Part shown: positions 1 to 64,000 of the stretch, in pieces
Layout: each line of letters begins with the position of its first letter
How positions within the stretch are numbered: position 1 is the first letter of the stretch
NCBI GenBank assembly: GCA_963666285.1
Contig: OY762711.1
Length of the DNA: 64,000 bases
Direction: 5' to 3' (one strand)
Origin: Sedimentisphaerales bacterium
GTDB taxonomy: Bacteria > Planctomycetota > Phycisphaerae > Sedimentisphaerales > SM23-30
The notes under the pieces: model-generated
What the model was told of the DNA's origin: nothing
Database searches by the model: none
What the model saw: only the letters and a program-made list of their open reading frames with translations
Translations under genes and position numbers: made by a program

Positions 1-973
1 TCAACAAGCGTCCGAGGCAACCGTTGAAAAGAAAGAGGAAAAAATAGCGATAACTTCCTTATGCAAAGCTGTTGGCATGAGTCGTCAGAATTATTATAAA
101 TCACATAAAGTTCGGCGCAGGCGGCACTATGAAAAAGACCTGATAATATCTTTGGCCAGGCTGGAAAGATCATTGCAGCCTGAGATGGGTTGCAGAAAGG
201 TTTTGAAGCGTATAAAGCCCAAACTGGCAAAAGCCGGTATTAGTATAGGGCGAGATAGATTTTATGAAACGATGTCAGAAGCAGATATGTTGATAGAGCG
301 TAAAAAGCGAAGTGTGACAACGACAGACAGTCGTCATAACTTTAAGACTTATAAGAATATACTGAAAGATGAAGAGCTTACAGGAGCCAATCAGGCCCTG
401 GTAAGTGATATAACGTACATATATACAGATGAAGGATTTATGTATCTGTCGTTGATAATGGATGCATTTAGTCGCAAGATAGTTGGCTATGACTGTAGTG
501 ATAGTTTGGAAGCAGAAGGTTGTTTGCGTGCATTAACAAAGGCGATAAAGCAATTGCCCAAAGGTAGTAATACGATACATCATTCAGATCGTGGCAGTCA
601 GTATTGCTGCCATAGATATATAGATAAGCTTAAAAGAAATGGGCTGCGAGTTAGTATGACCGAAGATAATCATTGTTATGAGAATGCCCAGGCCGAGAGG
701 TTAAACGGTATATTGAAGCACGAGTATGGATTGAAGAATACGTTTAAGAAAAAAGCTCATGTTCATGCTGCGGTTAAACAGGCGATAGAACTGTATAATA
801 CCTGTCGTCCACATTTTGCTTTGGGATATCGTGTGCCTGAGGAAGTGCATATGGCGGCGTGATATATTCCTCCGTTCCGGTCGCCCTTCGGGCTCCCTGC
901 ACTACGGAATATATCATCAAAAAACAATAGTAAATAGAAACGGAAAGTGACAACTTTAAATCAGGACTTGACA
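1..973 (+). mobile_element. IS3-family insertion sequence, copy 1 (left part outside window)
   Basis: Matches 45912..46884 as far as read; ends in right IR ...GTGACAACTTTAAATCAGGACTTGACA at 973; encodes DDE OrfB. Confidence 0.93.
77..862 (+). CDS. IS3-family transposase OrfB (rve/DDE integrase core)
   Basis: Motifs VSDITY, HHSDRGSQY, ENAQAERLNGILK, YNTCRPH. Confidence 0.93.
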   Translation: MSRQNYYKSHKVRRRRHYEKDLIISLARLERSLQPEMGCRKVLKRIKPKLAKAGISIGRDRFYETMSEADMLIERKKRSVTTTDSRHNFKTYKNILKDEELTGANQALVSDITYIYTDEGFMYLSLIMDAFSRKIVGYDCSDSLEAEGCLRALTKAIKQLPKGSNTIHHSDRGSQYCCHRYIDKLKRNGLRVSMTEDNHCYENAQAERLNGILKHEYGLKNTFKKKAHVHAAVKQAIELYNTCRPHFALGYRVPEEVHMAA

Positions 974-1062
974 GTAGTTTATGAGTGTTATGCTAAGATG
1001 TTTTGATGGAAGATAATAATTAAAGATACAACTGGAAGGTCCTTTTTTGCATTTATTACATC

Positions 1063-1620
1063 GTGAAAACTTTGAAAGAAAAGTTATATATTATGAACAC
1101 AAATGACTTAGATGAAATATTTATTACTCTTTTGGCTGAGAATCAAAGGAAAATATATTCTTACATTTTGTCTGCGGTGAGTAGGCGTAATGTTGCTGAT
1201 GATATTATGCAGCAAACCCTTCTTCTTTTATGGCGTAATTTTTCGCGATATGAGGCTGGAACAAATTTTGCTGCCTGGGCAAAAGAAATAGCAAAGTACG
1301 AAATCTTTAATTACCGGAAAAAGAAAGCAAAAGATTGTATATTAGATTATGACGCTCTTGAGAAGGTTATGGAAGCTTCAGTAGAACTTGTGAAAACTTC
1401 AGATATGCGTATTGATGCACTCGAAGGTTGTCTTAAGAAACTGAGTGAAAAAAATCGTTCTCTGATTAATTATCGTTATTATGAGGGATTTTCTTGCCGG
1501 AAAATATCAAAAGAGTTTAATTGCCCTGTTTCTACAATATATAAAACATTTGCCCGTATGCACACTTCTCTTCATGAATGTGTTCGCCGAACAATGGATA
1601 TTTGGGAGGCTCAGTCATGA
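1063..1620 (+). CDS. ECF sigma-70 factor (Planctomycete/Verrucomicrobia type); start may be ATG 1093
   Basis: Region 2 (ADDIMQQT..LW...F.AW) and region 4 (ALEGCLKKL..RY.EG..I...STIYK). Confidence 0.88.
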   Translation: MKTLKEKLYIMNTNDLDEIFITLLAENQRKIYSYILSAVSRRNVADDIMQQTLLLLWRNFSRYEAGTNFAAWAKEIAKYEIFNYRKKKAKDCILDYDALEKVMEASVELVKTSDMRIDALEGCLKKLSEKNRSLINYRYYEGFSCRKISKEFNCPVSTIYKTFARMHTSLHECVRRTMDIWEAQS

Positions 1621-3200
1621 TGGACACTGAAGAAAAAAATAAATTCTTTGAACTTTTGACCAAAGCTTTTGAAGGTCAAATAAGTAGTGAAGAGGTTAGG
1701 GTTTTAAACGATTGTATCAAAAATACACAAGGAGCTGCAAAATGTTATATTGAATTCTTTGATGATGTGACGAGTTTGATGGATATTAACCTTAGTTCAG
1801 TCAGTACCGAACCAGATGATATGAGCAATGTTTTGCAGGATTTGGTAGAGTACGAAAAAAAATCTCCTACTATTCCTCATGTTTGTGAAGGCGAATATGT
1901 TGAGGGTAATGATCCTAAAACTTTAGAAAACAATGTACAAAGTGAATTTGAGTTAAAAAGAACAAACAAGTTCTTTATAATATTTGACAAACTTGTATAT
2001 ATAGCTGCTATATTTATGATTATATTTGTCATTTATGCTAATGTTTTTCCTCCCCAATTATCTGTACAGGTTGCGACAGTACAAGACCAAATGGATGTGG
2101 TATGGAATACCTCATCCGTCAAATTAACAAATGGAGAACAAATATTCGCTAATCAGCGTCCTTATAAATTGGATAAAGGTATAATTCAATTTTCCTATGA
2201 ACATGGTGTTAATGTTTTAGTGGAAGCGCCCGCAGAATTTATAATTCCCGCACAAAATCAAATTGTAATGAATTTAGGCAGGACTTTTGTATCTGTGCCT
2301 GAGTCGTCTATTGGTTTCGAAGTAAACACTCCGTGTGCCAAAATCGTAGATCTTGGCACTGAATTCGGAGTAGGAGTGGATATTCGAAATACAGTGAGAA
2401 CCATTGTGTATAAAGGTAAAGTTGAAATGTCTATACCACCAGAGCAGGCAAATCCAGGAAAATTTCTGATTGTGAAAGGTCAGCTTGGCGTCTTAGAAAA
2501 GCATGGACAACTATCTATTACTGAAATTTCTCCGAACTATAGTGAGTTTGCTTGCGGTATGAATGACTATCAATCTGGTTTATCGCTTTTAGATCGTAAC
2601 CTTATAACTAATGGTGATTTTGAACAGGATAGAGTAGTTTACGAATCATTGGATATTGATTCAATTAAATTGAGTAATAATAATATTAGTATTGCAGGTT
2701 GGCAGGACACCACACCTGCCACAATCAATACTTATGCCACTTTTGGCACTGGGGAAATAGATGCATCAGAAAGGGCGGCTATTCCGGTTCCATCTCAAAA
2801 GGGAAACAATTTCTTTGACGGACATAAGTCCTGTACCATTACCCAGGAAATTGATCTGGAGGATATATCGTATAAAATTAATAGAAGCGAGGTTAACTAC
2901 GAATTATCAGGCTGGGTTGGCGGTTGGCACAGACAAGAAGACACACTTGAATTCTCTGCTTCATATCTGGATAACTCTGGTCGGCTGATTGAAATTGCTA
3001 CTATCAGATCATTGACGGCAAGTGAGCGAAATAACAAAACCTGCTTTGTTAAGCGATCTGAAAAAGGACCATTGCCAGAGGGTGTTAGAAAAATCATTAT
3101 CAGCCTTACTACAAAACTCATAGAAGGAGAAACAGCCGATGCTTATGCAGATAATCTGGAATTTATTTTGTCTGACAATAATATTGCTTCACGAAGATAA
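1617..3200 (+). CDS. FecR-domain anti-sigma factor with TM helix and C-terminal carbohydrate-binding-like jelly-roll domain
   Basis: ATGA overlap with sigma stop; TM segment; FecR motif GFEVNTPCAKIVDLGTEFGV; C-terminal NLITNGDFE...ADAYADNL domain. Confidence 0.8.
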   Translation: MMDTEEKNKFFELLTKAFEGQISSEEVRVLNDCIKNTQGAAKCYIEFFDDVTSLMDINLSSVSTEPDDMSNVLQDLVEYEKKSPTIPHVCEGEYVEGNDPKTLENNVQSEFELKRTNKFFIIFDKLVYIAAIFMIIFVIYANVFPPQLSVQVATVQDQMDVVWNTSSVKLTNGEQIFANQRPYKLDKGIIQFSYEHGVNVLVEAPAEFIIPAQNQIVMNLGRTFVSVPESSIGFEVNTPCAKIVDLGTEFGVGVDIRNTVRTIVYKGKVEMSIPPEQANPGKFLIVKGQLGVLEKHGQLSITEISPNYSEFACGMNDYQSGLSLLDRNLITNGDFEQDRVVYESLDIDSIKLSNNNISIAGWQDTTPATINTYATFGTGEIDASERAAIPVPSQKGNNFFDGHKSCTITQEIDLEDISYKINRSEVNYELSGWVGGWHRQEDTLEFSASYLDNSGRLIEIATIRSLTASERNNKTCFVKRSEKGPLPEGVRKIIISLTTKLIEGETADAYADNLEFILSDNNIASRR

Positions 3201-3415
3201 AAAGAATGTGAGATACATTATTTATCGTACATATTATTTTCAGATGATAAGTTTTTGGATTATTTACTGATTTTTCTGATCGATTATCGTGAAAGTCAGT
3301 TTTGTGATTGCTTGTTTATTTGATAGTTGTAGCTAGAAAGCATTTATATTTGTATAATTTTTCACAGGTGTTTGTGGAAAATATAAACAGTGGATATTTT
3401 TTAAGGAGAAGGTAA

Positions 3416-5488
3416 ATGAAAAAAAATTGTATTTTAATTGGTATATTAGCTATTGTGTCGGTAGCTCATGCGGAACTGGTGGGAATATGGGAATTTGATG
3501 ATGCCAGTAACCTGAACATGGCAACCATTGGACCGGATCTGTATCTTACAGGCAGTCAAACTGCAGTAGAAGGTGTTAATGCAAATGACGGTGCCGTACA
3601 AATCGACCCGGGAAGTTATTATACTTTAATTCACGGCATGGAAGGTAATGGCGGTGGTAATTATGTCAATGAGTGGACATTGATCTTTGATATCAAAGTG
3701 CCTTTGACCAATAAATACAGCTCGTTATTGCAAACAAGTATTTCAAACAACGACGATGCCGATGTTTTTATAAAAAAGAATGCTGATAGCACTAATCCCG
3801 TTACGGGCCACTTTGGTGTGGGCGATACAGGCTATGCATTAGACCGGGTAGTCGCCAACACATGGTGTCGTTTAGCAATTCGTGTTGATAACGGCAGCTT
3901 TTATGAGCTTTGGGTTGATGGTGAACGAGTATTGTTGAGTGGAAATGTCCAGGCAGTTGACGGTCGTTACTCATTGCGTCCGGAAGTGCTGTTTTTTACC
4001 GACGATGATGGAGAAGAGGATACCGTGTATGTGTCTGCAATAGCTCTCTACGACACTGCAATTCCAACCGCTGAACTTCAGGCAATGGGCGCTGCTGCAA
4101 ACCCTCTGCGTCCATGTGCAAAAATTATTTCACCTAAAAACAACGCGACCGGAGTTGCAACAGATGCTACTTTGAATTGGTCCTCACCATACGATAATTA
4201 TTCCTTCGATGTATATTTGGGAACAGAAGAACCTAATGCATACGCGGCAAATTATGGCACTTCGTTTACCAAACTAAATGGTTCAACTAAACTGATTGCA
4301 ACTAGTATGTCAGTTCCATATGCCCTGAATAATTCTACAAAATATTACTGGGTTGTAGATTCATTTGCACCTGGTAGTGACACTCCATATCAAGGTGACC
4401 CATGGGCGTTTACAACCATTCCGTTTGATACTGCTCCTGTGGTAACAAAAAGTAGCAACTATATTACCTGGTTTGATATTATGCCTCAAAGTGTTCAAGC
4501 CTCTATTGATGATAACGGTGAGAATGATGTATCTGATGCCGGCATTGTATGGACAATTGAAACTTTCCCCGGAGCTCCAACTGACCAGACTGCTAGAGCC
4601 TTCAATCGCGGTATGACCGGTGCTAATGCCTTGGCATTAAATGAGCTGGGTTATGATCCGAATGCTTTATCTGATTCGATTGGCTGTGATGCTCGTTCTG
4701 ACAACCTGGGTAACCCGCTTGTATTTGTTATCAGCGGTCTTCCGGCAGGAGAATATACCTGTACAACAATGCATCATGATTATAATGACCAGACAGGGCT
4801 GTTCAATGTTTATGTTAACGATGTTCAAGTTGCTGCTGATGTCGATGCTTCAGCTGGAACTCAAACTCCAACTGAATTTTCCACTGTAATCTCTTCTGAT
4901 GGCTCAAACCCGATTAAGCTGATCTTCGAAGAAGTAAATATTACTGGTAGCGGTATTGGAATCCTGCTTGTAAATACTATGACTATTACCAATGGTGTAA
5001 ATACTATGAATGTTGATTTTGGTACTGCAACTTCTAATGTAGCTACAGGCTATCAGGCATATATTGCTTCTGATAGAATCCTGGAAACATTCACTGCTCA
5101 GGATTTTACCTTTGGCTCCGCTACTGTGACAATTAAGCCGGAATTTGGACCTGGTAAAGCTGGCTGGATTGATGCTGATCTGGTAAAAACCAGCACTGAT
5201 ATTCATCTTTCAACTGCAGCTTTTTCTACCAGTTTTACTGGTACATATATTATTAAAGTATCTGTGACTGATGACGCTGTCTATGGTCCTGAAGCTATGA
5301 CCGGGGCTGATGAAATTGTTATCCAGGTTGTGGAAAATGCCTGTGAGGCTGCTCAGAAATCTGACAACTGGGAAGGTTTTAACACCTATGATGCGAATAA
5401 TGACTGTAGTGTTAATCTGCTTGATTTTGCTGAATTCGCAGTCAATTGGCTGACAGACTCAAGTATGACAGAGGCTGTGACTTACTAA
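3416..5488 (+). CDS. Secreted multidomain protein (LamG-like, Ig/PKD-like, dockerin-like C-terminus)
   Basis: AAGGAG RBS; signal peptide; LVGIWEFD LamG-like start; YYWVVD..GDPWAFTT; DANNDCSVNLLDFAEFAVNWL. Confidence 0.75.
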   Translation: MKKNCILIGILAIVSVAHAELVGIWEFDDASNLNMATIGPDLYLTGSQTAVEGVNANDGAVQIDPGSYYTLIHGMEGNGGGNYVNEWTLIFDIKVPLTNKYSSLLQTSISNNDDADVFIKKNADSTNPVTGHFGVGDTGYALDRVVANTWCRLAIRVDNGSFYELWVDGERVLLSGNVQAVDGRYSLRPEVLFFTDDDGEEDTVYVSAIALYDTAIPTAELQAMGAAANPLRPCAKIISPKNNATGVATDATLNWSSPYDNYSFDVYLGTEEPNAYAANYGTSFTKLNGSTKLIATSMSVPYALNNSTKYYWVVDSFAPGSDTPYQGDPWAFTTIPFDTAPVVTKSSNYITWFDIMPQSVQASIDDNGENDVSDAGIVWTIETFPGAPTDQTARAFNRGMTGANALALNELGYDPNALSDSIGCDARSDNLGNPLVFVISGLPAGEYTCTTMHHDYNDQTGLFNVYVNDVQVAADVDASAGTQTPTEFSTVISSDGSNPIKLIFEEVNITGSGIGILLVNTMTITNGVNTMNVDFGTATSNVATGYQAYIASDRILETFTAQDFTFGSATVTIKPEFGPGKAGWIDADLVKTSTDIHLSTAAFSTSFTGTYIIKVSVTDDAVYGPEAMTGADEIVIQVVENACEAAQKSDNWEGFNTYDANNDCSVNLLDFAEFAVNWLTDSSMTEAVTY

Positions 5489-5518
5489 TAATTTTAAGTT
5501 ATCTTAATTGTTTTTTCA

Positions 5519-5567
5519 TAAGTAAAGTGTATCCTATAAAGAGGTATATACTTTACTTATTTTTTTT
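5519..5567 (+). terminator. Intrinsic terminator
   Basis: TAAGTAAAGTGTAT...ATATACTTTACTTA stem then T run. Confidence 0.75.
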
Positions 5568-5714
5568 GTATATAGTTTGAATTGCTTAATAGGCATTTAT
5601 GTGTGTCACGTAGATAAGCTTAGCTCTGACTTTCTGGAGTTATCTCTTATCATGTTCTGTAAGTGATGGAGGTTTGGCCCTCCACTGTTGGCTGACAGTA
5701 GCAGGCGGCAAATC

Positions 5715-5804
5715 GTCCTCCCCAAAATAAATCTGAGATGTAGTTCACCTGGAATTTATGATTATGCGAAAGAAATTTGCTCTTTGAATAGTTGATCTTG
5801 CCAG
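5715..5804. repeat. Imperfect ~90-bp direct repeat, copy 1 (partner 9683..9773)
   Basis: Shared GTC.TCCC.AAAA, AATCTGAG, TTTATGA.TAT.CGA.A.AAATT.GCTCTTTGAA.AGTTGAT.TTGCCAG. Confidence 0.75.
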
Positions 5805-6069
5805 CAAAAACAAGTGAAAACTTTTGAAAAATGCCGAGATACAGCTCAAATTTGCCTGATGGTGAGATATGTCTTGGATTGGCAAAGAATGAGTGGGAAA
5901 ATTATATGTTATTGTGATTCCTGTGTATGACTGCTATTAATGACTTGATTTTTATAAGTATAAGAGTAATATCTATCCTGGTAAAAGAGACTTAGATGGA
6001 TTTTCTATTGTGTCGTTATTATTTCAAAAAATTACTGTTTTTAGCTTGTATATGTGTGCCCGACTATAA

Positions 6070-6252
6070 ATGATGCAGATAAATGTAAATGATTTTCCGA
6101 CAACTAGATATCAAGGGAGTAAAAGGAAACTTATACCTTGGATCTATAAATACATTTCAAAATTAGAGTTTCATTCGGCTTTGGATGTGTTTGGTGGTAC
6201 CGGATGTGTTCAAGATACTTTTAAAAGTGTCTATTCCAGGAAAGAAGTTTAA
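6070..6252 (+). pseudogene. N-terminal fragment of a D12-class N6-adenine DNA methyltransferase
   Basis: RYQGSKRKLIPWI...LDVFGGTGCV (motifs X and I), then stop; no DPPY motif. Confidence 0.8.
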
Positions 6253-6693
6253 ATGAAAAATATTGAAGAAGTAAAAGCCTATATTACTGTTATATCAAGC
6301 ATTATCTCTGATTTACATCAGAATGACGAATTTCAGGAACAAATGACATCCTTGCGAATGATTGAATGTGAGGAAGAATTCAAGGGAGAGGATACAAGCA
6401 ATCATGTCTTTGATTATTTTGAATTGCATTCAATGGATATAGTTGGGTGTGCATCATGGGCTGAAAGTATGAAAAATAAAGTTGATGATTTAGAAAGTAA
6501 AATAAAAATTTTAAAAAGCTATTCTTTGTTTAATCAACCTAAGCTAATGGAATGGATTGTAAAAAATAAAGATAAATATCCAAAGTATGTCCAAAGTCAA
6601 TTATTGATAGACTATATTGGTCGTATTACACTTGACTTGTTTTTAGCATATCAAGAAGGCTTAAGTGATAGAAATGCCGTAATAGGCGAATAA
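6253..6693 (+). CDS. Hypothetical protein
   Basis: 146-aa ORF abutting the previous stop, purine-rich upstream. Confidence 0.6.
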   Translation: MKNIEEVKAYITVISSIISDLHQNDEFQEQMTSLRMIECEEEFKGEDTSNHVFDYFELHSMDIVGCASWAESMKNKVDDLESKIKILKSYSLFNQPKLMEWIVKNKDKYPKYVQSQLLIDYIGRITLDLFLAYQEGLSDRNAVIGE

Positions 6694-6948
6694 GTATCCG
6701 AATCTAAATGTTTTTCATCTGGCGTAAACTCTTTACAAGGGTGGAATGAGACATTGATAGAATTTTTTAATAAAGGAGCTCCATATTATGAGGATGTAGA
6801 TATCAATAAATCAAATGATGTCGGTTATAGCTATTCAAGTAAAACACATGTATGGTTACAAAGTAATGAGTTCTTGGATTGGGCAAAAATTGCTCAATTG
6901 GTGTTTGATAAGCGTAATTTTGAAGCAAAACTTAGGGAAAATCAATAA
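6694..6948 (+). other. Open frame with no ATG start (orphan C-terminal fragment, or continuation of the 6253 ORF past TAA)
   Basis: Frame is open from 6694, in phase with 6253..6693; TAATG coupling to the next gene. Confidence 0.4.
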
Positions 6949-7764
6949 TGAAATACGGTACAGTGATAATGTTGTTCTTAGTATTTGTGATACAATCAGC
7001 TCAAATAAAAGGCGAATATTTTAATGTTGAAAAAGATATAGAAAGTTATTCACATGTAAATGTATATATTTCGCCGCTAAAGATTGATAAAGTTGGTAAA
7101 AAAATATTATATTACAAACTATTGGAAAATACTTATGAAAATAGAAACATGATGAGGAATTTTACTTCGATAGAAACTATTGAAAATTATTGCATTACTA
7201 TTACGGAACATTATATAGGCAGTCCTTTTTCTATAAAAATAAAATCAATTTATACAAATGATGTACATCCTGTTTTAGGGAAGTATAGCTTTCTTAAATT
7301 GCCATCTAATAGTAGTATTATTGATATTACATGTAATATTAGTGGTTTCAAAGGTGATAATACGGAAAATCATTATTACGTATTAAAACATCCTTCAGGG
7401 TATTTACCGATGAAAGGCTGGCTGTTTGATGTGATCTACTATGATTGGGATATTAGTGAAAATCATTTTTTTGAGTTTGTGAATGTGTACTGGTTCAGCG
7501 TGAACTGGACAAATCCGTTTCCAATTTAATAGACTTTACGTCTTGATTTTAACAACATGTTTTGCCTTCGGCAAGGCTTTATTTTACAGGTTTTTTAAGG
7601 CATTACAAAGCTCTGAATGATCTTTGAAAATGGTGGCAGCGTGCAACCACCACCATAACGACAATTCGTCGCTCAGTTCCGGCTATCCCTGGCAGGTTGC
7701 ACCTCTGCAGAGCCTGCTTCCGTTTCGCCGGACAAATGCATTATCAATTACATCATTCAAACTG

Positions 7765-8628
7765 TCAAGCTGATTTCCGTTTCTGTTTTCGGGCTGCTCT
7801 GGCTGCTTCCAGCTTCCTGTCACGTTCGGCATGGATCGCCTCGGCTCTACCCTCAAGCTTATCAATCGGAGTAATATAACCTATCGCACTATGCAACCGT
7901 TTATTATTATAATGGTCAACAAAGTCTGTTACCAGACGCCGACCATCTTCCAGAGATAACGGCGTTTTTGGTCTAATACAGGTACTTTTGATAGTTTTAT
8001 GATACCTTTCCAACTTACCATTACTCTGTGGATAATACGGCGAGGTTCTTACATGTGTCATGCCGCTGAGCCTGATATATTCCTTGAAGTCTTTCGATAT
8101 AAACTGCGGTCCATTGTCAGAGATAATCCTAGGGTTTTCATCCGGGAACTTCTCCCTGGCTTTCTGCAAAATTATCTCTACATCGTATTCTTTCATTGCT
8201 TCACGGATCTCCCAGTGAACAATATAACGGCTGTAGCCGTCCAGAATACTGCACATGTAGTAAAACGTGCCGCAAATATTGAGGTAAGATATGTCTATAT
8301 GCCAATGGTCATGAGCCTGTATCGGCTGAACAAAACCGGTGCCTTTCTTGCTGGCTTTACGGTTCCACCTGTCCATATACCCGGCATCTTTCAATACCCG
8401 ATATACGCTGGAAGGACTTACTGCTACAATATCGGCATCCATCATCATATAACACAATCTGCGATAACCTTCTTTCGAATATCGGCGGAAATAATCTATT
8501 ATCGTCTGTCTCTCGGCTTCGGTCAGCCAGAAATCTCTCGGTATCAGACCATTATGCTCGTTTTCCATGCCGTATCGCTTCTTCCAGTTATAATATTTAC
8601 TGCGGGATATGCCCAGCCACTTTATCAT
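7765..8628 (-). CDS. IS3-family transposase OrfB
   Basis: WHIDISY, ISDNGPQF, PQSNGKLER, YNNKRLHSAIGYITP; -1 frame relative to OrfA. Confidence 0.93.
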   Translation of the reverse strand: MIKWLGISRSKYYNWKKRYGMENEHNGLIPRDFWLTEAERQTIIDYFRRYSKEGYRRLCYMMMDADIVAVSPSSVYRVLKDAGYMDRWNRKASKKGTGFVQPIQAHDHWHIDISYLNICGTFYYMCSILDGYSRYIVHWEIREAMKEYDVEIILQKAREKFPDENPRIISDNGPQFISKDFKEYIRLSGMTHVRTSPYYPQSNGKLERYHKTIKSTCIRPKTPLSLEDGRRLVTDFVDHYNNKRLHSAIGYITPIDKLEGRAEAIHAERDRKLEAARAARKQKRKSA

Positions 8629-8717
8629 GACCTTGGCAACAATTTCAGTTCGGTTGGTCCAGTAGCCTACATAGTCAACTACCTGATCACGAACATCAGG
8701 TTCAGCCCAGGAACCAT

Positions 8718-9041
8718 TTAGTCCTCGCCAAGACTTTTTTTTAGCTTGATATGTGACTCCATAATCTCGGCAATTACTTCATCCTTTTGAGTTATCTTTG
8801 CCTGAAGTTGTGCATTTTGACGCTCTAATCGTTTATCATAAGGAACTTTTCGGCTCTTGGCCTGTTTTGTAAATGCCGCAGCTCCATTTTCAAAAAACTG
8901 CTTCTGCCAATTGTAAAATACATTAGGATTTAGACCGATTCGCTCGCATATCTCTGACACCGGAACGTTATCAACCAAATGCTCTTTGAGTAACTTTACC
9001 TTCTCTTCTGCTGAATAATTCTTACGCTTTGCCATGTACAT
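8718..9041 (-). CDS. IS3-family transposase OrfA (HTH)
   Basis: RKNYSAEEKVKL...VSEICERIGL...FYNWQKQF, coiled-coil, LKKSLG at slippery site. Confidence 0.9.
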   Translation of the reverse strand: MYMAKRKNYSAEEKVKLLKEHLVDNVPVSEICERIGLNPNVFYNWQKQFFENGAAAFTKQAKSRKVPYDKRLERQNAQLQAKITQKDEVIAEIMESHIKLKKSLGED

Positions 9042-9682
9042 TTCCTTTCTGCTAGACTATACTAACAATAATTCAGGAAATGTCCAATTCCAACTGAAGC
9101 AATACAAATGATAATCTGAGTAATTGTATTTTTTTTCCAGACCCTGAATTTATGGAAGAGTTTATAAGTGATCCTCTAGGTATATATATAATACCTTCAA
9201 ATGAATATGAAAGTGTTGTAAAAGAAATTATGTTAAAAATACCTGATATTCAATTTCAAAATAGTAATGTGAATAATCTGGTGGATTATCCTAAATATGA
9301 TGATGCAATAAAGGAATATCAAAACAAATATATTATCTATTTCCAAAATTCAATCTATATTTTAGATGTAATGATTGGAGATGGATTTTTAATTACTAAA
9401 ATGAATAAGTTGATGCAAGGACCGGAATATAATTCTTATCCTTTTATAAAAAAGCCTGGCCTCAATAACTCGCCTGGATTTACACCTGAAAAATGGTACG
9501 AAGGTAGAAAAAAACTATTAGATAAATATCATAATAACAATACCTTTGAAGATGTGATCTTGGAGATTCTAAAAAAACACGATATTCGTAAAGAAAAAAG
9601 TAGAAAAGATTTTCAATAGTGACTGTCGCGTAATGTGCAAATAATCATCTGGTTGCAAATAGTTGAATTCTAATAGGTTTGT

Positions 9683-9773
9683 GTCTTCCCTAAAAACTAA
9701 TCTGAGGTAAAAATAGCTTTGTTTTTATGAATATTCGATATAAATTAGCTCTTTGAAAAGTTGATATTGCCAG
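9683..9773. repeat. Imperfect ~90-bp direct repeat, copy 2
   Basis: Aligns by eye with 5715..5804. Confidence 0.75.
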
Positions 9774-9844
9774 TGGAAGCTAGAGAAAATAATGAAAGAC
9801 AATATTTTTACGTTCTGTTCGCCATCTTTAATGGTCGTCTTAAA

Positions 9845-11040
9845 CTTCGCTTCTCTCTTCTCCCTCTTCTCGGTGTCCATCTGCGTGAATCTGGTTCGGC
9901 TTTTCGGCATAGCCGTTTAAAACAAACTATCTGCGAATGCGGTCACCTCCATTACACGTTTTATTATACCCTTTACACTTTTAAAGCCTATGTCTTGACA
10001 CTCAACCGTTACCCATGTCCTGAACGAATTGGTTTAAACCTCTCACTTCTCGCTTCTTTCTTCTAACTCTTCTCATCCTTCAGATGCCGCAATTTTGATT
10101 GAACTTTACCTACGCGTTAGCCTTAAAACAAACCGTGAGCGACAGCGAATTATTCCTGATGTCAACGTACATCAGGACACCTCAATTCTTCACCCGCTTG
10201 CGACATGCGAAGCATACTTAGTTCTTCGTTCTTCACTCAATTATCTGGTTGGCCCAATTTTAAAAATAACAACTTACGTCAACCAACTCTCAAATCCGCG
10301 ATTCGCCGCAACTCTTTCCTGAACCCGCCATGCATTCGTTCTTATATCCCCGCACTCTTCTATTTCATTCCGTTTTTTAACCTCTCCTTCACCCGCCACT
10401 CTCACTTATAAATCAATTAGCCTCGGCCAAGCCGTTACCTTCCCTAATACCAAATACCCAACACCTAATACCTTCTTTCCCCCTGGGAACGCTGAGCACA
10501 AGCTCGGCACACTATTTAAAACAGGTCGCGTAAGCGACACCTTTTACCTCTTACTTTTTACCTGCCTTCCCATCTCCGCTTCGTCCCCGTCCGTATACCG
10601 CCGCACCCATTCAACGTTCCGCCGTATACTGCCCGCGGCCCGCAATTCACCGCCGCTCAAATCCGTACCCCTTTTCACCGCCGTACACCCGCCGCGCTGC
10701 CCCGTATATATGCCGCACTCCCTCCGTCCCCCATCAATCTGCCGCGAGCGTCAGCGAGCAACCTTCCCTGGCACCTGAAACCAGATCCCTGACCCCTGAT
10801 TTTCTCGAAAAAATCACCGCGTTTTTACAACCACCAAAACGCGAAAATCTAAAATCTTCAAAAATTTTATCCACTTTACCATCAACACCTTACAATCTTC
10901 CACACCAACTATCCCGCCCAATAAATCAGCGCACTTTCGACATACCGTCCAATTGTAGAGAGCTAATAAAAAATGAGAACCAACAAAAATCAGCTCTCGC
11001 TAAAACATAACAACGACGAAAACTTCGTCTTTAACATAAA
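9845..11040. repeat. Non-coding mosaic repeat, copy A
   Basis: 9910..10541 aligns with the reverse complement of 47152..47637; 10542..11040 with the reverse complement of 44953..45460. Confidence 0.9.
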
Positions 11041-11108
11041 AAAGTGATCTATAAAAATCGAATATTGAAGCTTGTTTTTATGCTGTGCTATACCGTATCA
11101 TTTAGCGT

Positions 11109-11900
11109 ATGACAAACAAGATAACAATCATGGGCAGCGGCACAAGTATGGGCGTACCAAGGGTAGGCTGCCATTGCGAGGTATGCACCAGTACCGACCC
11201 TCGCGATAAACGTTCACGTAGCAGTAGTTTAGTAGAGATCAACGGCAAACGAATTCTTATCGACACTCCGCCCGAACTTAGACTGCAATGCCTGGCAAAC
11301 AATATCCACAATATCGATGCATGTCTCATAACGCACGCTCACGCCGACCATATCATGGGCATGGACGATCTTCGTGGATTTACTAAATCTCAAAAGAAGC
11401 CGCTTGACGTTTGGGTTAGTTCTCTCCATTATGAAAATGTTCAAAGGATATTCGGCTATACCGACGTCAAATACACTGGCGGCAATAAAGACCTGCCTCA
11501 ACTGATATTCCGGCAATTTCCACCTGACAGACTATTCCAGATCTCTGACATCGACATCGTTCCCATTGAGCTCGACCATGTGACAGTTAACAACGTTGGT
11601 AAGATGAAATCTATCGGGTTCCGGTTTGGCGATCTGGGCTATTGCACCGATCTCAGCGGCATGACCGATTCTCAAATCGAGATTCTGAAAGGCGTTAAAG
11701 TACTAATCTTAGGCGTGTTACGGCATAAACCCCATCCCGCACACCTTAATACCGACCAGGCAATACAAATCAGCAGGGCTATCGGTGCCGAACGGACATT
11801 CTTTACCCATCTCGGCCATAAGATTCTCCACGAACGTGAGGAGCGGCTGCTACCGGACAATATCCGGATAGCTTATGACGGGCTTACTATCGAGTGGTAA
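11109..11900 (+). CDS. MBL-fold metallo-hydrolase, PhnP-like
   Basis: GSGTSMGVP, C.CEVC, THAHADH..G.DDLR, THLGH, AYDG. Confidence 0.88.
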   Translation: MTNKITIMGSGTSMGVPRVGCHCEVCTSTDPRDKRSRSSSLVEINGKRILIDTPPELRLQCLANNIHNIDACLITHAHADHIMGMDDLRGFTKSQKKPLDVWVSSLHYENVQRIFGYTDVKYTGGNKDLPQLIFRQFPPDRLFQISDIDIVPIELDHVTVNNVGKMKSIGFRFGDLGYCTDLSGMTDSQIEILKGVKVLILGVLRHKPHPAHLNTDQAIQISRAIGAERTFFTHLGHKILHEREERLLPDNIRIAYDGLTIEW

Positions 11901-11943
11901 GACCAGCACGATTCCATACTTGCCTTATTATTCAAAGAAAAAA

Positions 11944-11972
11944 ACAACCTGCCAAAATATATGACAGGTTGT
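11944..11972. terminator. Probable terminator hairpin between convergent genes
   Basis: ACAACCTG...CAGGTTGT, preceded by an A run. Confidence 0.55.
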
Positions 11973-12094
11973 AATAAAGTTTCATGACGCGAAGCTATTA
12001 AAATAAGCTGTGAGCCGTCAGGTGAACACCGCAGCTCTTCACTCTTAGTTTTTCACTCTTCACTTCTTATCAAACTGACCTCGGTTAGTTTGAG

Positions 12095-14494
12095 CTAGTT
12101 ACAATAACTTTCCGGATAATAACCGCAGTCCAGCCAGCTGGAGGCTATCACTGACATGTCTTCCAGGTTGACCAGACAGTCGCCGGTTATATCTCCCAAT
12201 GGCGTTGAACTGCATGTTGCACAAGTAGCTATCACTGGCAGTATCAACTCTGGCGTATCGGGATCGTTACTGTAAATTGTTATATTGTCGGAATATGATA
12301 TTTCACTTTCACAAACCGCACTGCAATCACTGGCCAGGCATATTGTTAATGTCGAATTCGGCAGTATCTCTATAGGAAACTGCATATCGATAGTTAGCCA
12401 TGCAGGCAGGTTGATGCCGCTGATGCTGAGTGTTTGGCCGCCTGTGTTATTGATCGATATTGACTCGCCGTCGCATGGGTATGCGGCTTCGAGTGCACTT
12501 TCAAGGTTGATAAGTGGGGTATAGATATCCGATTTGGGGTCATAAGTCATGGTTCCGGTATCAACCAGCAGGTTTCTTATTTCGCTTGGACTGAGGTAAC
12601 TACCGGTATTTTGGTATGAATACTGCTGGATGACGGCGACTACGCCCGCAACATAAGGTGTTGCGGCAGATGTACCCGCGAAACCTGTTGTATAGTCAGA
12701 GGAGTTATCATAACCGCCAGAACCGGTTATGTCTGTTGTTGTTACAGAATACGATGGGGCCAGTACATCTAGAATATCTGCTGAGTTTGAATAGCAGTTA
12801 ACTTCGCCGGATATCGCGTTGGTATCGTAGCATATATAGCCGGTATCGCATTCGGGATAGGATTCGGCGATACATGATGTGGAATCTATGCACCAGCCGC
12901 CAGATGATAATGACCTGTCATAAACTGCTCCAACCGAGATAATGGTACTTATACACGCTGGTTCGGATATCGAATCACAGTAGCCTTCATTTCCTGATGC
13001 GGCAACGATGGTAATACCTGCATTTGTGGCGTTACCGGCTGCTGTTGTAAGCAGCACAGTGCTATTGTCGCAGATATTACTGAACTTGCTGCCGCCGAGA
13101 CTGACGCTGATGACCATGATCGGATTGTCTTGATCGGCATATTGATTCGTAACGCACCAGTCCCAGGATGCGGCAATTGAATCATCATACATATATTCTT
13201 CAGAGCCTTCGGTTACTTTTAACGCATATAGCTTCGCTCCTGGAGCAACTCCGCCTATATAGTCGCCGTAGCTGCCGATGAAGCCGGCGGCAATACCCGC
13301 ACAGGCGGTGCCATGTGCTTCGTAATATGGATAAGGATCTGAATCATCATCTCCGAAGTCATAACCGCCTATAACCTTGTCATTTGGAAAACTTGCACCG
13401 CCCAGCATTGGGTGAGTATAGTCGATGCCGGTATCACAGATTGCGATAGATATGCCGCTGCCGGTAGTGGCGGAACGGCTGTCGAAAGCGTTAATAAGCG
13501 GCAGTCCCTGCGCGGTAAAGCATTTATACTTTCTGGCTGGTTCGATTGAAGCTATATTATCTTCTGCCAAAAGATCGTTGAGCTGATCGACTGTAACATT
13601 CGCAGAAAACGATGGAATATTATCATATTCGTGATGTGTTTTGAAACTTTTTTTGCCTTTATACTTGTCTAGTACAACATCGCGAACCTGTTTGACTTTT
13701 GAGCGAAATGCTTTTGTGCTTTTACCTTTTACCAGGGCAGCTTTTGTATCAGCAACAAGTGATTCTTTGAGATTTACTATCACTCTTGCTGTTCCCTGTT
13801 CATCAAACATTTCATTTATTGCTTCTTTGTCGATTAACCGGGAAGTTGATTCCTTTTGTTGGGTACTGCTTGACGCTGCCAGGGTAGAAACCGATTGACT
13901 ATCGCTGCAGTCAATGTGAAGTTCGCTGGTACTAAGTGAGATATCTGGTTCAGCATTAGCATAGTAGACTTTTAAGGTCATTTCATTTAGCTGGCCGGTA
14001 TCGTCCTCCAATACGTCTCTAAATTGGTAAAACCATACCTGGTTTGGGTCATCGCCGGTAAATGTGGTAGTATTTGTAATAGTTTCATCAATATCTTCAA
14101 CGTTATTATCTAAATCTGAACTGTGGATAGACCATAGTTTTGTATCATTTTCTAGCTGGATGTCGAGATCGCCGGTGTAGGTATGAGTGTATGAATGAGA
14201 TATTTCTACTTTCGTAACAGCTTTTCCTACTGGAATTATTCCATTTGGGTCACAGCTGATTATGGTCCAGTTAAGATTTTCATCTGGTATATAAATTGGC
14301 CCGGTATATGTCCAGGTTGCAACGTATTCGATTGCTTGCGGTGTGATTTTACCCGCCAGGTTGACCGAACCGGTATGATTTTCTACGAGATGAATCTCTG
14401 GCTGGTTCAAAATGATAGTATCAGCTCGGCTGGAGGTGGAAATGGATATAGAGACAAATAACGCAAGTAATATGAAGAATAGGCTTTTATTCAT
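12095..14494 (-). CDS. Secreted S8 subtilase with N-terminal P-domain, I9-like propeptide, Ig-like and dockerin-like domains
   Basis: Triad CDTGID / HGTACAG / GTSAATP; AASGNEG; HTYTGDLDIQL..DTGQL; GDITGDCLVNLED. Confidence 0.9.
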   Translation of the reverse strand: MNKSLFFILLALFVSISISTSSRADTIILNQPEIHLVENHTGSVNLAGKITPQAIEYVATWTYTGPIYIPDENLNWTIISCDPNGIIPVGKAVTKVEISHSYTHTYTGDLDIQLENDTKLWSIHSSDLDNNVEDIDETITNTTTFTGDDPNQVWFYQFRDVLEDDTGQLNEMTLKVYYANAEPDISLSTSELHIDCSDSQSVSTLAASSSTQQKESTSRLIDKEAINEMFDEQGTARVIVNLKESLVADTKAALVKGKSTKAFRSKVKQVRDVVLDKYKGKKSFKTHHEYDNIPSFSANVTVDQLNDLLAEDNIASIEPARKYKCFTAQGLPLINAFDSRSATTGSGISIAICDTGIDYTHPMLGGASFPNDKVIGGYDFGDDDSDPYPYYEAHGTACAGIAAGFIGSYGDYIGGVAPGAKLYALKVTEGSEEYMYDDSIAASWDWCVTNQYADQDNPIMVISVSLGGSKFSNICDNSTVLLTTAAGNATNAGITIVAASGNEGYCDSISEPACISTIISVGAVYDRSLSSGGWCIDSTSCIAESYPECDTGYICYDTNAISGEVNCYSNSADILDVLAPSYSVTTTDITGSGGYDNSSDYTTGFAGTSAATPYVAGVVAVIQQYSYQNTGSYLSPSEIRNLLVDTGTMTYDPKSDIYTPLINLESALEAAYPCDGESISINNTGGQTLSISGINLPAWLTIDMQFPIEILPNSTLTICLASDCSAVCESEISYSDNITIYSNDPDTPELILPVIATCATCSSTPLGDITGDCLVNLEDMSVIASSWLDCGYYPESYCN

Positions 14495-14784
14495 TAATTT
14501 CTCCTCATTTTTCTTTTCTTTTCATTTCCTTGGAACTCAATTATATTGATATAATTTGATTATATCTAAATAGTTATATCATTCCAAAGATAAATAATCA
14601 AATTGGCTATTTGTATGAATAATATCGGTGTTTTCGATGATGGACTTTGGAGTATTTTTTATAATTCGTTTTAATTATTGTATTTATGGTCTGTTGTGCC
14701 GGTTGTTAAAAAGGGGGGAGTCTACTTGAGGAATTGGCCGAATTTTGTAATATGTGGCGTAAGTTATTAATTTGTATGCCCATT

Positions 14785-15774
14785 TTATTCGGCAAGTATC
14801 TGGTCTATGAGTTTTAGTTCATCATGAGAGAACTCTATATTGTTTAGAGCAGCGACGTTGTCCAATATTTGTTGTGAGCTGCTGGCTCCGATCAAAACAG
14901 AGGTTACCGCCGGCTCACGGGCAACCCAAGCGAGAGCCATTTGTGCCATAGTCTGGCTGCGTTTTGTTGCTAAGTCGTTTAGCTTTGTTACCTTACCGAG
15001 CAGCTCCTGGGTGATCTGCTCTCTTTTGAGAAATTCACTTTTTGTGGCTCGTGACCCGTCTGGTATGCCCTTGAGGTATTTGTCGGTTAGCATGCCGCCG
15101 GCCAGGGGCGAAAAAGCGATGATTCCCATGCCAAGGTCCTGGGCTATGTCGAAGACATCATCGTCTTTGAATGGGTGTATCAGCATTGAATGTCGCAGCT
15201 GCTCAACGATACAAGGCACATTTCTTTCTGTTAGAATTGCGTGCATATCACGTGCATCTTCTTTATAGTATTTTGATATGCCGATATATAGTGCTTTGCC
15301 GGAGCGAACTATCTGCTCCAGTGCTTCAGCTGTTTCTTCCATAGGTGTTTCAGGGGTAGGGCGATGATGGTAAAAAATGTCGACATAGTCAAGCCCCATA
15401 CGTTTTAGGCTCTGGTTTAGACTGCTGATGAGGTATTTTTTGCTGCCGCCGTCTCCATATGGCCCCGGCCACATATAATGCCCGGCTTTGGTGGCGATAC
15501 AGAGTTCATCGCGATATTCTGCCAGGTCTTGTTTGAGTATCTGACCGAAGGTGGTTTCTGCTGCTCCCGGCGGTGGGCCGTAATTATTAGCCAGGTCAAT
15601 GTGGTTTATGCCGTGGTCAAAAGCGGTAAAAATCATATTACGGCAATTTTCAAAGTCGTCTTCAGGGCCGAAATTATGCCAGAGCCCAAGTGAAATTGCC
15701 GAAATTTGCAGGCCTGATTGACCGCAAAAGTTGTATTGCATATTATCGTATCGATTGCTATTTGGTGTGTGCAT
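14785..15774 (-). CDS. yghZ: Aldo/keto reductase, L-glyceraldehyde-3-phosphate reductase family
   Basis: SLGLWHNFG, DLANNYGPPPG, WPGPYGDGGSKKYL, DIFYHHRP. Confidence 0.85.
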   Translation of the reverse strand: MHTPNSNRYDNMQYNFCGQSGLQISAISLGLWHNFGPEDDFENCRNMIFTAFDHGINHIDLANNYGPPPGAAETTFGQILKQDLAEYRDELCIATKAGHYMWPGPYGDGGSKKYLISSLNQSLKRMGLDYVDIFYHHRPTPETPMEETAEALEQIVRSGKALYIGISKYYKEDARDMHAILTERNVPCIVEQLRHSMLIHPFKDDDVFDIAQDLGMGIIAFSPLAGGMLTDKYLKGIPDGSRATKSEFLKREQITQELLGKVTKLNDLATKRSQTMAQMALAWVAREPAVTSVLIGASSSQQILDNVAALNNIEFSHDELKLIDQILAE

Positions 15775-15782
15775 GATAGTAC

Positions 15783-17573
15783 TTAAATCTTGATGTTAGA
15801 GTTATCTTTGTTCCCCATTTTCAATAGACTTTTGATAATTATTATAGTGTCTGGGGAGCCATTTGAATAGTTAAAACCAGAAACTGTCGATATTTGCTGA
15901 TTTTTCACAAGTTCGGGAGCTATTTTATTATAAGCTTCCTGTGAGATTATAAGAATGGCATTTTGAGTGGAGTTAAACCATTTGACAGCCTGTTTGCTGT
16001 TTAGCGGTTCAATATGACGTGCGATGTAGAAGTTTAATGAAGGTTCTTTATAGGAGCAGTATCCTACCGGATCAGAGGCGTCAGAGTTATTAATAACGGC
16101 TTTGGCAACTTGTGGTGATATTTTAGTTGAGTCGATAGCAGGCAATACGACAATCAGGATGACTGGAACAACAACAATTAGGGTGTTAACTAATGACCGG
16201 GTACTGTTTTGGGTGTCTTCTCGTAATTGGTATTTATTGATTTTGGTACCACCGATAAGCAATAATATGCCTGCTAAGGGGCCGGCGATATATGACAGTA
16301 AGCCGGATTTTATGATAAATGGCAGGGCGATAAGTGCAAGAGCAAAAGCACTATTAATAATGCCAAAGAACCATATCCCGCCGCGTAGCCATTTTCTGTC
16401 CCGATTTGAAAGATTAACGTTATTTCTATCCAGCAGTGCGGCTGTAATGATAGCCAGTGCCGGAAATGAAAGTATAATATAGTGCGGCAGTTTAGTTGCT
16501 ATCAGGGTCATTAGAATAATAACAGGCATGATCCATCCCAGAACTAGCAGTTTCCCGGTAGAACCATTAAGTCGTGAGCCGAGCGAAGCAGAAATTGCCG
16601 CCGGCAGGTGCAGTGTCCATGGGAAGAAAATAAGAGGAATTACGACAAAATAATATGGCAGATACAGGAAGAAATTTCCGCCATGCGATTCCATTGCCGA
16701 AGTGGACCTGCCTATGACGTGCTTACCTATACCCATCCGGTAAAATTCGCCGTTAGTAGCGTTGTTAGCCGGTATTGCCCAGAGTAGAAATATACCGGCT
16801 GAAATAACCATTGCCAGTAAGGTCGGCCCAAAAATAGGCCAGAATCTTATGCCTTGCCTGCGTTTTAATAATAAGGTCGTCATGATTACTAGTGCTGGCA
16901 GATAGCCAACCGGCCCTTTAGCTAGAAGGGCAAAGGCAAACGCTGCTGCCATGTATATTGTGTCAACCGGTGAGACTTTTCCGCGGTCAAGAGAGCGGTA
17001 GAAAATCATAATAACTGCCGTCATTGCAGGCAACAATATAGAGTCTGCGGTTGCAAAGGTTCCGATTGTGAAAATCAGCAGGTTTGAAGCAAGAATTCCG
17101 ATAGCAATATATGCCGTGCGGGTACAGAATAGCCGTCTTGCGATAAAAAAAGTGAACAAACAGGTGAAAGCAGTCCCAAATGCGGCAATAAACCGTACGG
17201 GAAATGAGTGTGGTCCCAAAAAACTGAAAATTCGGACCGGTACCGACATGAGCCAGTATATCATGATAGGTTTGTCAGGTCTAAGTTCACCATTAAAAGT
17301 AGGATAGAGATAGTTGCCGGTCTCGACCATTTCATATGCGGCACTCGCAAAACGCGGCTCATCGCGGTCCCAGAGTGTCGATCTGGCAGCGGCAAACAGA
17401 TAAATGACAATGATAAATATAAGTATCAGAAAAAGTATTTTATATTGAGATACGCAGTTGATTGTTTCTTTATTACTCACGTTTGTTAAATTGTTTGGTG
17501 TATATTTTGCGAATGAATTTATCAGAGTGGATTTTAATATAATTAAGTTAAGTGTAAAAGTGAAAAAATGCAT
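15783..17573 (-). CDS. ArnT/GT83-like membrane glycosyltransferase (start uncertain)
   Basis: LWDRDEPRF, DKP..YW, LAKGPVG, FFPW, TKLPHYI; many TM helices. Confidence 0.85.
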   Translation of the reverse strand: MHFFTFTLNLIILKSTLINSFAKYTPNNLTNVSNKETINCVSQYKILFLILIFIIVIYLFAAARSTLWDRDEPRFASAAYEMVETGNYLYPTFNGELRPDKPIMIYWLMSVPVRIFSFLGPHSFPVRFIAAFGTAFTCLFTFFIARRLFCTRTAYIAIGILASNLLIFTIGTFATADSILLPAMTAVIMIFYRSLDRGKVSPVDTIYMAAAFAFALLAKGPVGYLPALVIMTTLLLKRRQGIRFWPIFGPTLLAMVISAGIFLLWAIPANNATNGEFYRMGIGKHVIGRSTSAMESHGGNFFLYLPYYFVVIPLIFFPWTLHLPAAISASLGSRLNGSTGKLLVLGWIMPVIILMTLIATKLPHYIILSFPALAIITAALLDRNNVNLSNRDRKWLRGGIWFFGIINSAFALALIALPFIIKSGLLSYIAGPLAGILLLIGGTKINKYQLREDTQNSTRSLVNTLIVVVPVILIVVLPAIDSTKISPQVAKAVINNSDASDPVGYCSYKEPSLNFYIARHIEPLNSKQAVKWFNSTQNAILIISQEAYNKIAPELVKNQQISTVSGFNYSNGSPDTIIIIKSLLKMGNKDNSNIKI

Positions 17574-17813
17574 GCATAGTTGTTTATTTTGAATAGTTTA
17601 TGGAGAAAATTTTAAATTTCTCTTTAGTAAGGGTTGCAGATTTGGTATATTGAATTTTAAGTGAATATTTAATTGAGAATTTAATATGGAGAAGAAGGGT
17701 ATATGGTTTCTAATTCTTTTGTAATTATTTGTTAAATAGACGCTTATGTATGTGTGTGCATAGTTGTTTCTAATGTTTAATTCTAATATTATCTTAAAAA
17801 TGGAGTTACGAAA

Positions 17814-18887
17814 ATGAAGAAAATTGCTGGAATTGTGATTGTTTTGCTTGCATTAGCGATAAGTTCTGAAGCAGCGGTGAAATATGAACTGGTTGACCTG
17901 GGTGTCCTGGATGGTTATCAATATAGCTGTGCAAAAGGGATAAATGAAAATGGTCAGGTGGTAGGTTATTGTAGAAATAGCGAAAGTGAAACAGCTTTTG
18001 CATTTGTCTGGGATAGTGAAAATGGTATGGTAGCTCTTGGTGATCTGGGCGGCGGAGTAAGTGCAGCAAATGCAATAAACAATAACGGTCAGATAGTCGG
18101 AGTAAGTTCAAATGCGGATGGTAATTATGAAGCGTTTCTCTGGGACAGTGTGAACGGTATGGTTGGCCTGGGTGATTTTGGTGGTAATGATAGTAGAGCT
18201 GTTGATATAAATGACTATGGAGTAGTAGTTGGAAGCAGTGTCAATTTGTCAGGTCAGACGGAAGGTTTTGTCTATGATCCGGCTGAAGGCATGCAGGTAT
18301 TTAATTCTTTTGGTGGAAGCCATACCGAGGTATGGGCAATTAATAACTCAGGACAGATTACAGGTGTTGCTAGAAATTCCAGTGGCGTTATGACAGCTTA
18401 TACTTTTGATAGTGAGAGTGGTTTGACCGATCTTGGACATCTTGGTGGATACGTAAGTTATGGAAATGATATTAACGAAAATGGTACAGTTGTTGGCTGG
18501 AGCCATAATTTTACTGATGGACTTGAAGGGTTTGTTTATGAGAATTCTGATATGGATGGAATAGGCATAATAGGTTCAACTAGTAATTTATTTTCAATAA
18601 ATGACAATGGCCAGGGAGTTGGGTATGATTTGGTTAATGGAGTTGATGAGAGAGCACTATTTTATGATAGCGAATTGGGTTTAGTATATCTTGATGACCT
18701 TATTGATCCAACTTTAGGATGGCAATTAAATATTGCCTGGGATAATAATAATTCCGGTATGATAGTCGGCTATGGAACAAATGATCTTGGTATCGAACAT
18801 GCATTTCTGCTAACGCCAGTACCGGAGCCGGGAACAATATGCCTGATCGGTTTTGGCGGTCTGGCACTGCTGAGGAGAAAGAAATAA
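17814..18887 (+). CDS. PEP-CTERM protein with HAF-type extracellular repeats
   Basis: Signal peptide; repeated A..IN..GQ.VG..AF.W...LG; ends VPEPGT-TM-RRKK. Confidence 0.9.
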   Translation: MKKIAGIVIVLLALAISSEAAVKYELVDLGVLDGYQYSCAKGINENGQVVGYCRNSESETAFAFVWDSENGMVALGDLGGGVSAANAINNNGQIVGVSSNADGNYEAFLWDSVNGMVGLGDFGGNDSRAVDINDYGVVVGSSVNLSGQTEGFVYDPAEGMQVFNSFGGSHTEVWAINNSGQITGVARNSSGVMTAYTFDSESGLTDLGHLGGYVSYGNDINENGTVVGWSHNFTDGLEGFVYENSDMDGIGIIGSTSNLFSINDNGQGVGYDLVNGVDERALFYDSELGLVYLDDLIDPTLGWQLNIAWDNNNSGMIVGYGTNDLGIEHAFLLTPVPEPGTICLIGFGGLALLRRKK

Positions 18888-18921
18888 CATAACTCACTTA
18901 ATTTTGTAGTTATAAAAATTG

Positions 18922-18952
18922 ACAGGGCTTGCATTTATGCGGCCCTGTTTTT
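18922..18952. terminator. Intrinsic terminator between convergent genes
   Basis: ACAGGGCT...GGCCCTGT then T run. Confidence 0.7.
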
Positions 18953-19973
18953 ATTTGCGCAGTTTTTTATATATGACTGACAGTACCCGGGTGGGGAAAT
19001 GATACATAGCAAGCGGCAGGGCAAGGAAAGATATTTTTAGTGCATGAAACAGTATTCTGAAATTGTCTGTTGGTGCGATACAATTATCTTTTAGATTAAG
19101 TGCGAGCCTGGCCCATTCTGATACCTGGTGGTTAATCGCCGGTAATTTAATCTTAAATGGAGCTTTGTAGTTTTTTAGAATGAAGTTCACTACGGTTAGT
19201 ACTTCGATAATGTGTGATCCCTGGTTTGAGGTCATATGTGCGGCTCGTGCGGAATTGTGATGGATTAACCGCATCTGGTTTAGAGGCTGCGGCAGGTAGA
19301 ATATATCACCATAGCCAAGCATACGGGCCCAGGTCATCCAGTCACCGGTAAGTTTGAAATTTTCAGGCGCTCCGCCTGCTTTGCTGTAAATTTCTTTTCT
19401 GAAAAGTACCGCAGAGGCATTTACTATGCCGGATGTGGATACAGTTTGCCGGAAGCAGTCTTCTATACCCGGTAATATACAGTTAGGAGCCCTGAAGTCA
19501 GGGTATTTAACTTCATAGTTGTAGAGAATATTATTTTCCTGATCGATAATCTCTGACTGGCATTTCACCAGAGCCAGGCTTGGGTTCTGGTCGAGTACCG
19601 GAACAAGTATCTCGAGGAATTCCGGGTAAGCATAGTCGTCAGATTCAGCAAACCAGATAAATTCACCGGATGCGAGAGAAACCCCTTTATTCCACTGGGG
19701 AAAAGTGCTGCCGGAATTTTGCCGGTTGTAAACAATATTGGTTACTTTTGGATTATTGCGGTATTTTTCGATTATGTCTCGACTGTTGTCGACCGAACAG
19801 TCATCAAGAATAATAACTTCAAAATCAGGATAAGTTTGCGAAAGAACAGAGTCAATCCGCCGCTTTAGGAACTGAGCGTGGTTGTAGTTTGGTATGACAA
19901 CAGAAACTTTTGGCGGTTTATTTTCCAACACATTCTCCGATGATAGTTTCAATCTGGCCGACATAATTATCAA
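18951..19973 (-). CDS. Glycosyltransferase family 2
   Basis: VSVVIPNYNH, ILDDCSVD, WFAESDD. Confidence 0.9.
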   Translation of the reverse strand: MIIMSARLKLSSENVLENKPPKVSVVIPNYNHAQFLKRRIDSVLSQTYPDFEVIILDDCSVDNSRDIIEKYRNNPKVTNIVYNRQNSGSTFPQWNKGVSLASGEFIWFAESDDYAYPEFLEILVPVLDQNPSLALVKCQSEIIDQENNILYNYEVKYPDFRAPNCILPGIEDCFRQTVSTSGIVNASAVLFRKEIYSKAGGAPENFKLTGDWMTWARMLGYGDIFYLPQPLNQMRLIHHNSARAAHMTSNQGSHIIEVLTVVNFILKNYKAPFKIKLPAINHQVSEWARLALNLKDNCIAPTDNFRILFHALKISFLALPLAMYHFPTRVLSVIYKKLRK

Positions 19974-21060
19974 CAGTATAAGTTTCTTTAGCGTATTCTC
20001 TGGCGTTTTGGGCTATTTTGAGTGCCTGGTCGTAGTTGTTGTAAACCCAGGTGATTTTATGGGCCCATTCTGCAGGATCTTTGGGTTTTGCCAGAAAGCC
20101 GTTTTGCCCGTCATTTATAATTTCCGGTATTCCTCCTGCATTGGCGACAATAACCGGCAGACCTGAGAGCATCGCTTCAACAACAACACGCCCCCATGGC
20201 TCATCGTTTGAAGGAACAAGCATAATGTTAGAGTTTGTCATGTAATCTTGAATGTTGTCAACGTGACTAATAAAATTTATATTATCTGTAATATCTTCGT
20301 TTTTACATATACACTTTAACTCCTCAATGTATTTACTTGGGGTTCCAATTATATTAAAAACGATATTTTTCCCGAATTGATTATCTTTTAACAAGAGGCC
20401 AATTGCTCTTAATGCCGTATCAATTCCTTTACGCTTAATTACAGTACCAGCAAACAATAGTACAAATGGATCTTTTTTACATATTGCTTTGTCGCTTATT
20501 GGAAAGTCTACATAATTATTAACAATATGAGTTTTAGAAGCAATCTTTGGTGAAAATTGCTTACTAACTGCTTTAGATATTACAATCATCTCTTTGCAGT
20601 TAATTTCAGTATAATTCAAAGTCTTATTAAGAGATAATACAGGTGTTAGGTCTGGATTGTTAGGTAAAATCTCTCTAATATGCCAAATATGTGGTAAGTT
20701 AAGCATTTTGGCAAGTTTAGCCCCGGTACGGTTGGCGATAGTGTTAGAGTATATAATATCTATATTGTTTTTGCCGGCAACAGGTATAAGCTGTTTAACG
20801 GCTTTGTTTTCTTCAAGTATAACCCGCAAGGGTTCTAGAAACCTCTTTTTCTCCCAGTTAACCCAGCGCGGCATAGATATTATCTGGTAGTTGATATCTA
20901 TTTCCCGGAGTTGTTTTACCATAGGTCCATTTTGCGGAATGATCACCAGTGGCTGAAAACGCGAGCGGTCAATATGCTTTAGCAGTGTAATAAAGCTTTT
21001 TTCGGCACCATGACATCCGGCAGAGTGTGAAACAAACAGTATGTTAATTTTTTTAGACAT
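19918..21060 (-). CDS. Glycosyltransferase family 4
   Basis: GAEKS, IWHIRE, EPWGRVVVEAM.GLPV. Confidence 0.9.
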   Translation of the reverse strand: MSKKINILFVSHSAGCHGAEKSFITLLKHIDRSRFQPLVIIPQNGPMVKQLREIDINYQIISMPRWVNWEKKRFLEPLRVILEENKAVKQLIPVAGKNNIDIIYSNTIANRTGAKLAKMLNLPHIWHIREILPNNPDLTPVLSLNKTLNYTEINCKEMIVISKAVSKQFSPKIASKTHIVNNYVDFPISDKAICKKDPFVLLFAGTVIKRKGIDTALRAIGLLLKDNQFGKNIVFNIIGTPSKYIEELKCICKNEDITDNINFISHVDNIQDYMTNSNIMLVPSNDEPWGRVVVEAMLSGLPVIVANAGGIPEIINDGQNGFLAKPKDPAEWAHKITWVYNNYDQALKIAQNAREYAKETYTVDNYVGQIETIIGECVGK

Positions 21061-21126
21061 AAGTTCTGTAGTAAATGGTTATATCATAAAAACATGTAAT
21101 CTATAGTTTATCAATAAATATTATAA

Positions 21127-22131
21127 TTATAATCCAAATATATTCTGCAATCTTACAAGTTTTTTCAATTTCATAATAATAATGTCAAATGTGCGTTTAA
21201 TGGTTGCTAAAAACAAATAAAATGCAAGCAGAAAACTAGTCGAAGATATAATATATGTAATCGAGACAAAGTCTTTGAATTTTATTAATTGTTTTGCGAT
21301 ATTACAGAGTTCTTTTATATACACCTGGAGAGGTTTCTTGAAAGTTTCCAGAGTATATCCGGCAGATGGTTTGAAATTTTTAACGATATATTTCATTACA
21401 ATAAAGAATTCTCTGTGGTATCGGCCCCTGTTTTTGTCCAGGTACTGGATACGGGCAGAATTATTGTGCATTTCTCGCATAAAGTTAAGCGGCTCTGCGA
21501 TATGTGCAAGTTTGCATGACTTTAGCATTTGGATCCAGGTCATCCAGTCGCCGGAATATTTGAATGATTCACAGGCATATCCGGAACTGACATATATATC
21601 TTTACGAAAAACAATGCCGCTGGCATTTGGAAATGAGGTTCTGTATTTCATTTGCAGCAGGCAGTCTTCTCGACCATCAATTATGAAAGAGTTGGACCAG
21701 TTACGTTCTCTTTGGTACTCCCATATATCGAGCTGATTGTCATTTTCGTCAATCATCCTGGTAAGAGTCTTGACGATGCCGACATCCGGATTGGAATTAA
21801 GAGTTTCGACAGTTTTGGCAAGGAAAGTTGTGTCAGCCTGGTCGTCGGATTCGGCTATCCATATATATTTACCGCGAGCAAGTTTAACGCCTTTGTTCCA
21901 CTGGATGAACGGACTGCCGGAATTAGAGCTGTTATAGACTATTTCAGATACTTTTGGGTTATTTCTATATTGTTCGATAATTTCCCGGCTATTGTCGGAA
22001 GAACAATCGTCGAGAATGATAATTTCATAATCAGTATACGATTGAGCCAGTACAGACTCTAACCGCCGGGCCAGGAACGGGGCATGGTTATAGTTTGGTA
22101 TAATAATCGATACTTTTGGGGTGCTGCTCAT
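21127..22131 (-). CDS. Glycosyltransferase family 2
   Basis: VSIIIPNYNH, ILDDCSSD, WIAESDD. Confidence 0.9.
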   Translation of the reverse strand: MSSTPKVSIIIPNYNHAPFLARRLESVLAQSYTDYEIIILDDCSSDNSREIIEQYRNNPKVSEIVYNSSNSGSPFIQWNKGVKLARGKYIWIAESDDQADTTFLAKTVETLNSNPDVGIVKTLTRMIDENDNQLDIWEYQRERNWSNSFIIDGREDCLLQMKYRTSFPNASGIVFRKDIYVSSGYACESFKYSGDWMTWIQMLKSCKLAHIAEPLNFMREMHNNSARIQYLDKNRGRYHREFFIVMKYIVKNFKPSAGYTLETFKKPLQVYIKELCNIAKQLIKFKDFVSITYIISSTSFLLAFYLFLATIKRTFDIIIMKLKKLVRLQNIFGL

Positions 22132-23276
22132 TATCTATAAAGTTCAAAAATATTTTGTACGTATGTAATATTGTTTTCCAGTGAGAATTTGGTTTTTACG
22201 ATTTTTTTTCCATTTTCAGCATATTGACATGCATCGGAGTAGTTATTGTATGTCCAAATGATTTTTTCGGTCCATTGCCTGATGTTACCCGGTTCGGCAA
22301 GTAAACCGGTCTTTCCGTCAGAGATGCTTTCCAGTATTCCTCCGGCTTTGGCACCAATAACCGGCAAACCGGAAAGTAGAGCTTCGGCAACGACTCTACC
22401 CCAGGGCTCTTCGTGTGATGGTACCAGGAGAATGTGAGAGTTTTTTAGATATTCAAAAACGTTATCTTTCTGACCGACGAATGAGATACTTTCGCTTACG
22501 TTAAGTTCTTTTGCGAGTTTTTCAAGGTTTTTTCTATAACGTCCTTCTCCAACAACAGTAAGCGAAACCGGTACAGGCAGCGGGTTGTTAGTTTTTATTT
22601 CTGTCAGTGTATGTATTAGGGTGTCGATTCCTTTTCGTTTTATAATGCTACCCATATAGAGCAGCCTTAACTCATTGTCAGGAGTGTTGTTGTGAGTGGT
22701 TTCCGGAAATTCGACCGAATCGTAAACGATCTTGATTTTGTCGGAATGTGAATTTTGGAATTGAACTGAAGTTGCGTTTGAAATAGAAATAATTGTGTCG
22801 GAATGACTTATTACATATTTAAGGGTTTTGTCAATGGATTTAACAGGGAAGAAATCCGGGTTGTTCGGCAGGATTTCCCTGATATGCCAGATATGCGGTA
22901 TTTTATATTTTGCAGCAGTGACAGCTCCGGCAAAAATTACCATGGTGTTGGTATATATTATATCAGGTTTTTCTTGTTTAATTATAGCTTTAAGTTGTTT
23001 TTGGGCTTTCCATTCTTCCTTAAGATTTTTTAAATAGTTGTATTTTACACAAGGTAAACCAGTAATCCATTTGGGGAAATCTATCATATAATTTTTGATA
23101 TTAAGCTTCTCAAATTCACTAACCAGTGGCCCTTCTTCTCGTGAGATAACGACGAGTTCGTACTGGGAACGGTTATAGTTTTTTAATATGGTAAGAAAAC
23201 ATCTTTCAGCGCCGTATATGCCGGAACTGTGAGAAAAGCAAAGTATTTTTAGTTTATTATTAGCTGTTTGTTTCAT
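22131..23276 (-). CDS. Glycosyltransferase family 4
   Basis: GAERC, IWHIRE, EPWGRVVAEAL.GLPV. Confidence 0.9.
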   Translation of the reverse strand: MKQTANNKLKILCFSHSSGIYGAERCFLTILKNYNRSQYELVVISREEGPLVSEFEKLNIKNYMIDFPKWITGLPCVKYNYLKNLKEEWKAQKQLKAIIKQEKPDIIYTNTMVIFAGAVTAAKYKIPHIWHIREILPNNPDFFPVKSIDKTLKYVISHSDTIISISNATSVQFQNSHSDKIKIVYDSVEFPETTHNNTPDNELRLLYMGSIIKRKGIDTLIHTLTEIKTNNPLPVPVSLTVVGEGRYRKNLEKLAKELNVSESISFVGQKDNVFEYLKNSHILLVPSHEEPWGRVVAEALLSGLPVIGAKAGGILESISDGKTGLLAEPGNIRQWTEKIIWTYNNYSDACQYAENGKKIVKTKFSLENNITYVQNIFELYR

Positions 23277-23285
23277 AATAGAATA

Positions 23286-24887
23286 TTACATATATCCCAG
23301 GTCTTTTAGCCTTTGTTCGACGTCATTTCTTTCGTTGCTCGAAAATGACTCTTTTTGGAGTGAGTTATTTTCAATAGACACGGTTATCTGCTCAGCTGAG
23401 TCGATGGAATCGGAGTTACTGAACAGATGCTTTAATTTCTTACCATCAAAAGTACCGTTTGGAATAGAGATACCAAGCAGCCATAAAATGGTAGGGGTAA
23501 GGTCGAGAATGTTGTTTGTATTGTATTGGCCGGGTTTAATGCCGGGGCCATTAATTGCGAAAATTCCGTCCTGATGGTGGGTTCCGATATGGATTGTTGT
23601 ATCCATATCGGTTTCTATGAACAGGCTGTCGCTGTTTTCGTGGAAAACACAGCTCCATTTATCTATCGGAACCATTGTTATATCAGGCATTGTGTCAAGG
23701 TTTTCACCATGGAAGATTTCATTTTTGCGATAAATATTAGCGAATACTTTTTTACCGTCAAATTCGAGATCATTCAGTTTTTCTATTATTTCATTTACTA
23801 GTTTACTTTTTTTCTGCAGATCCTGTTCGATAATGGTTAGAAAGCCTTCCCGGCAGCCGCCGGAGTACAAAATTTGATTTTCAACCTGTTCCTGTTTAAG
23901 ATTAAGCTGATGTTCGAGCCTGGCAACATTTTTCTTTGGGATAAATGACCTGGCAATTTTACCAATTCCTATTTTTTTTGCAAAAGCAATTGCAGGGTTA
24001 GGCTTTACTGGTTTTGGATGTGGTTTGACATATCCCTGCTCAATTAGCCATTTGCCCATGTTTACCTGGAAAACATTAGATTGAAAGCCGTGGTCAGACA
24101 TTAAAACGACATATGAATCGTCTCCCATCCTGCTTTTGAATGTATCGACAATTTTACCAATATTTGCATCCAGGTGAGAGTAGAATTTGTCGAATATCTT
24201 GTTCTGTTTTTCTGGTGAAAACAGTTTATGCTCAGGGTCCAGGTAACCCCACAGACCATGCTGGATAATGTCAGAGGCATGGTAATGGATCATAAACAGG
24301 TCGTAATCCCTGGAATTTACAAGAAACTGTCCGGCTTTGAGTCTGTAATCCAGGTTTGTTTTCATCATGTTTATAAATTCATCGAGAGAATTTTCAGCCG
24401 GCGAAACCGCTACATTACTCAGGTTTAGAATGTTATAATCCGGTATTGCCGTAAGCAGCTCATTTTTCAGTTCTGGCGGCCAGGTGAAATTACTGGAAAG
24501 CCCAGGTGTAAGCAGACCGCATACCATTTCTCCGTTAATTTTTCGGGGAGGGTATGTCATCGGAACGTTCAGAACCCCGACTCGTTTGCCGGCAGTACCT
24601 GCAATTTCCCAGATCGTGTTTTTTAGCATATCAGAGCTTACCAGCTGGCGTTTACCATTTTGATCCCAGTATTTGAAATCGTAGATACCATTCTGGCCGG
24701 GGTTACGTCCGGTTTGAAAACTGCCCCATGCAGCAGGGGTAATCGCCGGAATGACCGAGCTAAGCCGACTGGATGCACCATTTTGTGTAAATTGGCTAAG
24801 GTAGGGCATAAAACCTGCTTCCATAGCGGGTTTGAGGACATCCCACGTTCCTCCATCTATGCCTATGATTAGTACCTTGTTGCTCAT
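23286..24887 (-). CDS. Alkaline phosphatase superfamily nucleotide pyrophosphatase/phosphodiesterase
   Basis: IGIDGG, PAITPAAW.SF.TG.NPG, SDHGF, GTH, LDLTPTIL, RLKDLGY. Confidence 0.85.
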   Translation of the reverse strand: MSNKVLIIGIDGGTWDVLKPAMEAGFMPYLSQFTQNGASSRLSSVIPAITPAAWGSFQTGRNPGQNGIYDFKYWDQNGKRQLVSSDMLKNTIWEIAGTAGKRVGVLNVPMTYPPRKINGEMVCGLLTPGLSSNFTWPPELKNELLTAIPDYNILNLSNVAVSPAENSLDEFINMMKTNLDYRLKAGQFLVNSRDYDLFMIHYHASDIIQHGLWGYLDPEHKLFSPEKQNKIFDKFYSHLDANIGKIVDTFKSRMGDDSYVVLMSDHGFQSNVFQVNMGKWLIEQGYVKPHPKPVKPNPAIAFAKKIGIGKIARSFIPKKNVARLEHQLNLKQEQVENQILYSGGCREGFLTIIEQDLQKKSKLVNEIIEKLNDLEFDGKKVFANIYRKNEIFHGENLDTMPDITMVPIDKWSCVFHENSDSLFIETDMDTTIHIGTHHQDGIFAINGPGIKPGQYNTNNILDLTPTILWLLGISIPNGTFDGKKLKHLFSNSDSIDSAEQITVSIENNSLQKESFSSNERNDVEQRLKDLGYM

Positions 24888-24945
24888 TTAAACCTCTTAT
24901 CAATAATAGCTTGAACGTAGTATAACCGGAACAAACGATTTTTTC

Positions 24946-26094
24946 TTATTTACATACATTAATCAGTACATTTTCTAGTTTATCAACTTGATCTGGTGTA
25001 TTGAATTTAGATAGCATGTGCTCTCTGGCAGCTACACCCATAATTTTTCTTGTTTCGGGGTCTGACGCAAGTAATATCATTTTATCTGCCATATCATTAT
25101 AGTCTTTTTCCTTTACTAGAAAACCAGTAATATTATTTTTAACCAAGTCAGGTATTCCGGCATGCCAGGTTGAAATAACAGGTAGACCAGCTGCAGCAGC
25201 TTCTGCAATAGAAACTGGGGAACCTTCAGTGTCACCGTCTGAAGAGATTATTGAATGTTGAACAAATATATCTGCCTGATAAAGTATCTCTTTAACTTTA
25301 TCAGGCGGCAGTTCTCCAATCAGGTGAATATTGCTTGAATATTTACTTTTTTGAGCTATATCTGTAATTTTGTTTTTAAGCGGTCCGTCACCAATAATGT
25401 CAAGCCTGGCCTCAATATTATTTCGGGCAAGGTCAAAAGCTTTTATTGTATATTCCAGTCCTTTCTTTTCTACCAGCCTGGATATAGCTACAAATGTTGT
25501 TTTTTGTTTTGGTTTTCTTTCAACGTACTCAAACTCATCGACCGGAACACCGCAGGGGATAAGATGAACTTTTTCTGGTGAAATGCCTTGCTCTTTCATC
25601 CATTGTTTTTGGTGGGAGCCTACAACTACGATCGCAGCGAACTTGTCCAGATGTTGTAAAAGCTCTTTTTTGTATTTAGCATCAGTTTTCAGCATTGCGC
25701 TGAGATCTCTACCGTGAAAATGGCATACAGTCGGTATATTTCTTTCCAGGGCGAAAGGTAATAATTCAATCCCTACCGGCCCAAACTGGCAAAGCAGAAT
25801 ATCCGGCATGATATGGTCCAGCCATTTAGTAATTTCCTGCCAGAAGGGGGTTGGTTTTGTGAAATTATTCAGAAAATGCCATTTTTTTTGGAAGAATCTG
25901 AAGGCTCTTATATTAGATAATGGTTTACTTATCTGGCTGATTGTTGTAGTGTTGGAAAAAGGAAATTGATCCTGATTGAAGTAGTTCCAGGTCAAAACTT
26001 TGGTAGAAAATTTGCTTATACCTATCAGCTGGCGGTACATCCAGACTTCAGAGGAATATCCCAGGTTTCGAGTTATGAATCCAAGTTTGAGCAT
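24946..26094 (-). CDS. Glycosyltransferase family 4 (WcaL-like)
   Basis: FHGRD, RLVEKKG, GDTEGSPVSIAEA, STWHAGIP. Confidence 0.88.
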   Translation of the reverse strand: MLKLGFITRNLGYSSEVWMYRQLIGISKFSTKVLTWNYFNQDQFPFSNTTTISQISKPLSNIRAFRFFQKKWHFLNNFTKPTPFWQEITKWLDHIMPDILLCQFGPVGIELLPFALERNIPTVCHFHGRDLSAMLKTDAKYKKELLQHLDKFAAIVVVGSHQKQWMKEQGISPEKVHLIPCGVPVDEFEYVERKPKQKTTFVAISRLVEKKGLEYTIKAFDLARNNIEARLDIIGDGPLKNKITDIAQKSKYSSNIHLIGELPPDKVKEILYQADIFVQHSIISSDGDTEGSPVSIAEAAAAGLPVISTWHAGIPDLVKNNITGFLVKEKDYNDMADKMILLASDPETRKIMGVAAREHMLSKFNTPDQVDKLENVLINVCK

Positions 26095-26165
26095 ATGCTT
26101 TTTCTTTAGCCTATTAAAATATTTAATGAATTAAGTATTCCTTTGCCAGGATGTTTCAGGATTAT

Positions 26166-27674
26166 CTATTTCCTATTTTTAAAAATCCCACCTTTGATGA
26201 ATATATGTTTGAATCTATGTAAATTTCCAATTATTTTATCTTTTGAAAGGCTATCGATAATTCTTAATAATTTGCTGCTTTGAAGCTTACTGCTTTTTGT
26301 GAGCTTATAAATATCACAAAGTGATTTACGGCCTTTATACACATTATAGTAGATCCAAACATATTCTCGCTCGATTTGCTTTTTAGAAAAGTTTGGTAAA
26401 TCTAAAAAAGCATGCTGACGTTCATATTTTGAATTTGTTATTTTAGGCAAAAGGTTTTGTTCCTGACATATCTGGAATAAACGTGTCCCTGGATATGGGA
26501 AGAAGATAGAATCATAAAGGTAATCCGGCTGACTTATTCTCAGGCATTTGATAGTTTCCTTAAAATCAGAATGAGTTTCACCGGGAATACCAATTAAAAC
26601 ATATATTTTAGTTTTTAGCCCGTACTCGCGTGCTTTATCCATAGCTTCATAGTATTGTTCATTTGAATATCGCCTATTGAGTATTTCATACCTTACTTTT
26701 TCACTTCCAGATTCCAGTCCGATGCATATATTGTCGAAATTAGCCTTTTTCATTGCAGAAAAAAGCTGGTCGTAATTAATATTTGGTGCAATTCTTAGGT
26801 TAACTCCAAAACTTATAGGTTTGATTCTTTTACTGTTGAATTGTTCAAGGTGCTGACAAAGGTTAAGTGCATATTTGATATTAACACCAATGGTTTCTAC
26901 CCTGAATTGCATATGATCTAAGTTAGGAAATAGGGAAGTAAGCCTGTTAAGTTCTTCGACAATGATTTTAGGAGATCTAAAACGGACATATTTTGAGTCG
27001 GCTAATTTTTTTAAGGCATGATTACAACAGTAGGTACATTCAAAAGGGCAACCTCTACCAAGTAATATCTGATGAAAGTCGTTTGGGTTTTCAATCCATT
27101 TTTGCCACATTTGTATGTTAGGAAGAGGCAATTCATCAAGGTCTTCAATGAAACTTCGATTAGGATTTTTTTCAATATTCCCGTTATTATTAAACCAGAT
27201 GTTTTTAATTTTGCTTGGAGTTTTATTATTTTCCAGCGTTTCAACTAGCTCAAGTAAAGGGTATTCACCTTCGTTTACGCAAACAGCATCAAAACCATCT
27301 TTAATAGCATCATTAGGATTTAAGCTTACATGAACACCACCTATAATTTGATAAATATTGGGGAATTTTGATTTGATGTATTTAGCAGTTTCTACTATTA
27401 TGTCGTATTCGCTGAAAACAGAAGTAAAAGACACTATTTGAGGGGCAAAAGTTGCAATGTAGTCTTCAATAAAACTGTTTTGAGTCTTTTGGCATATTGC
27501 AAGTAAATCAACCTCATGGCCGTGGTATTCAAGTAAAGAAGCTATTGAAGATATCCCAAATTGTATCCTGCTTTGATTTGACAAAGGAGTTATTGGGTTG
27601 CTTGACATTTTATTGCTAATTACAAAAAGAATTTTCATTATAAGTTTTTCTCGTGTAACGTTATATTTGTGCAT
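26166..27674 (-). CDS. B12-binding radical SAM protein (start possibly 27638)
   Basis: GGVH, EGE, RGCPFECTYC (CxxxCxxC), GLESGS. Confidence 0.88.
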   Translation of the reverse strand: MHKYNVTREKLIMKILFVISNKMSSNPITPLSNQSRIQFGISSIASLLEYHGHEVDLLAICQKTQNSFIEDYIATFAPQIVSFTSVFSEYDIIVETAKYIKSKFPNIYQIIGGVHVSLNPNDAIKDGFDAVCVNEGEYPLLELVETLENNKTPSKIKNIWFNNNGNIEKNPNRSFIEDLDELPLPNIQMWQKWIENPNDFHQILLGRGCPFECTYCCNHALKKLADSKYVRFRSPKIIVEELNRLTSLFPNLDHMQFRVETIGVNIKYALNLCQHLEQFNSKRIKPISFGVNLRIAPNINYDQLFSAMKKANFDNICIGLESGSEKVRYEILNRRYSNEQYYEAMDKAREYGLKTKIYVLIGIPGETHSDFKETIKCLRISQPDYLYDSIFFPYPGTRLFQICQEQNLLPKITNSKYERQHAFLDLPNFSKKQIEREYVWIYYNVYKGRKSLCDIYKLTKSSKLQSSKLLRIIDSLSKDKIIGNLHRFKHIFIKGGIFKNRK

Positions 27675-27694
27675 AAAAGATTGTATTTTACATC

Positions 27695-28888
27695 TTACAT
27701 CTTATTCCATTTATGAGCCAGGATAACCACTCCGTCAACGTTATGTCCCCCAATTACCTGTATTATTTTGGCATTACTATATATGCAGTACATTGAGAAA
27801 CTATCTTGATCCAATACTGCAAAATTTAAATTATAAGTATTTGGCAGCAAATTGATTTTAGGGAAAACTATTTCAATAGTACCTTTTCCATGGAGGGTTC
27901 CAAAGTTGACATCATCGAGATTACTTCTAATGCTACATATGTGTATTCCTTCGCTATTTGTAATATATATAACAAATACTGGGTTGTCTATGCATTTGAT
28001 AAAGTTATAATTGATATGTACACAGAGGTCTTCTTCTGGGTTCAATTTATTTGTCTTATTTTCATTTACAAATGTTTCAATGCTTTCGATAATAACTTCA
28101 CCTGTATTGTTCATTTTCTTTGAAACAAAGTTAGAGCAGATTTCTTTATATTTGTCTATAGCTTCTATAGATGGCAGTTGCTGTATGGCTTTGCCTTTTT
28201 GCAGGACTATTACAGAAGAACATAGGTGATTAACCAGATTCATATTATGAGATATGAAGATTATTGACGTTCCTCTGTTAACTAATTCCATTATTCTATT
28301 TCGACATTTTGCCTGGAAAGCAAGGTCGCCAACAGCAAGTACTTCATCAACGAGCAATATATCTGGGTCAAGATGAGCTGCAATACTAAACCCTAACCTT
28401 ACTCTCATGCCTGAACTATAGTTTTTTACCGGAGTATCAAGGAATTCTTCCAATCCGGAGAATTCTACAATATTGTTAAATTGTCTATCAATTTCAGTTT
28501 TGCTTAATCCGAGTATTGAACCATTTATATATATATTTTCTCGACCGGTAAGTATTGGCTGGAAGCCGGCTCCAACTTCGATTAATGCTCCCATTCTTCC
28601 TTTGTAAGAAATTGAACCTTTGTCTGGTTTGATTATTCCATTAAGCATTTTTAAAAGGGTGCTTTTCCCTGCGCCATTTGGGCCAATAATACCAATACAT
28701 TCGCCACGTTTTAGATCAAAACTTATATCAGAGACTGACCAGAATTCATTTTTTCTGAGCTTGTTGTGATTTGTGGGTATTGCTAAGGCGTCTTTTATAA
28801 TATCGAAACAACCATACATCATAGACCTTTTAAGGTCTCGACAATATTTCTTACTTAAATTATTAACTTTTAATATGATTTCACTCAA
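27695..28888 (-). CDS. wzt: Polysaccharide ABC transporter ATPase with C-terminal Wzt_C-like domain
   Basis: GPNGAGKST, YSSGM, DEVLAVGD. Confidence 0.9.
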   Translation of the reverse strand: MSEIILKVNNLSKKYCRDLKRSMMYGCFDIIKDALAIPTNHNKLRKNEFWSVSDISFDLKRGECIGIIGPNGAGKSTLLKMLNGIIKPDKGSISYKGRMGALIEVGAGFQPILTGRENIYINGSILGLSKTEIDRQFNNIVEFSGLEEFLDTPVKNYSSGMRVRLGFSIAAHLDPDILLVDEVLAVGDLAFQAKCRNRIMELVNRGTSIIFISHNMNLVNHLCSSVIVLQKGKAIQQLPSIEAIDKYKEICSNFVSKKMNNTGEVIIESIETFVNENKTNKLNPEEDLCVHINYNFIKCIDNPVFVIYITNSEGIHICSIRSNLDDVNFGTLHGKGTIEIVFPKINLLPNTYNLNFAVLDQDSFSMYCIYSNAKIIQVIGGHNVDGVVILAHKWNKM

Positions 28889-28923
28889 GGCAGATTTACC
28901 CTCAGATATTAATTTTGACTTTA

Positions 28924-29748
28924 CTATACTCTTTCAGCAATCCTTGGAATAGCAATTCTGAAGAATCTCCAGCCAGTAAGAAAGATGATTATACTTATTA
29001 TGCAAAGAAATGTTAGTGATTTTGGATTAGAAATGGTTCCATCAAATGCGAGACTTTTTATACTTATCACAAAAGTGCTTATTGGGTTGATATAATTGAG
29101 TTTACTTACGGATGGGCTAAATAATGCAGGTGTAAGCAACATGCCAAATGTTAACAGCAAACTTAACGAATTTGCTAAATCCCTGAAAACGCCGTTTATT
29201 AACGTAAGAAAAAAACCCAATCCGATTGTAAATAAGGAAAGAAAAAAAAGTACAACAGGAATATATAGTGCTTGCCAGGTCGGACAAATGCCATACCATA
29301 CATAAATAACTGCAATCAAAGGGATTCTGATGAGGAATTCAAACACAGATTCTCCAAAAGCTGCAAAGACTAGGGTTTCTCTACAAAAATTGATTTTGGT
29401 AATAATTGCTTGAGAATTTGCTAGGCATTGTGTTGTTCTTGTTAATCCTATAGAAAATAACTGCCAGCAGGTAATCCCGGTAATTACATACACTGGGTAG
29501 CTTATTTCGTCAGTGTTACCGATATTGATGATGTTGTTATTTTTTATGTAAGAAGCTGCAAATACAGTTGTTAAAGCTGGAATTATTGCCCAGATATATC
29601 CTAGAAAACTCTGTCTGTATTTCCCTGAAATTTCCCTAAGAAAAAAACATAAGACTAACTCTCGGCTGTTCCACAAGTCGTAGAACATGTTCTCTGTATA
29701 TTTTTGTTTGTCTGCGGAGTATTCTGTTATGCTGTGATGGTTAATCAT
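28924..29748 (-). CDS. wzm: Polysaccharide ABC transporter permease
   Basis: REI.GKYRQSFLG.IW, FRDL, INP; multi-TM; adjacent to wzt. Confidence 0.85.
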   Translation of the reverse strand: MINHHSITEYSADKQKYTENMFYDLWNSRELVLCFFLREISGKYRQSFLGYIWAIIPALTTVFAASYIKNNNIINIGNTDEISYPVYVITGITCWQLFSIGLTRTTQCLANSQAIITKINFCRETLVFAAFGESVFEFLIRIPLIAVIYVWYGICPTWQALYIPVVLFFLSLFTIGLGFFLTLINGVFRDLANSLSLLLTFGMLLTPALFSPSVSKLNYINPISTFVISIKSLAFDGTISNPKSLTFLCIISIIIFLTGWRFFRIAIPRIAERV

Positions 29749-29933
29749 GTGATGTAAGTAATTATTATTAAATAACTTAGGTTAATATTGGTTGAAATCT
29801 GAGTGTTTACATGAATATATTATAGTAATTGCCAGAATTCATTTCAATTAAGATGTAAGTATAACTTAAAAAAAGATTTATTGTGTACTTTGTTTTTTTT
29901 CCTTTTAAAACAGTTAAAACGATAATAATAGGC

Positions 29934-29962
29934 TTGACTGAAAAGTAAAATTCATGTATATT
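29934..29962 (+). promoter_or_regulatory. Sigma70-type promoter for the prepilin-like gene
   Basis: TTGACT-N17-TATATT. Confidence 0.55.
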
Positions 29963-30222
29963 TTAATAGCGTAAGGATGTATGAAAATATGTCCTGCGAA
30001 CGCCTGATTTTAACCCGCCTGTTTTCAGCGTGTGCAGGCATGCTGTACAATATTCATTATTGTATTTTGTTAAATGACGCTTATTTAAGCTGTTGTATTG
30101 CATGAGTTTAACGATGTGAGGTATTGTCTCTGTGTGGGAGGCACAACTGAAATTATATATTTATTATTCGAAATATATGCCTCGCTGTTCACAATAAAAT
30201 CCATTTTATGGAGGTTTTCATT

Positions 30223-31179
30223 ATGAAAAGAAAAGGTTTCACATTGATCGAGTTGCTGGTTGTTATCGGCATTATCGCTCTGTTGGTATCTATCCTGATG
30301 CCTGCTTTGAGCCGTGCTAAAGAACTGGCAAAAAGAACAGTTTGTTCTACAAACTTGAAAGGTATTGGTACTGCTACTGCAATTTATATGAATGATAATA
30401 AAGGTAGTGCTATGAGAGTTTGGAGAAGCAATGCAGCTAGTTCTGGTTTTGGTCTTGGTTTATACAATGCAGCTGAGCCTTACACTGCAAAGGGTAGATG
30501 GGCATCAACTACTTGGAATGACTGGGCAAACTATCAAACTGCTGGTGGTTGTTTATTCCTTCTGGTTAAATATGCTGATGTAACTCCCAAAAGCTTTATC
30601 TGCCCAAGTTCTGGTGATGTAGAAATGGAATTGCAATATGCAATCGATATAGATAATAATGTAGAAGACTGGACTGATTGCAAGGACTTTGCATCTGGAA
30701 CTACACTTAGTTATTCTTACAATGATCCTTGGAATAAGCTTTTGGATGATAGTTCTAGTGCTTCTCTTGTACTTGCAGCAGACAAAAACTATGCATTTGA
30801 TACAGATGATTTTACGCAAAGAGCAGACAGTATGAGTGTTTGTCCTGAGCCCAAAGGATGGAAAGATTCTGACAAGGATGGCGATCCTACTCAGTGGGAT
30901 TGGTCTCAGTGTAATACCGAAGGTCAATATTATTCGGGTAATTCAGAAAATCATCAGTTTGAAATGCAGAATGTTCTTTTTGCAGATACTCACGTAAAAG
31001 GTTCTACTCATCCTTGTGTTGGTGTTGCTGATGATAATATTTATACATATAGAGATAGTGGTAGGGCGTTTAATCAGCTATGGTCTCCGTTCATGATCGG
31101 TACATGGCAGCATTCAATTGGTTACGCAAGTCAAACAGATGGTACAAATCATCAGGATGATACTTATTTGGGGAACTAA
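30223..31179 (+). CDS. Prepilin-type N-terminal methylation domain protein (DUF1559-like)
   Basis: [28 protein letters not shown]9-D motif ([16 protein letters not shown]). Confidence 0.9.
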
Positions 31180-31210
31180 TTCCTAAAATAATTCCAATAA
31201 TAACAATATT

Positions 31211-31253
31211 TAATAGGTTGCTGATAAATCATGTCAGTAACCTATTATTTTTT
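31211..31253 (+). terminator. Intrinsic terminator
   Basis: TAATAGGTTGCTGA...TCAGTAACCTATTA then T run. Confidence 0.75.
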
Positions 31254-31330
31254 CTGGTGGTAGAATAAATAAATTGAATGTTTTTGCTAAACAATGCTGA
31301 ATTATGATGTTATTAAGAAGTTAAATAATT

Positions 31331-32086
31331 ATGGTCAGGTTTGGTGGTAATATGAGTTTTGCAGATATTGATATTGAACTTTCTAATGTGAGGCAGGCAA
31401 TTGATAAGATGCCGGAATCTCTCTATGATTGGAGTTCGGTATACTTTGAAGAGCAGAAGAGAAGGTATCAATTAGATTGGAAACTGTTTTCTCAATATTA
31501 TTCATCTGGTAAGGTTTTAGAAGTTGGGGCATTGCCATTTCATTTTACAAGCATTCTCGCTCAAAAAAAAGTACCTTATGTTAGTATAGATTTAGCGCCT
31601 GAACGCGCTCAGTTTCTTGTTCAAGTAGAAAAGCTTAATGTTGTTAAGTGTAATATTGAACTTGAAGATTTGCCTTTTAAAGAGGAATTTGATTTTATTT
31701 TTTTTAATGAAATTTTTGAGCATTTAAGAATTAATCCAATTGAAGTAGTTGGAAAACTTTATTCTGTTTTGAAAAAAGATGGGCTGATTGTGTTAACAAC
31801 TCCAAATTTAAATGAGATATGTAAACGGCTTAAGCACTTGAAAGGGCATGATTTTGATGATCCTTATTTTGAGTTTTTAAAGTTGGATAGACTCGGTCAC
31901 ATGGGGCATGTGAGAGAATATACATTATCACAGGTATGTAAATTTTTAACTGCAAAGGGTTTTGAGATTGTAAATTATGAATTTAGAAGCTTCTATGATT
32001 TTCAATCAATTCGTAGAAAGATTGTATATCATTTATTTCCAAAATTCCGTCCTTTTTTTGCTGTTGTTGCACGAAAAAAAGGTTGA
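31331..32086 (+). CDS. Class I SAM-dependent methyltransferase (start may be 31352)
   Basis: VLEVGA, FD.I.F.EIFEHL, LTTPN, HVREYT. Confidence 0.85.
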   Translation: MVRFGGNMSFADIDIELSNVRQAIDKMPESLYDWSSVYFEEQKRRYQLDWKLFSQYYSSGKVLEVGALPFHFTSILAQKKVPYVSIDLAPERAQFLVQVEKLNVVKCNIELEDLPFKEEFDFIFFNEIFEHLRINPIEVVGKLYSVLKKDGLIVLTTPNLNEICKRLKHLKGHDFDDPYFEFLKLDRLGHMGHVREYTLSQVCKFLTAKGFEIVNYEFRSFYDFQSIRRKIVYHLFPKFRPFFAVVARKKG

Positions 32087-32400
32087 TCCGGTTAATGTGT
32101 ATTTACAGTTGTGGATGTTATAGATTCTCAGTTTCAAATATTCTTCGTCCCTGTATCCATGAGCGTTTCTCTGGAGCAGTCCGATTTTACGGTTAGTAGC
32201 TTCTATTTTAGCACTGCTGATTTTATGTTTGTACCAGTTTAGTACAAACGGTTTCCAGAACATAAGTTTTTTGACTGCATCCTGCAATATCTTGATATCA
32301 CTTGAATTAGCTTCGCTTATCCAGCTATCTAATTCATTTTCAGACTCATTTTTATCTGGATACTGGAATAGCAGTTGCAAACCTTCTTTCATGCCGTGCC
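32081..32400 (-). pseudogene. ISL3-family transposase C-terminal remnant with probable IS end
   Basis: SAKIEATNRKIGLLQRNAHGYRDEEYLKLRI motif; end sequence GGTTGATCCG at 32081. Confidence 0.78.
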
Positions 32401-32474
32401 TTTATTTTTCTTAGTGATTTTTTCACTATCTTCAATATTTTCATGGTAAAATATATTTAATTTATTTTTCATTT

Positions 32475-33140
32475 TTCATCCTTCAGGAGCCGTTTCACAA
32501 CACCTTTCTGGGCTGCCCATAAAACAAAAATAACAACTTACGAATCTCAGTAAATTTTTTTCTCCTCCGCATCTACGCCGTATTATCTCGTCCATCTACG
32601 ATTGCCAATTATCTCCAACTTTGTGTCAGGCAGCACATAATAACTTCGCCATTAGGCGACACCTACACTTTGGGAACGCTGAGCTGAGCACTAGCTAGGC
32701 ACAATCGACAACAACCGTTTAAAATAAGTCGCGTAGCGACACCATATATATCAAATGATGTGCCAGGGTGTGCAGTACTTATTTTCTATCCTGGCAGCGG
32801 TCGCTAATTGCTGGTAGCTGAATTATTTCTACTATCTTATACTTGATACTTAAAGCAACCTTGCCGTACATACACCATTATCGTGTTTGAGCTTCCGTAC
32901 CTGTTTGATGTTCCGCCGTGTGCAGTCCGTTTATCGCAATTCACCTCCGTTCAAATCCATATTCTTTTTGTCTCCGTCGGTCCGCCGTGCTGACCTCGTA
33001 TATATTCCGCATATCTCCCATTACCCATGTCCTGAACGAACCAGTGACACCGCAATTGTTCACCCGCTTGCGACATGCGAAGCTTGGCAAATCAGAATGA
33101 TTTACCCTTTTGAATTGTCAATTTCATTCGTCTCCGAGTA
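32475..33140. repeat. Non-coding mosaic repeat, diverged and permuted copy C
   Basis: Shares TCATCCTTCAG, AAAAATAACAACTTAC, GGGAACGCTGAGC, GTCGCGTAGCGACACC, TTACCCATGTCCTGAACGAA, TTCACCCGCTTGCGACATGCGAAGC with copies A/B. Confidence 0.82.
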
Positions 33141-33516
33141 GTTCGACTGGAGAGCTCTAGTCAAGGTTTTGTCCAGTAGGCATTTTATTTTTCTGTCACC
33201 CTGTAATTCAAATATTGAGCAAAATACCTTTCCTCTTAACTGCCTAGCATTTTTATGTTTGTGAAAAATAATGTTTGGCTTGTTTGGAAACTAGATTTCT
33301 ATAATTAGATGATTGTGCATTAAACCTCGATGAAATAGCGTAAAACGATGTTTTGTATCATACATACTGCCTGATTTTGGGATGCACACCTTTTTGAGGA
33401 TGAAATTATTTTTTATTTCTTGCAAATATGTTACATTTTTGTAAAATTACTTATTTGTCACTTTGTTAAATTGTTTTTGTAGATATTTGTAACTCGACAG
33501 GGGATGTTGTACAATA

Positions 33517-35058
33517 ATGAGTATAAATGGCCTATATGATACGCCTTTAGTTGCGTTGTATAAGATTAGTCAAATACTGAATACCAGTGCTGGTCAGCAG
33601 CAGATATTAGCCGAAGTTTTGGATGTTTTGGATGTGGAAATAGGCATGAAGAGAGGGGTTGTAACTCTTCTTTCGCCTGATCGTGATGCGATTATGTTTG
33701 ATGTAACGCATGAAGTTGCTCCAAATAAGGCAAAAGAGATTGGTTTTAAAATTGGGGAAGGCATAACCGGTAAAGTAATTGAAAGTGGCAGGCCCAAGGT
33801 CGTCCCAAAGATCTCAGAAGAGCCGGGTTTTCTTGACAGAGCTAACCGGATGCAGTATGCCGAAGGTGAGAGAAGCTTTATTTGTGTTCCAATTATCTCC
33901 GGAAGTGTTACTGTAGGGACTATTTCAGTCGATGTGGATTATAATCCAGATGAGAATCTGGAGCAGAAACAGCAGCTGTTGAGTATAGTCGCAAGTATGG
34001 TTGCTCATGATGTTACTATGCGGCGTCGTGCCAAGGAAGAAAAGCAGAAGTACGAAAATGAGAACATTCGTTTGCGGAATGAGTTGGAGGATAAGTATCG
34101 TCCAGAGAATATTATCGGTAACTCAAATGCCATGAGAGATGTTTATCGGGCGATATATCAGGTTGCTTCCAGTGATGCAACCGTTTTGATCAGGGGAGAG
34201 TCAGGAACAGGAAAAGAGCTGGTTGCTCACGCGATACATTATAGCAGTCCGCGAGCTAAGGGAGCTTTTGTAAGGGTAAATTGTGCAGCATTGAATGAGA
34301 ATCTTCTGGAAAGTGAGCTATTTGGACATGAAAAAGGCGCTTTTACGGGCGCAATTAATGCACATATTGGTCATATTGAAGAGGCAGAAGGTGGAACTCT
34401 ATTCCTGGATGAAATAGGTGATTTCTCTCCAGCAATTCAGGTTAAACTGTTGCGTATTTTGCAGGAGAGAGAGTATAAGCGGGTGGGCAGCAATAAAACA
34501 TTGAAAAGTAATGCCAGGATTATTTGTGCGACCAATCGGGATCTAGAAAAAGCTGTTGAATCCGGAGAATTTCGTCAGGATTTATATTACAGAATAAATG
34601 TATTTCCTATTTTTCTTCCGCCTTTGCGTGATAGAAAAGATGACATTTTGCTGCTTGTTGATCATTTTGTAGAAAAGTATTCTTCTCGTCTGGGAAAAGA
34701 TGTCAAGCGAATTAGTACTCCGGCTATTAATATTATGACGGCATACCATTGGCCCGGTAATGTTCGTGAACTGGAAAACTGTATAGAGCGTGCTGTTTTG
34801 CTTAGCAGCGAAGGGGTAATACACGGACATCATTTGCCGCCAACACTCCAGACATCAGATGCTACCGATACATTCGGCACCGGGTCGTTCAAAGAGCGAG
34901 TGAGCTTGTTTGAACGCGATCTGATTGTTGACGCCTTGAAGCGTACCGGAGGCAATCTTGCCGCAGCTGCTCGCGATCTTAGCACAACCTCCAGGATTAT
35001 CAGGTACAAAGTTCAGGAGCTGTCAATTGATTATCGAAAATATCGTCGGAAAACATAG
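33517..35058 (+). CDS. Sigma54-dependent activator, GAF-AAA+-Fis HTH (NifA-like architecture)
   Basis: [37 protein letters not shown]. Confidence 0.92.
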
Positions 35059-35340
35059 CAGTTGACTCTTTTCAAATTTGTTATGTTGCTAGTGTGTGTA
35101 TTTGAAGAACACACTAGCTAGCGGGTAGTTGGGTGTGCCAGATTCGGCAGTCAAACGGTAAATTGTTAATTGCCTTTCAGTTTATGTTTCTTCCTGCAAA
35201 CTTTCAGTTTTTAGTCCTATAACTAAAGGTGCCTTTATTCCCATGCTGTTTTTCTTATAGTCGGTGTTGTTCGTAAGTCCTTGTTTTGCAATCCTATAAG
35301 TTGTGATTGTTTTTGTCTTGATATTCCATTAATAGTTTGT

Positions 35341-35368
35341 TAAAGGCATGTTAGCCAGTAAACGATAT
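35341..35368 (+). promoter_or_regulatory. Sigma28-like promoter upstream of cheD
   Basis: TAAA-N16-AACGATAT. Confidence 0.45.
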
Positions 35369-35439
35369 TCAGACAGTGAACGATAGTATTATATTAATTA
35401 TATGATTATTAACAGTGTAATAGGAAGTACAAATAACAA

Positions 35440-35916
35440 GTGAAACTGGTAGTAGGTATATCAGATGCAAAAGTTTCGGCAAGCCCAGAAGATGAGATAC
35501 TAACTTATTCGCTTGGTTCTTGTATTGGCGTTGCTGTTTACGACCAAAGGGTAAAAGTAGGCGGAATGCTGCACTTTCAACTGCCAAGCAGTGTAGATAA
35601 CATTGAAAGAGCACTCGAAAATCCTTTTATGTTTGCAGATACAGGCATGAAGGAGATGCTTAAGATGATGTATAAGCTTGGTGCTGATATGAAAAATATC
35701 AAGATAAAAATAGCTGGAGGAGCTCAGATTATGAATGATGCAAAAATCTTCCAGATAGGCAAAAGAAATTACACTGCTATTAGAAAGCTATTATGGCAAA
35801 ATGGCTTGTTTATAGAAAATGAAGATATTGGCGGTAATCATGCCCGTTCACTTAAGCTTAATATAGCAGACGGTCAGGTGATAGTAGGAAAAGTAGACAC
35901 AAAGAAATTATTATAG
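35440..35916 (+). CDS. cheD: Chemoreceptor glutamine deamidase
   Basis: TYSLGSCIGV, GGMLH..LP, FADTG, KIAGGA, IGKRN, EDIGG..R. Confidence 0.92.
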   Translation: MKLVVGISDAKVSASPEDEILTYSLGSCIGVAVYDQRVKVGGMLHFQLPSSVDNIERALENPFMFADTGMKEMLKMMYKLGADMKNIKIKIAGGAQIMNDAKIFQIGKRNYTAIRKLLWQNGLFIENEDIGGNHARSLKLNIADGQVIVGKVDTKKLL

Positions 35917-35996
35917 AGAATAAGATATAATTTCTATAAGTTAAATAGTTGTATATATTGATTGCTACATGAATATATTGATAACTGGAGAAAGTA

Positions 35997-36476
35997 ATGC
36001 TTGTAACAAATAGCAAAAAGAGTTCAAGTGAATTATTAGCCGAGTCTTTTTCTCAGACTATAGAGACTATGGCGTTTATGATGGCATTGCCTCCTGAGGA
36101 AGAATTATCTGAGCCAGAAGAATCTGTCAAAGTTAAGATGAGTTTTACAGGCCCTATTTCCGGGCAGATAGAGCTGGCAGCAGGTATGGAAGTTATAATA
36201 AATGCTGCAGCCAATATAATGGGACTTGAACCGGATGATCCTCTTGCACGCGATAAGGCTACCGATGCATTTAAGGAAATTCTTAATACAACATGTGGCA
36301 TTCTCTTGCCCAGGATAGCCACATCACCAAGTGATATTTTTGACGTGAAGATACCGGAAGAAGAAATTTTCTATAATCGTGCTATGTGGTCTGAATATGC
36401 AACACAGTCTGATGTCATCCTTTTAGAAATAGATTATAACCTTGTGGCAGTAAAAATGGTAATAACTTCTAGCTGA
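35997..36476 (+). CDS. cheX: CheX-like phosphatase
   Basis: ETMAFM, F.GP.SG, DAFKEILNTTCG (ExxN). Confidence 0.7.
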   Translation: MLVTNSKKSSSELLAESFSQTIETMAFMMALPPEEELSEPEESVKVKMSFTGPISGQIELAAGMEVIINAAANIMGLEPDDPLARDKATDAFKEILNTTCGILLPRIATSPSDIFDVKIPEEEIFYNRAMWSEYATQSDVILLEIDYNLVAVKMVITSS

Positions 36477-36632
36477 TAATATTATTGCTATATGATTTTT
36501 ATTTACAATCAATATTGGGAAAACAAAGCAAAGGATTATTGATTGGGAAAAATTATTGATAATTATTTTATATATAATAAGCAAAAGGAAGATCGAAGAA
36601 AGAATATAATTTGTCTTTGAACATTATATATT

Positions 36633-37667
36633 ATGTTTCAAAATGGAGAAAAGAAAACATATCTTAGATATTCTGCAGGGAAAATACTATTTTGTGGTAT
36701 TCTTGCAGCAATATTATATCTGCAGGTTCAAATCTATACGTTAGGAACCAGGGTAAACAAAACTTCGCCGGGCGATGTTTCTGAAATAGTATTAGCATCC
36801 AAGAAAAATGATTTAGCTGAAATTGAGAATATTTATATTCAAGATTCTGCCAATTCTGTTGAATTACAGGCATTAAGTCAAAGCGTTTGTTTAATCCAGG
36901 GTGAATATGTTTTTATTGATCCTGCAGGAAAACATGTTAGTTGGCAGGATGCTAATAATGTAATTTATGCTGCAAATTATTCTGAAATAAATGAGCAGAA
37001 TGAACAGGAATTGTCAATTCAGTATACCGGTAGTGGGTTTTTGGTGGATAAGCACGGACTTATTGTAACCAATAAGCACGTTGCTTTGCCATGGTTAGAA
37101 AAATGCAGAGATAAGGAGCTGATAAAAGCCGGTTTTACCCCAAAGATGGTGATGTTCAGAGCATTTTTTCCGGGTATTAAAACTCCATTTAATATAGAGC
37201 TGATAACTGAGGCGGAAAATGATGACCTGGCAATATTGAAAATGAATATAGTTTCAGATTATCAGTTGCATCCTTTATCGCTGTGCAGCTCAAAAAATAA
37301 AGTTGCCATGGGTGACCCGGTTATCGTGCTTGGATATCCAACTGGTTTTGATCTGCTATCTGCAAGTATTGATGATAGTCCTTCTCAGCTGGTTTATGAA
37401 GATTTTGCCGGACTTGGAGAAGCTTTGGCTGATTCTTGTTTAATCTTTCCTATGGCAACAAGAGGTATATGCGGGCAGGTTTATCCTGGAAGAGTAGCGT
37501 ATGATGCCCCAACGGCTATCGGTGCTTCCGGCTCACCTGTATTGAATAGCCGAGGTGAAGTTATAGCTGTTAATACGGCTCTCTTAAAAGGGTTTTCAGG
37601 AACTAATTTTGGTATTCCGGTTGAAAAAGTTGAAAGCCTTCTAAATATAATTCAATTTTCAAAATAA
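36633..37667 (+). CDS. Membrane-anchored trypsin-like serine protease without PDZ
   Basis: GSGF..IVTNKHV, DLAIL, GASGSP. Confidence 0.85.
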   Translation: MFQNGEKKTYLRYSAGKILFCGILAAILYLQVQIYTLGTRVNKTSPGDVSEIVLASKKNDLAEIENIYIQDSANSVELQALSQSVCLIQGEYVFIDPAGKHVSWQDANNVIYAANYSEINEQNEQELSIQYTGSGFLVDKHGLIVTNKHVALPWLEKCRDKELIKAGFTPKMVMFRAFFPGIKTPFNIELITEAENDDLAILKMNIVSDYQLHPLSLCSSKNKVAMGDPVIVLGYPTGFDLLSASIDDSPSQLVYEDFAGLGEALADSCLIFPMATRGICGQVYPGRVAYDAPTAIGASGSPVLNSRGEVIAVNTALLKGFSGTNFGIPVEKVESLLNIIQFSK

Positions 37668-37896
37668 GTTGCATAATCAGCTTTCATAGTTAATAACTTT
37701 TACCTTTTTATAGTTTGTGTTATCAGACTGTAGATAAATTAATATGTCATTTTGGTACACTAATTATAATTGTATCAGAAGTTGTGTTGCATGTAATAAC
37801 CTTTATATCAGTACTAATAACCGAGGACTGTAATGTTTTAGGTTCAATAGGGCTTAAAGTGATTATGGGGATGGTTGTGTATGTTGTGAAACATGG

Positions 37897-37923
37897 TCAA
37901 GTTTTTGGATTAGAAGTCGATAC
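37897..37923 (+). promoter_or_regulatory. Sigma28-like promoter upstream of cheW
   Basis: TCAAGTTT-N11-GTCGATAC. Confidence 0.6.
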
Positions 37924-38003
37924 AACTAATGAGCAGTTAGATAATACGCCTGAATGTTTTGGCTATACTGCTTGAAGTTCATAATAACAAATGGAGATTA
38001 TCA

Positions 38004-38492
38004 ATGGCAGAACAGACAACAATAACAAAGGGAAGAGCTCAGGCAGGTAAATATCTTACATTTGTACTCGGAAATGAAGATTTCGGAGTGGAAATATTGA
38101 AAGTCAAAGAGATTATTGGCTATCAGGAAGTTACTGAAGTTCCTCAGACTCCGACAGAAGTTAAGGGCGTACTAAATCTTCGCGGCCAGGTAATTCCGGT
38201 TGTTGATCTACGACTTAGATTTGGCATGGAAGAGAAAGAAATAACAGAAGAAACCTGTATTCTTGTGGTAGAAATATCAGGAACTAGTGGACCAATATTT
38301 GTAGGTATTGTAGTTGACAATGTTTCTGAAGTTCTTGACATAAGAGAGGAGCAAATTGAGCCGGCGCCGGAATTTGGTAAGTCTGTTAATATAGATTTTA
38401 TTCTGGGTATGGGTAAGATAGGCGAAAATGTTAAGATTCTCCTGGACATCGAAAAAGTAGTTGGAGGTTGTGATTTTGAGTCTATGTTGTAG
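38004..38492 (+). CDS. cheW: Chemotaxis coupling protein
   Basis: GGAGA RBS; YLTF.LG.E, GVLNLRGQVIPVVDLR, GIVVD.VSEV. Confidence 0.93.
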   Translation: MAEQTTITKGRAQAGKYLTFVLGNEDFGVEILKVKEIIGYQEVTEVPQTPTEVKGVLNLRGQVIPVVDLRLRFGMEEKEITEETCILVVEISGTSGPIFVGIVVDNVSEVLDIREEQIEPAPEFGKSVNIDFILGMGKIGENVKILLDIEKVVGGCDFESML

Positions 38493-38528
38493 GGGGATTT
38501 GATTTAAGATTAAGAAAGTTTGATTGGC

Positions 38529-38639
38529 ATGAGAATGATGTTCCAGGCGTATTCAAGCTTTTCTGAATTACTTTTGGCAAAGAATAAACCTGAGGTTGCT
38601 ATTCCCTTTGGCGATGATGGTTTTAATGAGTTTAGCTAA
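38529..38639 (+). CDS. 36-aa small ORF ending in an MCP-like tether (KPEVAIPFGDDGFNEFS); peptide or MCP remnant
   Basis: Manual translation; lies between cheW and the terminator. Confidence 0.45.
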   Translation: MRMMFQAYSSFSELLLAKNKPEVAIPFGDDGFNEFS

Positions 38640-38689
38640 AAACATTATGGTCGGAGAAAAGCCGGTTTCTTGACCGGCTATTGAAAATT

Positions 38690-38722
38690 AAATCCGCTCG
38701 AATTACTTCGGGCGGATTTTTT
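38690..38722 (+). terminator. Intrinsic terminator
   Basis: AAATCCGCTCGAA...TTCGGGCGGATTT then T run. Confidence 0.8.
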
Positions 38723-38940
38723 ATAATATTAAGTAAGTACAGATTCTTACGCAGGTTATGAATAGAATCATGAAAACTATTCTCTCAAAATGATTTTCCT
38801 GCATTTTAATTTGCTTATGGCATATGCTTAGCGGGTGTTTCAAAGAAAAACCTGTTTTTTTTTTGGTCTAGCTGTGAATTATATGCGTATTATCATTTAA
38901 GCTAGTGTTAAATTATGCGAAATCGAAGTGAGGTGCAATA

Positions 38941-40794
38941 ATGATAATAAATCATAAGCTCTTAATAATTATATTCTTATCGGTAATTGGAAGTTTGAGT
39001 GCTCAGTTTCAGGATATGCTGAATTTGTCTGAAAATGACACAAACAAACAAGATAAAAAGCCGGAAACCAGAGTCTTAGTTAAACTTATGCACAATTCGG
39101 TCGGAGTTGGTCAGTCTTCCATTGTCGCTGTGATTATGGATATACCAGAAAATCAGCATTTTTATGCTAATGAAAATTCCGGCGGGATAGGTTTGCCGAC
39201 TGAAATGAAGGTTGAACCTGTTGAAGGGCTGGAGTTTGGTACGCCAACATATCCTAAAGGTCATGAATATAAGGATATGGCAGGTAATATAGATATGGTT
39301 TATGAGAAAGAGGTGACCATTTACCTGCCTGTAAAAAATGTTGGAATTGAAGAAAATTCTCAAATCTCACTGAATATTACTCTTGATGGTCAGTATTGTA
39401 CTGAATCCGGGCAATGTTTTTTATGGGATGATAGTGTTTCGGCTGAGTTGAAAATCGATCCTGAGTTAGAAATGCCTGATATAAATGAGGATAGTGCTTC
39501 ATTTTTTGACGGGATGGATGCTGAATCATATTTTCAGGGAAAAGATGTTGAATCAGCAAATGCTCAACAATCAAGTGGAGAAGATGGTTGGATTTTAATT
39601 CATATACTTGCGGCATTAGGGGCAGGTGTGATTATGAATCTGATGCCTTGTGTGCTACCGGTAATCCCACTGAAAGTTATGAGTATTATTAAACAGGGAC
39701 AGCAAGCTAAGGAAAGCGGCGATAATTTTAAGTCTTTTAAGCTTTCGCTTGCATTTGCTGCCGGGATAATTCTGCTTTTTGCGGTTTTGGGACTTATTTT
39801 GTCCATTTATAACTTGAATTATGGCCAACAGTTTCAGAATTTTACCTTTAAGCTGTCGATGTTTTTGCTTGTTTATATTATGGGGTTGTCAATGTTTGGT
39901 CTGTTTGAGATTACTTTACCTTCTTCGATTGCCAATATTGGTGCGGTAAAAGAAGGTTATATGGGTACGTTTATGATGGGGATAATGGCGACTTTGCTGG
40001 CTACACCGTGCAGTGCTCCATTTTTGGGTGGAACATTGTTTTGGGCATTGAATAGTTCGGCAATAACGACACTGATTATTTTTATATGTATAGGTATTGG
40101 TATGGCAGCACCTTATGTTATTCTGACGGCATTTCCTGATTTACTGAATAAGATGCCGACCGCCGGAGCGTGGATGATAAGGCTTAAAGAAGGCTTATCG
40201 TTTCTTATGTTTGGTGTTGCTGTGTACCTGGCTACTTTGTTCAGGCCGGCAGAAATAATTCCGTTGCTATCGCTGGCCGTTGCTATTGCTTTTGGGCTAT
40301 GGCTAAGTTTTAAGGTTGTGAATTTCACAACGCCAACAGGTAAGAAGTATATAGTGCGTGCTATTGCAGCAGCGGTTATATTGTTTACTGGAGTTATAGG
40401 TTTTGGCGATTCTGATTCAATAGGCTATTTAATATTAGCAGATAAAGGCTCGTCATATTCTGAAATAATTGCTGCCAAGGAGAAAGCACTGGATGAAGGT
40501 AAGGTTGTTTATTTGGAATTTACTGCTAACTGGTGTCCTAATTGTAAATATGTTGAAAAGACAGTATTAGATACTGAAGCCTTTGCCAAGAAGATGAATG
40601 AGGTTAATGCCGGGATGATAATAGCTGATTGGACGCAAAAGGACGATGCGATAAAAGCAGAGCTAAACAGGCTAGGCAGTAAAAGCATTCCGTTTACGGC
40701 GGTATTTCACCCGGAAAAGCCGGATGAACCTATCCTGCTAAGAGATATATACTCTCTCCAGTCTGCCCTGGATGCCCTGGATGGCAAAAGGTAG
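38941..40794 (+). CDS. dsbD: DsbD-family thiol:disulfide interchange protein
   Basis: N-domain C..G.C, NLMPCVLP, ATPCSAP, C-terminal thioredoxin WCPNC. Confidence 0.85.
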   Translation: MIINHKLLIIIFLSVIGSLSAQFQDMLNLSENDTNKQDKKPETRVLVKLMHNSVGVGQSSIVAVIMDIPENQHFYANENSGGIGLPTEMKVEPVEGLEFGTPTYPKGHEYKDMAGNIDMVYEKEVTIYLPVKNVGIEENSQISLNITLDGQYCTESGQCFLWDDSVSAELKIDPELEMPDINEDSASFFDGMDAESYFQGKDVESANAQQSSGEDGWILIHILAALGAGVIMNLMPCVLPVIPLKVMSIIKQGQQAKESGDNFKSFKLSLAFAAGIILLFAVLGLILSIYNLNYGQQFQNFTFKLSMFLLVYIMGLSMFGLFEITLPSSIANIGAVKEGYMGTFMMGIMATLLATPCSAPFLGGTLFWALNSSAITTLIIFICIGIGMAAPYVILTAFPDLLNKMPTAGAWMIRLKEGLSFLMFGVAVYLATLFRPAEIIPLLSLAVAIAFGLWLSFKVVNFTTPTGKKYIVRAIAAAVILFTGVIGFGDSDSIGYLILADKGSSYSEIIAAKEKALDEGKVVYLEFTANWCPNCKYVEKTVLDTEAFAKKMNEVNAGMIIADWTQKDDAIKAELNRLGSKSIPFTAVFHPEKPDEPILLRDIYSLQSALDALDGKR

Positions 40795-40817
40795 TGATAA
40801 TAAGGGTTTAAAGAGAT

Positions 40818-40849
40818 AAAGCGGATGTTAAGCGGCGTCCGCTTTTTTT
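40818..40849 (+). terminator. Intrinsic terminator
   Basis: AAAGCGGATG...CGTCCGCTTT then T run. Confidence 0.75.
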
Positions 40850-40873
40850 GTTTATCGGCGGTAAAAGCTCATC

Positions 40874-40902
40874 TTGACTATGGCAGTATTTTTTGTTATC
40901 AT
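40874..40902 (+). promoter_or_regulatory. Sigma70 promoter for the trpS cluster
   Basis: TTGACT-N17-TATCAT with extended TG. Confidence 0.6.
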
Positions 40903-41059
40903 ATCTTGCTTGTAGCAAATGTACAACTGTCTATTTTATAAAGAGTTAAGTTAGTACAATTTGCTTAAGACTCGTCCGGCAGCTTGTGATTTGAGCAAAA
41001 AAGACTGAAAAACGTATATCACATCCGTGTCGGCATTATTCATAGTACAGGTTAGAGAT

Positions 41060-42034
41060 ATGGCAAAACGAATATTATCAGGAATTCAGCCTTCGGGCAA
41101 ACTGCATTTAGGGAATTATTTTGGCGCTATCAGCCAATTTGTGGACTATCAGAACCAGGGTGATGAGTGCTTTTATTTCATTGCGGATTATCATGCGATG
41201 ACAACTGTTAAAGATCCGGCGATGCTTAGAGAGTATGTAAATGAGGTCGCATTGACATATCTGGCATTTGGCATAGACCCGGAAAAAGTGGCGTTTTACC
41301 GACAGAGCGATGTGCCTGAGGTTACAGAGCTGAGCTGGATTTTTTCCTGCCTGATTCCTAACGGTCTTCTCGAACGCTGCGTAAGCTATAAGGATAAGAT
41401 AGCCCAGGGACTGACCCCGAACCATGGCTTATTCTATTATCCATGTTTGCAGGCTGCTGATATCCTGATTACCGGTTGTGATATTGTGCCTGTCGGTCAG
41501 GACCAGAAACAGCATGTAGAGGTTACCCGCGATATAGCCGAGAAATTCAATAACCAGTATGGTGAAGTGCTGACAATTCCTGAGCCTCGTATCCGGGAGT
41601 CTACGGCTATTGTTCCTGGTGTTGATGGCCGTAAGATGTCAAAGAGCTATGACAATACTATTCCGCTGATCGAAGCGGCAGGGAAGTGCAAGAAACGCAT
41701 TATGAAGGTAGTGACAGATTCTACCCCGGTAGAAGATCCGAAAGACCCGGAAAAGTGTAATGTGTTTGCCTTACTGAAGCTGTTTTGCAATGAAACCGAA
41801 CTGGCTGAATGGCGTGACAGATATACTAGCGGCGGGATGGGTTATGGCGAAGCCAAGAAGGCCCTAGCCGAGATGGTAAACAATTTCCTTGAGCCTGCCC
41901 GTGCAAGATATGAAGAGCTGGTAAATGATATGTCTTATGTTGAAGATGTTCTGTCCGATGGTGCCAGGAAGGCGCATGTCACGACAGATGCTCTGATGGA
42001 AAAAGTAAGGTCGGCGACCGGGCTGAGGAAGTAA
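41060..42034 (+). CDS. trpS: Tryptophan--tRNA ligase
   Basis: SGIQPSGKLHLGNY, QAADIL, VPVGQDQ.QH, KMSKS. Confidence 0.97.
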   Translation: MAKRILSGIQPSGKLHLGNYFGAISQFVDYQNQGDECFYFIADYHAMTTVKDPAMLREYVNEVALTYLAFGIDPEKVAFYRQSDVPEVTELSWIFSCLIPNGLLERCVSYKDKIAQGLTPNHGLFYYPCLQAADILITGCDIVPVGQDQKQHVEVTRDIAEKFNNQYGEVLTIPEPRIRESTAIVPGVDGRKMSKSYDNTIPLIEAAGKCKKRIMKVVTDSTPVEDPKDPEKCNVFALLKLFCNETELAEWRDRYTSGGMGYGEAKKALAEMVNNFLEPARARYEELVNDMSYVEDVLSDGARKAHVTTDALMEKVRSATGLRK

Positions 42035-42094
42035 AAAATAAAGTGCTCTACGGATGCCAGATTAGAATAGGCAAGATGCAAGAATTCAAGATAT

Positions 42095-43213
42095 ATGACA
42101 GATTATAGAGTAAAATTAGAGGTTTATAACGGTCCGATGGACCTGCTGCTGTATCTTATCAAGCGAGATGAGATAGATATCTATGATTTACCGGTGGCAA
42201 CGATCACATCTCAGTACATGGAATATATGAATCTCATGGAAGAGCTGGACGTAGATCTAGCCGGTGAATTCCTGGTTATGGCGGCGACCCTGATGGAACT
42301 TAAGAGCCTGATGGTTATTCCGCGTGATGAGATTGAGGGAGAAGAGGGTGAAGATGATCCTACAGACCCACGAATGGAATTGATTCATCAGCTGCTGGAG
42401 TATAAGCGGTTCAAAGATGCGGCCGGTATGCTGGAAGACGCCGCAGAGGAGCGGGCAGGTCGTTTCCATCGTCCACTGGTTGACCTTGAGCGGGTAAAGA
42501 AAGAGCTGAAATCCGAGCAGGAACTGGATATGGAATCGGTTCAGATCTGGGATCTGATGGATGCGTTTACCCGTCTAATGAAGGCAACGCTGGCTAATAA
42601 GGCTACTCATAATGTTATCCATGATGAAACCCCGATTGATATCTATGAGACAAGGATATTGGAAAGGGCGCAAAAAGCTAACCCACTGAAGTTTGAAGCG
42701 GTATTTGAACGTGCCTCTAACCGTGAAGAGATGGTTGGAATGTTTTTGGCTATTTTGGAGCTTATGCGTCACCGGCTGGTGAAAATTGAGCAGGAAAAAG
42801 CATTTGGAGATATTTATATATTCCCGCAGACCGAAATGGATGCCAAGCAGGCGGTATTGAATACCATTTCCGGTGCAAATATCCAGGCCGAGGAAGAAGA
42901 ACTGCTCAATGAAGTTGGAATAGCCAAGCCGGAAGAAGAAAAACTGTTTTCAGAGACTATCAGTATAACAGAGGATCTGGGCGGTTTTAGCGAAGATGTG
43001 AGGTTCAAGTCTGAAGAGGAAGCCGAACAAGCCGAAGAAGAGGCAGTAGCAGAAGATACCGAGTCTGAATTTGAAGATGAAGATCAGGTAGAGTTTGATA
43101 TGGATGAGGTTGAAGAGATCGATATTGAAGAGCTTGATAGCCGGGTCCTGGAAGAGAAAAAGGCCGAATTGACGGAAAATGATGATACCGAGCTTGATTT
43201 GCCGAAAGAGTGA
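42095..43213 (+). CDS. scpA: Segregation/condensation protein A with acidic tail
   Basis: GPMDLLLYLI, EFLVMAATL..KS, FLAILEL, Q..FG.I. Confidence 0.92.
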   Translation: MTDYRVKLEVYNGPMDLLLYLIKRDEIDIYDLPVATITSQYMEYMNLMEELDVDLAGEFLVMAATLMELKSLMVIPRDEIEGEEGEDDPTDPRMELIHQLLEYKRFKDAAGMLEDAAEERAGRFHRPLVDLERVKKELKSEQELDMESVQIWDLMDAFTRLMKATLANKATHNVIHDETPIDIYETRILERAQKANPLKFEAVFERASNREEMVGMFLAILELMRHRLVKIEQEKAFGDIYIFPQTEMDAKQAVLNTISGANIQAEEEELLNEVGIAKPEEEKLFSETISITEDLGGFSEDVRFKSEEEAEQAEEEAVAEDTESEFEDEDQVEFDMDEVEEIDIEELDSRVLEEKKAELTENDDTELDLPKE

Positions 43214-43296
43214 TCACTAGAATCCCCTGACAGGCAGATTCTGGTTTATCCAGCTGCAGACAGAACTCACCTTAAAAACGCCAGGAATATAGTTAA

Positions 43297-44082
43297 ATGA
43301 GTATTTCGATAATCAATTGGAATGTAAATGGTATTCGTGCAATCCATCGAAAGGGTTTTAGCGAATGGTTTGATGAGATTAATGCGGATATTATCTGCTT
43401 ACAGGAGATAAAGGCCAAGCCGGAGCAGTTTCCCAAGGATCTATTAGAGAAAGAGGGATATACTGTTCATATTAACTCCGCGGAGCGGCCGGGCTATAGC
43501 GGAACGGCAGTGTGGACCAGGCTGGAGCCTAAGAAGGTAGAGTTTGGGTTCGGGGTAGAAAAGTTCGATTGTGAGGGCCGTGTGATCGGTCTCTGTTTCG
43601 ATGATTTCGAGGTTTATACGATATATTTTCCCAATGGCGGTAATGAAACCGAAGACGGGAGCAGTTTTGTCAGGCTTGATTATAAGATGGAGTTTTATGA
43701 TGAGTTCCTCAAGTATATGAACAAGCGTAAGAAGACCGGAAAGGATATTATCTTTACCGGTGATGTTAATACCGCACATAAGCCGATCGATCTATCTCGT
43801 CCGAAACAGAACGAAAAAAATACCGGTTTTTTGCCTGTCGAAAGGGAGTGGATTGATAAGGTTATTGATAATGGTTATGTCGATGTATTTCGTGAGTTTG
43901 ACAAGGAGCCGGACAGGTATACATGGTGGGACTATAAGACCCGTTCGCGGAGCCGGAATGTGGGCTGGAGGATCGATTATTTCTTTGCCACCAAAAAGAG
44001 CATGACCAGAATCAAGAACTGTAAGCATTTGACCGAGGTTATGGGTTCGGACCATTGTCCGCTGCAGCTTATTTTGGATTAG
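43297..44082 (+). CDS. xth: Exodeoxyribonuclease III
   Basis: WNVNGIRA, LQEIK, GDVNTAH, GWRIDY, GSDHCP. Confidence 0.95.
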   Translation: MSISIINWNVNGIRAIHRKGFSEWFDEINADIICLQEIKAKPEQFPKDLLEKEGYTVHINSAERPGYSGTAVWTRLEPKKVEFGFGVEKFDCEGRVIGLCFDDFEVYTIYFPNGGNETEDGSSFVRLDYKMEFYDEFLKYMNKRKKTGKDIIFTGDVNTAHKPIDLSRPKQNEKNTGFLPVEREWIDKVIDNGYVDVFREFDKEPDRYTWWDYKTRSRSRNVGWRIDYFFATKKSMTRIKNCKHLTEVMGSDHCPLQLILD

Positions 44083-44105
44083 ATCATTTACCTTGAGAAA
44101 ATATT

Positions 44106-44789
44106 ATGGCAAAAGCAAAAACATCGAAAGAGTTTAAGCCGACGAAAAAAGATGTCAGTTCTGCAAAGGACCGGATTATGCCTATTTTAAAGGCTTTGGC
44201 GAAAGATTATCCGGATGCCTCTTGTGAGTTGAATTATAAGACGCCGCTGCAGCTTATGGTAGCGACAATTCTATCGGCACAATGTACGGATAAGCGGGTA
44301 AATGAGGTAACCAAGGATCTGTTCAAGAAGTATAAGAATGCCGGTGATTTTGCGGATGCCGGTGAAGAAGAACTGGGTGAGGATATTAAGAGTACCGGTT
44401 TCTTTCGCAATAAGGCGAAAAATATAATCGCGGCATGTAAGGCGATAGTCGCAGAGCATAAAGGGAAAGTGCCCGGTAATATGGAAGAGCTGGTGAAGCT
44501 GCCGGGGGTAGGGCGTAAGACCGCGAATGTGATACTTGGCAATGCTTTTGGTGTGCCTGGGATAACGACAGATACACATCTTATCCGGTTGAGCAGACTT
44601 TTGGGTTTATCGGTGAATTCTGATCCGGTTAAGCTGGAACATGACCTTATGGAGATTGTGCCTGAGAAAGACTGGACGATATTCAGCCATCGGATAATCT
44701 GGCATGGCAGGAGAGTGTGTAATGCCCGTAAGCCTGATTGTGATAAATGTTCGCTGACGGGGAATTGCTGCTATTTCAACAAGGCATAG
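44106..44789 (+). CDS. nth: Endonuclease III
   Basis: LSAQCTD, LPGVGRKTANV, DTH, C-X6-C-X2-C-X5-C. Confidence 0.95.
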   Translation: MAKAKTSKEFKPTKKDVSSAKDRIMPILKALAKDYPDASCELNYKTPLQLMVATILSAQCTDKRVNEVTKDLFKKYKNAGDFADAGEEELGEDIKSTGFFRNKAKNIIAACKAIVAEHKGKVPGNMEELVKLPGVGRKTANVILGNAFGVPGITTDTHLIRLSRLLGLSVNSDPVKLEHDLMEIVPEKDWTIFSHRIIWHGRRVCNARKPDCDKCSLTGNCCYFNKA

Positions 44790-44828
44790 CCCTTTGATCA
44801 GACCTCAGTAGGCGAGCTGCTTTGGAGA

Positions 44829-45472
44829 CCAAGCAAAGCTTGGAACAGACCTCGCTTCGCTCGGCGACGAATTGAGATTGTCAATTCTAGAGGGCAAATC
44901 AGAATGATTTGCCAAGGCGTGATACAAATATTCAGTTTTTCAAAGAGCAAAATTTATGTTTAAGACGAAAATTTCGTCGTTGTTATGTTTTATCGAGAGC
45001 TGATTTTTATTGGTTCTCTTTTTTTGTTAGCTCTCTACTATCGGATGGTATGTCGAAAGTGCGCTGATTTTTTGGGCGGGATGGTTGGTTTGGAAGTTTG
45101 TAAAGTGTTGGGAGTAAACGGGATAATAATTTTAAAGATTTTAGATTTTCGCAATTTGGTGGTTGTAAAAACGAGATGATTTTTTCGAGAAAATCAGGGG
45201 TCAGGGATCTGGTTTCAGGTGCCAGGGAAGGTTGCTCGCTACCGCTCGCGGCCGATTGATGGGTAACGGGAGGTGTGCGGAAAGGTAACGAGGCATCGCG
45301 GCGGGTGGACGGCGGCGAAAAGGCAAATGGATTTGAGCGGCGGGGAATTGCGGGCTGCGGGCAGTATACGGCGGAACGTTGAATGGGTGCGGCGGTATAC
45401 GGACGGGAACGAAGCGGAGATGGGAAGGCAGGTAAAAAGTAAGAGGTAAGAGGTAAGAGTTGAGGTGTCCGC
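44829..45472. repeat. Non-coding mosaic repeat, copy B left part
   Basis: 44953..45460 is the reverse complement of 10542..11040; 44860..44918 matches 33082..33138. Confidence 0.88.
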
Positions 45473-45538
45473 TGTCTGGTCCTGTGATAAGTTGTCACAT
45501 TATAGATTTAATGTTTTAACAAATAACAGGAGACAACA

Positions 45539-45958
45539 ATGTTGGTAAGTAAACGAACTTATAATCGCTACAGCGAAGCCTTTAAATTACAGGTGGTAAA
45601 TGATCTTGAATCTGGTAAGCTAAGCAGTATTTATGAGGCTAATTCCCGCTATGGGATTTCTGGTACAACAACAGTAAAGAGTTGGCTAAGAAAATATGGC
45701 CGTAACCATTTGATACCAAAGGTGATACGCGTGGAAAAACTAGATGAACAAGATCATGTAAAGAAGTTAGAATCAGAGATTAAGCAGCTTAAAGAAGCGT
45801 TAGCAGACAGCCATATAGAGAATATTGTAAGTGAAGCCAGGTTTCAGGTTATTTGTAAAGAATACGGGCTGGATCCCGAGGAGTATAAAAAAAAAGTCGA
45901 TACCAAACGGTTCAACAAGCGTCCGAGGCAACCGTTGAAAAGAAAGAGGAAAAAATAG
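45539..45958 (+). CDS. IS3-family OrfA (HTH)
   Basis: RYSEAFKLQVV...YGI..TVKSWLRKYG; AGGAG RBS. Confidence 0.9.
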   Translation: MLVSKRTYNRYSEAFKLQVVNDLESGKLSSIYEANSRYGISGTTTVKSWLRKYGRNHLIPKVIRVEKLDEQDHVKKLESEIKQLKEALADSHIENIVSEARFQVICKEYGLDPEEYKKKVDTKRFNKRPRQPLKRKRKK

Positions 45959-45987
45959 CGATAACTTCCTTATGCAAAGCTGTTGGC

Positions 45988-46773
45988 ATGAGTCGTCAGA
46001 ATTATTATAAATCACATAAAGTTCGGCGCAGGCGGCACTATGAAAAAGACCTGATAATATCTTTGGCCAGGCTGGAAAGATCATTGCAGCCTGAGATGGG
46101 TTGCAGAAAGGTTTTGAAGCGTATAAAGCCCAAACTGGCAAAAGCCGGTATTAGTATAGGGCGAGATAGATTTTATGAAACGATGTCAGAAGCAGATATG
46201 TTGATAGAGCGTAAAAAGCGAAGTGTGACAACGACAGACAGTCGTCATAACTTTAAGACTTATAAGAATATACTGAAAGATGAAGAGCTTACAGGAGCCA
46301 ATCAGGCCCTGGTAAGTGATATAACGTACATATATACAGATGAAGGATTTATGTATCTGTCGTTGATAATGGATGCATTTAGTCGCAAGATAGTTGGCTA
46401 TGACTGTAGTGATAGTTTGGAAGCAGAAGGTTGTTTGCGTGCATTAACAAAGGCGATAAAGCAATTGCCCAAAGGTAGTAATACGATACATCATTCAGAT
46501 CGTGGCAGTCAGTATTGCTGCCATAGATATATAGATAAGCTTAAAAGAAATGGGCTGCGAGTTAGTATGACCGAAGATAATCATTGTTATGAGAATGCCC
46601 AGGCCGAGAGGTTAAACGGTATATTGAAGCACGAGTATGGATTGAAGAATACGTTTAAGAAAAAAGCTCATGTTCATGCTGCGGTTAAACAGGCGATAGA
46701 ACTGTATAATACCTGTCGTCCACATTTTGCTTTGGGATATCGTGTGCCTGAGGAAGTGCATATGGCGGCGTGA
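45988..46773 (+). CDS. IS3-family OrfB (DDE), -1 frame open from 45892
   Basis: Same protein as 77..862. Confidence 0.93.
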   Translation: MSRQNYYKSHKVRRRRHYEKDLIISLARLERSLQPEMGCRKVLKRIKPKLAKAGISIGRDRFYETMSEADMLIERKKRSVTTTDSRHNFKTYKNILKDEELTGANQALVSDITYIYTDEGFMYLSLIMDAFSRKIVGYDCSDSLEAEGCLRALTKAIKQLPKGSNTIHHSDRGSQYCCHRYIDKLKRNGLRVSMTEDNHCYENAQAERLNGILKHEYGLKNTFKKKAHVHAAVKQAIELYNTCRPHFALGYRVPEEVHMAA

Positions 46774-46884
46774 TATATTCCTCCGTTCCGGTCGCCCTTC
46801 GGGCTCCCTGCACTACGGAATATATCATCAAAAAACAATAGTAAATAGAAACGGAAAGTGACAACTTTAAATCAGGACTTGACA

Positions 46885-47637
46885 CGCTTCGCGGACGGCT
46901 TATTTTAAGCGGCTGGCGCCTTAAAATAAAGAGAACCACTGATGAACACCGATGCACACTGATAAAGAAAGAAATGGAAAGCGTTTCTAAAGTATCAAGT
47001 ATAAAGGATGAAGGATAAGAAATCAAGACACTACCAGCAACGAGCGAGCAGCCAAGCTGCTAGAGATTAGAGCAGATGACAGTGGAACAGGAGGAAGATA
47101 AATACGTGCTACGCACTCTGGCACATCATTGGACTTGGCCAATGATGTGAAGGTGTCGCTGACGCGACCTGTTTAAATAATGTGCCGAGCTTGTGCTCAG
47201 CGTTTCCAGGAGTGAAGGAGAGGTTAAAAAACGAATTGAAATTGAAGGGTGAGGGGATATAAGAAAGACTGTATGGTGGCTTGTGGTGGTAGTGCGGCGG
47301 AGAGGGGATTTTGCGTGAATTGATGTAAGTTGTTATTTTTGGATTGTGGGCGGACCAGATAATTGAGTGAAGAACGAAGAACTAAGAGTGAAGAATTGAG
47401 GTGTTCGCCTAACGGCTCACGGTTTGTTATAAGGCTGTCGCGTAGGTAAAGTTCAATCAAAATTGCGGCACCTGAAGGATGAGAAGAGTTAGAAGAAAGA
47501 GGCGAGAAGAGAGAGTCTAAAACCGGTTCGTTCAGGACATGGGTAACGGTTGAGTGTCAAGACATAGGCATTAAAAGTGTAAAGTGTAAAATAAAAAGAG
47601 TAAAGAATGTGTCGCTTCGCGATCTATTTTAAACGGC
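46885..47637. repeat. Non-coding mosaic repeat, copy B right part
   Basis: Reverse complement of 9910..10541 plus an extra ~270-bp module. Confidence 0.88.
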
Positions 47638-48018
47638 AGGTGATGAATGTGTCGAGTTCCAGATAAATCGGGATTTTGCTATGCTCAACATCGTGGTTCA
47701 CGAAATATTTTAAAGCTGATGCCGGGTATGTCGCTTTGGTGTGACTTGTTTTTTTGTTTGGAATTGTCTGCATTAGGGATTAAAATAAATTCTACTGCTG
47801 TTTGTTGAGATTTTTAGATTTGTGCGGATTGATTTAATTACTCAAACTGACCGATGGCCAGTTTGATAGGTATAAGAGATAAGGGGTCGGCATAAGGGTA
47901 GCCGGAGCCCATCGGCAAGCTCAGGGCAGGCGGTATACTGTTTTATTTTTTACAAATTGAGTTATAACTTGTTACAGTAAGATAAAATGTAAAGTCGGTC
48001 GCTTTGAGTATTTATATA

Positions 48019-48046
48019 TTCACCATGAAGGGCATGAAGTTAGTGA
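48019..48046 (+). repeat. 28-bp direct repeat TTCACCATGAAGGGCATGAAGTTAGTGA, copy 1
   Basis: Identical to 48606..48633. Confidence 0.9.
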
Positions 48047-48085
48047 CGAAAAATAGAATTAGTATGAAGTTAGAAGAGAAGGTGT

Positions 48086-48601
48086 TTGGTGATGTTTAAT
48101 TCATATATAATATTCATGATTTTTAATTCAGTTATAACGGTAATGGGAGTGTTTTTTATATATGGTTTTACCCATTCAATAATTTGGGCTACGGTTTGGG
48201 TGCCATCTATATCTATTTTCGACGCATACTTGTATGTTAAATGGTATAGCAATAGAACCCGTAAATGTCAGAAAAGACTTAAAGGGTACAGTGATGAGCA
48301 GGTAAGGGGAATGATGTTGAATCTGGATTTTTATTATCCTGATGGTTTTCCGCCGATGATATTGTTAAAGGAGCTTAAGGAAAGAGGGTGTGATATAGGC
48401 AAGTATAACGATATGGTTTTGGGGCTGCTGGAGTCGCCGGATGAGTGTGTGCGAGAGTTTGGAGTAGCGGCGTTTTTCTATATGTTTCCTAATGCAAGGG
48501 AGTTGTTTAAGGTGTGCAAATATAATATAGGTTTATCTGCCGAAAAAGGCAGGGAAGCGGTTGGAAGGATAAGAGAGCAATTGGGGGATGTCTGTGAATG
48601 A
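48086..48601 (+). CDS. Hypothetical 2-TM membrane protein, paralogue 1
   Basis: Shares DEQ...M.....YYP.G.PP...L.EL..RG.DIG.Y..M.L.L..S.D with the next gene. Confidence 0.75.
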   Translation: MVMFNSYIIFMIFNSVITVMGVFFIYGFTHSIIWATVWVPSISIFDAYLYVKWYSNRTRKCQKRLKGYSDEQVRGMMLNLDFYYPDGFPPMILLKELKERGCDIGKYNDMVLGLLESPDECVREFGVAAFFYMFPNARELFKVCKYNIGLSAEKGREAVGRIREQLGDVCE

Positions 48602-49175
48602 GTATTTCACCATGAAGGGCATGAAGTTAGTGAAGGATAATATGAAGAATTGGCGAAAGAATGATATTGGTTTATTTGTAGGGACGAGTCTTGTCTTTGC
48701 GTTTGGTTCTTCTGGGGTGCGTCTCTTTCAAAGGGAATCATATCCAGCTATTTTGGTAGAAGTTGCGTTAAAAGCATTATTGTTTGTGTCGGCATCAATT
48801 TTAATTTCGCAGATCAGAAAACACATAAAGGCGAAGCGGAGTGTTTCCCTGGCGAAGTATTTAGATGAGCAGTTACATGATATGCTGGTGGGTCAGAATT
48901 ATTATTATCCGGAAGGGTGTCCGCCGCAACATATGCTGGAGGAATTGCAGGTGAGAGGGAAGGATATCGGTCAGTATTTAGAGATGATATTGGATTTGCA
49001 TGTTTCAAAAGACAGATATTATCAGAAGCTGGCGTTTGAGGCGATGGTGAATGTTTATCCTGAAGAGTTCCGGTTTTTTGAAGAGTGTAAATGGTATCGT
49101 GCCGGGACAGATTTGGAAAAGGAAGAGCTGTTGCCGAAAGTGAAAGATAAGCTGGAGTTGTCGAATAAAGTTTAA
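48588..49175 (+). CDS. Hypothetical 2-TM membrane protein, paralogue 2 (start may be 48612 or later)
   Basis: Paralogy with 48086..48601. Confidence 0.75.
   Translation: MSVNEYFTMKGMKLVKDNMKNWRKNDIGLFVGTSLVFAFGSSGVRLFQRESYPAILVEVALKALLFVSASILISQIRKHIKAKRSVSLAKYLDEQLHDMLVGQNYYYPEGCPPQHMLEELQVRGKDIGQYLEMILDLHVSKDRYYQKLAFEAMVNVYPEEFRFFEECKWYRAGTDLEKEELLPKVKDKLELSNKV
48606..48633 (+). repeat. 28-bp direct repeat, copy 2
   Basis: Identical to 48019..48046. Confidence 0.9.
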
Positions 49176-49512
49176 AATGTAAAATAGAAGGGTAAATAGT
49201 GATCAGCTGCGAGCGGGGGATAATAGAATCGCAGATTAACTTAGGGCGGTTGAGTGGGCAAGCTAAGTAAGGGAAGAAGTAAGAGGGAAGAGTTGTGCGA
49301 CCTGCACTGTACGGTGCATGACCTTATTATAAACGGCTACGCCGAACGACCGAAGGTCGTTAGAGATTAGAGCAGTTGAGTAGTTGAACAGGCAAATAGC
49401 AGTGAGCTATCAGCGGACAACTACCTGCAAGCAGGAAATACGTGCTACGCACTCTGGCACATCATTGGACAAGTCCAATGATGTGATGGTGTCGCTATGC
49501 GACCTGTTTTAA
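49170..49512. repeat. Mosaic-repeat fragment D
   Basis: 49436..49512 nearly identical to 47100..47176; TAGAGATTAGAGCAG shared; 7-bp periodic tracts. Confidence 0.8.
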
Positions 49513-49557
49513 TTTTAGCTTATTAGATTGCCCGGATTTTTTGTCGAGGAAAAACTA

Positions 49558-50616
49558 ATGTTCAAATGTTATTGTTATTTAGTATTATTAGCTTTTTTTA
49601 ATAGTGTTGCTATTGCTAATAGTTATAGTGATAATGGATTCACAAATGACACAATAAAATATTTTGGAATCCTAAAATATGAACCAAACATATTGCACAC
49701 ACATTTACTTCTTAATGACTCTTTTATCAGGCACCGTGCCTTTTGTGTTAGCAAAAAAGGAGAAGAAACATACTATACTTATTTAGATACAAGTATCATA
49801 TCTGAGGTGTGGGACATTGGTGACAATCGCTATGCTTTTGGTCCTGAAGGTGTTTATTGTATGCCTTATAACCAAATATTACCAGATTATTTTGATGCTT
49901 TTCCACAAAGGTCATATTTAAATAATATAGTTACAACTGCAAGTGCTGGAACATTGTTGGCTCAAAAAGATAGATTGTATATATTATATTCGGTTGCTGA
50001 TTCGCTTGAGTCAGGTAGTATTAATTTCAGTTATTTCATAAATGTTTATGATATTGATAAAAATACAAAAATTTCAAGTACTGAGTTGCCTGGGGGTAGA
50101 ACTCTCTTGCTGGATAATAAAAACATTTACGTACCTTTATACGATCAATACGTTATGATACCACTAGCTAGTAATGGTAATATACAAAGTAAGGTTGAGG
50201 TTAAAGATTTTCCAGGGAAAAATCTGGTTGGGGTGTTTGATGAAAGGTTATTATACACGCAAAAAGACAAATATATGAGACAGCTGTATTGTGATAACGA
50301 ACTTATTTTAGATGGTGTTCGTGAAATATACAACCATAATAATAAATTACTTTGGGTAATAAATTACTATAATGAATTATTTACTATTGATCAAAAATGT
50401 AAAGTTAAGGAGGTTTGCAAACTTCCTGATGATATTGGACAGGACTTTCGTATGGGTGTATATACAGATGATACTTTATGGATTCATAAGATGTTTGATG
50501 AACAGAAGCCAATCAATGTTTTTTTGATAGACAAAAATGGTAAAATAGATAACAAAAAGATTGCAATAAAATTTTCTAATGCATTTAAGAGAAAGTTCAA
50601 ACTAACTATCGAATAA
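49558..50616 (+). CDS. Secreted hypothetical protein, AT-rich
   Basis: GAGGA RBS before ATG 49558; signal peptide. Confidence 0.7.
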   Translation: MFKCYCYLVLLAFFNSVAIANSYSDNGFTNDTIKYFGILKYEPNILHTHLLLNDSFIRHRAFCVSKKGEETYYTYLDTSIISEVWDIGDNRYAFGPEGVYCMPYNQILPDYFDAFPQRSYLNNIVTTASAGTLLAQKDRLYILYSVADSLESGSINFSYFINVYDIDKNTKISSTELPGGRTLLLDNKNIYVPLYDQYVMIPLASNGNIQSKVEVKDFPGKNLVGVFDERLLYTQKDKYMRQLYCDNELILDGVREIYNHNNKLLWVINYYNELFTIDQKCKVKEVCKLPDDIGQDFRMGVYTDDTLWIHKMFDEQKPINVFLIDKNGKIDNKKIAIKFSNAFKRKFKLTIE

Positions 50617-50785
50617 GGCTATCTCTAATAATTTTTTTGTGCTGTTAATAGTTACAATGCGTGCAGAGTTGCGAGTTAATGAGTCATAAGAATAGGGGGG
50701 GGAGGAAAAAGTTGTTTATATAGTCGGGTGTAGCAGTTAAAATACAGTCTGAATTGTGAAATAATACCATTATGGAGATGATATC

Positions 50786-53650
50786 ATGACTGTTATTTTA
50801 AATCGAGTAAATACGGATATAAAGGATACCTCTAAAAAATCATTTTTAGCAAAAGATCCATCTTTCGCACCAAAAGCAATTTCCAGAAGTACCCTTAAGT
50901 GTTGGATGCGTGTTTGGGTGATTGGTTTAGTTTTGGCCTGGGTTATGGCAGGAGATGTAGTGTGTGGAGCAGTGCCCGGCGGGCCGACCAATTTGCGGGT
51001 GAATGATGTTGCTGATCCTGTCGGGGTGGGCTGTGGTCCGTTTTTTGGCTGGCATGTAAATGATCCGGATATGAACGAGGTTCAGAGCGGGTACCAGATA
51101 GTGGTGAGCTCATCTGCGGCTAAGCTGGCGGCAGACGAATGGGATTTGTGGGATAGCGGTAAGGTTGGCAGTGACCGGCAGAATCATGTGGTTTACGGTG
51201 GTAAGGAGCTTGCGAGCGACAGCTGCTGCTACTGGAAGGTTCGTACGTGGGATAAGGCCGGCGGTGTCGGTGAATGGTCGAAGGCAGGCCGTTTTGTGGT
51301 GGGGCTGCTGAAGAATGAGGATTGGGCCGGTGCGAGCTGGGTGAGGCGAGAATCAGATGAGGCGGATGACTATACATACTATCGTAAGAAGGTGAGTATG
51401 CCGGGTAAGCCGGTTGAGCGGGTGACGGTGTATGTGTCCAGTGTTCATAAATACGCGTTGTATCTGAACGGTGAGCTAGTTGGTAAGGGGCCGGCGTATA
51501 ATTTTCCTCAGTATCAATATTATAATGCGTATGATATAACCACGCAGATGCGCGGGATAGGTGTTAACCAGTTTGCGATCTTTAACCACTGGTTTGGCGG
51601 CGGTCAGGGGCGTGCCAAGAGCGATCGCGGCGTGATAATGAAGGTGGTTGTGCATTTTGCGGACGGCAGCAGTATGGCTTCGGGAACGGACGGCAGCTGG
51701 CTGCAGAAGCGAGCGGAGGCTTGGGAGTTGGGTCAGGGCCATCGAAATCGAGGTGAGGGGGTAGGCTATATCGAGAAGATAGATGGCGGAAAGCTGGAGC
51801 CGGATTGGGCTGAAGTAGATTATGATGACAGTGGTTGGGGTAAGGTAACGGTGATCGGCGAGCAACCGGTAGAGCCGTGGACGGGCAGTTTGCGGCCTGA
51901 TCTGACGAGGATAGCTGAGCGAGAGATAAGTCCGGTTTCAATAATGAGTGAAGAAGATGGGATATACCTGGTTGATCTTGGCAGGGTTTATGCCGGGGTG
52001 CCGCGGATAAAGTTTAGTGGCGGTGATGCGGGTGAAGTAGTGGAGATGCTGGGTGGTTATGTACTGGATGATAATGGTCGGATCAATACGAGGGGCAACC
52101 AGAGTACTAATATGAGCTATTATGCCGTGTGCGACGGCGGTGAGTTTATATATGAACCTGTCGAGTATCTGGGTATGAGGTATTTTGAGGTTCGCAACCC
52201 GCCGATGGCGGTAACGAAAGATAATTTTTCGTTTGTGGTTCGGCATAGCGAGATGGACGAAGGTCGGAGTGAGTTTGAATCTTCAGATGATAAGCTGGAT
52301 GTGGTGTGGGATTTGATGAAGCATTCGCTGCTGACGTGTGGTCAGGAGGAGTTTGTCGATACCCCTACGCGTGAGAAGGGCGGCTTTTTGGGTGATGCCG
52401 CGATCCAGAGTACGGTTGCTATGCCGGTGATGGGTGAGCGAGTTTTGACTGAGCGGGTCTTGAAAGAGTATTTGCAGTCTATGGATCATTTCTGGTCGGA
52501 AGAATCGCTTAGGGGCGGGATGAACGCGGTGTATCCGAACAGGGACGGCCGGCGAGATATCCCAGATTTTACGCAGGCGTACCTGGTATGGGTTTGGAAT
52601 TATTATATGGAGACTGGTGATGATGCGTTTCTGGCATCGAATTATGCTAAGTTCCGGGATATAGCAGAATATGTGTATAGGTGTCGGGATGAGAATAGCG
52701 GTTTGATCGCGAACCTGGCCGGTGGTTCGGGAGCGTATAAATACGGTATAATCGATTGGCCAGCGTCGATGCGGTTTGGATATGAGATGATGGATGTGCG
52801 TACGGTTATCAACAGCTGGGCGTATGCAGATTATTTGACAGTGAGTAAGATAGCGGGTGTTTTGGGAAATGAAGCTGATGGTGAGTTGTATCGGAAACGG
52901 GCGGAAGAATTGAAGCATGCGATGAACGAGCATCTGTTGAATGATGCGGGAGTGTATGTGGATGGAATGAGCCTGGATGGAAATAAGAGCGAGCATGTTT
53001 CGCAGCATGCTAACATGATGCCGCTGGCGTTGGGTATTGTACCGGATGGCAGCCGGGAAGCAGTATTGGCAAAGGTTAAGGAAGCGGGTATAAGTGTGGG
53101 GATGGTGACGATGCCGTGGCTGATACGAGCGATCGGCGGTGCGGATGAGGGCGGCCAGTTGTTCGAGATGTATACAAACGAGCAGTGGCCAGGCTGGGCG
53201 AGATGCCTGGCGAGGGGAGCGACTAGTACATGGGAGTCGTGGTATTCTGATACGGCGGGTGAGAGTATGTCGCATGCGTGGGGAGCATCGGGGCTGGAAG
53301 GGTATGTGCGGTATATACTGGGGGTTCGGCCGCTTGAGAGCCAGTATAGGAAGGTGTTGATAAAGCCACTGGATTTTTATAAAGAGCTTGACTGGGTGAA
53401 TGGTAAGGTCGCAACGGACAGAGGTGATATCGAGGTGCTATGGCAGACACAGAATAAGGTTTTCCAGATGCAGGTTGGTATTCCGGTGAATATGACGGCC
53501 CGGATAATGATACCGAAGGGCAGGCATGGCGGCGGAGGCTCAATAATAGAGGTGGATAAAAAGAGAATCAGTTCTGTTATGGAGGACGGCTATTTTGTGA
53601 TCGATAATATCGGTTCCGGCCGACATACAATCGTTAAGAGAGATTTTTAG
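50786..53650 (+). CDS. GH78-family alpha-L-rhamnosidase-like hydrolase
   Basis: WDSGKV.S, YWKVRTWD, DTPTREK.GFLGD, GATSTWESW, SMSHAW. Confidence 0.88.
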   Translation: MTVILNRVNTDIKDTSKKSFLAKDPSFAPKAISRSTLKCWMRVWVIGLVLAWVMAGDVVCGAVPGGPTNLRVNDVADPVGVGCGPFFGWHVNDPDMNEVQSGYQIVVSSSAAKLAADEWDLWDSGKVGSDRQNHVVYGGKELASDSCCYWKVRTWDKAGGVGEWSKAGRFVVGLLKNEDWAGASWVRRESDEADDYTYYRKKVSMPGKPVERVTVYVSSVHKYALYLNGELVGKGPAYNFPQYQYYNAYDITTQMRGIGVNQFAIFNHWFGGGQGRAKSDRGVIMKVVVHFADGSSMASGTDGSWLQKRAEAWELGQGHRNRGEGVGYIEKIDGGKLEPDWAEVDYDDSGWGKVTVIGEQPVEPWTGSLRPDLTRIAEREISPVSIMSEEDGIYLVDLGRVYAGVPRIKFSGGDAGEVVEMLGGYVLDDNGRINTRGNQSTNMSYYAVCDGGEFIYEPVEYLGMRYFEVRNPPMAVTKDNFSFVVRHSEMDEGRSEFESSDDKLDVVWDLMKHSLLTCGQEEFVDTPTREKGGFLGDAAIQSTVAMPVMGERVLTERVLKEYLQSMDHFWSEESLRGGMNAVYPNRDGRRDIPDFTQAYLVWVWNYYMETGDDAFLASNYAKFRDIAEYVYRCRDENSGLIANLAGGSGAYKYGIIDWPASMRFGYEMMDVRTVINSWAYADYLTVSKIAGVLGNEADGELYRKRAEELKHAMNEHLLNDAGVYVDGMSLDGNKSEHVSQHANMMPLALGIVPDGSREAVLAKVKEAGISVGMVTMPWLIRAIGGADEGGQLFEMYTNEQWPGWARCLARGATSTWESWYSDTAGESMSHAWGASGLEGYVRYILGVRPLESQYRKVLIKPLDFYKELDWVNGKVATDRGDIEVLWQTQNKVFQMQVGIPVNMTARIMIPKGRHGGGGSIIEVDKKRISSVMEDGYFVIDNIGSGRHTIVKRDF

Positions 53651-53723
53651 GGCTCTGTGATTTATAGAATATTGTGTTGAATTTGCGAATTAGAGTACAA
53701 AAATTAGTAAAGAGGAAGTTGTT

Positions 53724-55031
53724 ATGAAAAAAAATATGTGTGTGATTATGTTGAGTTTGATGTTATTGGGCGGCAGAGGAATAGCGGGTAATTGGCCGAC
53801 CTGGCGAGGGCCGGAATGTATGGGGATTTCGCCAGATGGTGATCCACCGATAGAATGGAGTGAGACGGAGAATATCAAATGGAAGGCAGCGGTTAGAGGT
53901 GATAAGTCTGATTCAACGCCGATCGCGTGGGGTGATATGCTGATATATCAGAGCGCGGAAAAAACAGGTAAATCCGGTCCTCAAAAAGTAACATCGAAGC
54001 CGGACAGGTTCAGCGGACCGGTACCAAGAAATATCTACAAGTTTAATTTAGTCTGTGTTGACAGGCAGACCGGCAAGACAATGTGGGAGCAAACGGCAGT
54101 TGAGGCACAGCCGCATCAAGGGCATCATCCGGATCATGGATTTGCATCGTATTGCCCGGTGACAGACGGAAAGCATATCTGGGCGAACTTTGGTTCAAGG
54201 GGTGTGTATTGTTATGATATGTCAGGTGAGAAGTTGTGGGGGGTAGAGCTTTCGCAGTTAAACGCGAAATTCGGCGAGGGCGGCTCGACAGCAATTGCCG
54301 GTGATGCTTTGATAGTGGTGGCAGACAGTGCCGCAGGTAATTCATCTATCTATGCATTTGATAAGGTGACCGGAGATGTTTTATGGCATAAGGGAAGAAG
54401 TGAAAAAGAAGTGACATATGCAACGCCATTGCCAGTGAAAATTAACGGCCGGCAGCAGGTAATTGTAAATTCATGGGACAAGATCATGAGTTACGATGTT
54501 AAAACAGGTGATATAGTTTGGGAGTGCGGCGGTCCGCAGCGGAATGGCATTTATACGCCGGTAACAGATGGTGATGTTTTGTATTGCGTGACCCAGGTAA
54601 ACACACATATCATGCAGGCGATACGGTTGGACAGAACAGGTGATCTATTGGAAACAGATGCGATTTTATGGCAGAATGTGAATGCTGCTACTCCTGATAT
54701 TGCGTCCTTGCTGTTGTATAAAGACAGGTTGTACAGTTTTGCCGTATTTAACGAGGAGCTATCCTGTTATAATATTAGTACCGGCAAGCCGTATTTTGAG
54801 AAGCAGAAGCTGGCAGAGATGAAAAAGATATATGCTTCGCCGGTTGCAGCATCGGGTAGGATATATTGTACGGGCAGAAATGGAGTGACTTATGTCTTGA
54901 AGGCAGCCGAAGAGTTTGAGGTTTTGGCGATAAATAAGCTTGACGATGGTATCGACTGCTCTCCTGTAATAGTAGATAATGAATTATACCTGAAGGGTAA
55001 GAAATATATTTATTGTATAGCTGAGAATTGA
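53724..55031 (+). CDS. PQQ-like beta-propeller protein
   Basis: NWPTWRGP, P.EWS..ENIKW, repeated D..TG..LW. Confidence 0.85.
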   Translation: MKKNMCVIMLSLMLLGGRGIAGNWPTWRGPECMGISPDGDPPIEWSETENIKWKAAVRGDKSDSTPIAWGDMLIYQSAEKTGKSGPQKVTSKPDRFSGPVPRNIYKFNLVCVDRQTGKTMWEQTAVEAQPHQGHHPDHGFASYCPVTDGKHIWANFGSRGVYCYDMSGEKLWGVELSQLNAKFGEGGSTAIAGDALIVVADSAAGNSSIYAFDKVTGDVLWHKGRSEKEVTYATPLPVKINGRQQVIVNSWDKIMSYDVKTGDIVWECGGPQRNGIYTPVTDGDVLYCVTQVNTHIMQAIRLDRTGDLLETDAILWQNVNAATPDIASLLLYKDRLYSFAVFNEELSCYNISTGKPYFEKQKLAEMKKIYASPVAASGRIYCTGRNGVTYVLKAAEEFEVLAINKLDDGIDCSPVIVDNELYLKGKKYIYCIAEN

Positions 55032-55100
55032 TGTTGACATTGTAGGTATCGATTTTGAGCTAGAGCAAAAATTGATTATCTGTGTATGCCAAGTTTACAA

Positions 55101-56537
55101 TTATTTGAGCAGGTCGTAAATTTCTATGACTCTTGTCTCTTCCATGTACTTAATGAATTCGATGCCGATGGTGTACATGCCGCCGCCGTTATTGACGCAG
55201 CGAACGATTTTGCCGATGGCCTGAACTTTGTTTTCGTATTCTTCGGGCATTTCAAGGTCTATTCTCACCATTTGGTTGACATCGTAAGGTTTGTCGTTGA
55301 GGAGGGCTACTCCGCTGATAGATAAGTTGCTGCAGAACATAGATTTTGTATCTGCGAGTATCCATCTGTCTTCTTTCCTGGTAAGAGTCGTTAACCTGGC
55401 CCTGGTTCTGAAGTAGAAACGTTGGTGTCTTCTGCCAGACGGGTTAGCACCAATTTCAGGTGTAAGTCCCAGGTCGTCGAGAATAAGACCGTCGAAATAG
55501 TCGTCAGAAATCTGGGTGCCCATAATTTCTCCGTTAATAAACTGGGCGAACGAACCGGCAATATTTTTGTCAAGCTTGAGTCCGATGAACCCGCGGATTT
55601 CAGCCATTGCCTGCGAGGTAGTCATAGCGTCAGGTCTATAGGGCCGCTGTGAGGTCATAGCCTCGAACATGTCGACGATACATGCCATTTTACCATAGAT
55701 TGATATTTTTTTGCCGGCGAGACCTTTTGGGTAGCCATTGCCATCGATAGTTTCGTGATGTTCAGCGATGATGGACATGACTCTTTCCGGTAATTTAGAT
55801 AATCGTTCGATAAGCTTAACGGTTTCGCTAACATGGTTCTGGACGATTGTAAGATCCAGCTCAGATAGTTTTCCCGGATTGTTTAGGATATTTTCAGGTA
55901 TAAAACGCTTACCGAGATCGTGCAGTATGCCGCCGCAACAGCAATGAGTCAGGATTTTATTGTCATGAATCCCGATTTTCCTGGCGAATGCTACAAGTGT
56001 GACGCTCATGTTAGCAGAGTGAGCGGCGTGGTCGTAGTCGCGAATCATCGAGTCGAAAAAGAACCTGTAAATATTAGTGTGCTTGACAAAGATTGGGACA
56101 ACACTTTTGCACACTTTAATAACATCGACGAAAGTTTCCCGTTTGATATCGGTTGACATGACATGCCTGGCAAGCGATAAAAGAACCGCATAGGCGAATT
56201 CACATTGTTCGATAAGCGGCAGATCCTGAGTTGTGACTATATCTTCGATATCTCTACTGACAGCTTTAAGGAAATCGCTACTGTCAGAGATATACATATA
56301 GAGGTATCTAACCCCTTTTTTGAGCAGGAAATCCCTGTGAATTTTACCGTAGTCGATAGATTTTTCAGGATAAACCTGGAGATTGTTGTTTGTGTCGATG
56401 CAGTATAAAGCTTTCCCAGATAGCCTTGCGGGAGATACTATGGCAATGGGTACGGGCAGGTATCCACTTTTGATACTGATTCTACTTTGTGCTTCTTCTA
56501 CACCCTGCTTCTTCTCTTTTACCAGTGTATTAACCAT
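55101..56537 (-). CDS. HD-GYP phosphodiesterase with C-terminal PilZ domain, paralogue 1
   Basis: LHDLGK, HHETIDGNGYP, RPYR; PilZ RRHQR and NLSISG. Confidence 0.88.
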   Translation of the reverse strand: MVNTLVKEKKQGVEEAQSRISIKSGYLPVPIAIVSPARLSGKALYCIDTNNNLQVYPEKSIDYGKIHRDFLLKKGVRYLYMYISDSSDFLKAVSRDIEDIVTTQDLPLIEQCEFAYAVLLSLARHVMSTDIKRETFVDVIKVCKSVVPIFVKHTNIYRFFFDSMIRDYDHAAHSANMSVTLVAFARKIGIHDNKILTHCCCGGILHDLGKRFIPENILNNPGKLSELDLTIVQNHVSETVKLIERLSKLPERVMSIIAEHHETIDGNGYPKGLAGKKISIYGKMACIVDMFEAMTSQRPYRPDAMTTSQAMAEIRGFIGLKLDKNIAGSFAQFINGEIMGTQISDDYFDGLILDDLGLTPEIGANPSGRRHQRFYFRTRARLTTLTRKEDRWILADTKSMFCSNLSISGVALLNDKPYDVNQMVRIDLEMPEEYENKVQAIGKIVRCVNNGGGMYTIGIEFIKYMEETRVIEIYDLLK

Positions 56538-56680
56538 GCGATTCTAAATTAGTCTGGAAATGCGGGCGCAAATATGCCGCAAGAATAAGCATGACCAGAC
56601 AATTATATCCTTTTTCAAAATTTATATTACTCAAAATGACCGATGGTTGCTTTGAGTATATTAATAACTTAACATAATAC

Positions 56681-56708
56681 TTATCGGTTTTGACAATATT
56701 TGTGTTTA
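56681..56708 (-). promoter_or_regulatory. Sigma28-like promoter
   Basis: TAAA-N16-ACCGATAA on minus strand. Confidence 0.6.
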
Positions 56709-56818
56709 GTGCAAAATTGTAATATTTTAGAGGAAGGAAGAAATAAACAGATCAAAAAGTTGTCAATCGTGCAGTGCTCTAATAGAAGTCAGATGTCAGG
56801 AAAGGTTTTCAGAGGGGA

Positions 56819-58261
56819 TTATTTCAAGAGGTTGTATATTTCCTGTACTTTTACTTCTTCCATATTTTTGAGGAATTCAACCCCGATAGTAAACATACTG
56901 CCGCTGTTGACGCATCTGACGATTTTACCGATCGCCTGAACTTTTTCCTCGTATTCTTCCGGCATTTCGAGTTCAATCCTAACCATCTGGTTTAGATCTC
57001 GTTCTTTGTCATTTATCAGAGCCAGTCCGCTGACAGACATATTACTGCAGAACATATATTGCGGGTCGGAAAGCACCCATTTGTCTTCTTTTCTGCTGAG
57101 TTTGCTGATTCTTACCTTTGCTCTGAAGTAGTATCTTTCGTGCCTACGTCCAGAAGGGTTGGCACCAATTTCTGGTGTAAGCCCCAGGTCGTCTAGAATA
57201 AGACCGTCGAAATAGTCGTCAGAGCAAGTAACATTTCTGACCTGATCGTCAATTAGCTGAGTAAAAGAACCGGCGATAGTTTTATCGACTTTCATTCCGG
57301 CGATACCACGAATTTCAGCAAGTGCAAGATCAATGGTCATTGGAGCAGGTCGATATGGCCTGGAGCTGGTCATAGCTTCAAACATATCAACGATACCAAT
57401 CATTTTTCCATAGATCGAAATTTCTTTCGCTTTAAGTTTTTTGGGATATCCTTCACCGTCAATGGTTTCGTGATGTTCGCTGATAATGCTCATGACCCTG
57501 GAAGGCAGTTTTGAATATTTATCAATAGCTTTGATACCTTCAATAACATGATTCTGGGCGATCAGCAGATCGAAGTCAGACAGTTTTCCGGTATTATTCA
57601 GGATATCCGACGGTGTAAATCTTTTACCGATATCGTGCAGTATTCCACCGCAACAGCAATGGGTAAGTATTTTTTCGTCTTCGATACCAATTTTCCTGGC
57701 AAAAGCGGTTAACATAACACTGACATTAGCCGAATGGACGCCATTGGCGTGATCATGCAGCATGCAAGAATGGAAGTGTTTGTATGTATTGTTATATTTG
57801 ACAAAAAGCGGAATAATATTTTTACATATTTTAAGTACATCAACAAATGTGTTTCGGTTGATGTCCACTTCAATGATTCTTTTAGCCAGAGCGAGCAGAA
57901 TGGCATAGGTAAAATGACATTTATCTTCCAGCGGCAAATCCTTAGCAGTGAGAACGCCAGAAGCATCATTGATAACAGCTTTCAGGTATTCGTTGTAATT
58001 AGAGATATGTACATAGATGTATCTGACATCTTTTTTAAGCAGAAAATCTCTATGTGCCGCGGTAAAATCAGCATCTTCTTTGAGGTAGACTTGAGCCTTT
58101 GCGTTAGGGCCGGCAATGAAGATTTCAGTGCCGATGAGCTTGTTGTTAGGAAGAATGAAAAGAATCGGTATGGGAAGATATCCATCCCTTATACTGATTT
58201 TTTCCTGAGCTTTTTTGGCTTCAGGCTGCTTATTGTCTTTTTCCAGCGTATTTACCATCAT
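56819..58261 (-). CDS. HD-GYP phosphodiesterase with C-terminal PilZ domain, paralogue 2
   Basis: LHDIGK, HHETIDGEGYP, RRHER, NMSVSG; start set by alignment to paralogue (MVNTL). Confidence 0.88.
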   Translation of the reverse strand: MMVNTLEKDNKQPEAKKAQEKISIRDGYLPIPILFILPNNKLIGTEIFIAGPNAKAQVYLKEDADFTAAHRDFLLKKDVRYIYVHISNYNEYLKAVINDASGVLTAKDLPLEDKCHFTYAILLALAKRIIEVDINRNTFVDVLKICKNIIPLFVKYNNTYKHFHSCMLHDHANGVHSANVSVMLTAFARKIGIEDEKILTHCCCGGILHDIGKRFTPSDILNNTGKLSDFDLLIAQNHVIEGIKAIDKYSKLPSRVMSIISEHHETIDGEGYPKKLKAKEISIYGKMIGIVDMFEAMTSSRPYRPAPMTIDLALAEIRGIAGMKVDKTIAGSFTQLIDDQVRNVTCSDDYFDGLILDDLGLTPEIGANPSGRRHERYYFRAKVRISKLSRKEDKWVLSDPQYMFCSNMSVSGLALINDKERDLNQMVRIELEMPEEYEEKVQAIGKIVRCVNSGSMFTIGVEFLKNMEEVKVQEIYNLLK

Positions 58262-58377
58262 TATCCGGTTTTTTGATATTAATGTACCCTCAGTTATGAG
58301 GTGTACTTTATACATAATAAATCAGATTTTCACCTAGTATTTGCATATATCTGTTTGTATGTATCAGTCTTAATGGA

Positions 58378-58405
58378 ATATCGACCCAAGGTTGATTGGT
58401 ATTTA
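58378..58405 (-). promoter_or_regulatory. Sigma28-like promoter
   Basis: TAAA-N16-GTCGATAT on minus strand. Confidence 0.6.
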
Positions 58406-58634
58406 GAAGAAAACAGGCAGACCTGAGAAAATAAAGGGCCAATAACAAAATAATATATTACATAACCAGAATAACTATAGTTGTTTACAAAGTTTAGGAC
58501 AAACAACATTATGGTAAATGCTAACATTAGCTGCTTATTGGACATGTAAGCGAGCTAACCGGTTGTATCTATCCTTCCAAGAATCGGTTTTCAACCGGTG
58601 GAGAATCTGAAATATTGTATATTTTAATGAAATT

Positions 58635-58662
58635 TTGAAATGGTCTGATAATGTGCTATAAT
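58635..58662 (+). promoter_or_regulatory. Sigma70 promoter
   Basis: TTGAAA-N16-TATAAT with extended TG. Confidence 0.55.
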
Positions 58663-58720
58663 ACAGATAGTGCATGATTTTAATGCAAATCAATTATCTT
58701 AGAAAGATTTTTTAATTTCA

Positions 58721-59272
58721 ATGAAGTTGTCTATTGCCTCAGCTTTAGTAAGGCGTTATGCCATCGAAATTGCCGGTACCTATAGTGGAAGTGTGGCAAA
58801 TCCCCGTCATTTTATAGCGTCGGTCTTGTGGATGCCATTTTTTGTTAAAAAGAACAATATAGATAAAATAGTCAAATGCTCATTGGAGCTATCGATTGAT
58901 ATCAGGCATGAGTTATTGCAGATACCGGGTATGCTGACGGATAACAGGATATGTCTGAATGAGATTAATGCATTTTTGAATACAGATCTAGCGACCAAAT
59001 ATTGTCATATTAATAACCGTACAACGGTGGCTTTGAGTGTCTCGGCACGTAAAATGTTTGATATAGCAAGTGAGCAGGCAGAGTCGCTGGGTTATGACAG
59101 GATATATGTGCCTCATTTGTATTATGCCGCGGTCCGAACAGGTGGAGACCAATGGCTGAAAGTATTTGGACGTTCCATAAAGCCTAATCCGTCAGTAGTT
59201 GACCGTCTTTATGACCTTATGGCAGCAGGCGGAAACAGTGGAGTTGGCGAGCTGCCGGTAAAGGTTAAGTAA
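58721..59272 (+). CDS. Stand-alone Clp N-terminal repeat domain protein
   Basis: LSVSARKMFDIASEQAESLGYDRIYVPHL resembles a Clp_N repeat; weaker first repeat at the N-terminus. Confidence 0.6.
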   Translation: MKLSIASALVRRYAIEIAGTYSGSVANPRHFIASVLWMPFFVKKNNIDKIVKCSLELSIDIRHELLQIPGMLTDNRICLNEINAFLNTDLATKYCHINNRTTVALSVSARKMFDIASEQAESLGYDRIYVPHLYYAAVRTGGDQWLKVFGRSIKPNPSVVDRLYDLMAAGGNSGVGELPVKVK

Positions 59273-59575
59273 GAAAGTTCTTATAAGTTCAGTTATGGAA
59301 CGTTTTGGTTGGATTCATTAATTTTGACTAAATTTTTTGCATGATTTTTAAGTTATGGTAGGTTATCATTAGTCATCGTCTTAAGGCAACTTCTGAAAAT
59401 TCATTTTGCTCGACAAGTTTTTCTTTTGCCTGCTGACATGCGTCACATAAACCAGTGAATATAGTTCAATATGCACGATTTAATATTCCTTGACAGCAAC
59501 CAAAATCTTAAACTATCGCATCAAAAGCAATTTTCAGAGGTCACCATAATTTAATAACGAAACAGGAGAGATTTC

Positions 59576-60982
59576 ATGTCAGCAGAACTATCACGAAGGA
59601 ATTTTATAACATCAGTCAGTATGCTAGCAGCCGGAACAATGTTGAGTTCGCAATTGAAAGGAGTTATGCCGGACGGCCGTAAGATGAAGGTAGTGCTGGT
59701 TGGAACCGGCGTTCGCGGCATAAGTTTCTGGGGTAAGAGGCTGGTAGATGAGTATTCGGATATCCTGGAGTTTGTTGGGTTGTGTGATATAAACCCGGGG
59801 CGACTTGAATTTGGAAAGAAATATATTGGAGCAGACTGTCCAACATTTCTGAATTTTGAGGAGATGGTGAAGACTACCAAGCCGGATCTTGTGATAGTGA
59901 CAACAATGGATTCTACCCATGATGAGTTTATAATAAAGTCGCTGGATATGGGAGTTGATGTATTAACGGAAAAGCCGTTGACAACAGATGAGACAAAATG
60001 CCAGGCGATTTTGGACGCAGAACGCCGTTCCAAGAATAAGGTGATCGTTGGATTTAACTATCGCTGGAGTCCGTATATGACCCGTATAAAGCAGCTATTA
60101 GCAGAAGACGCGATAGGTGATGTAGTATCAGTAGATTTCAACTGGATATTGAACACCTATCATGGCGCCTCATATTTCCGCAGATGGCATGGCTTACGTC
60201 AATGCAGCGGTTCGCTCTGGATTCATAAAGCGACACATCATTTTGACCTGGTGAACTGGTGGCTGGACAGTGACCCTGAAGAGGTATTTGCTTACGGCGA
60301 CCTTGAACATTACGGCGAGAACGGACCGTATCGCGGCAGTTCATGCCGGGCATGTGACCATAAGAAAGAATGTAAATTCTACTGGGATATAACCAGGGAC
60401 AAGCATTCGATGAATTTATATGTCAATAACGAACAATATGACGGATATATCCGTGATAACTGCCTGTTCAGGCCAGAGGTTAATATTTATGATAAGATGT
60501 CAGCCCAGGTAAAATATGCCAATAATGTTGTGCTGAACTATTCGCTGACAACCTATTCACCGTATGAAGGTTGGAAGATAGCGTTTAACGGCAAGAAAGG
60601 CCGCCTGGAGGCGTGGCTGGATATTCCGTTTATGAGCGGAAAAGACCTTGTGAGCCAGGAAGATATGCACAAAATGGAGATGAGCCAGGGAGCCGGTAAG
60701 GAAATGACATATAAGCCAATGATCGTGCATAAGCTGTGGGATAAATATAAGACCGATATGGTAGGATTTGAACGGGGCGGTCATGGCGGCGGCGACAGTC
60801 GTTTGCATAACAAGATATTCCGTGACCCGTCAGCCCCAGATCCATATAAGCATGCGGCCGGGACACGGGATGGCGCTATGTCAATTCTGATCGGTATAGC
60901 AGCGAGAAAGAGTATAGAGTCTGGCAGGCCGATAAGGATAGCCGAGCTAACCGACCTTGAGCCGAGAGCGAAACGGATATAA
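59576..60982 (+). CDS. Gfo/Idh/MocA oxidoreductase with Tat signal
   Basis: SRRNFI, VGTGVRG, EKP, HKATHHFD, GHGGGD. Confidence 0.9.
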   Translation: MSAELSRRNFITSVSMLAAGTMLSSQLKGVMPDGRKMKVVLVGTGVRGISFWGKRLVDEYSDILEFVGLCDINPGRLEFGKKYIGADCPTFLNFEEMVKTTKPDLVIVTTMDSTHDEFIIKSLDMGVDVLTEKPLTTDETKCQAILDAERRSKNKVIVGFNYRWSPYMTRIKQLLAEDAIGDVVSVDFNWILNTYHGASYFRRWHGLRQCSGSLWIHKATHHFDLVNWWLDSDPEEVFAYGDLEHYGENGPYRGSSCRACDHKKECKFYWDITRDKHSMNLYVNNEQYDGYIRDNCLFRPEVNIYDKMSAQVKYANNVVLNYSLTTYSPYEGWKIAFNGKKGRLEAWLDIPFMSGKDLVSQEDMHKMEMSQGAGKEMTYKPMIVHKLWDKYKTDMVGFERGGHGGGDSRLHNKIFRDPSAPDPYKHAAGTRDGAMSILIGIAARKSIESGRPIRIAELTDLEPRAKRI

Positions 60983-61128
60983 AAAAGAGTTGATGTGTCG
61001 GCCAGGCCATACAGCATGTTTGAAATCTCGGTATAGAGAAATATATTAGCGAACCCGACAATATTAAAATGTTTGTAATCGTTCACACGGTTACAGTAAT
61101 AAGATATAAGTAAAAAGAAATAAACTAT

Positions 61129-61156
61129 GGTATCGCTTATCGCGACCTATTTTAAA
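61129..61156 (+). repeat. Solo REP-like palindrome of the GGTGTCGC-N-GCGACCTRTTTT family
   Basis: GGTATCGCTTATCGCGACCTATTTTAAA. Confidence 0.7.
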
Positions 61157-61251
61157 GCTCCGCAAACACAGAGTCTGACGCAAATAACGCACCTGTGAAT
61201 GCTTACAAACGTTCTAATAAGAGCGGTAGTGCTATTGCTATCGCTCTTTTG

Positions 61252-61770
61252 TTATTTTATATGTTTGAACTGAACAACAGCACTCCATCGGTCTTTTGAA
61301 CTTTTGTTGGCAGAAGGAGAAATAGAGATATCGGTGCAATCGAGAGAGAGGAAATTGCTTTCGGCGAAATCGATAAATTTGCCAAGCTGTTCAATTCTGA
61401 TATTTGAAATTTCGATAACCTCACGGTATTCTTTTTGACCATTTCTAAGAGTTTTGGGCTGTTCACCGGAAAGTTTTTTCATGTTGGATGATGCGATTCC
61501 GGCAGCCTGGGCACATTCGATAAAAGAGCTAACCGTTTCAAATTCTCTTTTGCCGGCGTTGCCGTCGAGATCAATGTTAGATTTTCTTTTGATATCGATA
61601 ATGCCGTTGGCTGCTTCTGTTGCCCTGGCAGCATTTTTGATTTCCTTTTCGGCAGCATTAGCAGCTTTATTCATAGAAAACCAGAAAAACATAGCTACTA
61701 TCAGCAGCAGGGCGGGGGTTAATATTGCCCAGGTTTCAGGTTTTTTGAAATCATCTTTTGTTATGTCCAT
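61252..61770 (-). CDS. GspM/PilO-like type II secretion assembly protein
   Basis: N-terminal TM, coiled-coil, ferredoxin-like pattern; follows the GspL-like gene. Confidence 0.55.
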   Translation of the reverse strand: MDITKDDFKKPETWAILTPALLLIVAMFFWFSMNKAANAAEKEIKNAARATEAANGIIDIKRKSNIDLDGNAGKREFETVSSFIECAQAAGIASSNMKKLSGEQPKTLRNGQKEYREVIEISNIRIEQLGKFIDFAESNFLSLDCTDISISPSANKSSKDRWSAVVQFKHIK

Positions 61771-61846
61771 TTTAATAATCCTCGTGAGTATTTTTGGTGG
61801 CTAAAAAACTGGAAAAATCGAGCAATTTCCGAAGTCACCTGTATTT

Positions 61847-63292
61847 TCAGCTATTACTATCTTCTGTATCCTTTTTTTTATCGTTAGTATTTCTTCCGGC
61901 ACCGGCGTTAGGTGATGCGGTAGTCATCGGCATTTCGAAAGACTGACGGTTGCCGGCGTTGTTTGAGGTTTCCTGGATAATTTCCAGACCGGAATCCTGG
62001 CTTTGCAGTGTGGTGCGGAGCTGTTTAAGTGCTTCTAGGTCTGGGACAGATCCTGAGAACCGTTTGATTTCACCCGGTTTGAAAGTCATAGAAGTAATAA
62101 TAAGGTCGAATTCCGGGTTGAGTTTGCTGAGCGCCCTGAATGCCAGGTTCATGGTATTGGTAGCGGAATCTGTGTTGCCGGTATTGAGTCCGGAAGCGAT
62201 ATTTTTAATTTTCCTGAACTCTCTTTCCAGATCGGTAAGTCTATGGTCAGGGTTTCTAGAGTTTATCCTGCAATACCTGGCGGCGTTTTTGATATTTTCG
62301 GAAGCTTCCTTTTTCATTTGCTGATATTTGGCGGTATGCATAACCATAATTCCACTCCATGAAAGAATGATAATGCATGCGAGTGCAGACATGGAGAAAA
62401 GTGCAGTCATCCTGGATTTCTTTATGCTGACAGGTTCGAGTCCATCGGCCCTGAAATTACAGTTTGTCCAGCTTTTCTGGTTGGAAAGGGCGGCACCAAT
62501 AGCGGCGGCCCTGGCAAATGAAGTTTCCTTAAGAGGCTTGGAATTTAGTTTGAGCTCTTTGGCGATCTCTTTAATCTTATTTTCGGAGATATTGTCCTCA
62601 TGGTAGTAGATGTTTTTTAATGTTTCGCCGCCGGGCAGAGTGATGGAACATCGGTTAAGTTCTATGTCTATCATATTATAGAACCTGCTGTCGTCAACGT
62701 CTGGGAATTTCCTGGAGATGACCGGCAGACCGTCACTATTGAGTACCAGGAGATATACGGTAGAGCCGCATCTGCCGATAAAGGCGGTAGGTTCTTGAGT
62801 TATTTGTCCAAAAGCATCGAGGAATTTATGCCAGGCGACAACAGCTGGAACGGCAGACACGGGGTCAGAGCCGGCGGCGTTCATCTGTTCGAAAATGTCA
62901 AGCAGTTTATCTTTTTGGGCGGTATAGACAATAAGGTCAACATTAGTAGTATTGGTAGGTTTTTCCTGGTAGCAAATGGCGATTTTTTCTGCGTCGACAG
63001 CAAGTATGTCTTCGATATCGAATTTGAGAGTCTGGCCGGCCTGCTGGATTTCTTCGAATTCGCTGCGATGGTCATGGCTCATATACAGGCTGCCGCCAAG
63101 GGCCAATGTCGGCGGCCTGGTTTTGCCCATTGATTGACAGAGCGAAGCGAGCAGCTCGGTTCCTGTTTGGTTGGCAGCGGCATCATCCGCAGGTTCATAG
63201 AAAGCGGTTCTTATATTAGAACCGGTCCCCTCGACTTCAACGCCGAGAGCGGTTTTGCCATTATAAAAAATTCCAATATTTTTATGAGCCAT
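61847..63292 (-). CDS. GspL/PilM-like type II secretion assembly protein
   Basis: Cytoplasmic actin-like region (LKFDIED), NFR before TM, periplasmic domain. Confidence 0.6.
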   Translation of the reverse strand: MAHKNIGIFYNGKTALGVEVEGTGSNIRTAFYEPADDAAANQTGTELLASLCQSMGKTRPPTLALGGSLYMSHDHRSEFEEIQQAGQTLKFDIEDILAVDAEKIAICYQEKPTNTTNVDLIVYTAQKDKLLDIFEQMNAAGSDPVSAVPAVVAWHKFLDAFGQITQEPTAFIGRCGSTVYLLVLNSDGLPVISRKFPDVDDSRFYNMIDIELNRCSITLPGGETLKNIYYHEDNISENKIKEIAKELKLNSKPLKETSFARAAAIGAALSNQKSWTNCNFRADGLEPVSIKKSRMTALFSMSALACIIILSWSGIMVMHTAKYQQMKKEASENIKNAARYCRINSRNPDHRLTDLEREFRKIKNIASGLNTGNTDSATNTMNLAFRALSKLNPEFDLIITSMTFKPGEIKRFSGSVPDLEALKQLRTTLQSQDSGLEIIQETSNNAGNRQSFEMPMTTASPNAGAGRNTNDKKKDTEDSNS

Positions 63293-63313
63293 TTTAAAAC
63301 TCCACTTAGTTTA

Positions 63314-64000
63314 TTAGTAAACAGCCTGCAGCTGCAGTTTAGCACCTCTTCGGTGGTAGCAGGCCTGTTTAGTTTTTGTTATATCTCCGATCGTAGCTAC
63401 AATTCTAACGGTAAAGACATTGTCAACAACCTTGGTCAGGTAGAAGACCGCCGCTGCCATGTTGTTATCGATCCCTTCGATCTGTCGAACATCCCTGGGA
63501 GATAGGAACAGAGATTTGTTTTCTCTATAGTCCACAATCTTCTGGGCCAGTTCCCTGGTAATACCAATTTCTTTAAGCCCAACGGTAAGTACCTCTACCG
63601 GTGCGGTGTTGATATTTATATAAGTTGACCCCCATATGCCGAGATAATCGCTCAGGAGATTACCGCTCGGCAAGGTTACCATTTCCTTGATATCCTGATA
63701 GTGGTTGTTGTTGATATCTCTGTGCCATTGGCCGCCAACGGGTGCGAAATTGATATGATTTCGAGTAACCCAAAGTTCCACCATTCGGTTGGTAGAGCCG
63801 TAACTTCTCCTACGCCAGAGATTATTTTTTTTGTAGACTCCAGGTGTGAAAGGTATGTCGATATTATCGGTAAGCTCTGCGAGATAGTCAATTATTTGCT
63901 GTTTGTTAGGGTTGCCCGGGTCAAGTTCGTCAATAAGCTCTTTTACCAGCGGCATGTTGTAGTTATTATCCTTAGGTGAACTAATACCATATTGGGATTT
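63314..64000 (-). CDS. GspK-like protein, 5' part outside window
   Basis: ININTAP.EVL, A.KIVDYR..F HhH; frame open to the window edge. Confidence 0.65.
   Translation of the reverse strand, partial: KSQYGISSPKDNNYNMPLVKELIDELDPGNPNKQQIIDYLAELTDNIDIPFTPGVYKKNNLWRRRSYGSTNRMVELWVTRNHINFAPVGGQWHRDINNNHYQDIKEMVTLPSGNLLSDYLGIWGSTYININTAPVEVLTVGLKEIGITRELAQKIVDYRENKSLFLSPRDVRQIEGIDNNMAAAVFYLTKVVDNVFTVRIVATIGDITKTKQACYHRRGAKLQLQAVY

Follow-up and report, generated by a model that had tools for sequence, protein, structure and literature searches.

The window analysed here, a 64,000-nucleotide stretch of DNA from a Sedimentisphaerales bacterium (contig OY762711.1 of assembly GCA_963666285.1), contains several related kilobase-sized segments that do not resemble genes, which raises the question of what kind of element they represent and how their copies became a patchwork. 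A sequence-only reading of the window had proposed a non-autonomous platform that is copied as a unit, collects recognition sites of other mobile elements and acts as a landing pad, a decoy array or a long non-coding RNA.

The element within the window

Self-comparison of the window by BLAST and the module scores agreed with the initial description of copies A and B as mutually inverted, of copy C as diverged and of additional fragments. Positions 10539-11066 matched 44927-45454 (88%) and 9912-10392 matched 47212-47637 (76%), both inverted between A and B, copy C matched in pieces of 73-95% identity, and 49433-49513 and 11987-12064 matched too. Copy A (9865..11065, minus strand) has the order CORE-17-14-06-01-03-09-04-11-05-07, and its 483-bp core (10582..11065, minus strand) begins with a sharp 5' end, ATATT, at 11065, with two hairpins close to this end and a GC-rich block at the opposite end. 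Module m01 (GTAAGTnnTTATTT ... GGGCGGACCAGA), which lies at 10243..10277 on the minus strand of copy A, is present in 29 of the 30 full copies of the genome. Copy B (44800..47693, plus strand), with its core at 44928..45411 and module m17 at 47163..47212 (both plus strand), is split by an IS3-family element (45473..46884, plus strand) that sits in a GTCCGC/GCGGAC palindrome module, is bordered by a 3-bp CGC duplication and is a passenger rather than a part of the element. Copy C (about 32475..33170, minus strand) retains, beside its modules, no more than the 3' third of the core, at 32881-33057, and adjoins a 5'-truncated ISL3 gene. A core-less string of modules m10, m08 and m00 lies between hypothetical genes at 49176..49512 (plus strand), while two direct copies of m41 (48014-48042 and 48603-48629, spanning 48014..48629 on the plus strand) enclose a small hypothetical gene at 48086-48601. 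Solo modules were found at 11987..12068 (minus strand; a 7-bp tract and palindrome frame) and at 61129..61160 (plus strand; a palindrome, scored as a module at 61140-61160). Finally, a solo right end of an integrase-core IS (9682..9775, minus strand), which carries a motif related to the core 5' end, adjoins copy A.

Copy number and module architecture

A genome-wide search revealed 30 full copies of the non-coding core, 71-92% identical, each forming with a differently ordered module array a mosaic element of 1-2.6 kb, and about 150 solo modules in addition to the approximately 30 arrays. The 45 modules were defined de novo and each was modelled as an HMM; these models gave 0-82 matches each in the chromosome and none in the reversed chromosome, except for one model with two. 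Logan contigs of run X1, which is possibly the source of the assembly itself, matched several pieces of copy A letter for letter at single-copy depth, and the patchwork is therefore unlikely to be an assembly artefact. The depth of the core pieces in run X3, 1000-2500-fold, was considered as a sign of amplification and rejected, as the unevenness of this depth and one chimeric contig were signs of an amplified library. The dispersed, non-coding, one-way mosaic element is thus real and larger than first described. That copies are flanked by hypothetical genes is correct for the window and not for the genome as a whole, where the neighbours of the core are mixed and the genes lie in both orientations.

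The module order was distinct in each of the 30 copies, with the modules co-occurring on one shared backbone with exchangeable slots. Their polarity is strict (509 on the same strand vs 12 on the opposite one), and a constant frame, for example GG[TA]GT-hairpin-TTTAAA, holds at least six interchangeable hairpin types with strand counts of 69 vs 7. An internal direct repeat of at least 20 bp was present in 17/30 copies and a non-local inverted repeat in 2/30. The strand that carries the modules is G-rich and C-poor; a C/G ratio of at least 1.5 was reached in 1% of its windows vs 70% of those on the other strand. The genome has a rho gene, and the C-poor strand may be tolerated in transcription units because it would present no Rho loading site; in 104/153 cases, a solo cluster has the sense orientation of the gene upstream of it. 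This argument is weakened for the cores, since 17 lie on the same strand as the upstream gene and 13 on the opposite one, without an orientation bias. A bias towards the leading replication strand was rejected as weak (19/30 cores, counted by hand, and 90/153 solo modules). The IHF-site-like motifs of the initial reading fared poorly: no exact match to the consensus of E. coli was obtained, there was no enrichment at one or two mismatches, and ATCAACACCTTAC, which had been cited as IHF-like, is the allele of one copy rather than a consensus. A derivation of m01 from a tRNA-Val attachment site was also discarded, as the resemblance is short and the sequences 3' of the tRNA-Val genes differ.

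The claim that the element has no credible ORF was supported. A 163-aa ORF in copy B had no Pfam match and no homologue among proteins of 89-286 aa, the synonymous fractions were flat in all six frames, and there was no codon bias. A structured long non-coding RNA, in contrast, found no support, as Rfam yielded no match in the window at the gathering score and the two core hairpins showed no both-sided covariation. Hairpin 2 varies only by changes that are G-U-compatible on the purine strand, while on the other strand they disrupt the pairing. A global RNA fold was rejected; local palindromes account for the negative folding z-scores that the pyrimidine strand gave.

Exchange between copies and preferred insertion

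Linkage between core sites in the 30 copies fell from an r2 of 0.51 at separations of up to 5 bp to 0.03 beyond 100 bp, the identities of 120-bp core blocks were uncorrelated (-0.16 to 0.06), and a PHI-like score of 0.46 lay below the permuted minimum of 0.67. The core alleles are thus shuffled on a scale under approximately 120 bp, which indicates that the copies exchange short patches; no effect of distance on this exchange was found. The patchwork likely arose because the copies and the solo modules constantly recombine over short patches.

The proposed role as a landing pad was supported for some IS families. Seven of the 11 copies of IS3A and 7/9 copies of IS110A lie in modules, compared with 36/600 random intergenic points that were used as the control, and IS110A inserts at a fixed position, CAACCACG^AAA. 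In a strict test, no module matches were found at the insertions of the IS4-like family (0/8), IS3B (0/4), IS110B (0/4) or the intron (0/11). An IS or intron is present inside 9/30 element copies. The element is a preferred insertion target of two IS families, one IS3 and one IS110.

With moderate confidence, we consider the whole to be a one-way mosaic element of approximately 30 copies into which two IS families insert by preference, and which short-patch recombination with the roughly 150 solo modules keeps as a patchwork. Its modules would be scars of small repeat-flanked genes (four-helix-bundle, GxxExxY or RAYT) or of IS ends that were looped out between direct repeats, and they may enter or swap arrays by gene conversion or loop-in at the shared frames, a route by which their orientation would be kept.

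Related elements in other genomes

Elements of a similar layout with an unrelated core sequence were found in the two genomes of other genera that were analysed, G010 and G020, and, by eye, in a third genus (G018). The PHI-like test was marginal for the look-alike elements of G010 (0.589 vs a permuted minimum of 0.581) and negative for those of G020 (18 sites). The core itself had no homologue in 40 relatives, and in 300 genomes of the order, where two candidates were scored per genome and sensitivity was limited accordingly, only matches of 20-48 bp occurred. A scan of GTDB with the core pattern gave three isolated matches in unrelated taxa, which were taken as chance, and no match was obtained in two metagenome scans, viral contigs or plasmids; the searched collections may leave out records very near the genome of the window.

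Spread of the core

One end of the element is sharp (ATATT) and the other is ragged. In about half of the copies, the same ATATT end abuts unrelated flanks, the sequence past ATATT being variable, and homologous exchange alone is therefore insufficient. No terminal inverted repeats were detected (best end-to-end match of 3-9 bp, mode 5, vs a control mean of 5.1), with the exception of a truncated core at C1:3076594 that has two inverted core ends, nor was there a target duplication, as a copy's own flanks share 4.17 bp vs 4.05 bp for mismatched pairs at boundaries that are approximate. Since, in addition, no pair of cores was more than 92% identical, the suggestion that the element is copied as a unit found no support. 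To arrive at new, non-homologous sites with a precise end and no target duplication, the core would depend on an enzyme that acts in trans, and a single-strand step of the HUH or RT type seems likeliest. The search for a partner gave none. The core HMM identified no autonomous parent in the genome, the IS91-type Y2 transposase (PF04986) had no match in this genome (G000) and is present in 3/25 family genomes, and RAYT-like genes occur in 25/25 family genomes and thus do not track the element. Neither does the presence of an RT (nine RT matches and five motif matches in G017) or the tyrosine recombinase gene content. An integron would have a tyrosine integrase beside its attI/attC cassette array, and none of the 17 chromosomal PF00589 matches is as close as 20 kb to any full core. 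A dif/Xer site at the core end was rejected because of its varying spacer length. One-ended rolling-circle elements (IS91/ISCR) and IS200/605 derivatives have a hairpin close to a single precise end, vary at the opposite end and make no target duplication. The element shares these features, with a hairpin 35 bp from the core end, but differs in having no Y2 transposase and no fixed target motif past its end, such as the target tetranucleotide at the ori end of IS91/ISCR elements, and the ends of the three IS200 copies in the genome are unrelated to the core.

Retro-copying, in which a group II intron RT would reverse-transcribe transcripts of the copies in trans and create mosaics by template switching, is unlikely, even though it accords with the one-strand polarity and mosaicism, the one sharp and one ragged end, and the strand on which the changes in hairpin 2 are G-U-compatible. 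An ORF-less intron derivative with eight copies at 99.6-100% identity implies that RT activity in trans exists here, an intron 77% identical to that of this genome occurs in G018, and one four-helix-bundle protein has a weak, below-cut-off match to the DGR Avd family. Against it stand the missing both-sided covariation and stable global fold, RT contents that do not follow the element, and the lack of a near-identical, recent pair. Moreover, group II RTs favour their own intron RNA. It is similarly doubtful that the elements of several genera of this bacterial family form a new class of non-autonomous mobile platforms with independent origins, in which a lineage-specific core would move through a single-stranded, probably RNA, intermediate and gather the flanks of four-helix-bundle, GxxExxY and RAYT genes by template switching; such a platform would be where an undescribed mobility system of these orphan repeat-flanked genes docks, its machinery being Avd-like four-helix-bundle proteins together with an RT in trans.

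Origin of the modules and the remaining explanations

Several modules are flanks or ends of mobile DNA, as had been predicted. The tracts and palindromes of the modules recur on the sense strand of the four-helix-bundle genes of this genome, and three of these eight genes are flanked by direct repeats of 23-48 bp; direct copies of the m17 palindrome lie on both sides of a RAYT-type gene, in genome G001 only; and in four other genomes, integrase-core IS elements have a 3' non-coding end that matches the first 28-29 bp of the core. The expectation that candidate trans-acting genes would carry the same flanks in this genome was correct for the four-helix-bundle genes only, as no GxxExxY genes were found and the RAYT-like gene (score 62.7, cut-off 80) has flanks without modules. 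Among the flanks of 47 GxxExxY and four-helix-bundle genes of relatives, the module HMMs gave a score on only three sequences, and an origin of the modules from such flanks therefore rests mostly on a style seen by eye.

The IS match of the core end could also mean that the core is a decayed, lost IS or gene and that repeats and IS elements piled up passively in tolerant intergenic DNA. A core-less array fused to a truncated copy of an integrase-core IS transposase, the position of copy C beside an ISL3 remnant, and one frame of the pyrimidine strand that is stop-free for at least 133 codons in 12/30 copies (95th percentile of shuffled sequences, 123) point in this direction. We consider this very unlikely, as only about 30 of the 483 bp match an IS while the core cannot be aligned along its length, no autonomous parent, codon signal or protein homologue was found, and a pile-up predicts neither a shared backbone with a polarity of 509:12 nor elements in other genera that repeat the layout with unrelated cores. 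The element is thus unlikely to be a decayed part of one known IS or gene.

We attach still less probability to a cassette that is kept by the host as a long RNA, or as an outward promoter and boxA antiterminator that tunes its neighbours. The 190 invariant columns among the 483 of the 30-copy alignment, the boxA-like opposite strand of the first 28-29 bp, which in some copies resembles the host rRNA-leader motif, and the position of the copy A core, which ends about 40 bp ahead of a gene start, would fit such a role, but most copies have a degenerate boxA-like motif, copy A has about as many promoter-like matches as expected by chance (3 vs 2.4) and Rfam is silent. Furthermore, same-genus relatives lack the element at the two window loci. 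Inspection by eye of the DNA downstream of the endonuclease III gene (23 relatives) and upstream of the hydrolase gene (15 relatives) showed solo repeats in a few cases and no core-sized element. A descent from the neighbouring promoter region was rejected, as there was no homology in three same-genus genomes. Arrays selected by the host as decoys that soak up IS and intron insertions otherwise hitting genes are barely probable, since, despite the occupied copies, the IS3A and IS110A preference and one element inserted in 5/20 look-alike copies of G020, the preference is explained equally by IS adaptation to safe repeats, as excerpts of PMC1525189 describe for REPs, and neither the IS4-like nor the IS3B family makes use of the arrays.

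Relation to known repeat systems

The preferred reading, a one-way mosaic maintained by short-patch exchange, has its closest parallels in BIMEs and NIMEs. In the excerpted texts of PMC1525189 and PMC3333891, BIMEs are intergenic, locus-variable mosaics of palindromes and linkers that are targeted by IS elements, and their variability is proposed to result from single-strand cleavage and recombination. The present element is likewise an IS-targeted intergenic palindrome mosaic, but whereas a BIME is a short unit in which a single REP type alternates in orientation and for which a cognate RAYT exists, it spans 1-2.6 kb, combines many unrelated palindromes in one direction with a fixed core, and has no cognate RAYT. 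The NIMEs of Neisseria are described in part of PMC1797815 as long, dynamic arrays with a constant short frame and variable spacers that hold IS elements and are presumed substrates of recombination; that portion of the 2007 paper reports NIMEs and such long mosaic arrays only in Neisseria. The arrays studied here also vary by recombination, between copies of one genome, but none of the 45 modules is a 20-bp symmetric site of the dRS3 type, the frame is directional, the arrays rest on a conserved core and the modules trace to mobile-gene flanks. The element works like a BIME or NIME and, given these differences from both, is a new variant that is kilobase-sized and one-way. Bacterial MITEs and BOX elements are non-coding and multi-copy, BOX being a modular tandem array (excerpts of PMC3184786 and PMC2229807), and the element is, presumably, also non-autonomous; unlike them, it has no terminal inverted repeats or target duplication, is several times longer and has shuffled alleles. 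Those IS3 and IS110 elements that target REPs occupy, like IS110A, a fixed position in a host repeat, but they describe the passengers rather than the platform, and the targets here are GxxExxY-style and four-helix-bundle-style flanks instead of classical REPs.

In the literature that was covered, mostly at the level of titles and the beginnings of abstracts and with subscription journals largely outside its scope, neither the element nor the repeat flanks of the four-helix-bundle and GxxExxY genes were described. Few bacterial repeat families are both non-coding and of kilobase length, and the present one contributes a fixed core, a strict one-strand polarity, a near-complete shuffling of alleles and a reappearance in other genera with unrelated sequence. 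It offers a defined test system for the movement of repeat-flanked four-helix-bundle and GxxExxY genes, for the speed of short-patch exchange among dispersed bacterial repeats and for how IS3 and IS110 elements came to share a target. The m01 motif GTAAGTnnTTATTT also marks the look-alike elements of other genera, and many of its matches in G018 lie at contig ends; such elements may explain contig breaks in assemblies of this bacterial family.

Results and Discussion

In the source genome (G000; 6.35 Mb, 41% GC, four contigs), whose chromosome contig C1 holds the window at C1:736001-800000, the mosaic element belongs to a large family. The gene content tentatively points to Phycisphaerae (Planctomycetota). 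Copies A (9865-11065), B (44800-47693) and C (32475-33170) as well as the fragments that had been claimed by the sequence-only reading were all present in the window, as BLAST and module annotation revealed. Its "at least three copies" was correct in that the element is multi-copy but fell short in number: the right half of copy A gave 35 BLAST matches in the genome, 30 of which were at least 380 bp long, and an HMM built from the 30 cores added 13 shorter matches, six with E < 0.001 (copy C among them), which puts the family at about 30 complete members and a number of remnants. Along the purine-rich strand, a copy consists of optional 5' modules, a 483-bp core and an array of short repeated modules, and its multi-copy extent is 1.0-2.6 kb when IS elements are subtracted. 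The strand asymmetry that had been described is real, with 30% G and 15% C on this strand. A de novo search yielded 45 module models, 33 of which were taken for annotation. The module order was different in all 30 copies, on a common backbone, while 509 modules lay on the core's strand vs 12 on the opposite one, six of the latter coming from one head-to-head array and six from one self-complementary module. A constant frame, GG[TA]GT-hairpin-TTTAAA, accommodated at least six types of hairpin, split 69 vs 7 between the strands, and 17 of the 30 copies had an exact internal direct repeat of at least 20 bp. Outside the cores, 153 module clusters were found, and in 104 the orientation is sense with respect to the gene upstream. 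Elements at C1:1254781, 2428155 and 252475 carry other GC-rich blocks that run through the same GGGC(A/G/T)GACCAGA junction into the standard modules; these are possible older core families.

Pairwise identity among the 30 cores was 71-92% (median 83%), and 169 sites had a minor allele in at least three copies. Four-gamete conflicts stood at 0.24 within 5 bp and increased to 0.80 beyond 100 bp; over the same distances, allele linkage (r2) fell from 0.51 to 0.03. Moreover, the identities of four 120-bp core blocks were uncorrelated with each other, and the PHI-like score, 0.46, lay below the lowest permuted value, 0.67; after the central swapped segment was removed, the figures were 0.59 vs 0.69. 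Chromosomal distance had no effect on the identity between copies. Because core alleles of several bases move jointly between copies, we infer that patch exchange fits better than recurrent mutation. The IS copies of this genome reach 100% identity, so the cores, judged by their divergence, are not a recent burst.

The anatomy, polarity, allele shuffling, IS preference and recurrence of the element are direct observations. DNA-level exchange together with a putative single-strand mobiliser would explain them, a reading for and against which we see the case as evenly balanced. The modules would be scars left by looped-out repeat-flanked genes and IS ends, exchange at shared frames would spread and reorder them with their orientation kept, and the C-poor strand would likely escape Rho. 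C-rich windows made up 1% on the module strand vs 70% on the other, and a rho gene is present in the genome (rho-like genes lie at C1:1463841 and 5946911, one above and one below the family cut-off). It is doubtful that a new mobility system, working on single strands and serving repeat-flanked orphan genes, lies behind the element as its visible part. Template switching by a reverse transcriptase (RT) is an unlikely source of the shuffled copies. Across genomes, the gene content of RT, Y2 transposase, RAYT and tyrosine recombinase did not track the element.

Nine four-helix-bundle genes scored above the cut-off in G000, and their flanks carried 7-bp tracts on the sense strand, several with the same palindrome frame (8 of 9 genes examined). 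The idea that trans-acting genes carry the same flanks held for these genes and for a RAYT-type gene in the comparison genome G001, which has module m17 on both sides (1/29 loci). No GxxExxY genes were found in G000; 20 of 24 relatives have them, flanked, by eye, by imperfect palindromes in the style of m19, m25 and m30; the module HMMs gave only three flank matches across 27 GxxExxY and 20 four-helix-bundle genes of the relatives. One module, presumably an IS481-type end, was found again in G019 and G024. At C1:45283-46070, tandem near-identical four-helix-bundle genes with direct repeats between them are followed by a third, partial copy.

ATATT was the start of 28 of the 30 cores, preceded by unique DNA in about half of them and by other modules in the remainder, and the far end was ragged. 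Target duplications were not found (flank sharing was 4.17 vs 4.05 bp), nor were terminal inverted repeats. The first 28-29 bp of the core match the 3' non-coding end of integrase-core IS elements in G051, G156, G251 and G294, where a transposase reading frame is visible at three of the four loci. In G000, too, a related transposase gene is present, along with solo right ends, two of which are in the window. That the element is a passive relic is quite improbable. Read on the opposite strand, the core's end motif resembles boxA as well as the motif of the host's rRNA leader; it is degenerate in most copies. The two solo right ends of the window (5713-5800 and 9682-9775), in direct orientation, enclose an IS3 element together with several consecutive hypothetical genes. 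Additionally, the truncated core at C1:3076594-3076840 has the end motif at both borders, in inverted orientation, and so is MITE-like, and at C1:1650622-1651166 a core-less array runs straight into an integrase-core transposase gene that is truncated.

The lack of a credible ORF was confirmed: synonymous fractions were 0.26-0.30 across all six frames of the core copies and also flat per block, and the 163-aa ORF of copy B had neither a protein family nor a homologue. A remote coding origin of the core may still be considered since one frame is stop-free over at least 133 codons in 12 of the 30 copies. An Rfam scan of the window gave no match. Two hairpins lie downstream of the core's 5' end motif; in the second (22 of 30 copies analysed), all variation is compatible with G-U pairs when read on the purine strand, but changes on both sides of a pair were not seen and shuffled controls did just as well. 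A host regulatory cassette or RNA is slightly less probable still than a relic.

Empty insertion sites were rebuilt and scored for modules vs 600 random intergenic points. Insertions lay inside modules in 7 of 11 cases for IS3A and 7 of 9 for IS110A vs 36 of the 600 points, and 13 of these 14 shared the module's orientation. No module match was found at the rebuilt sites of a family that we take to be IS4-like (0/8), IS3B (0/4), IS110B (0/4) or the group II intron family (0/11); by eye, several of the sites used by IS110B and the intron are tracts or palindromes in the style of the modules. The proposed landing pad is supported for IS3A and IS110A, and a selected decoy is the least probable reading of all. 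A 725-bp derivative of a group II intron, lacking an ORF, has eight near-identical copies (C1:1407255, 2351430, 3631583, 3634538, 4146168, 4935977, 5267085 and 5274238), inserted after TATGA, often at gene starts; it terminates in a ribosome-binding site and ATG, from which the gene that it interrupts appears to be restarted. Two complete group II introns (C1:910721-912650 and 5395338-5397267) are located after 7-bp tracts and start with GAGCG, the usual start being GTGCG; an intron 77% identical to them is present in G018.

The core was not found outside G000 in relatives, order genomes, GTDB, metagenomes, viral contigs or plasmids. Of 151 genomes, eight (G000 among them) had 14-202 copies of the m01 motif GTAAGTBVTTRTTT, and none of the rest had more than nine. 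Twenty loci each, chosen by this motif in G010 and G020 (most assemblies being fragmented), had multi-copy, G>C-skewed, non-coding cores with a median identity of 80-81% and a maximum of 91%, an identity filter keeping 17 and 12 loci, respectively. Same-strand matches prevailed among them (1208:26 in G010, 414:36 in G020), 7-bp tracts lay downstream of the cores at 12/20 and 3/20 loci, and one transposase element was inserted in 5/20 G020 loci. The test for recombination gave a marginal result in G010 and a negative one in G020, and none of the look-alike cores aligned to the G000 core. Loci in G018 and G012 look similar by eye, whereas those in G004 and G126 are ambiguous. G018 has 202 motif copies, many at contig ends, and at loci L163 and L188 (G018) and L170-L189 (G010) the look-alike elements carry tandem 32-33-bp repeats of GTAAGTGCTTATTT at their 5' end.

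The element works similarly to BIME and NIME arrays, yet it fails their defining features as described in PMC1525189, PMC3333891 and PMC1797815, and those of MITEs (PMC3184786 and PMC2229807); PMC3372372 further informed the comparison. The defining features of IS91, IS200/605 derivatives and known ncRNAs were likewise failed. Literature searches turned up no description of it. The element is real and apparently undescribed, a variant of intergenic mosaic elements that is kilobase-sized and runs one way.

Elsewhere in G000, C1:5303000-5316000 is a Mu-like transposable prophage region with a 664-aa integrase-core protein, whose neighbours we assume to be ATPase-like and Gam-like. Contigs C2, C3 and C4 (65.6-66.6 kb each), none of which has a full core, are possibly phages or plasmids; a tyrosine recombinase match was found on two contigs, and C4 has one too.
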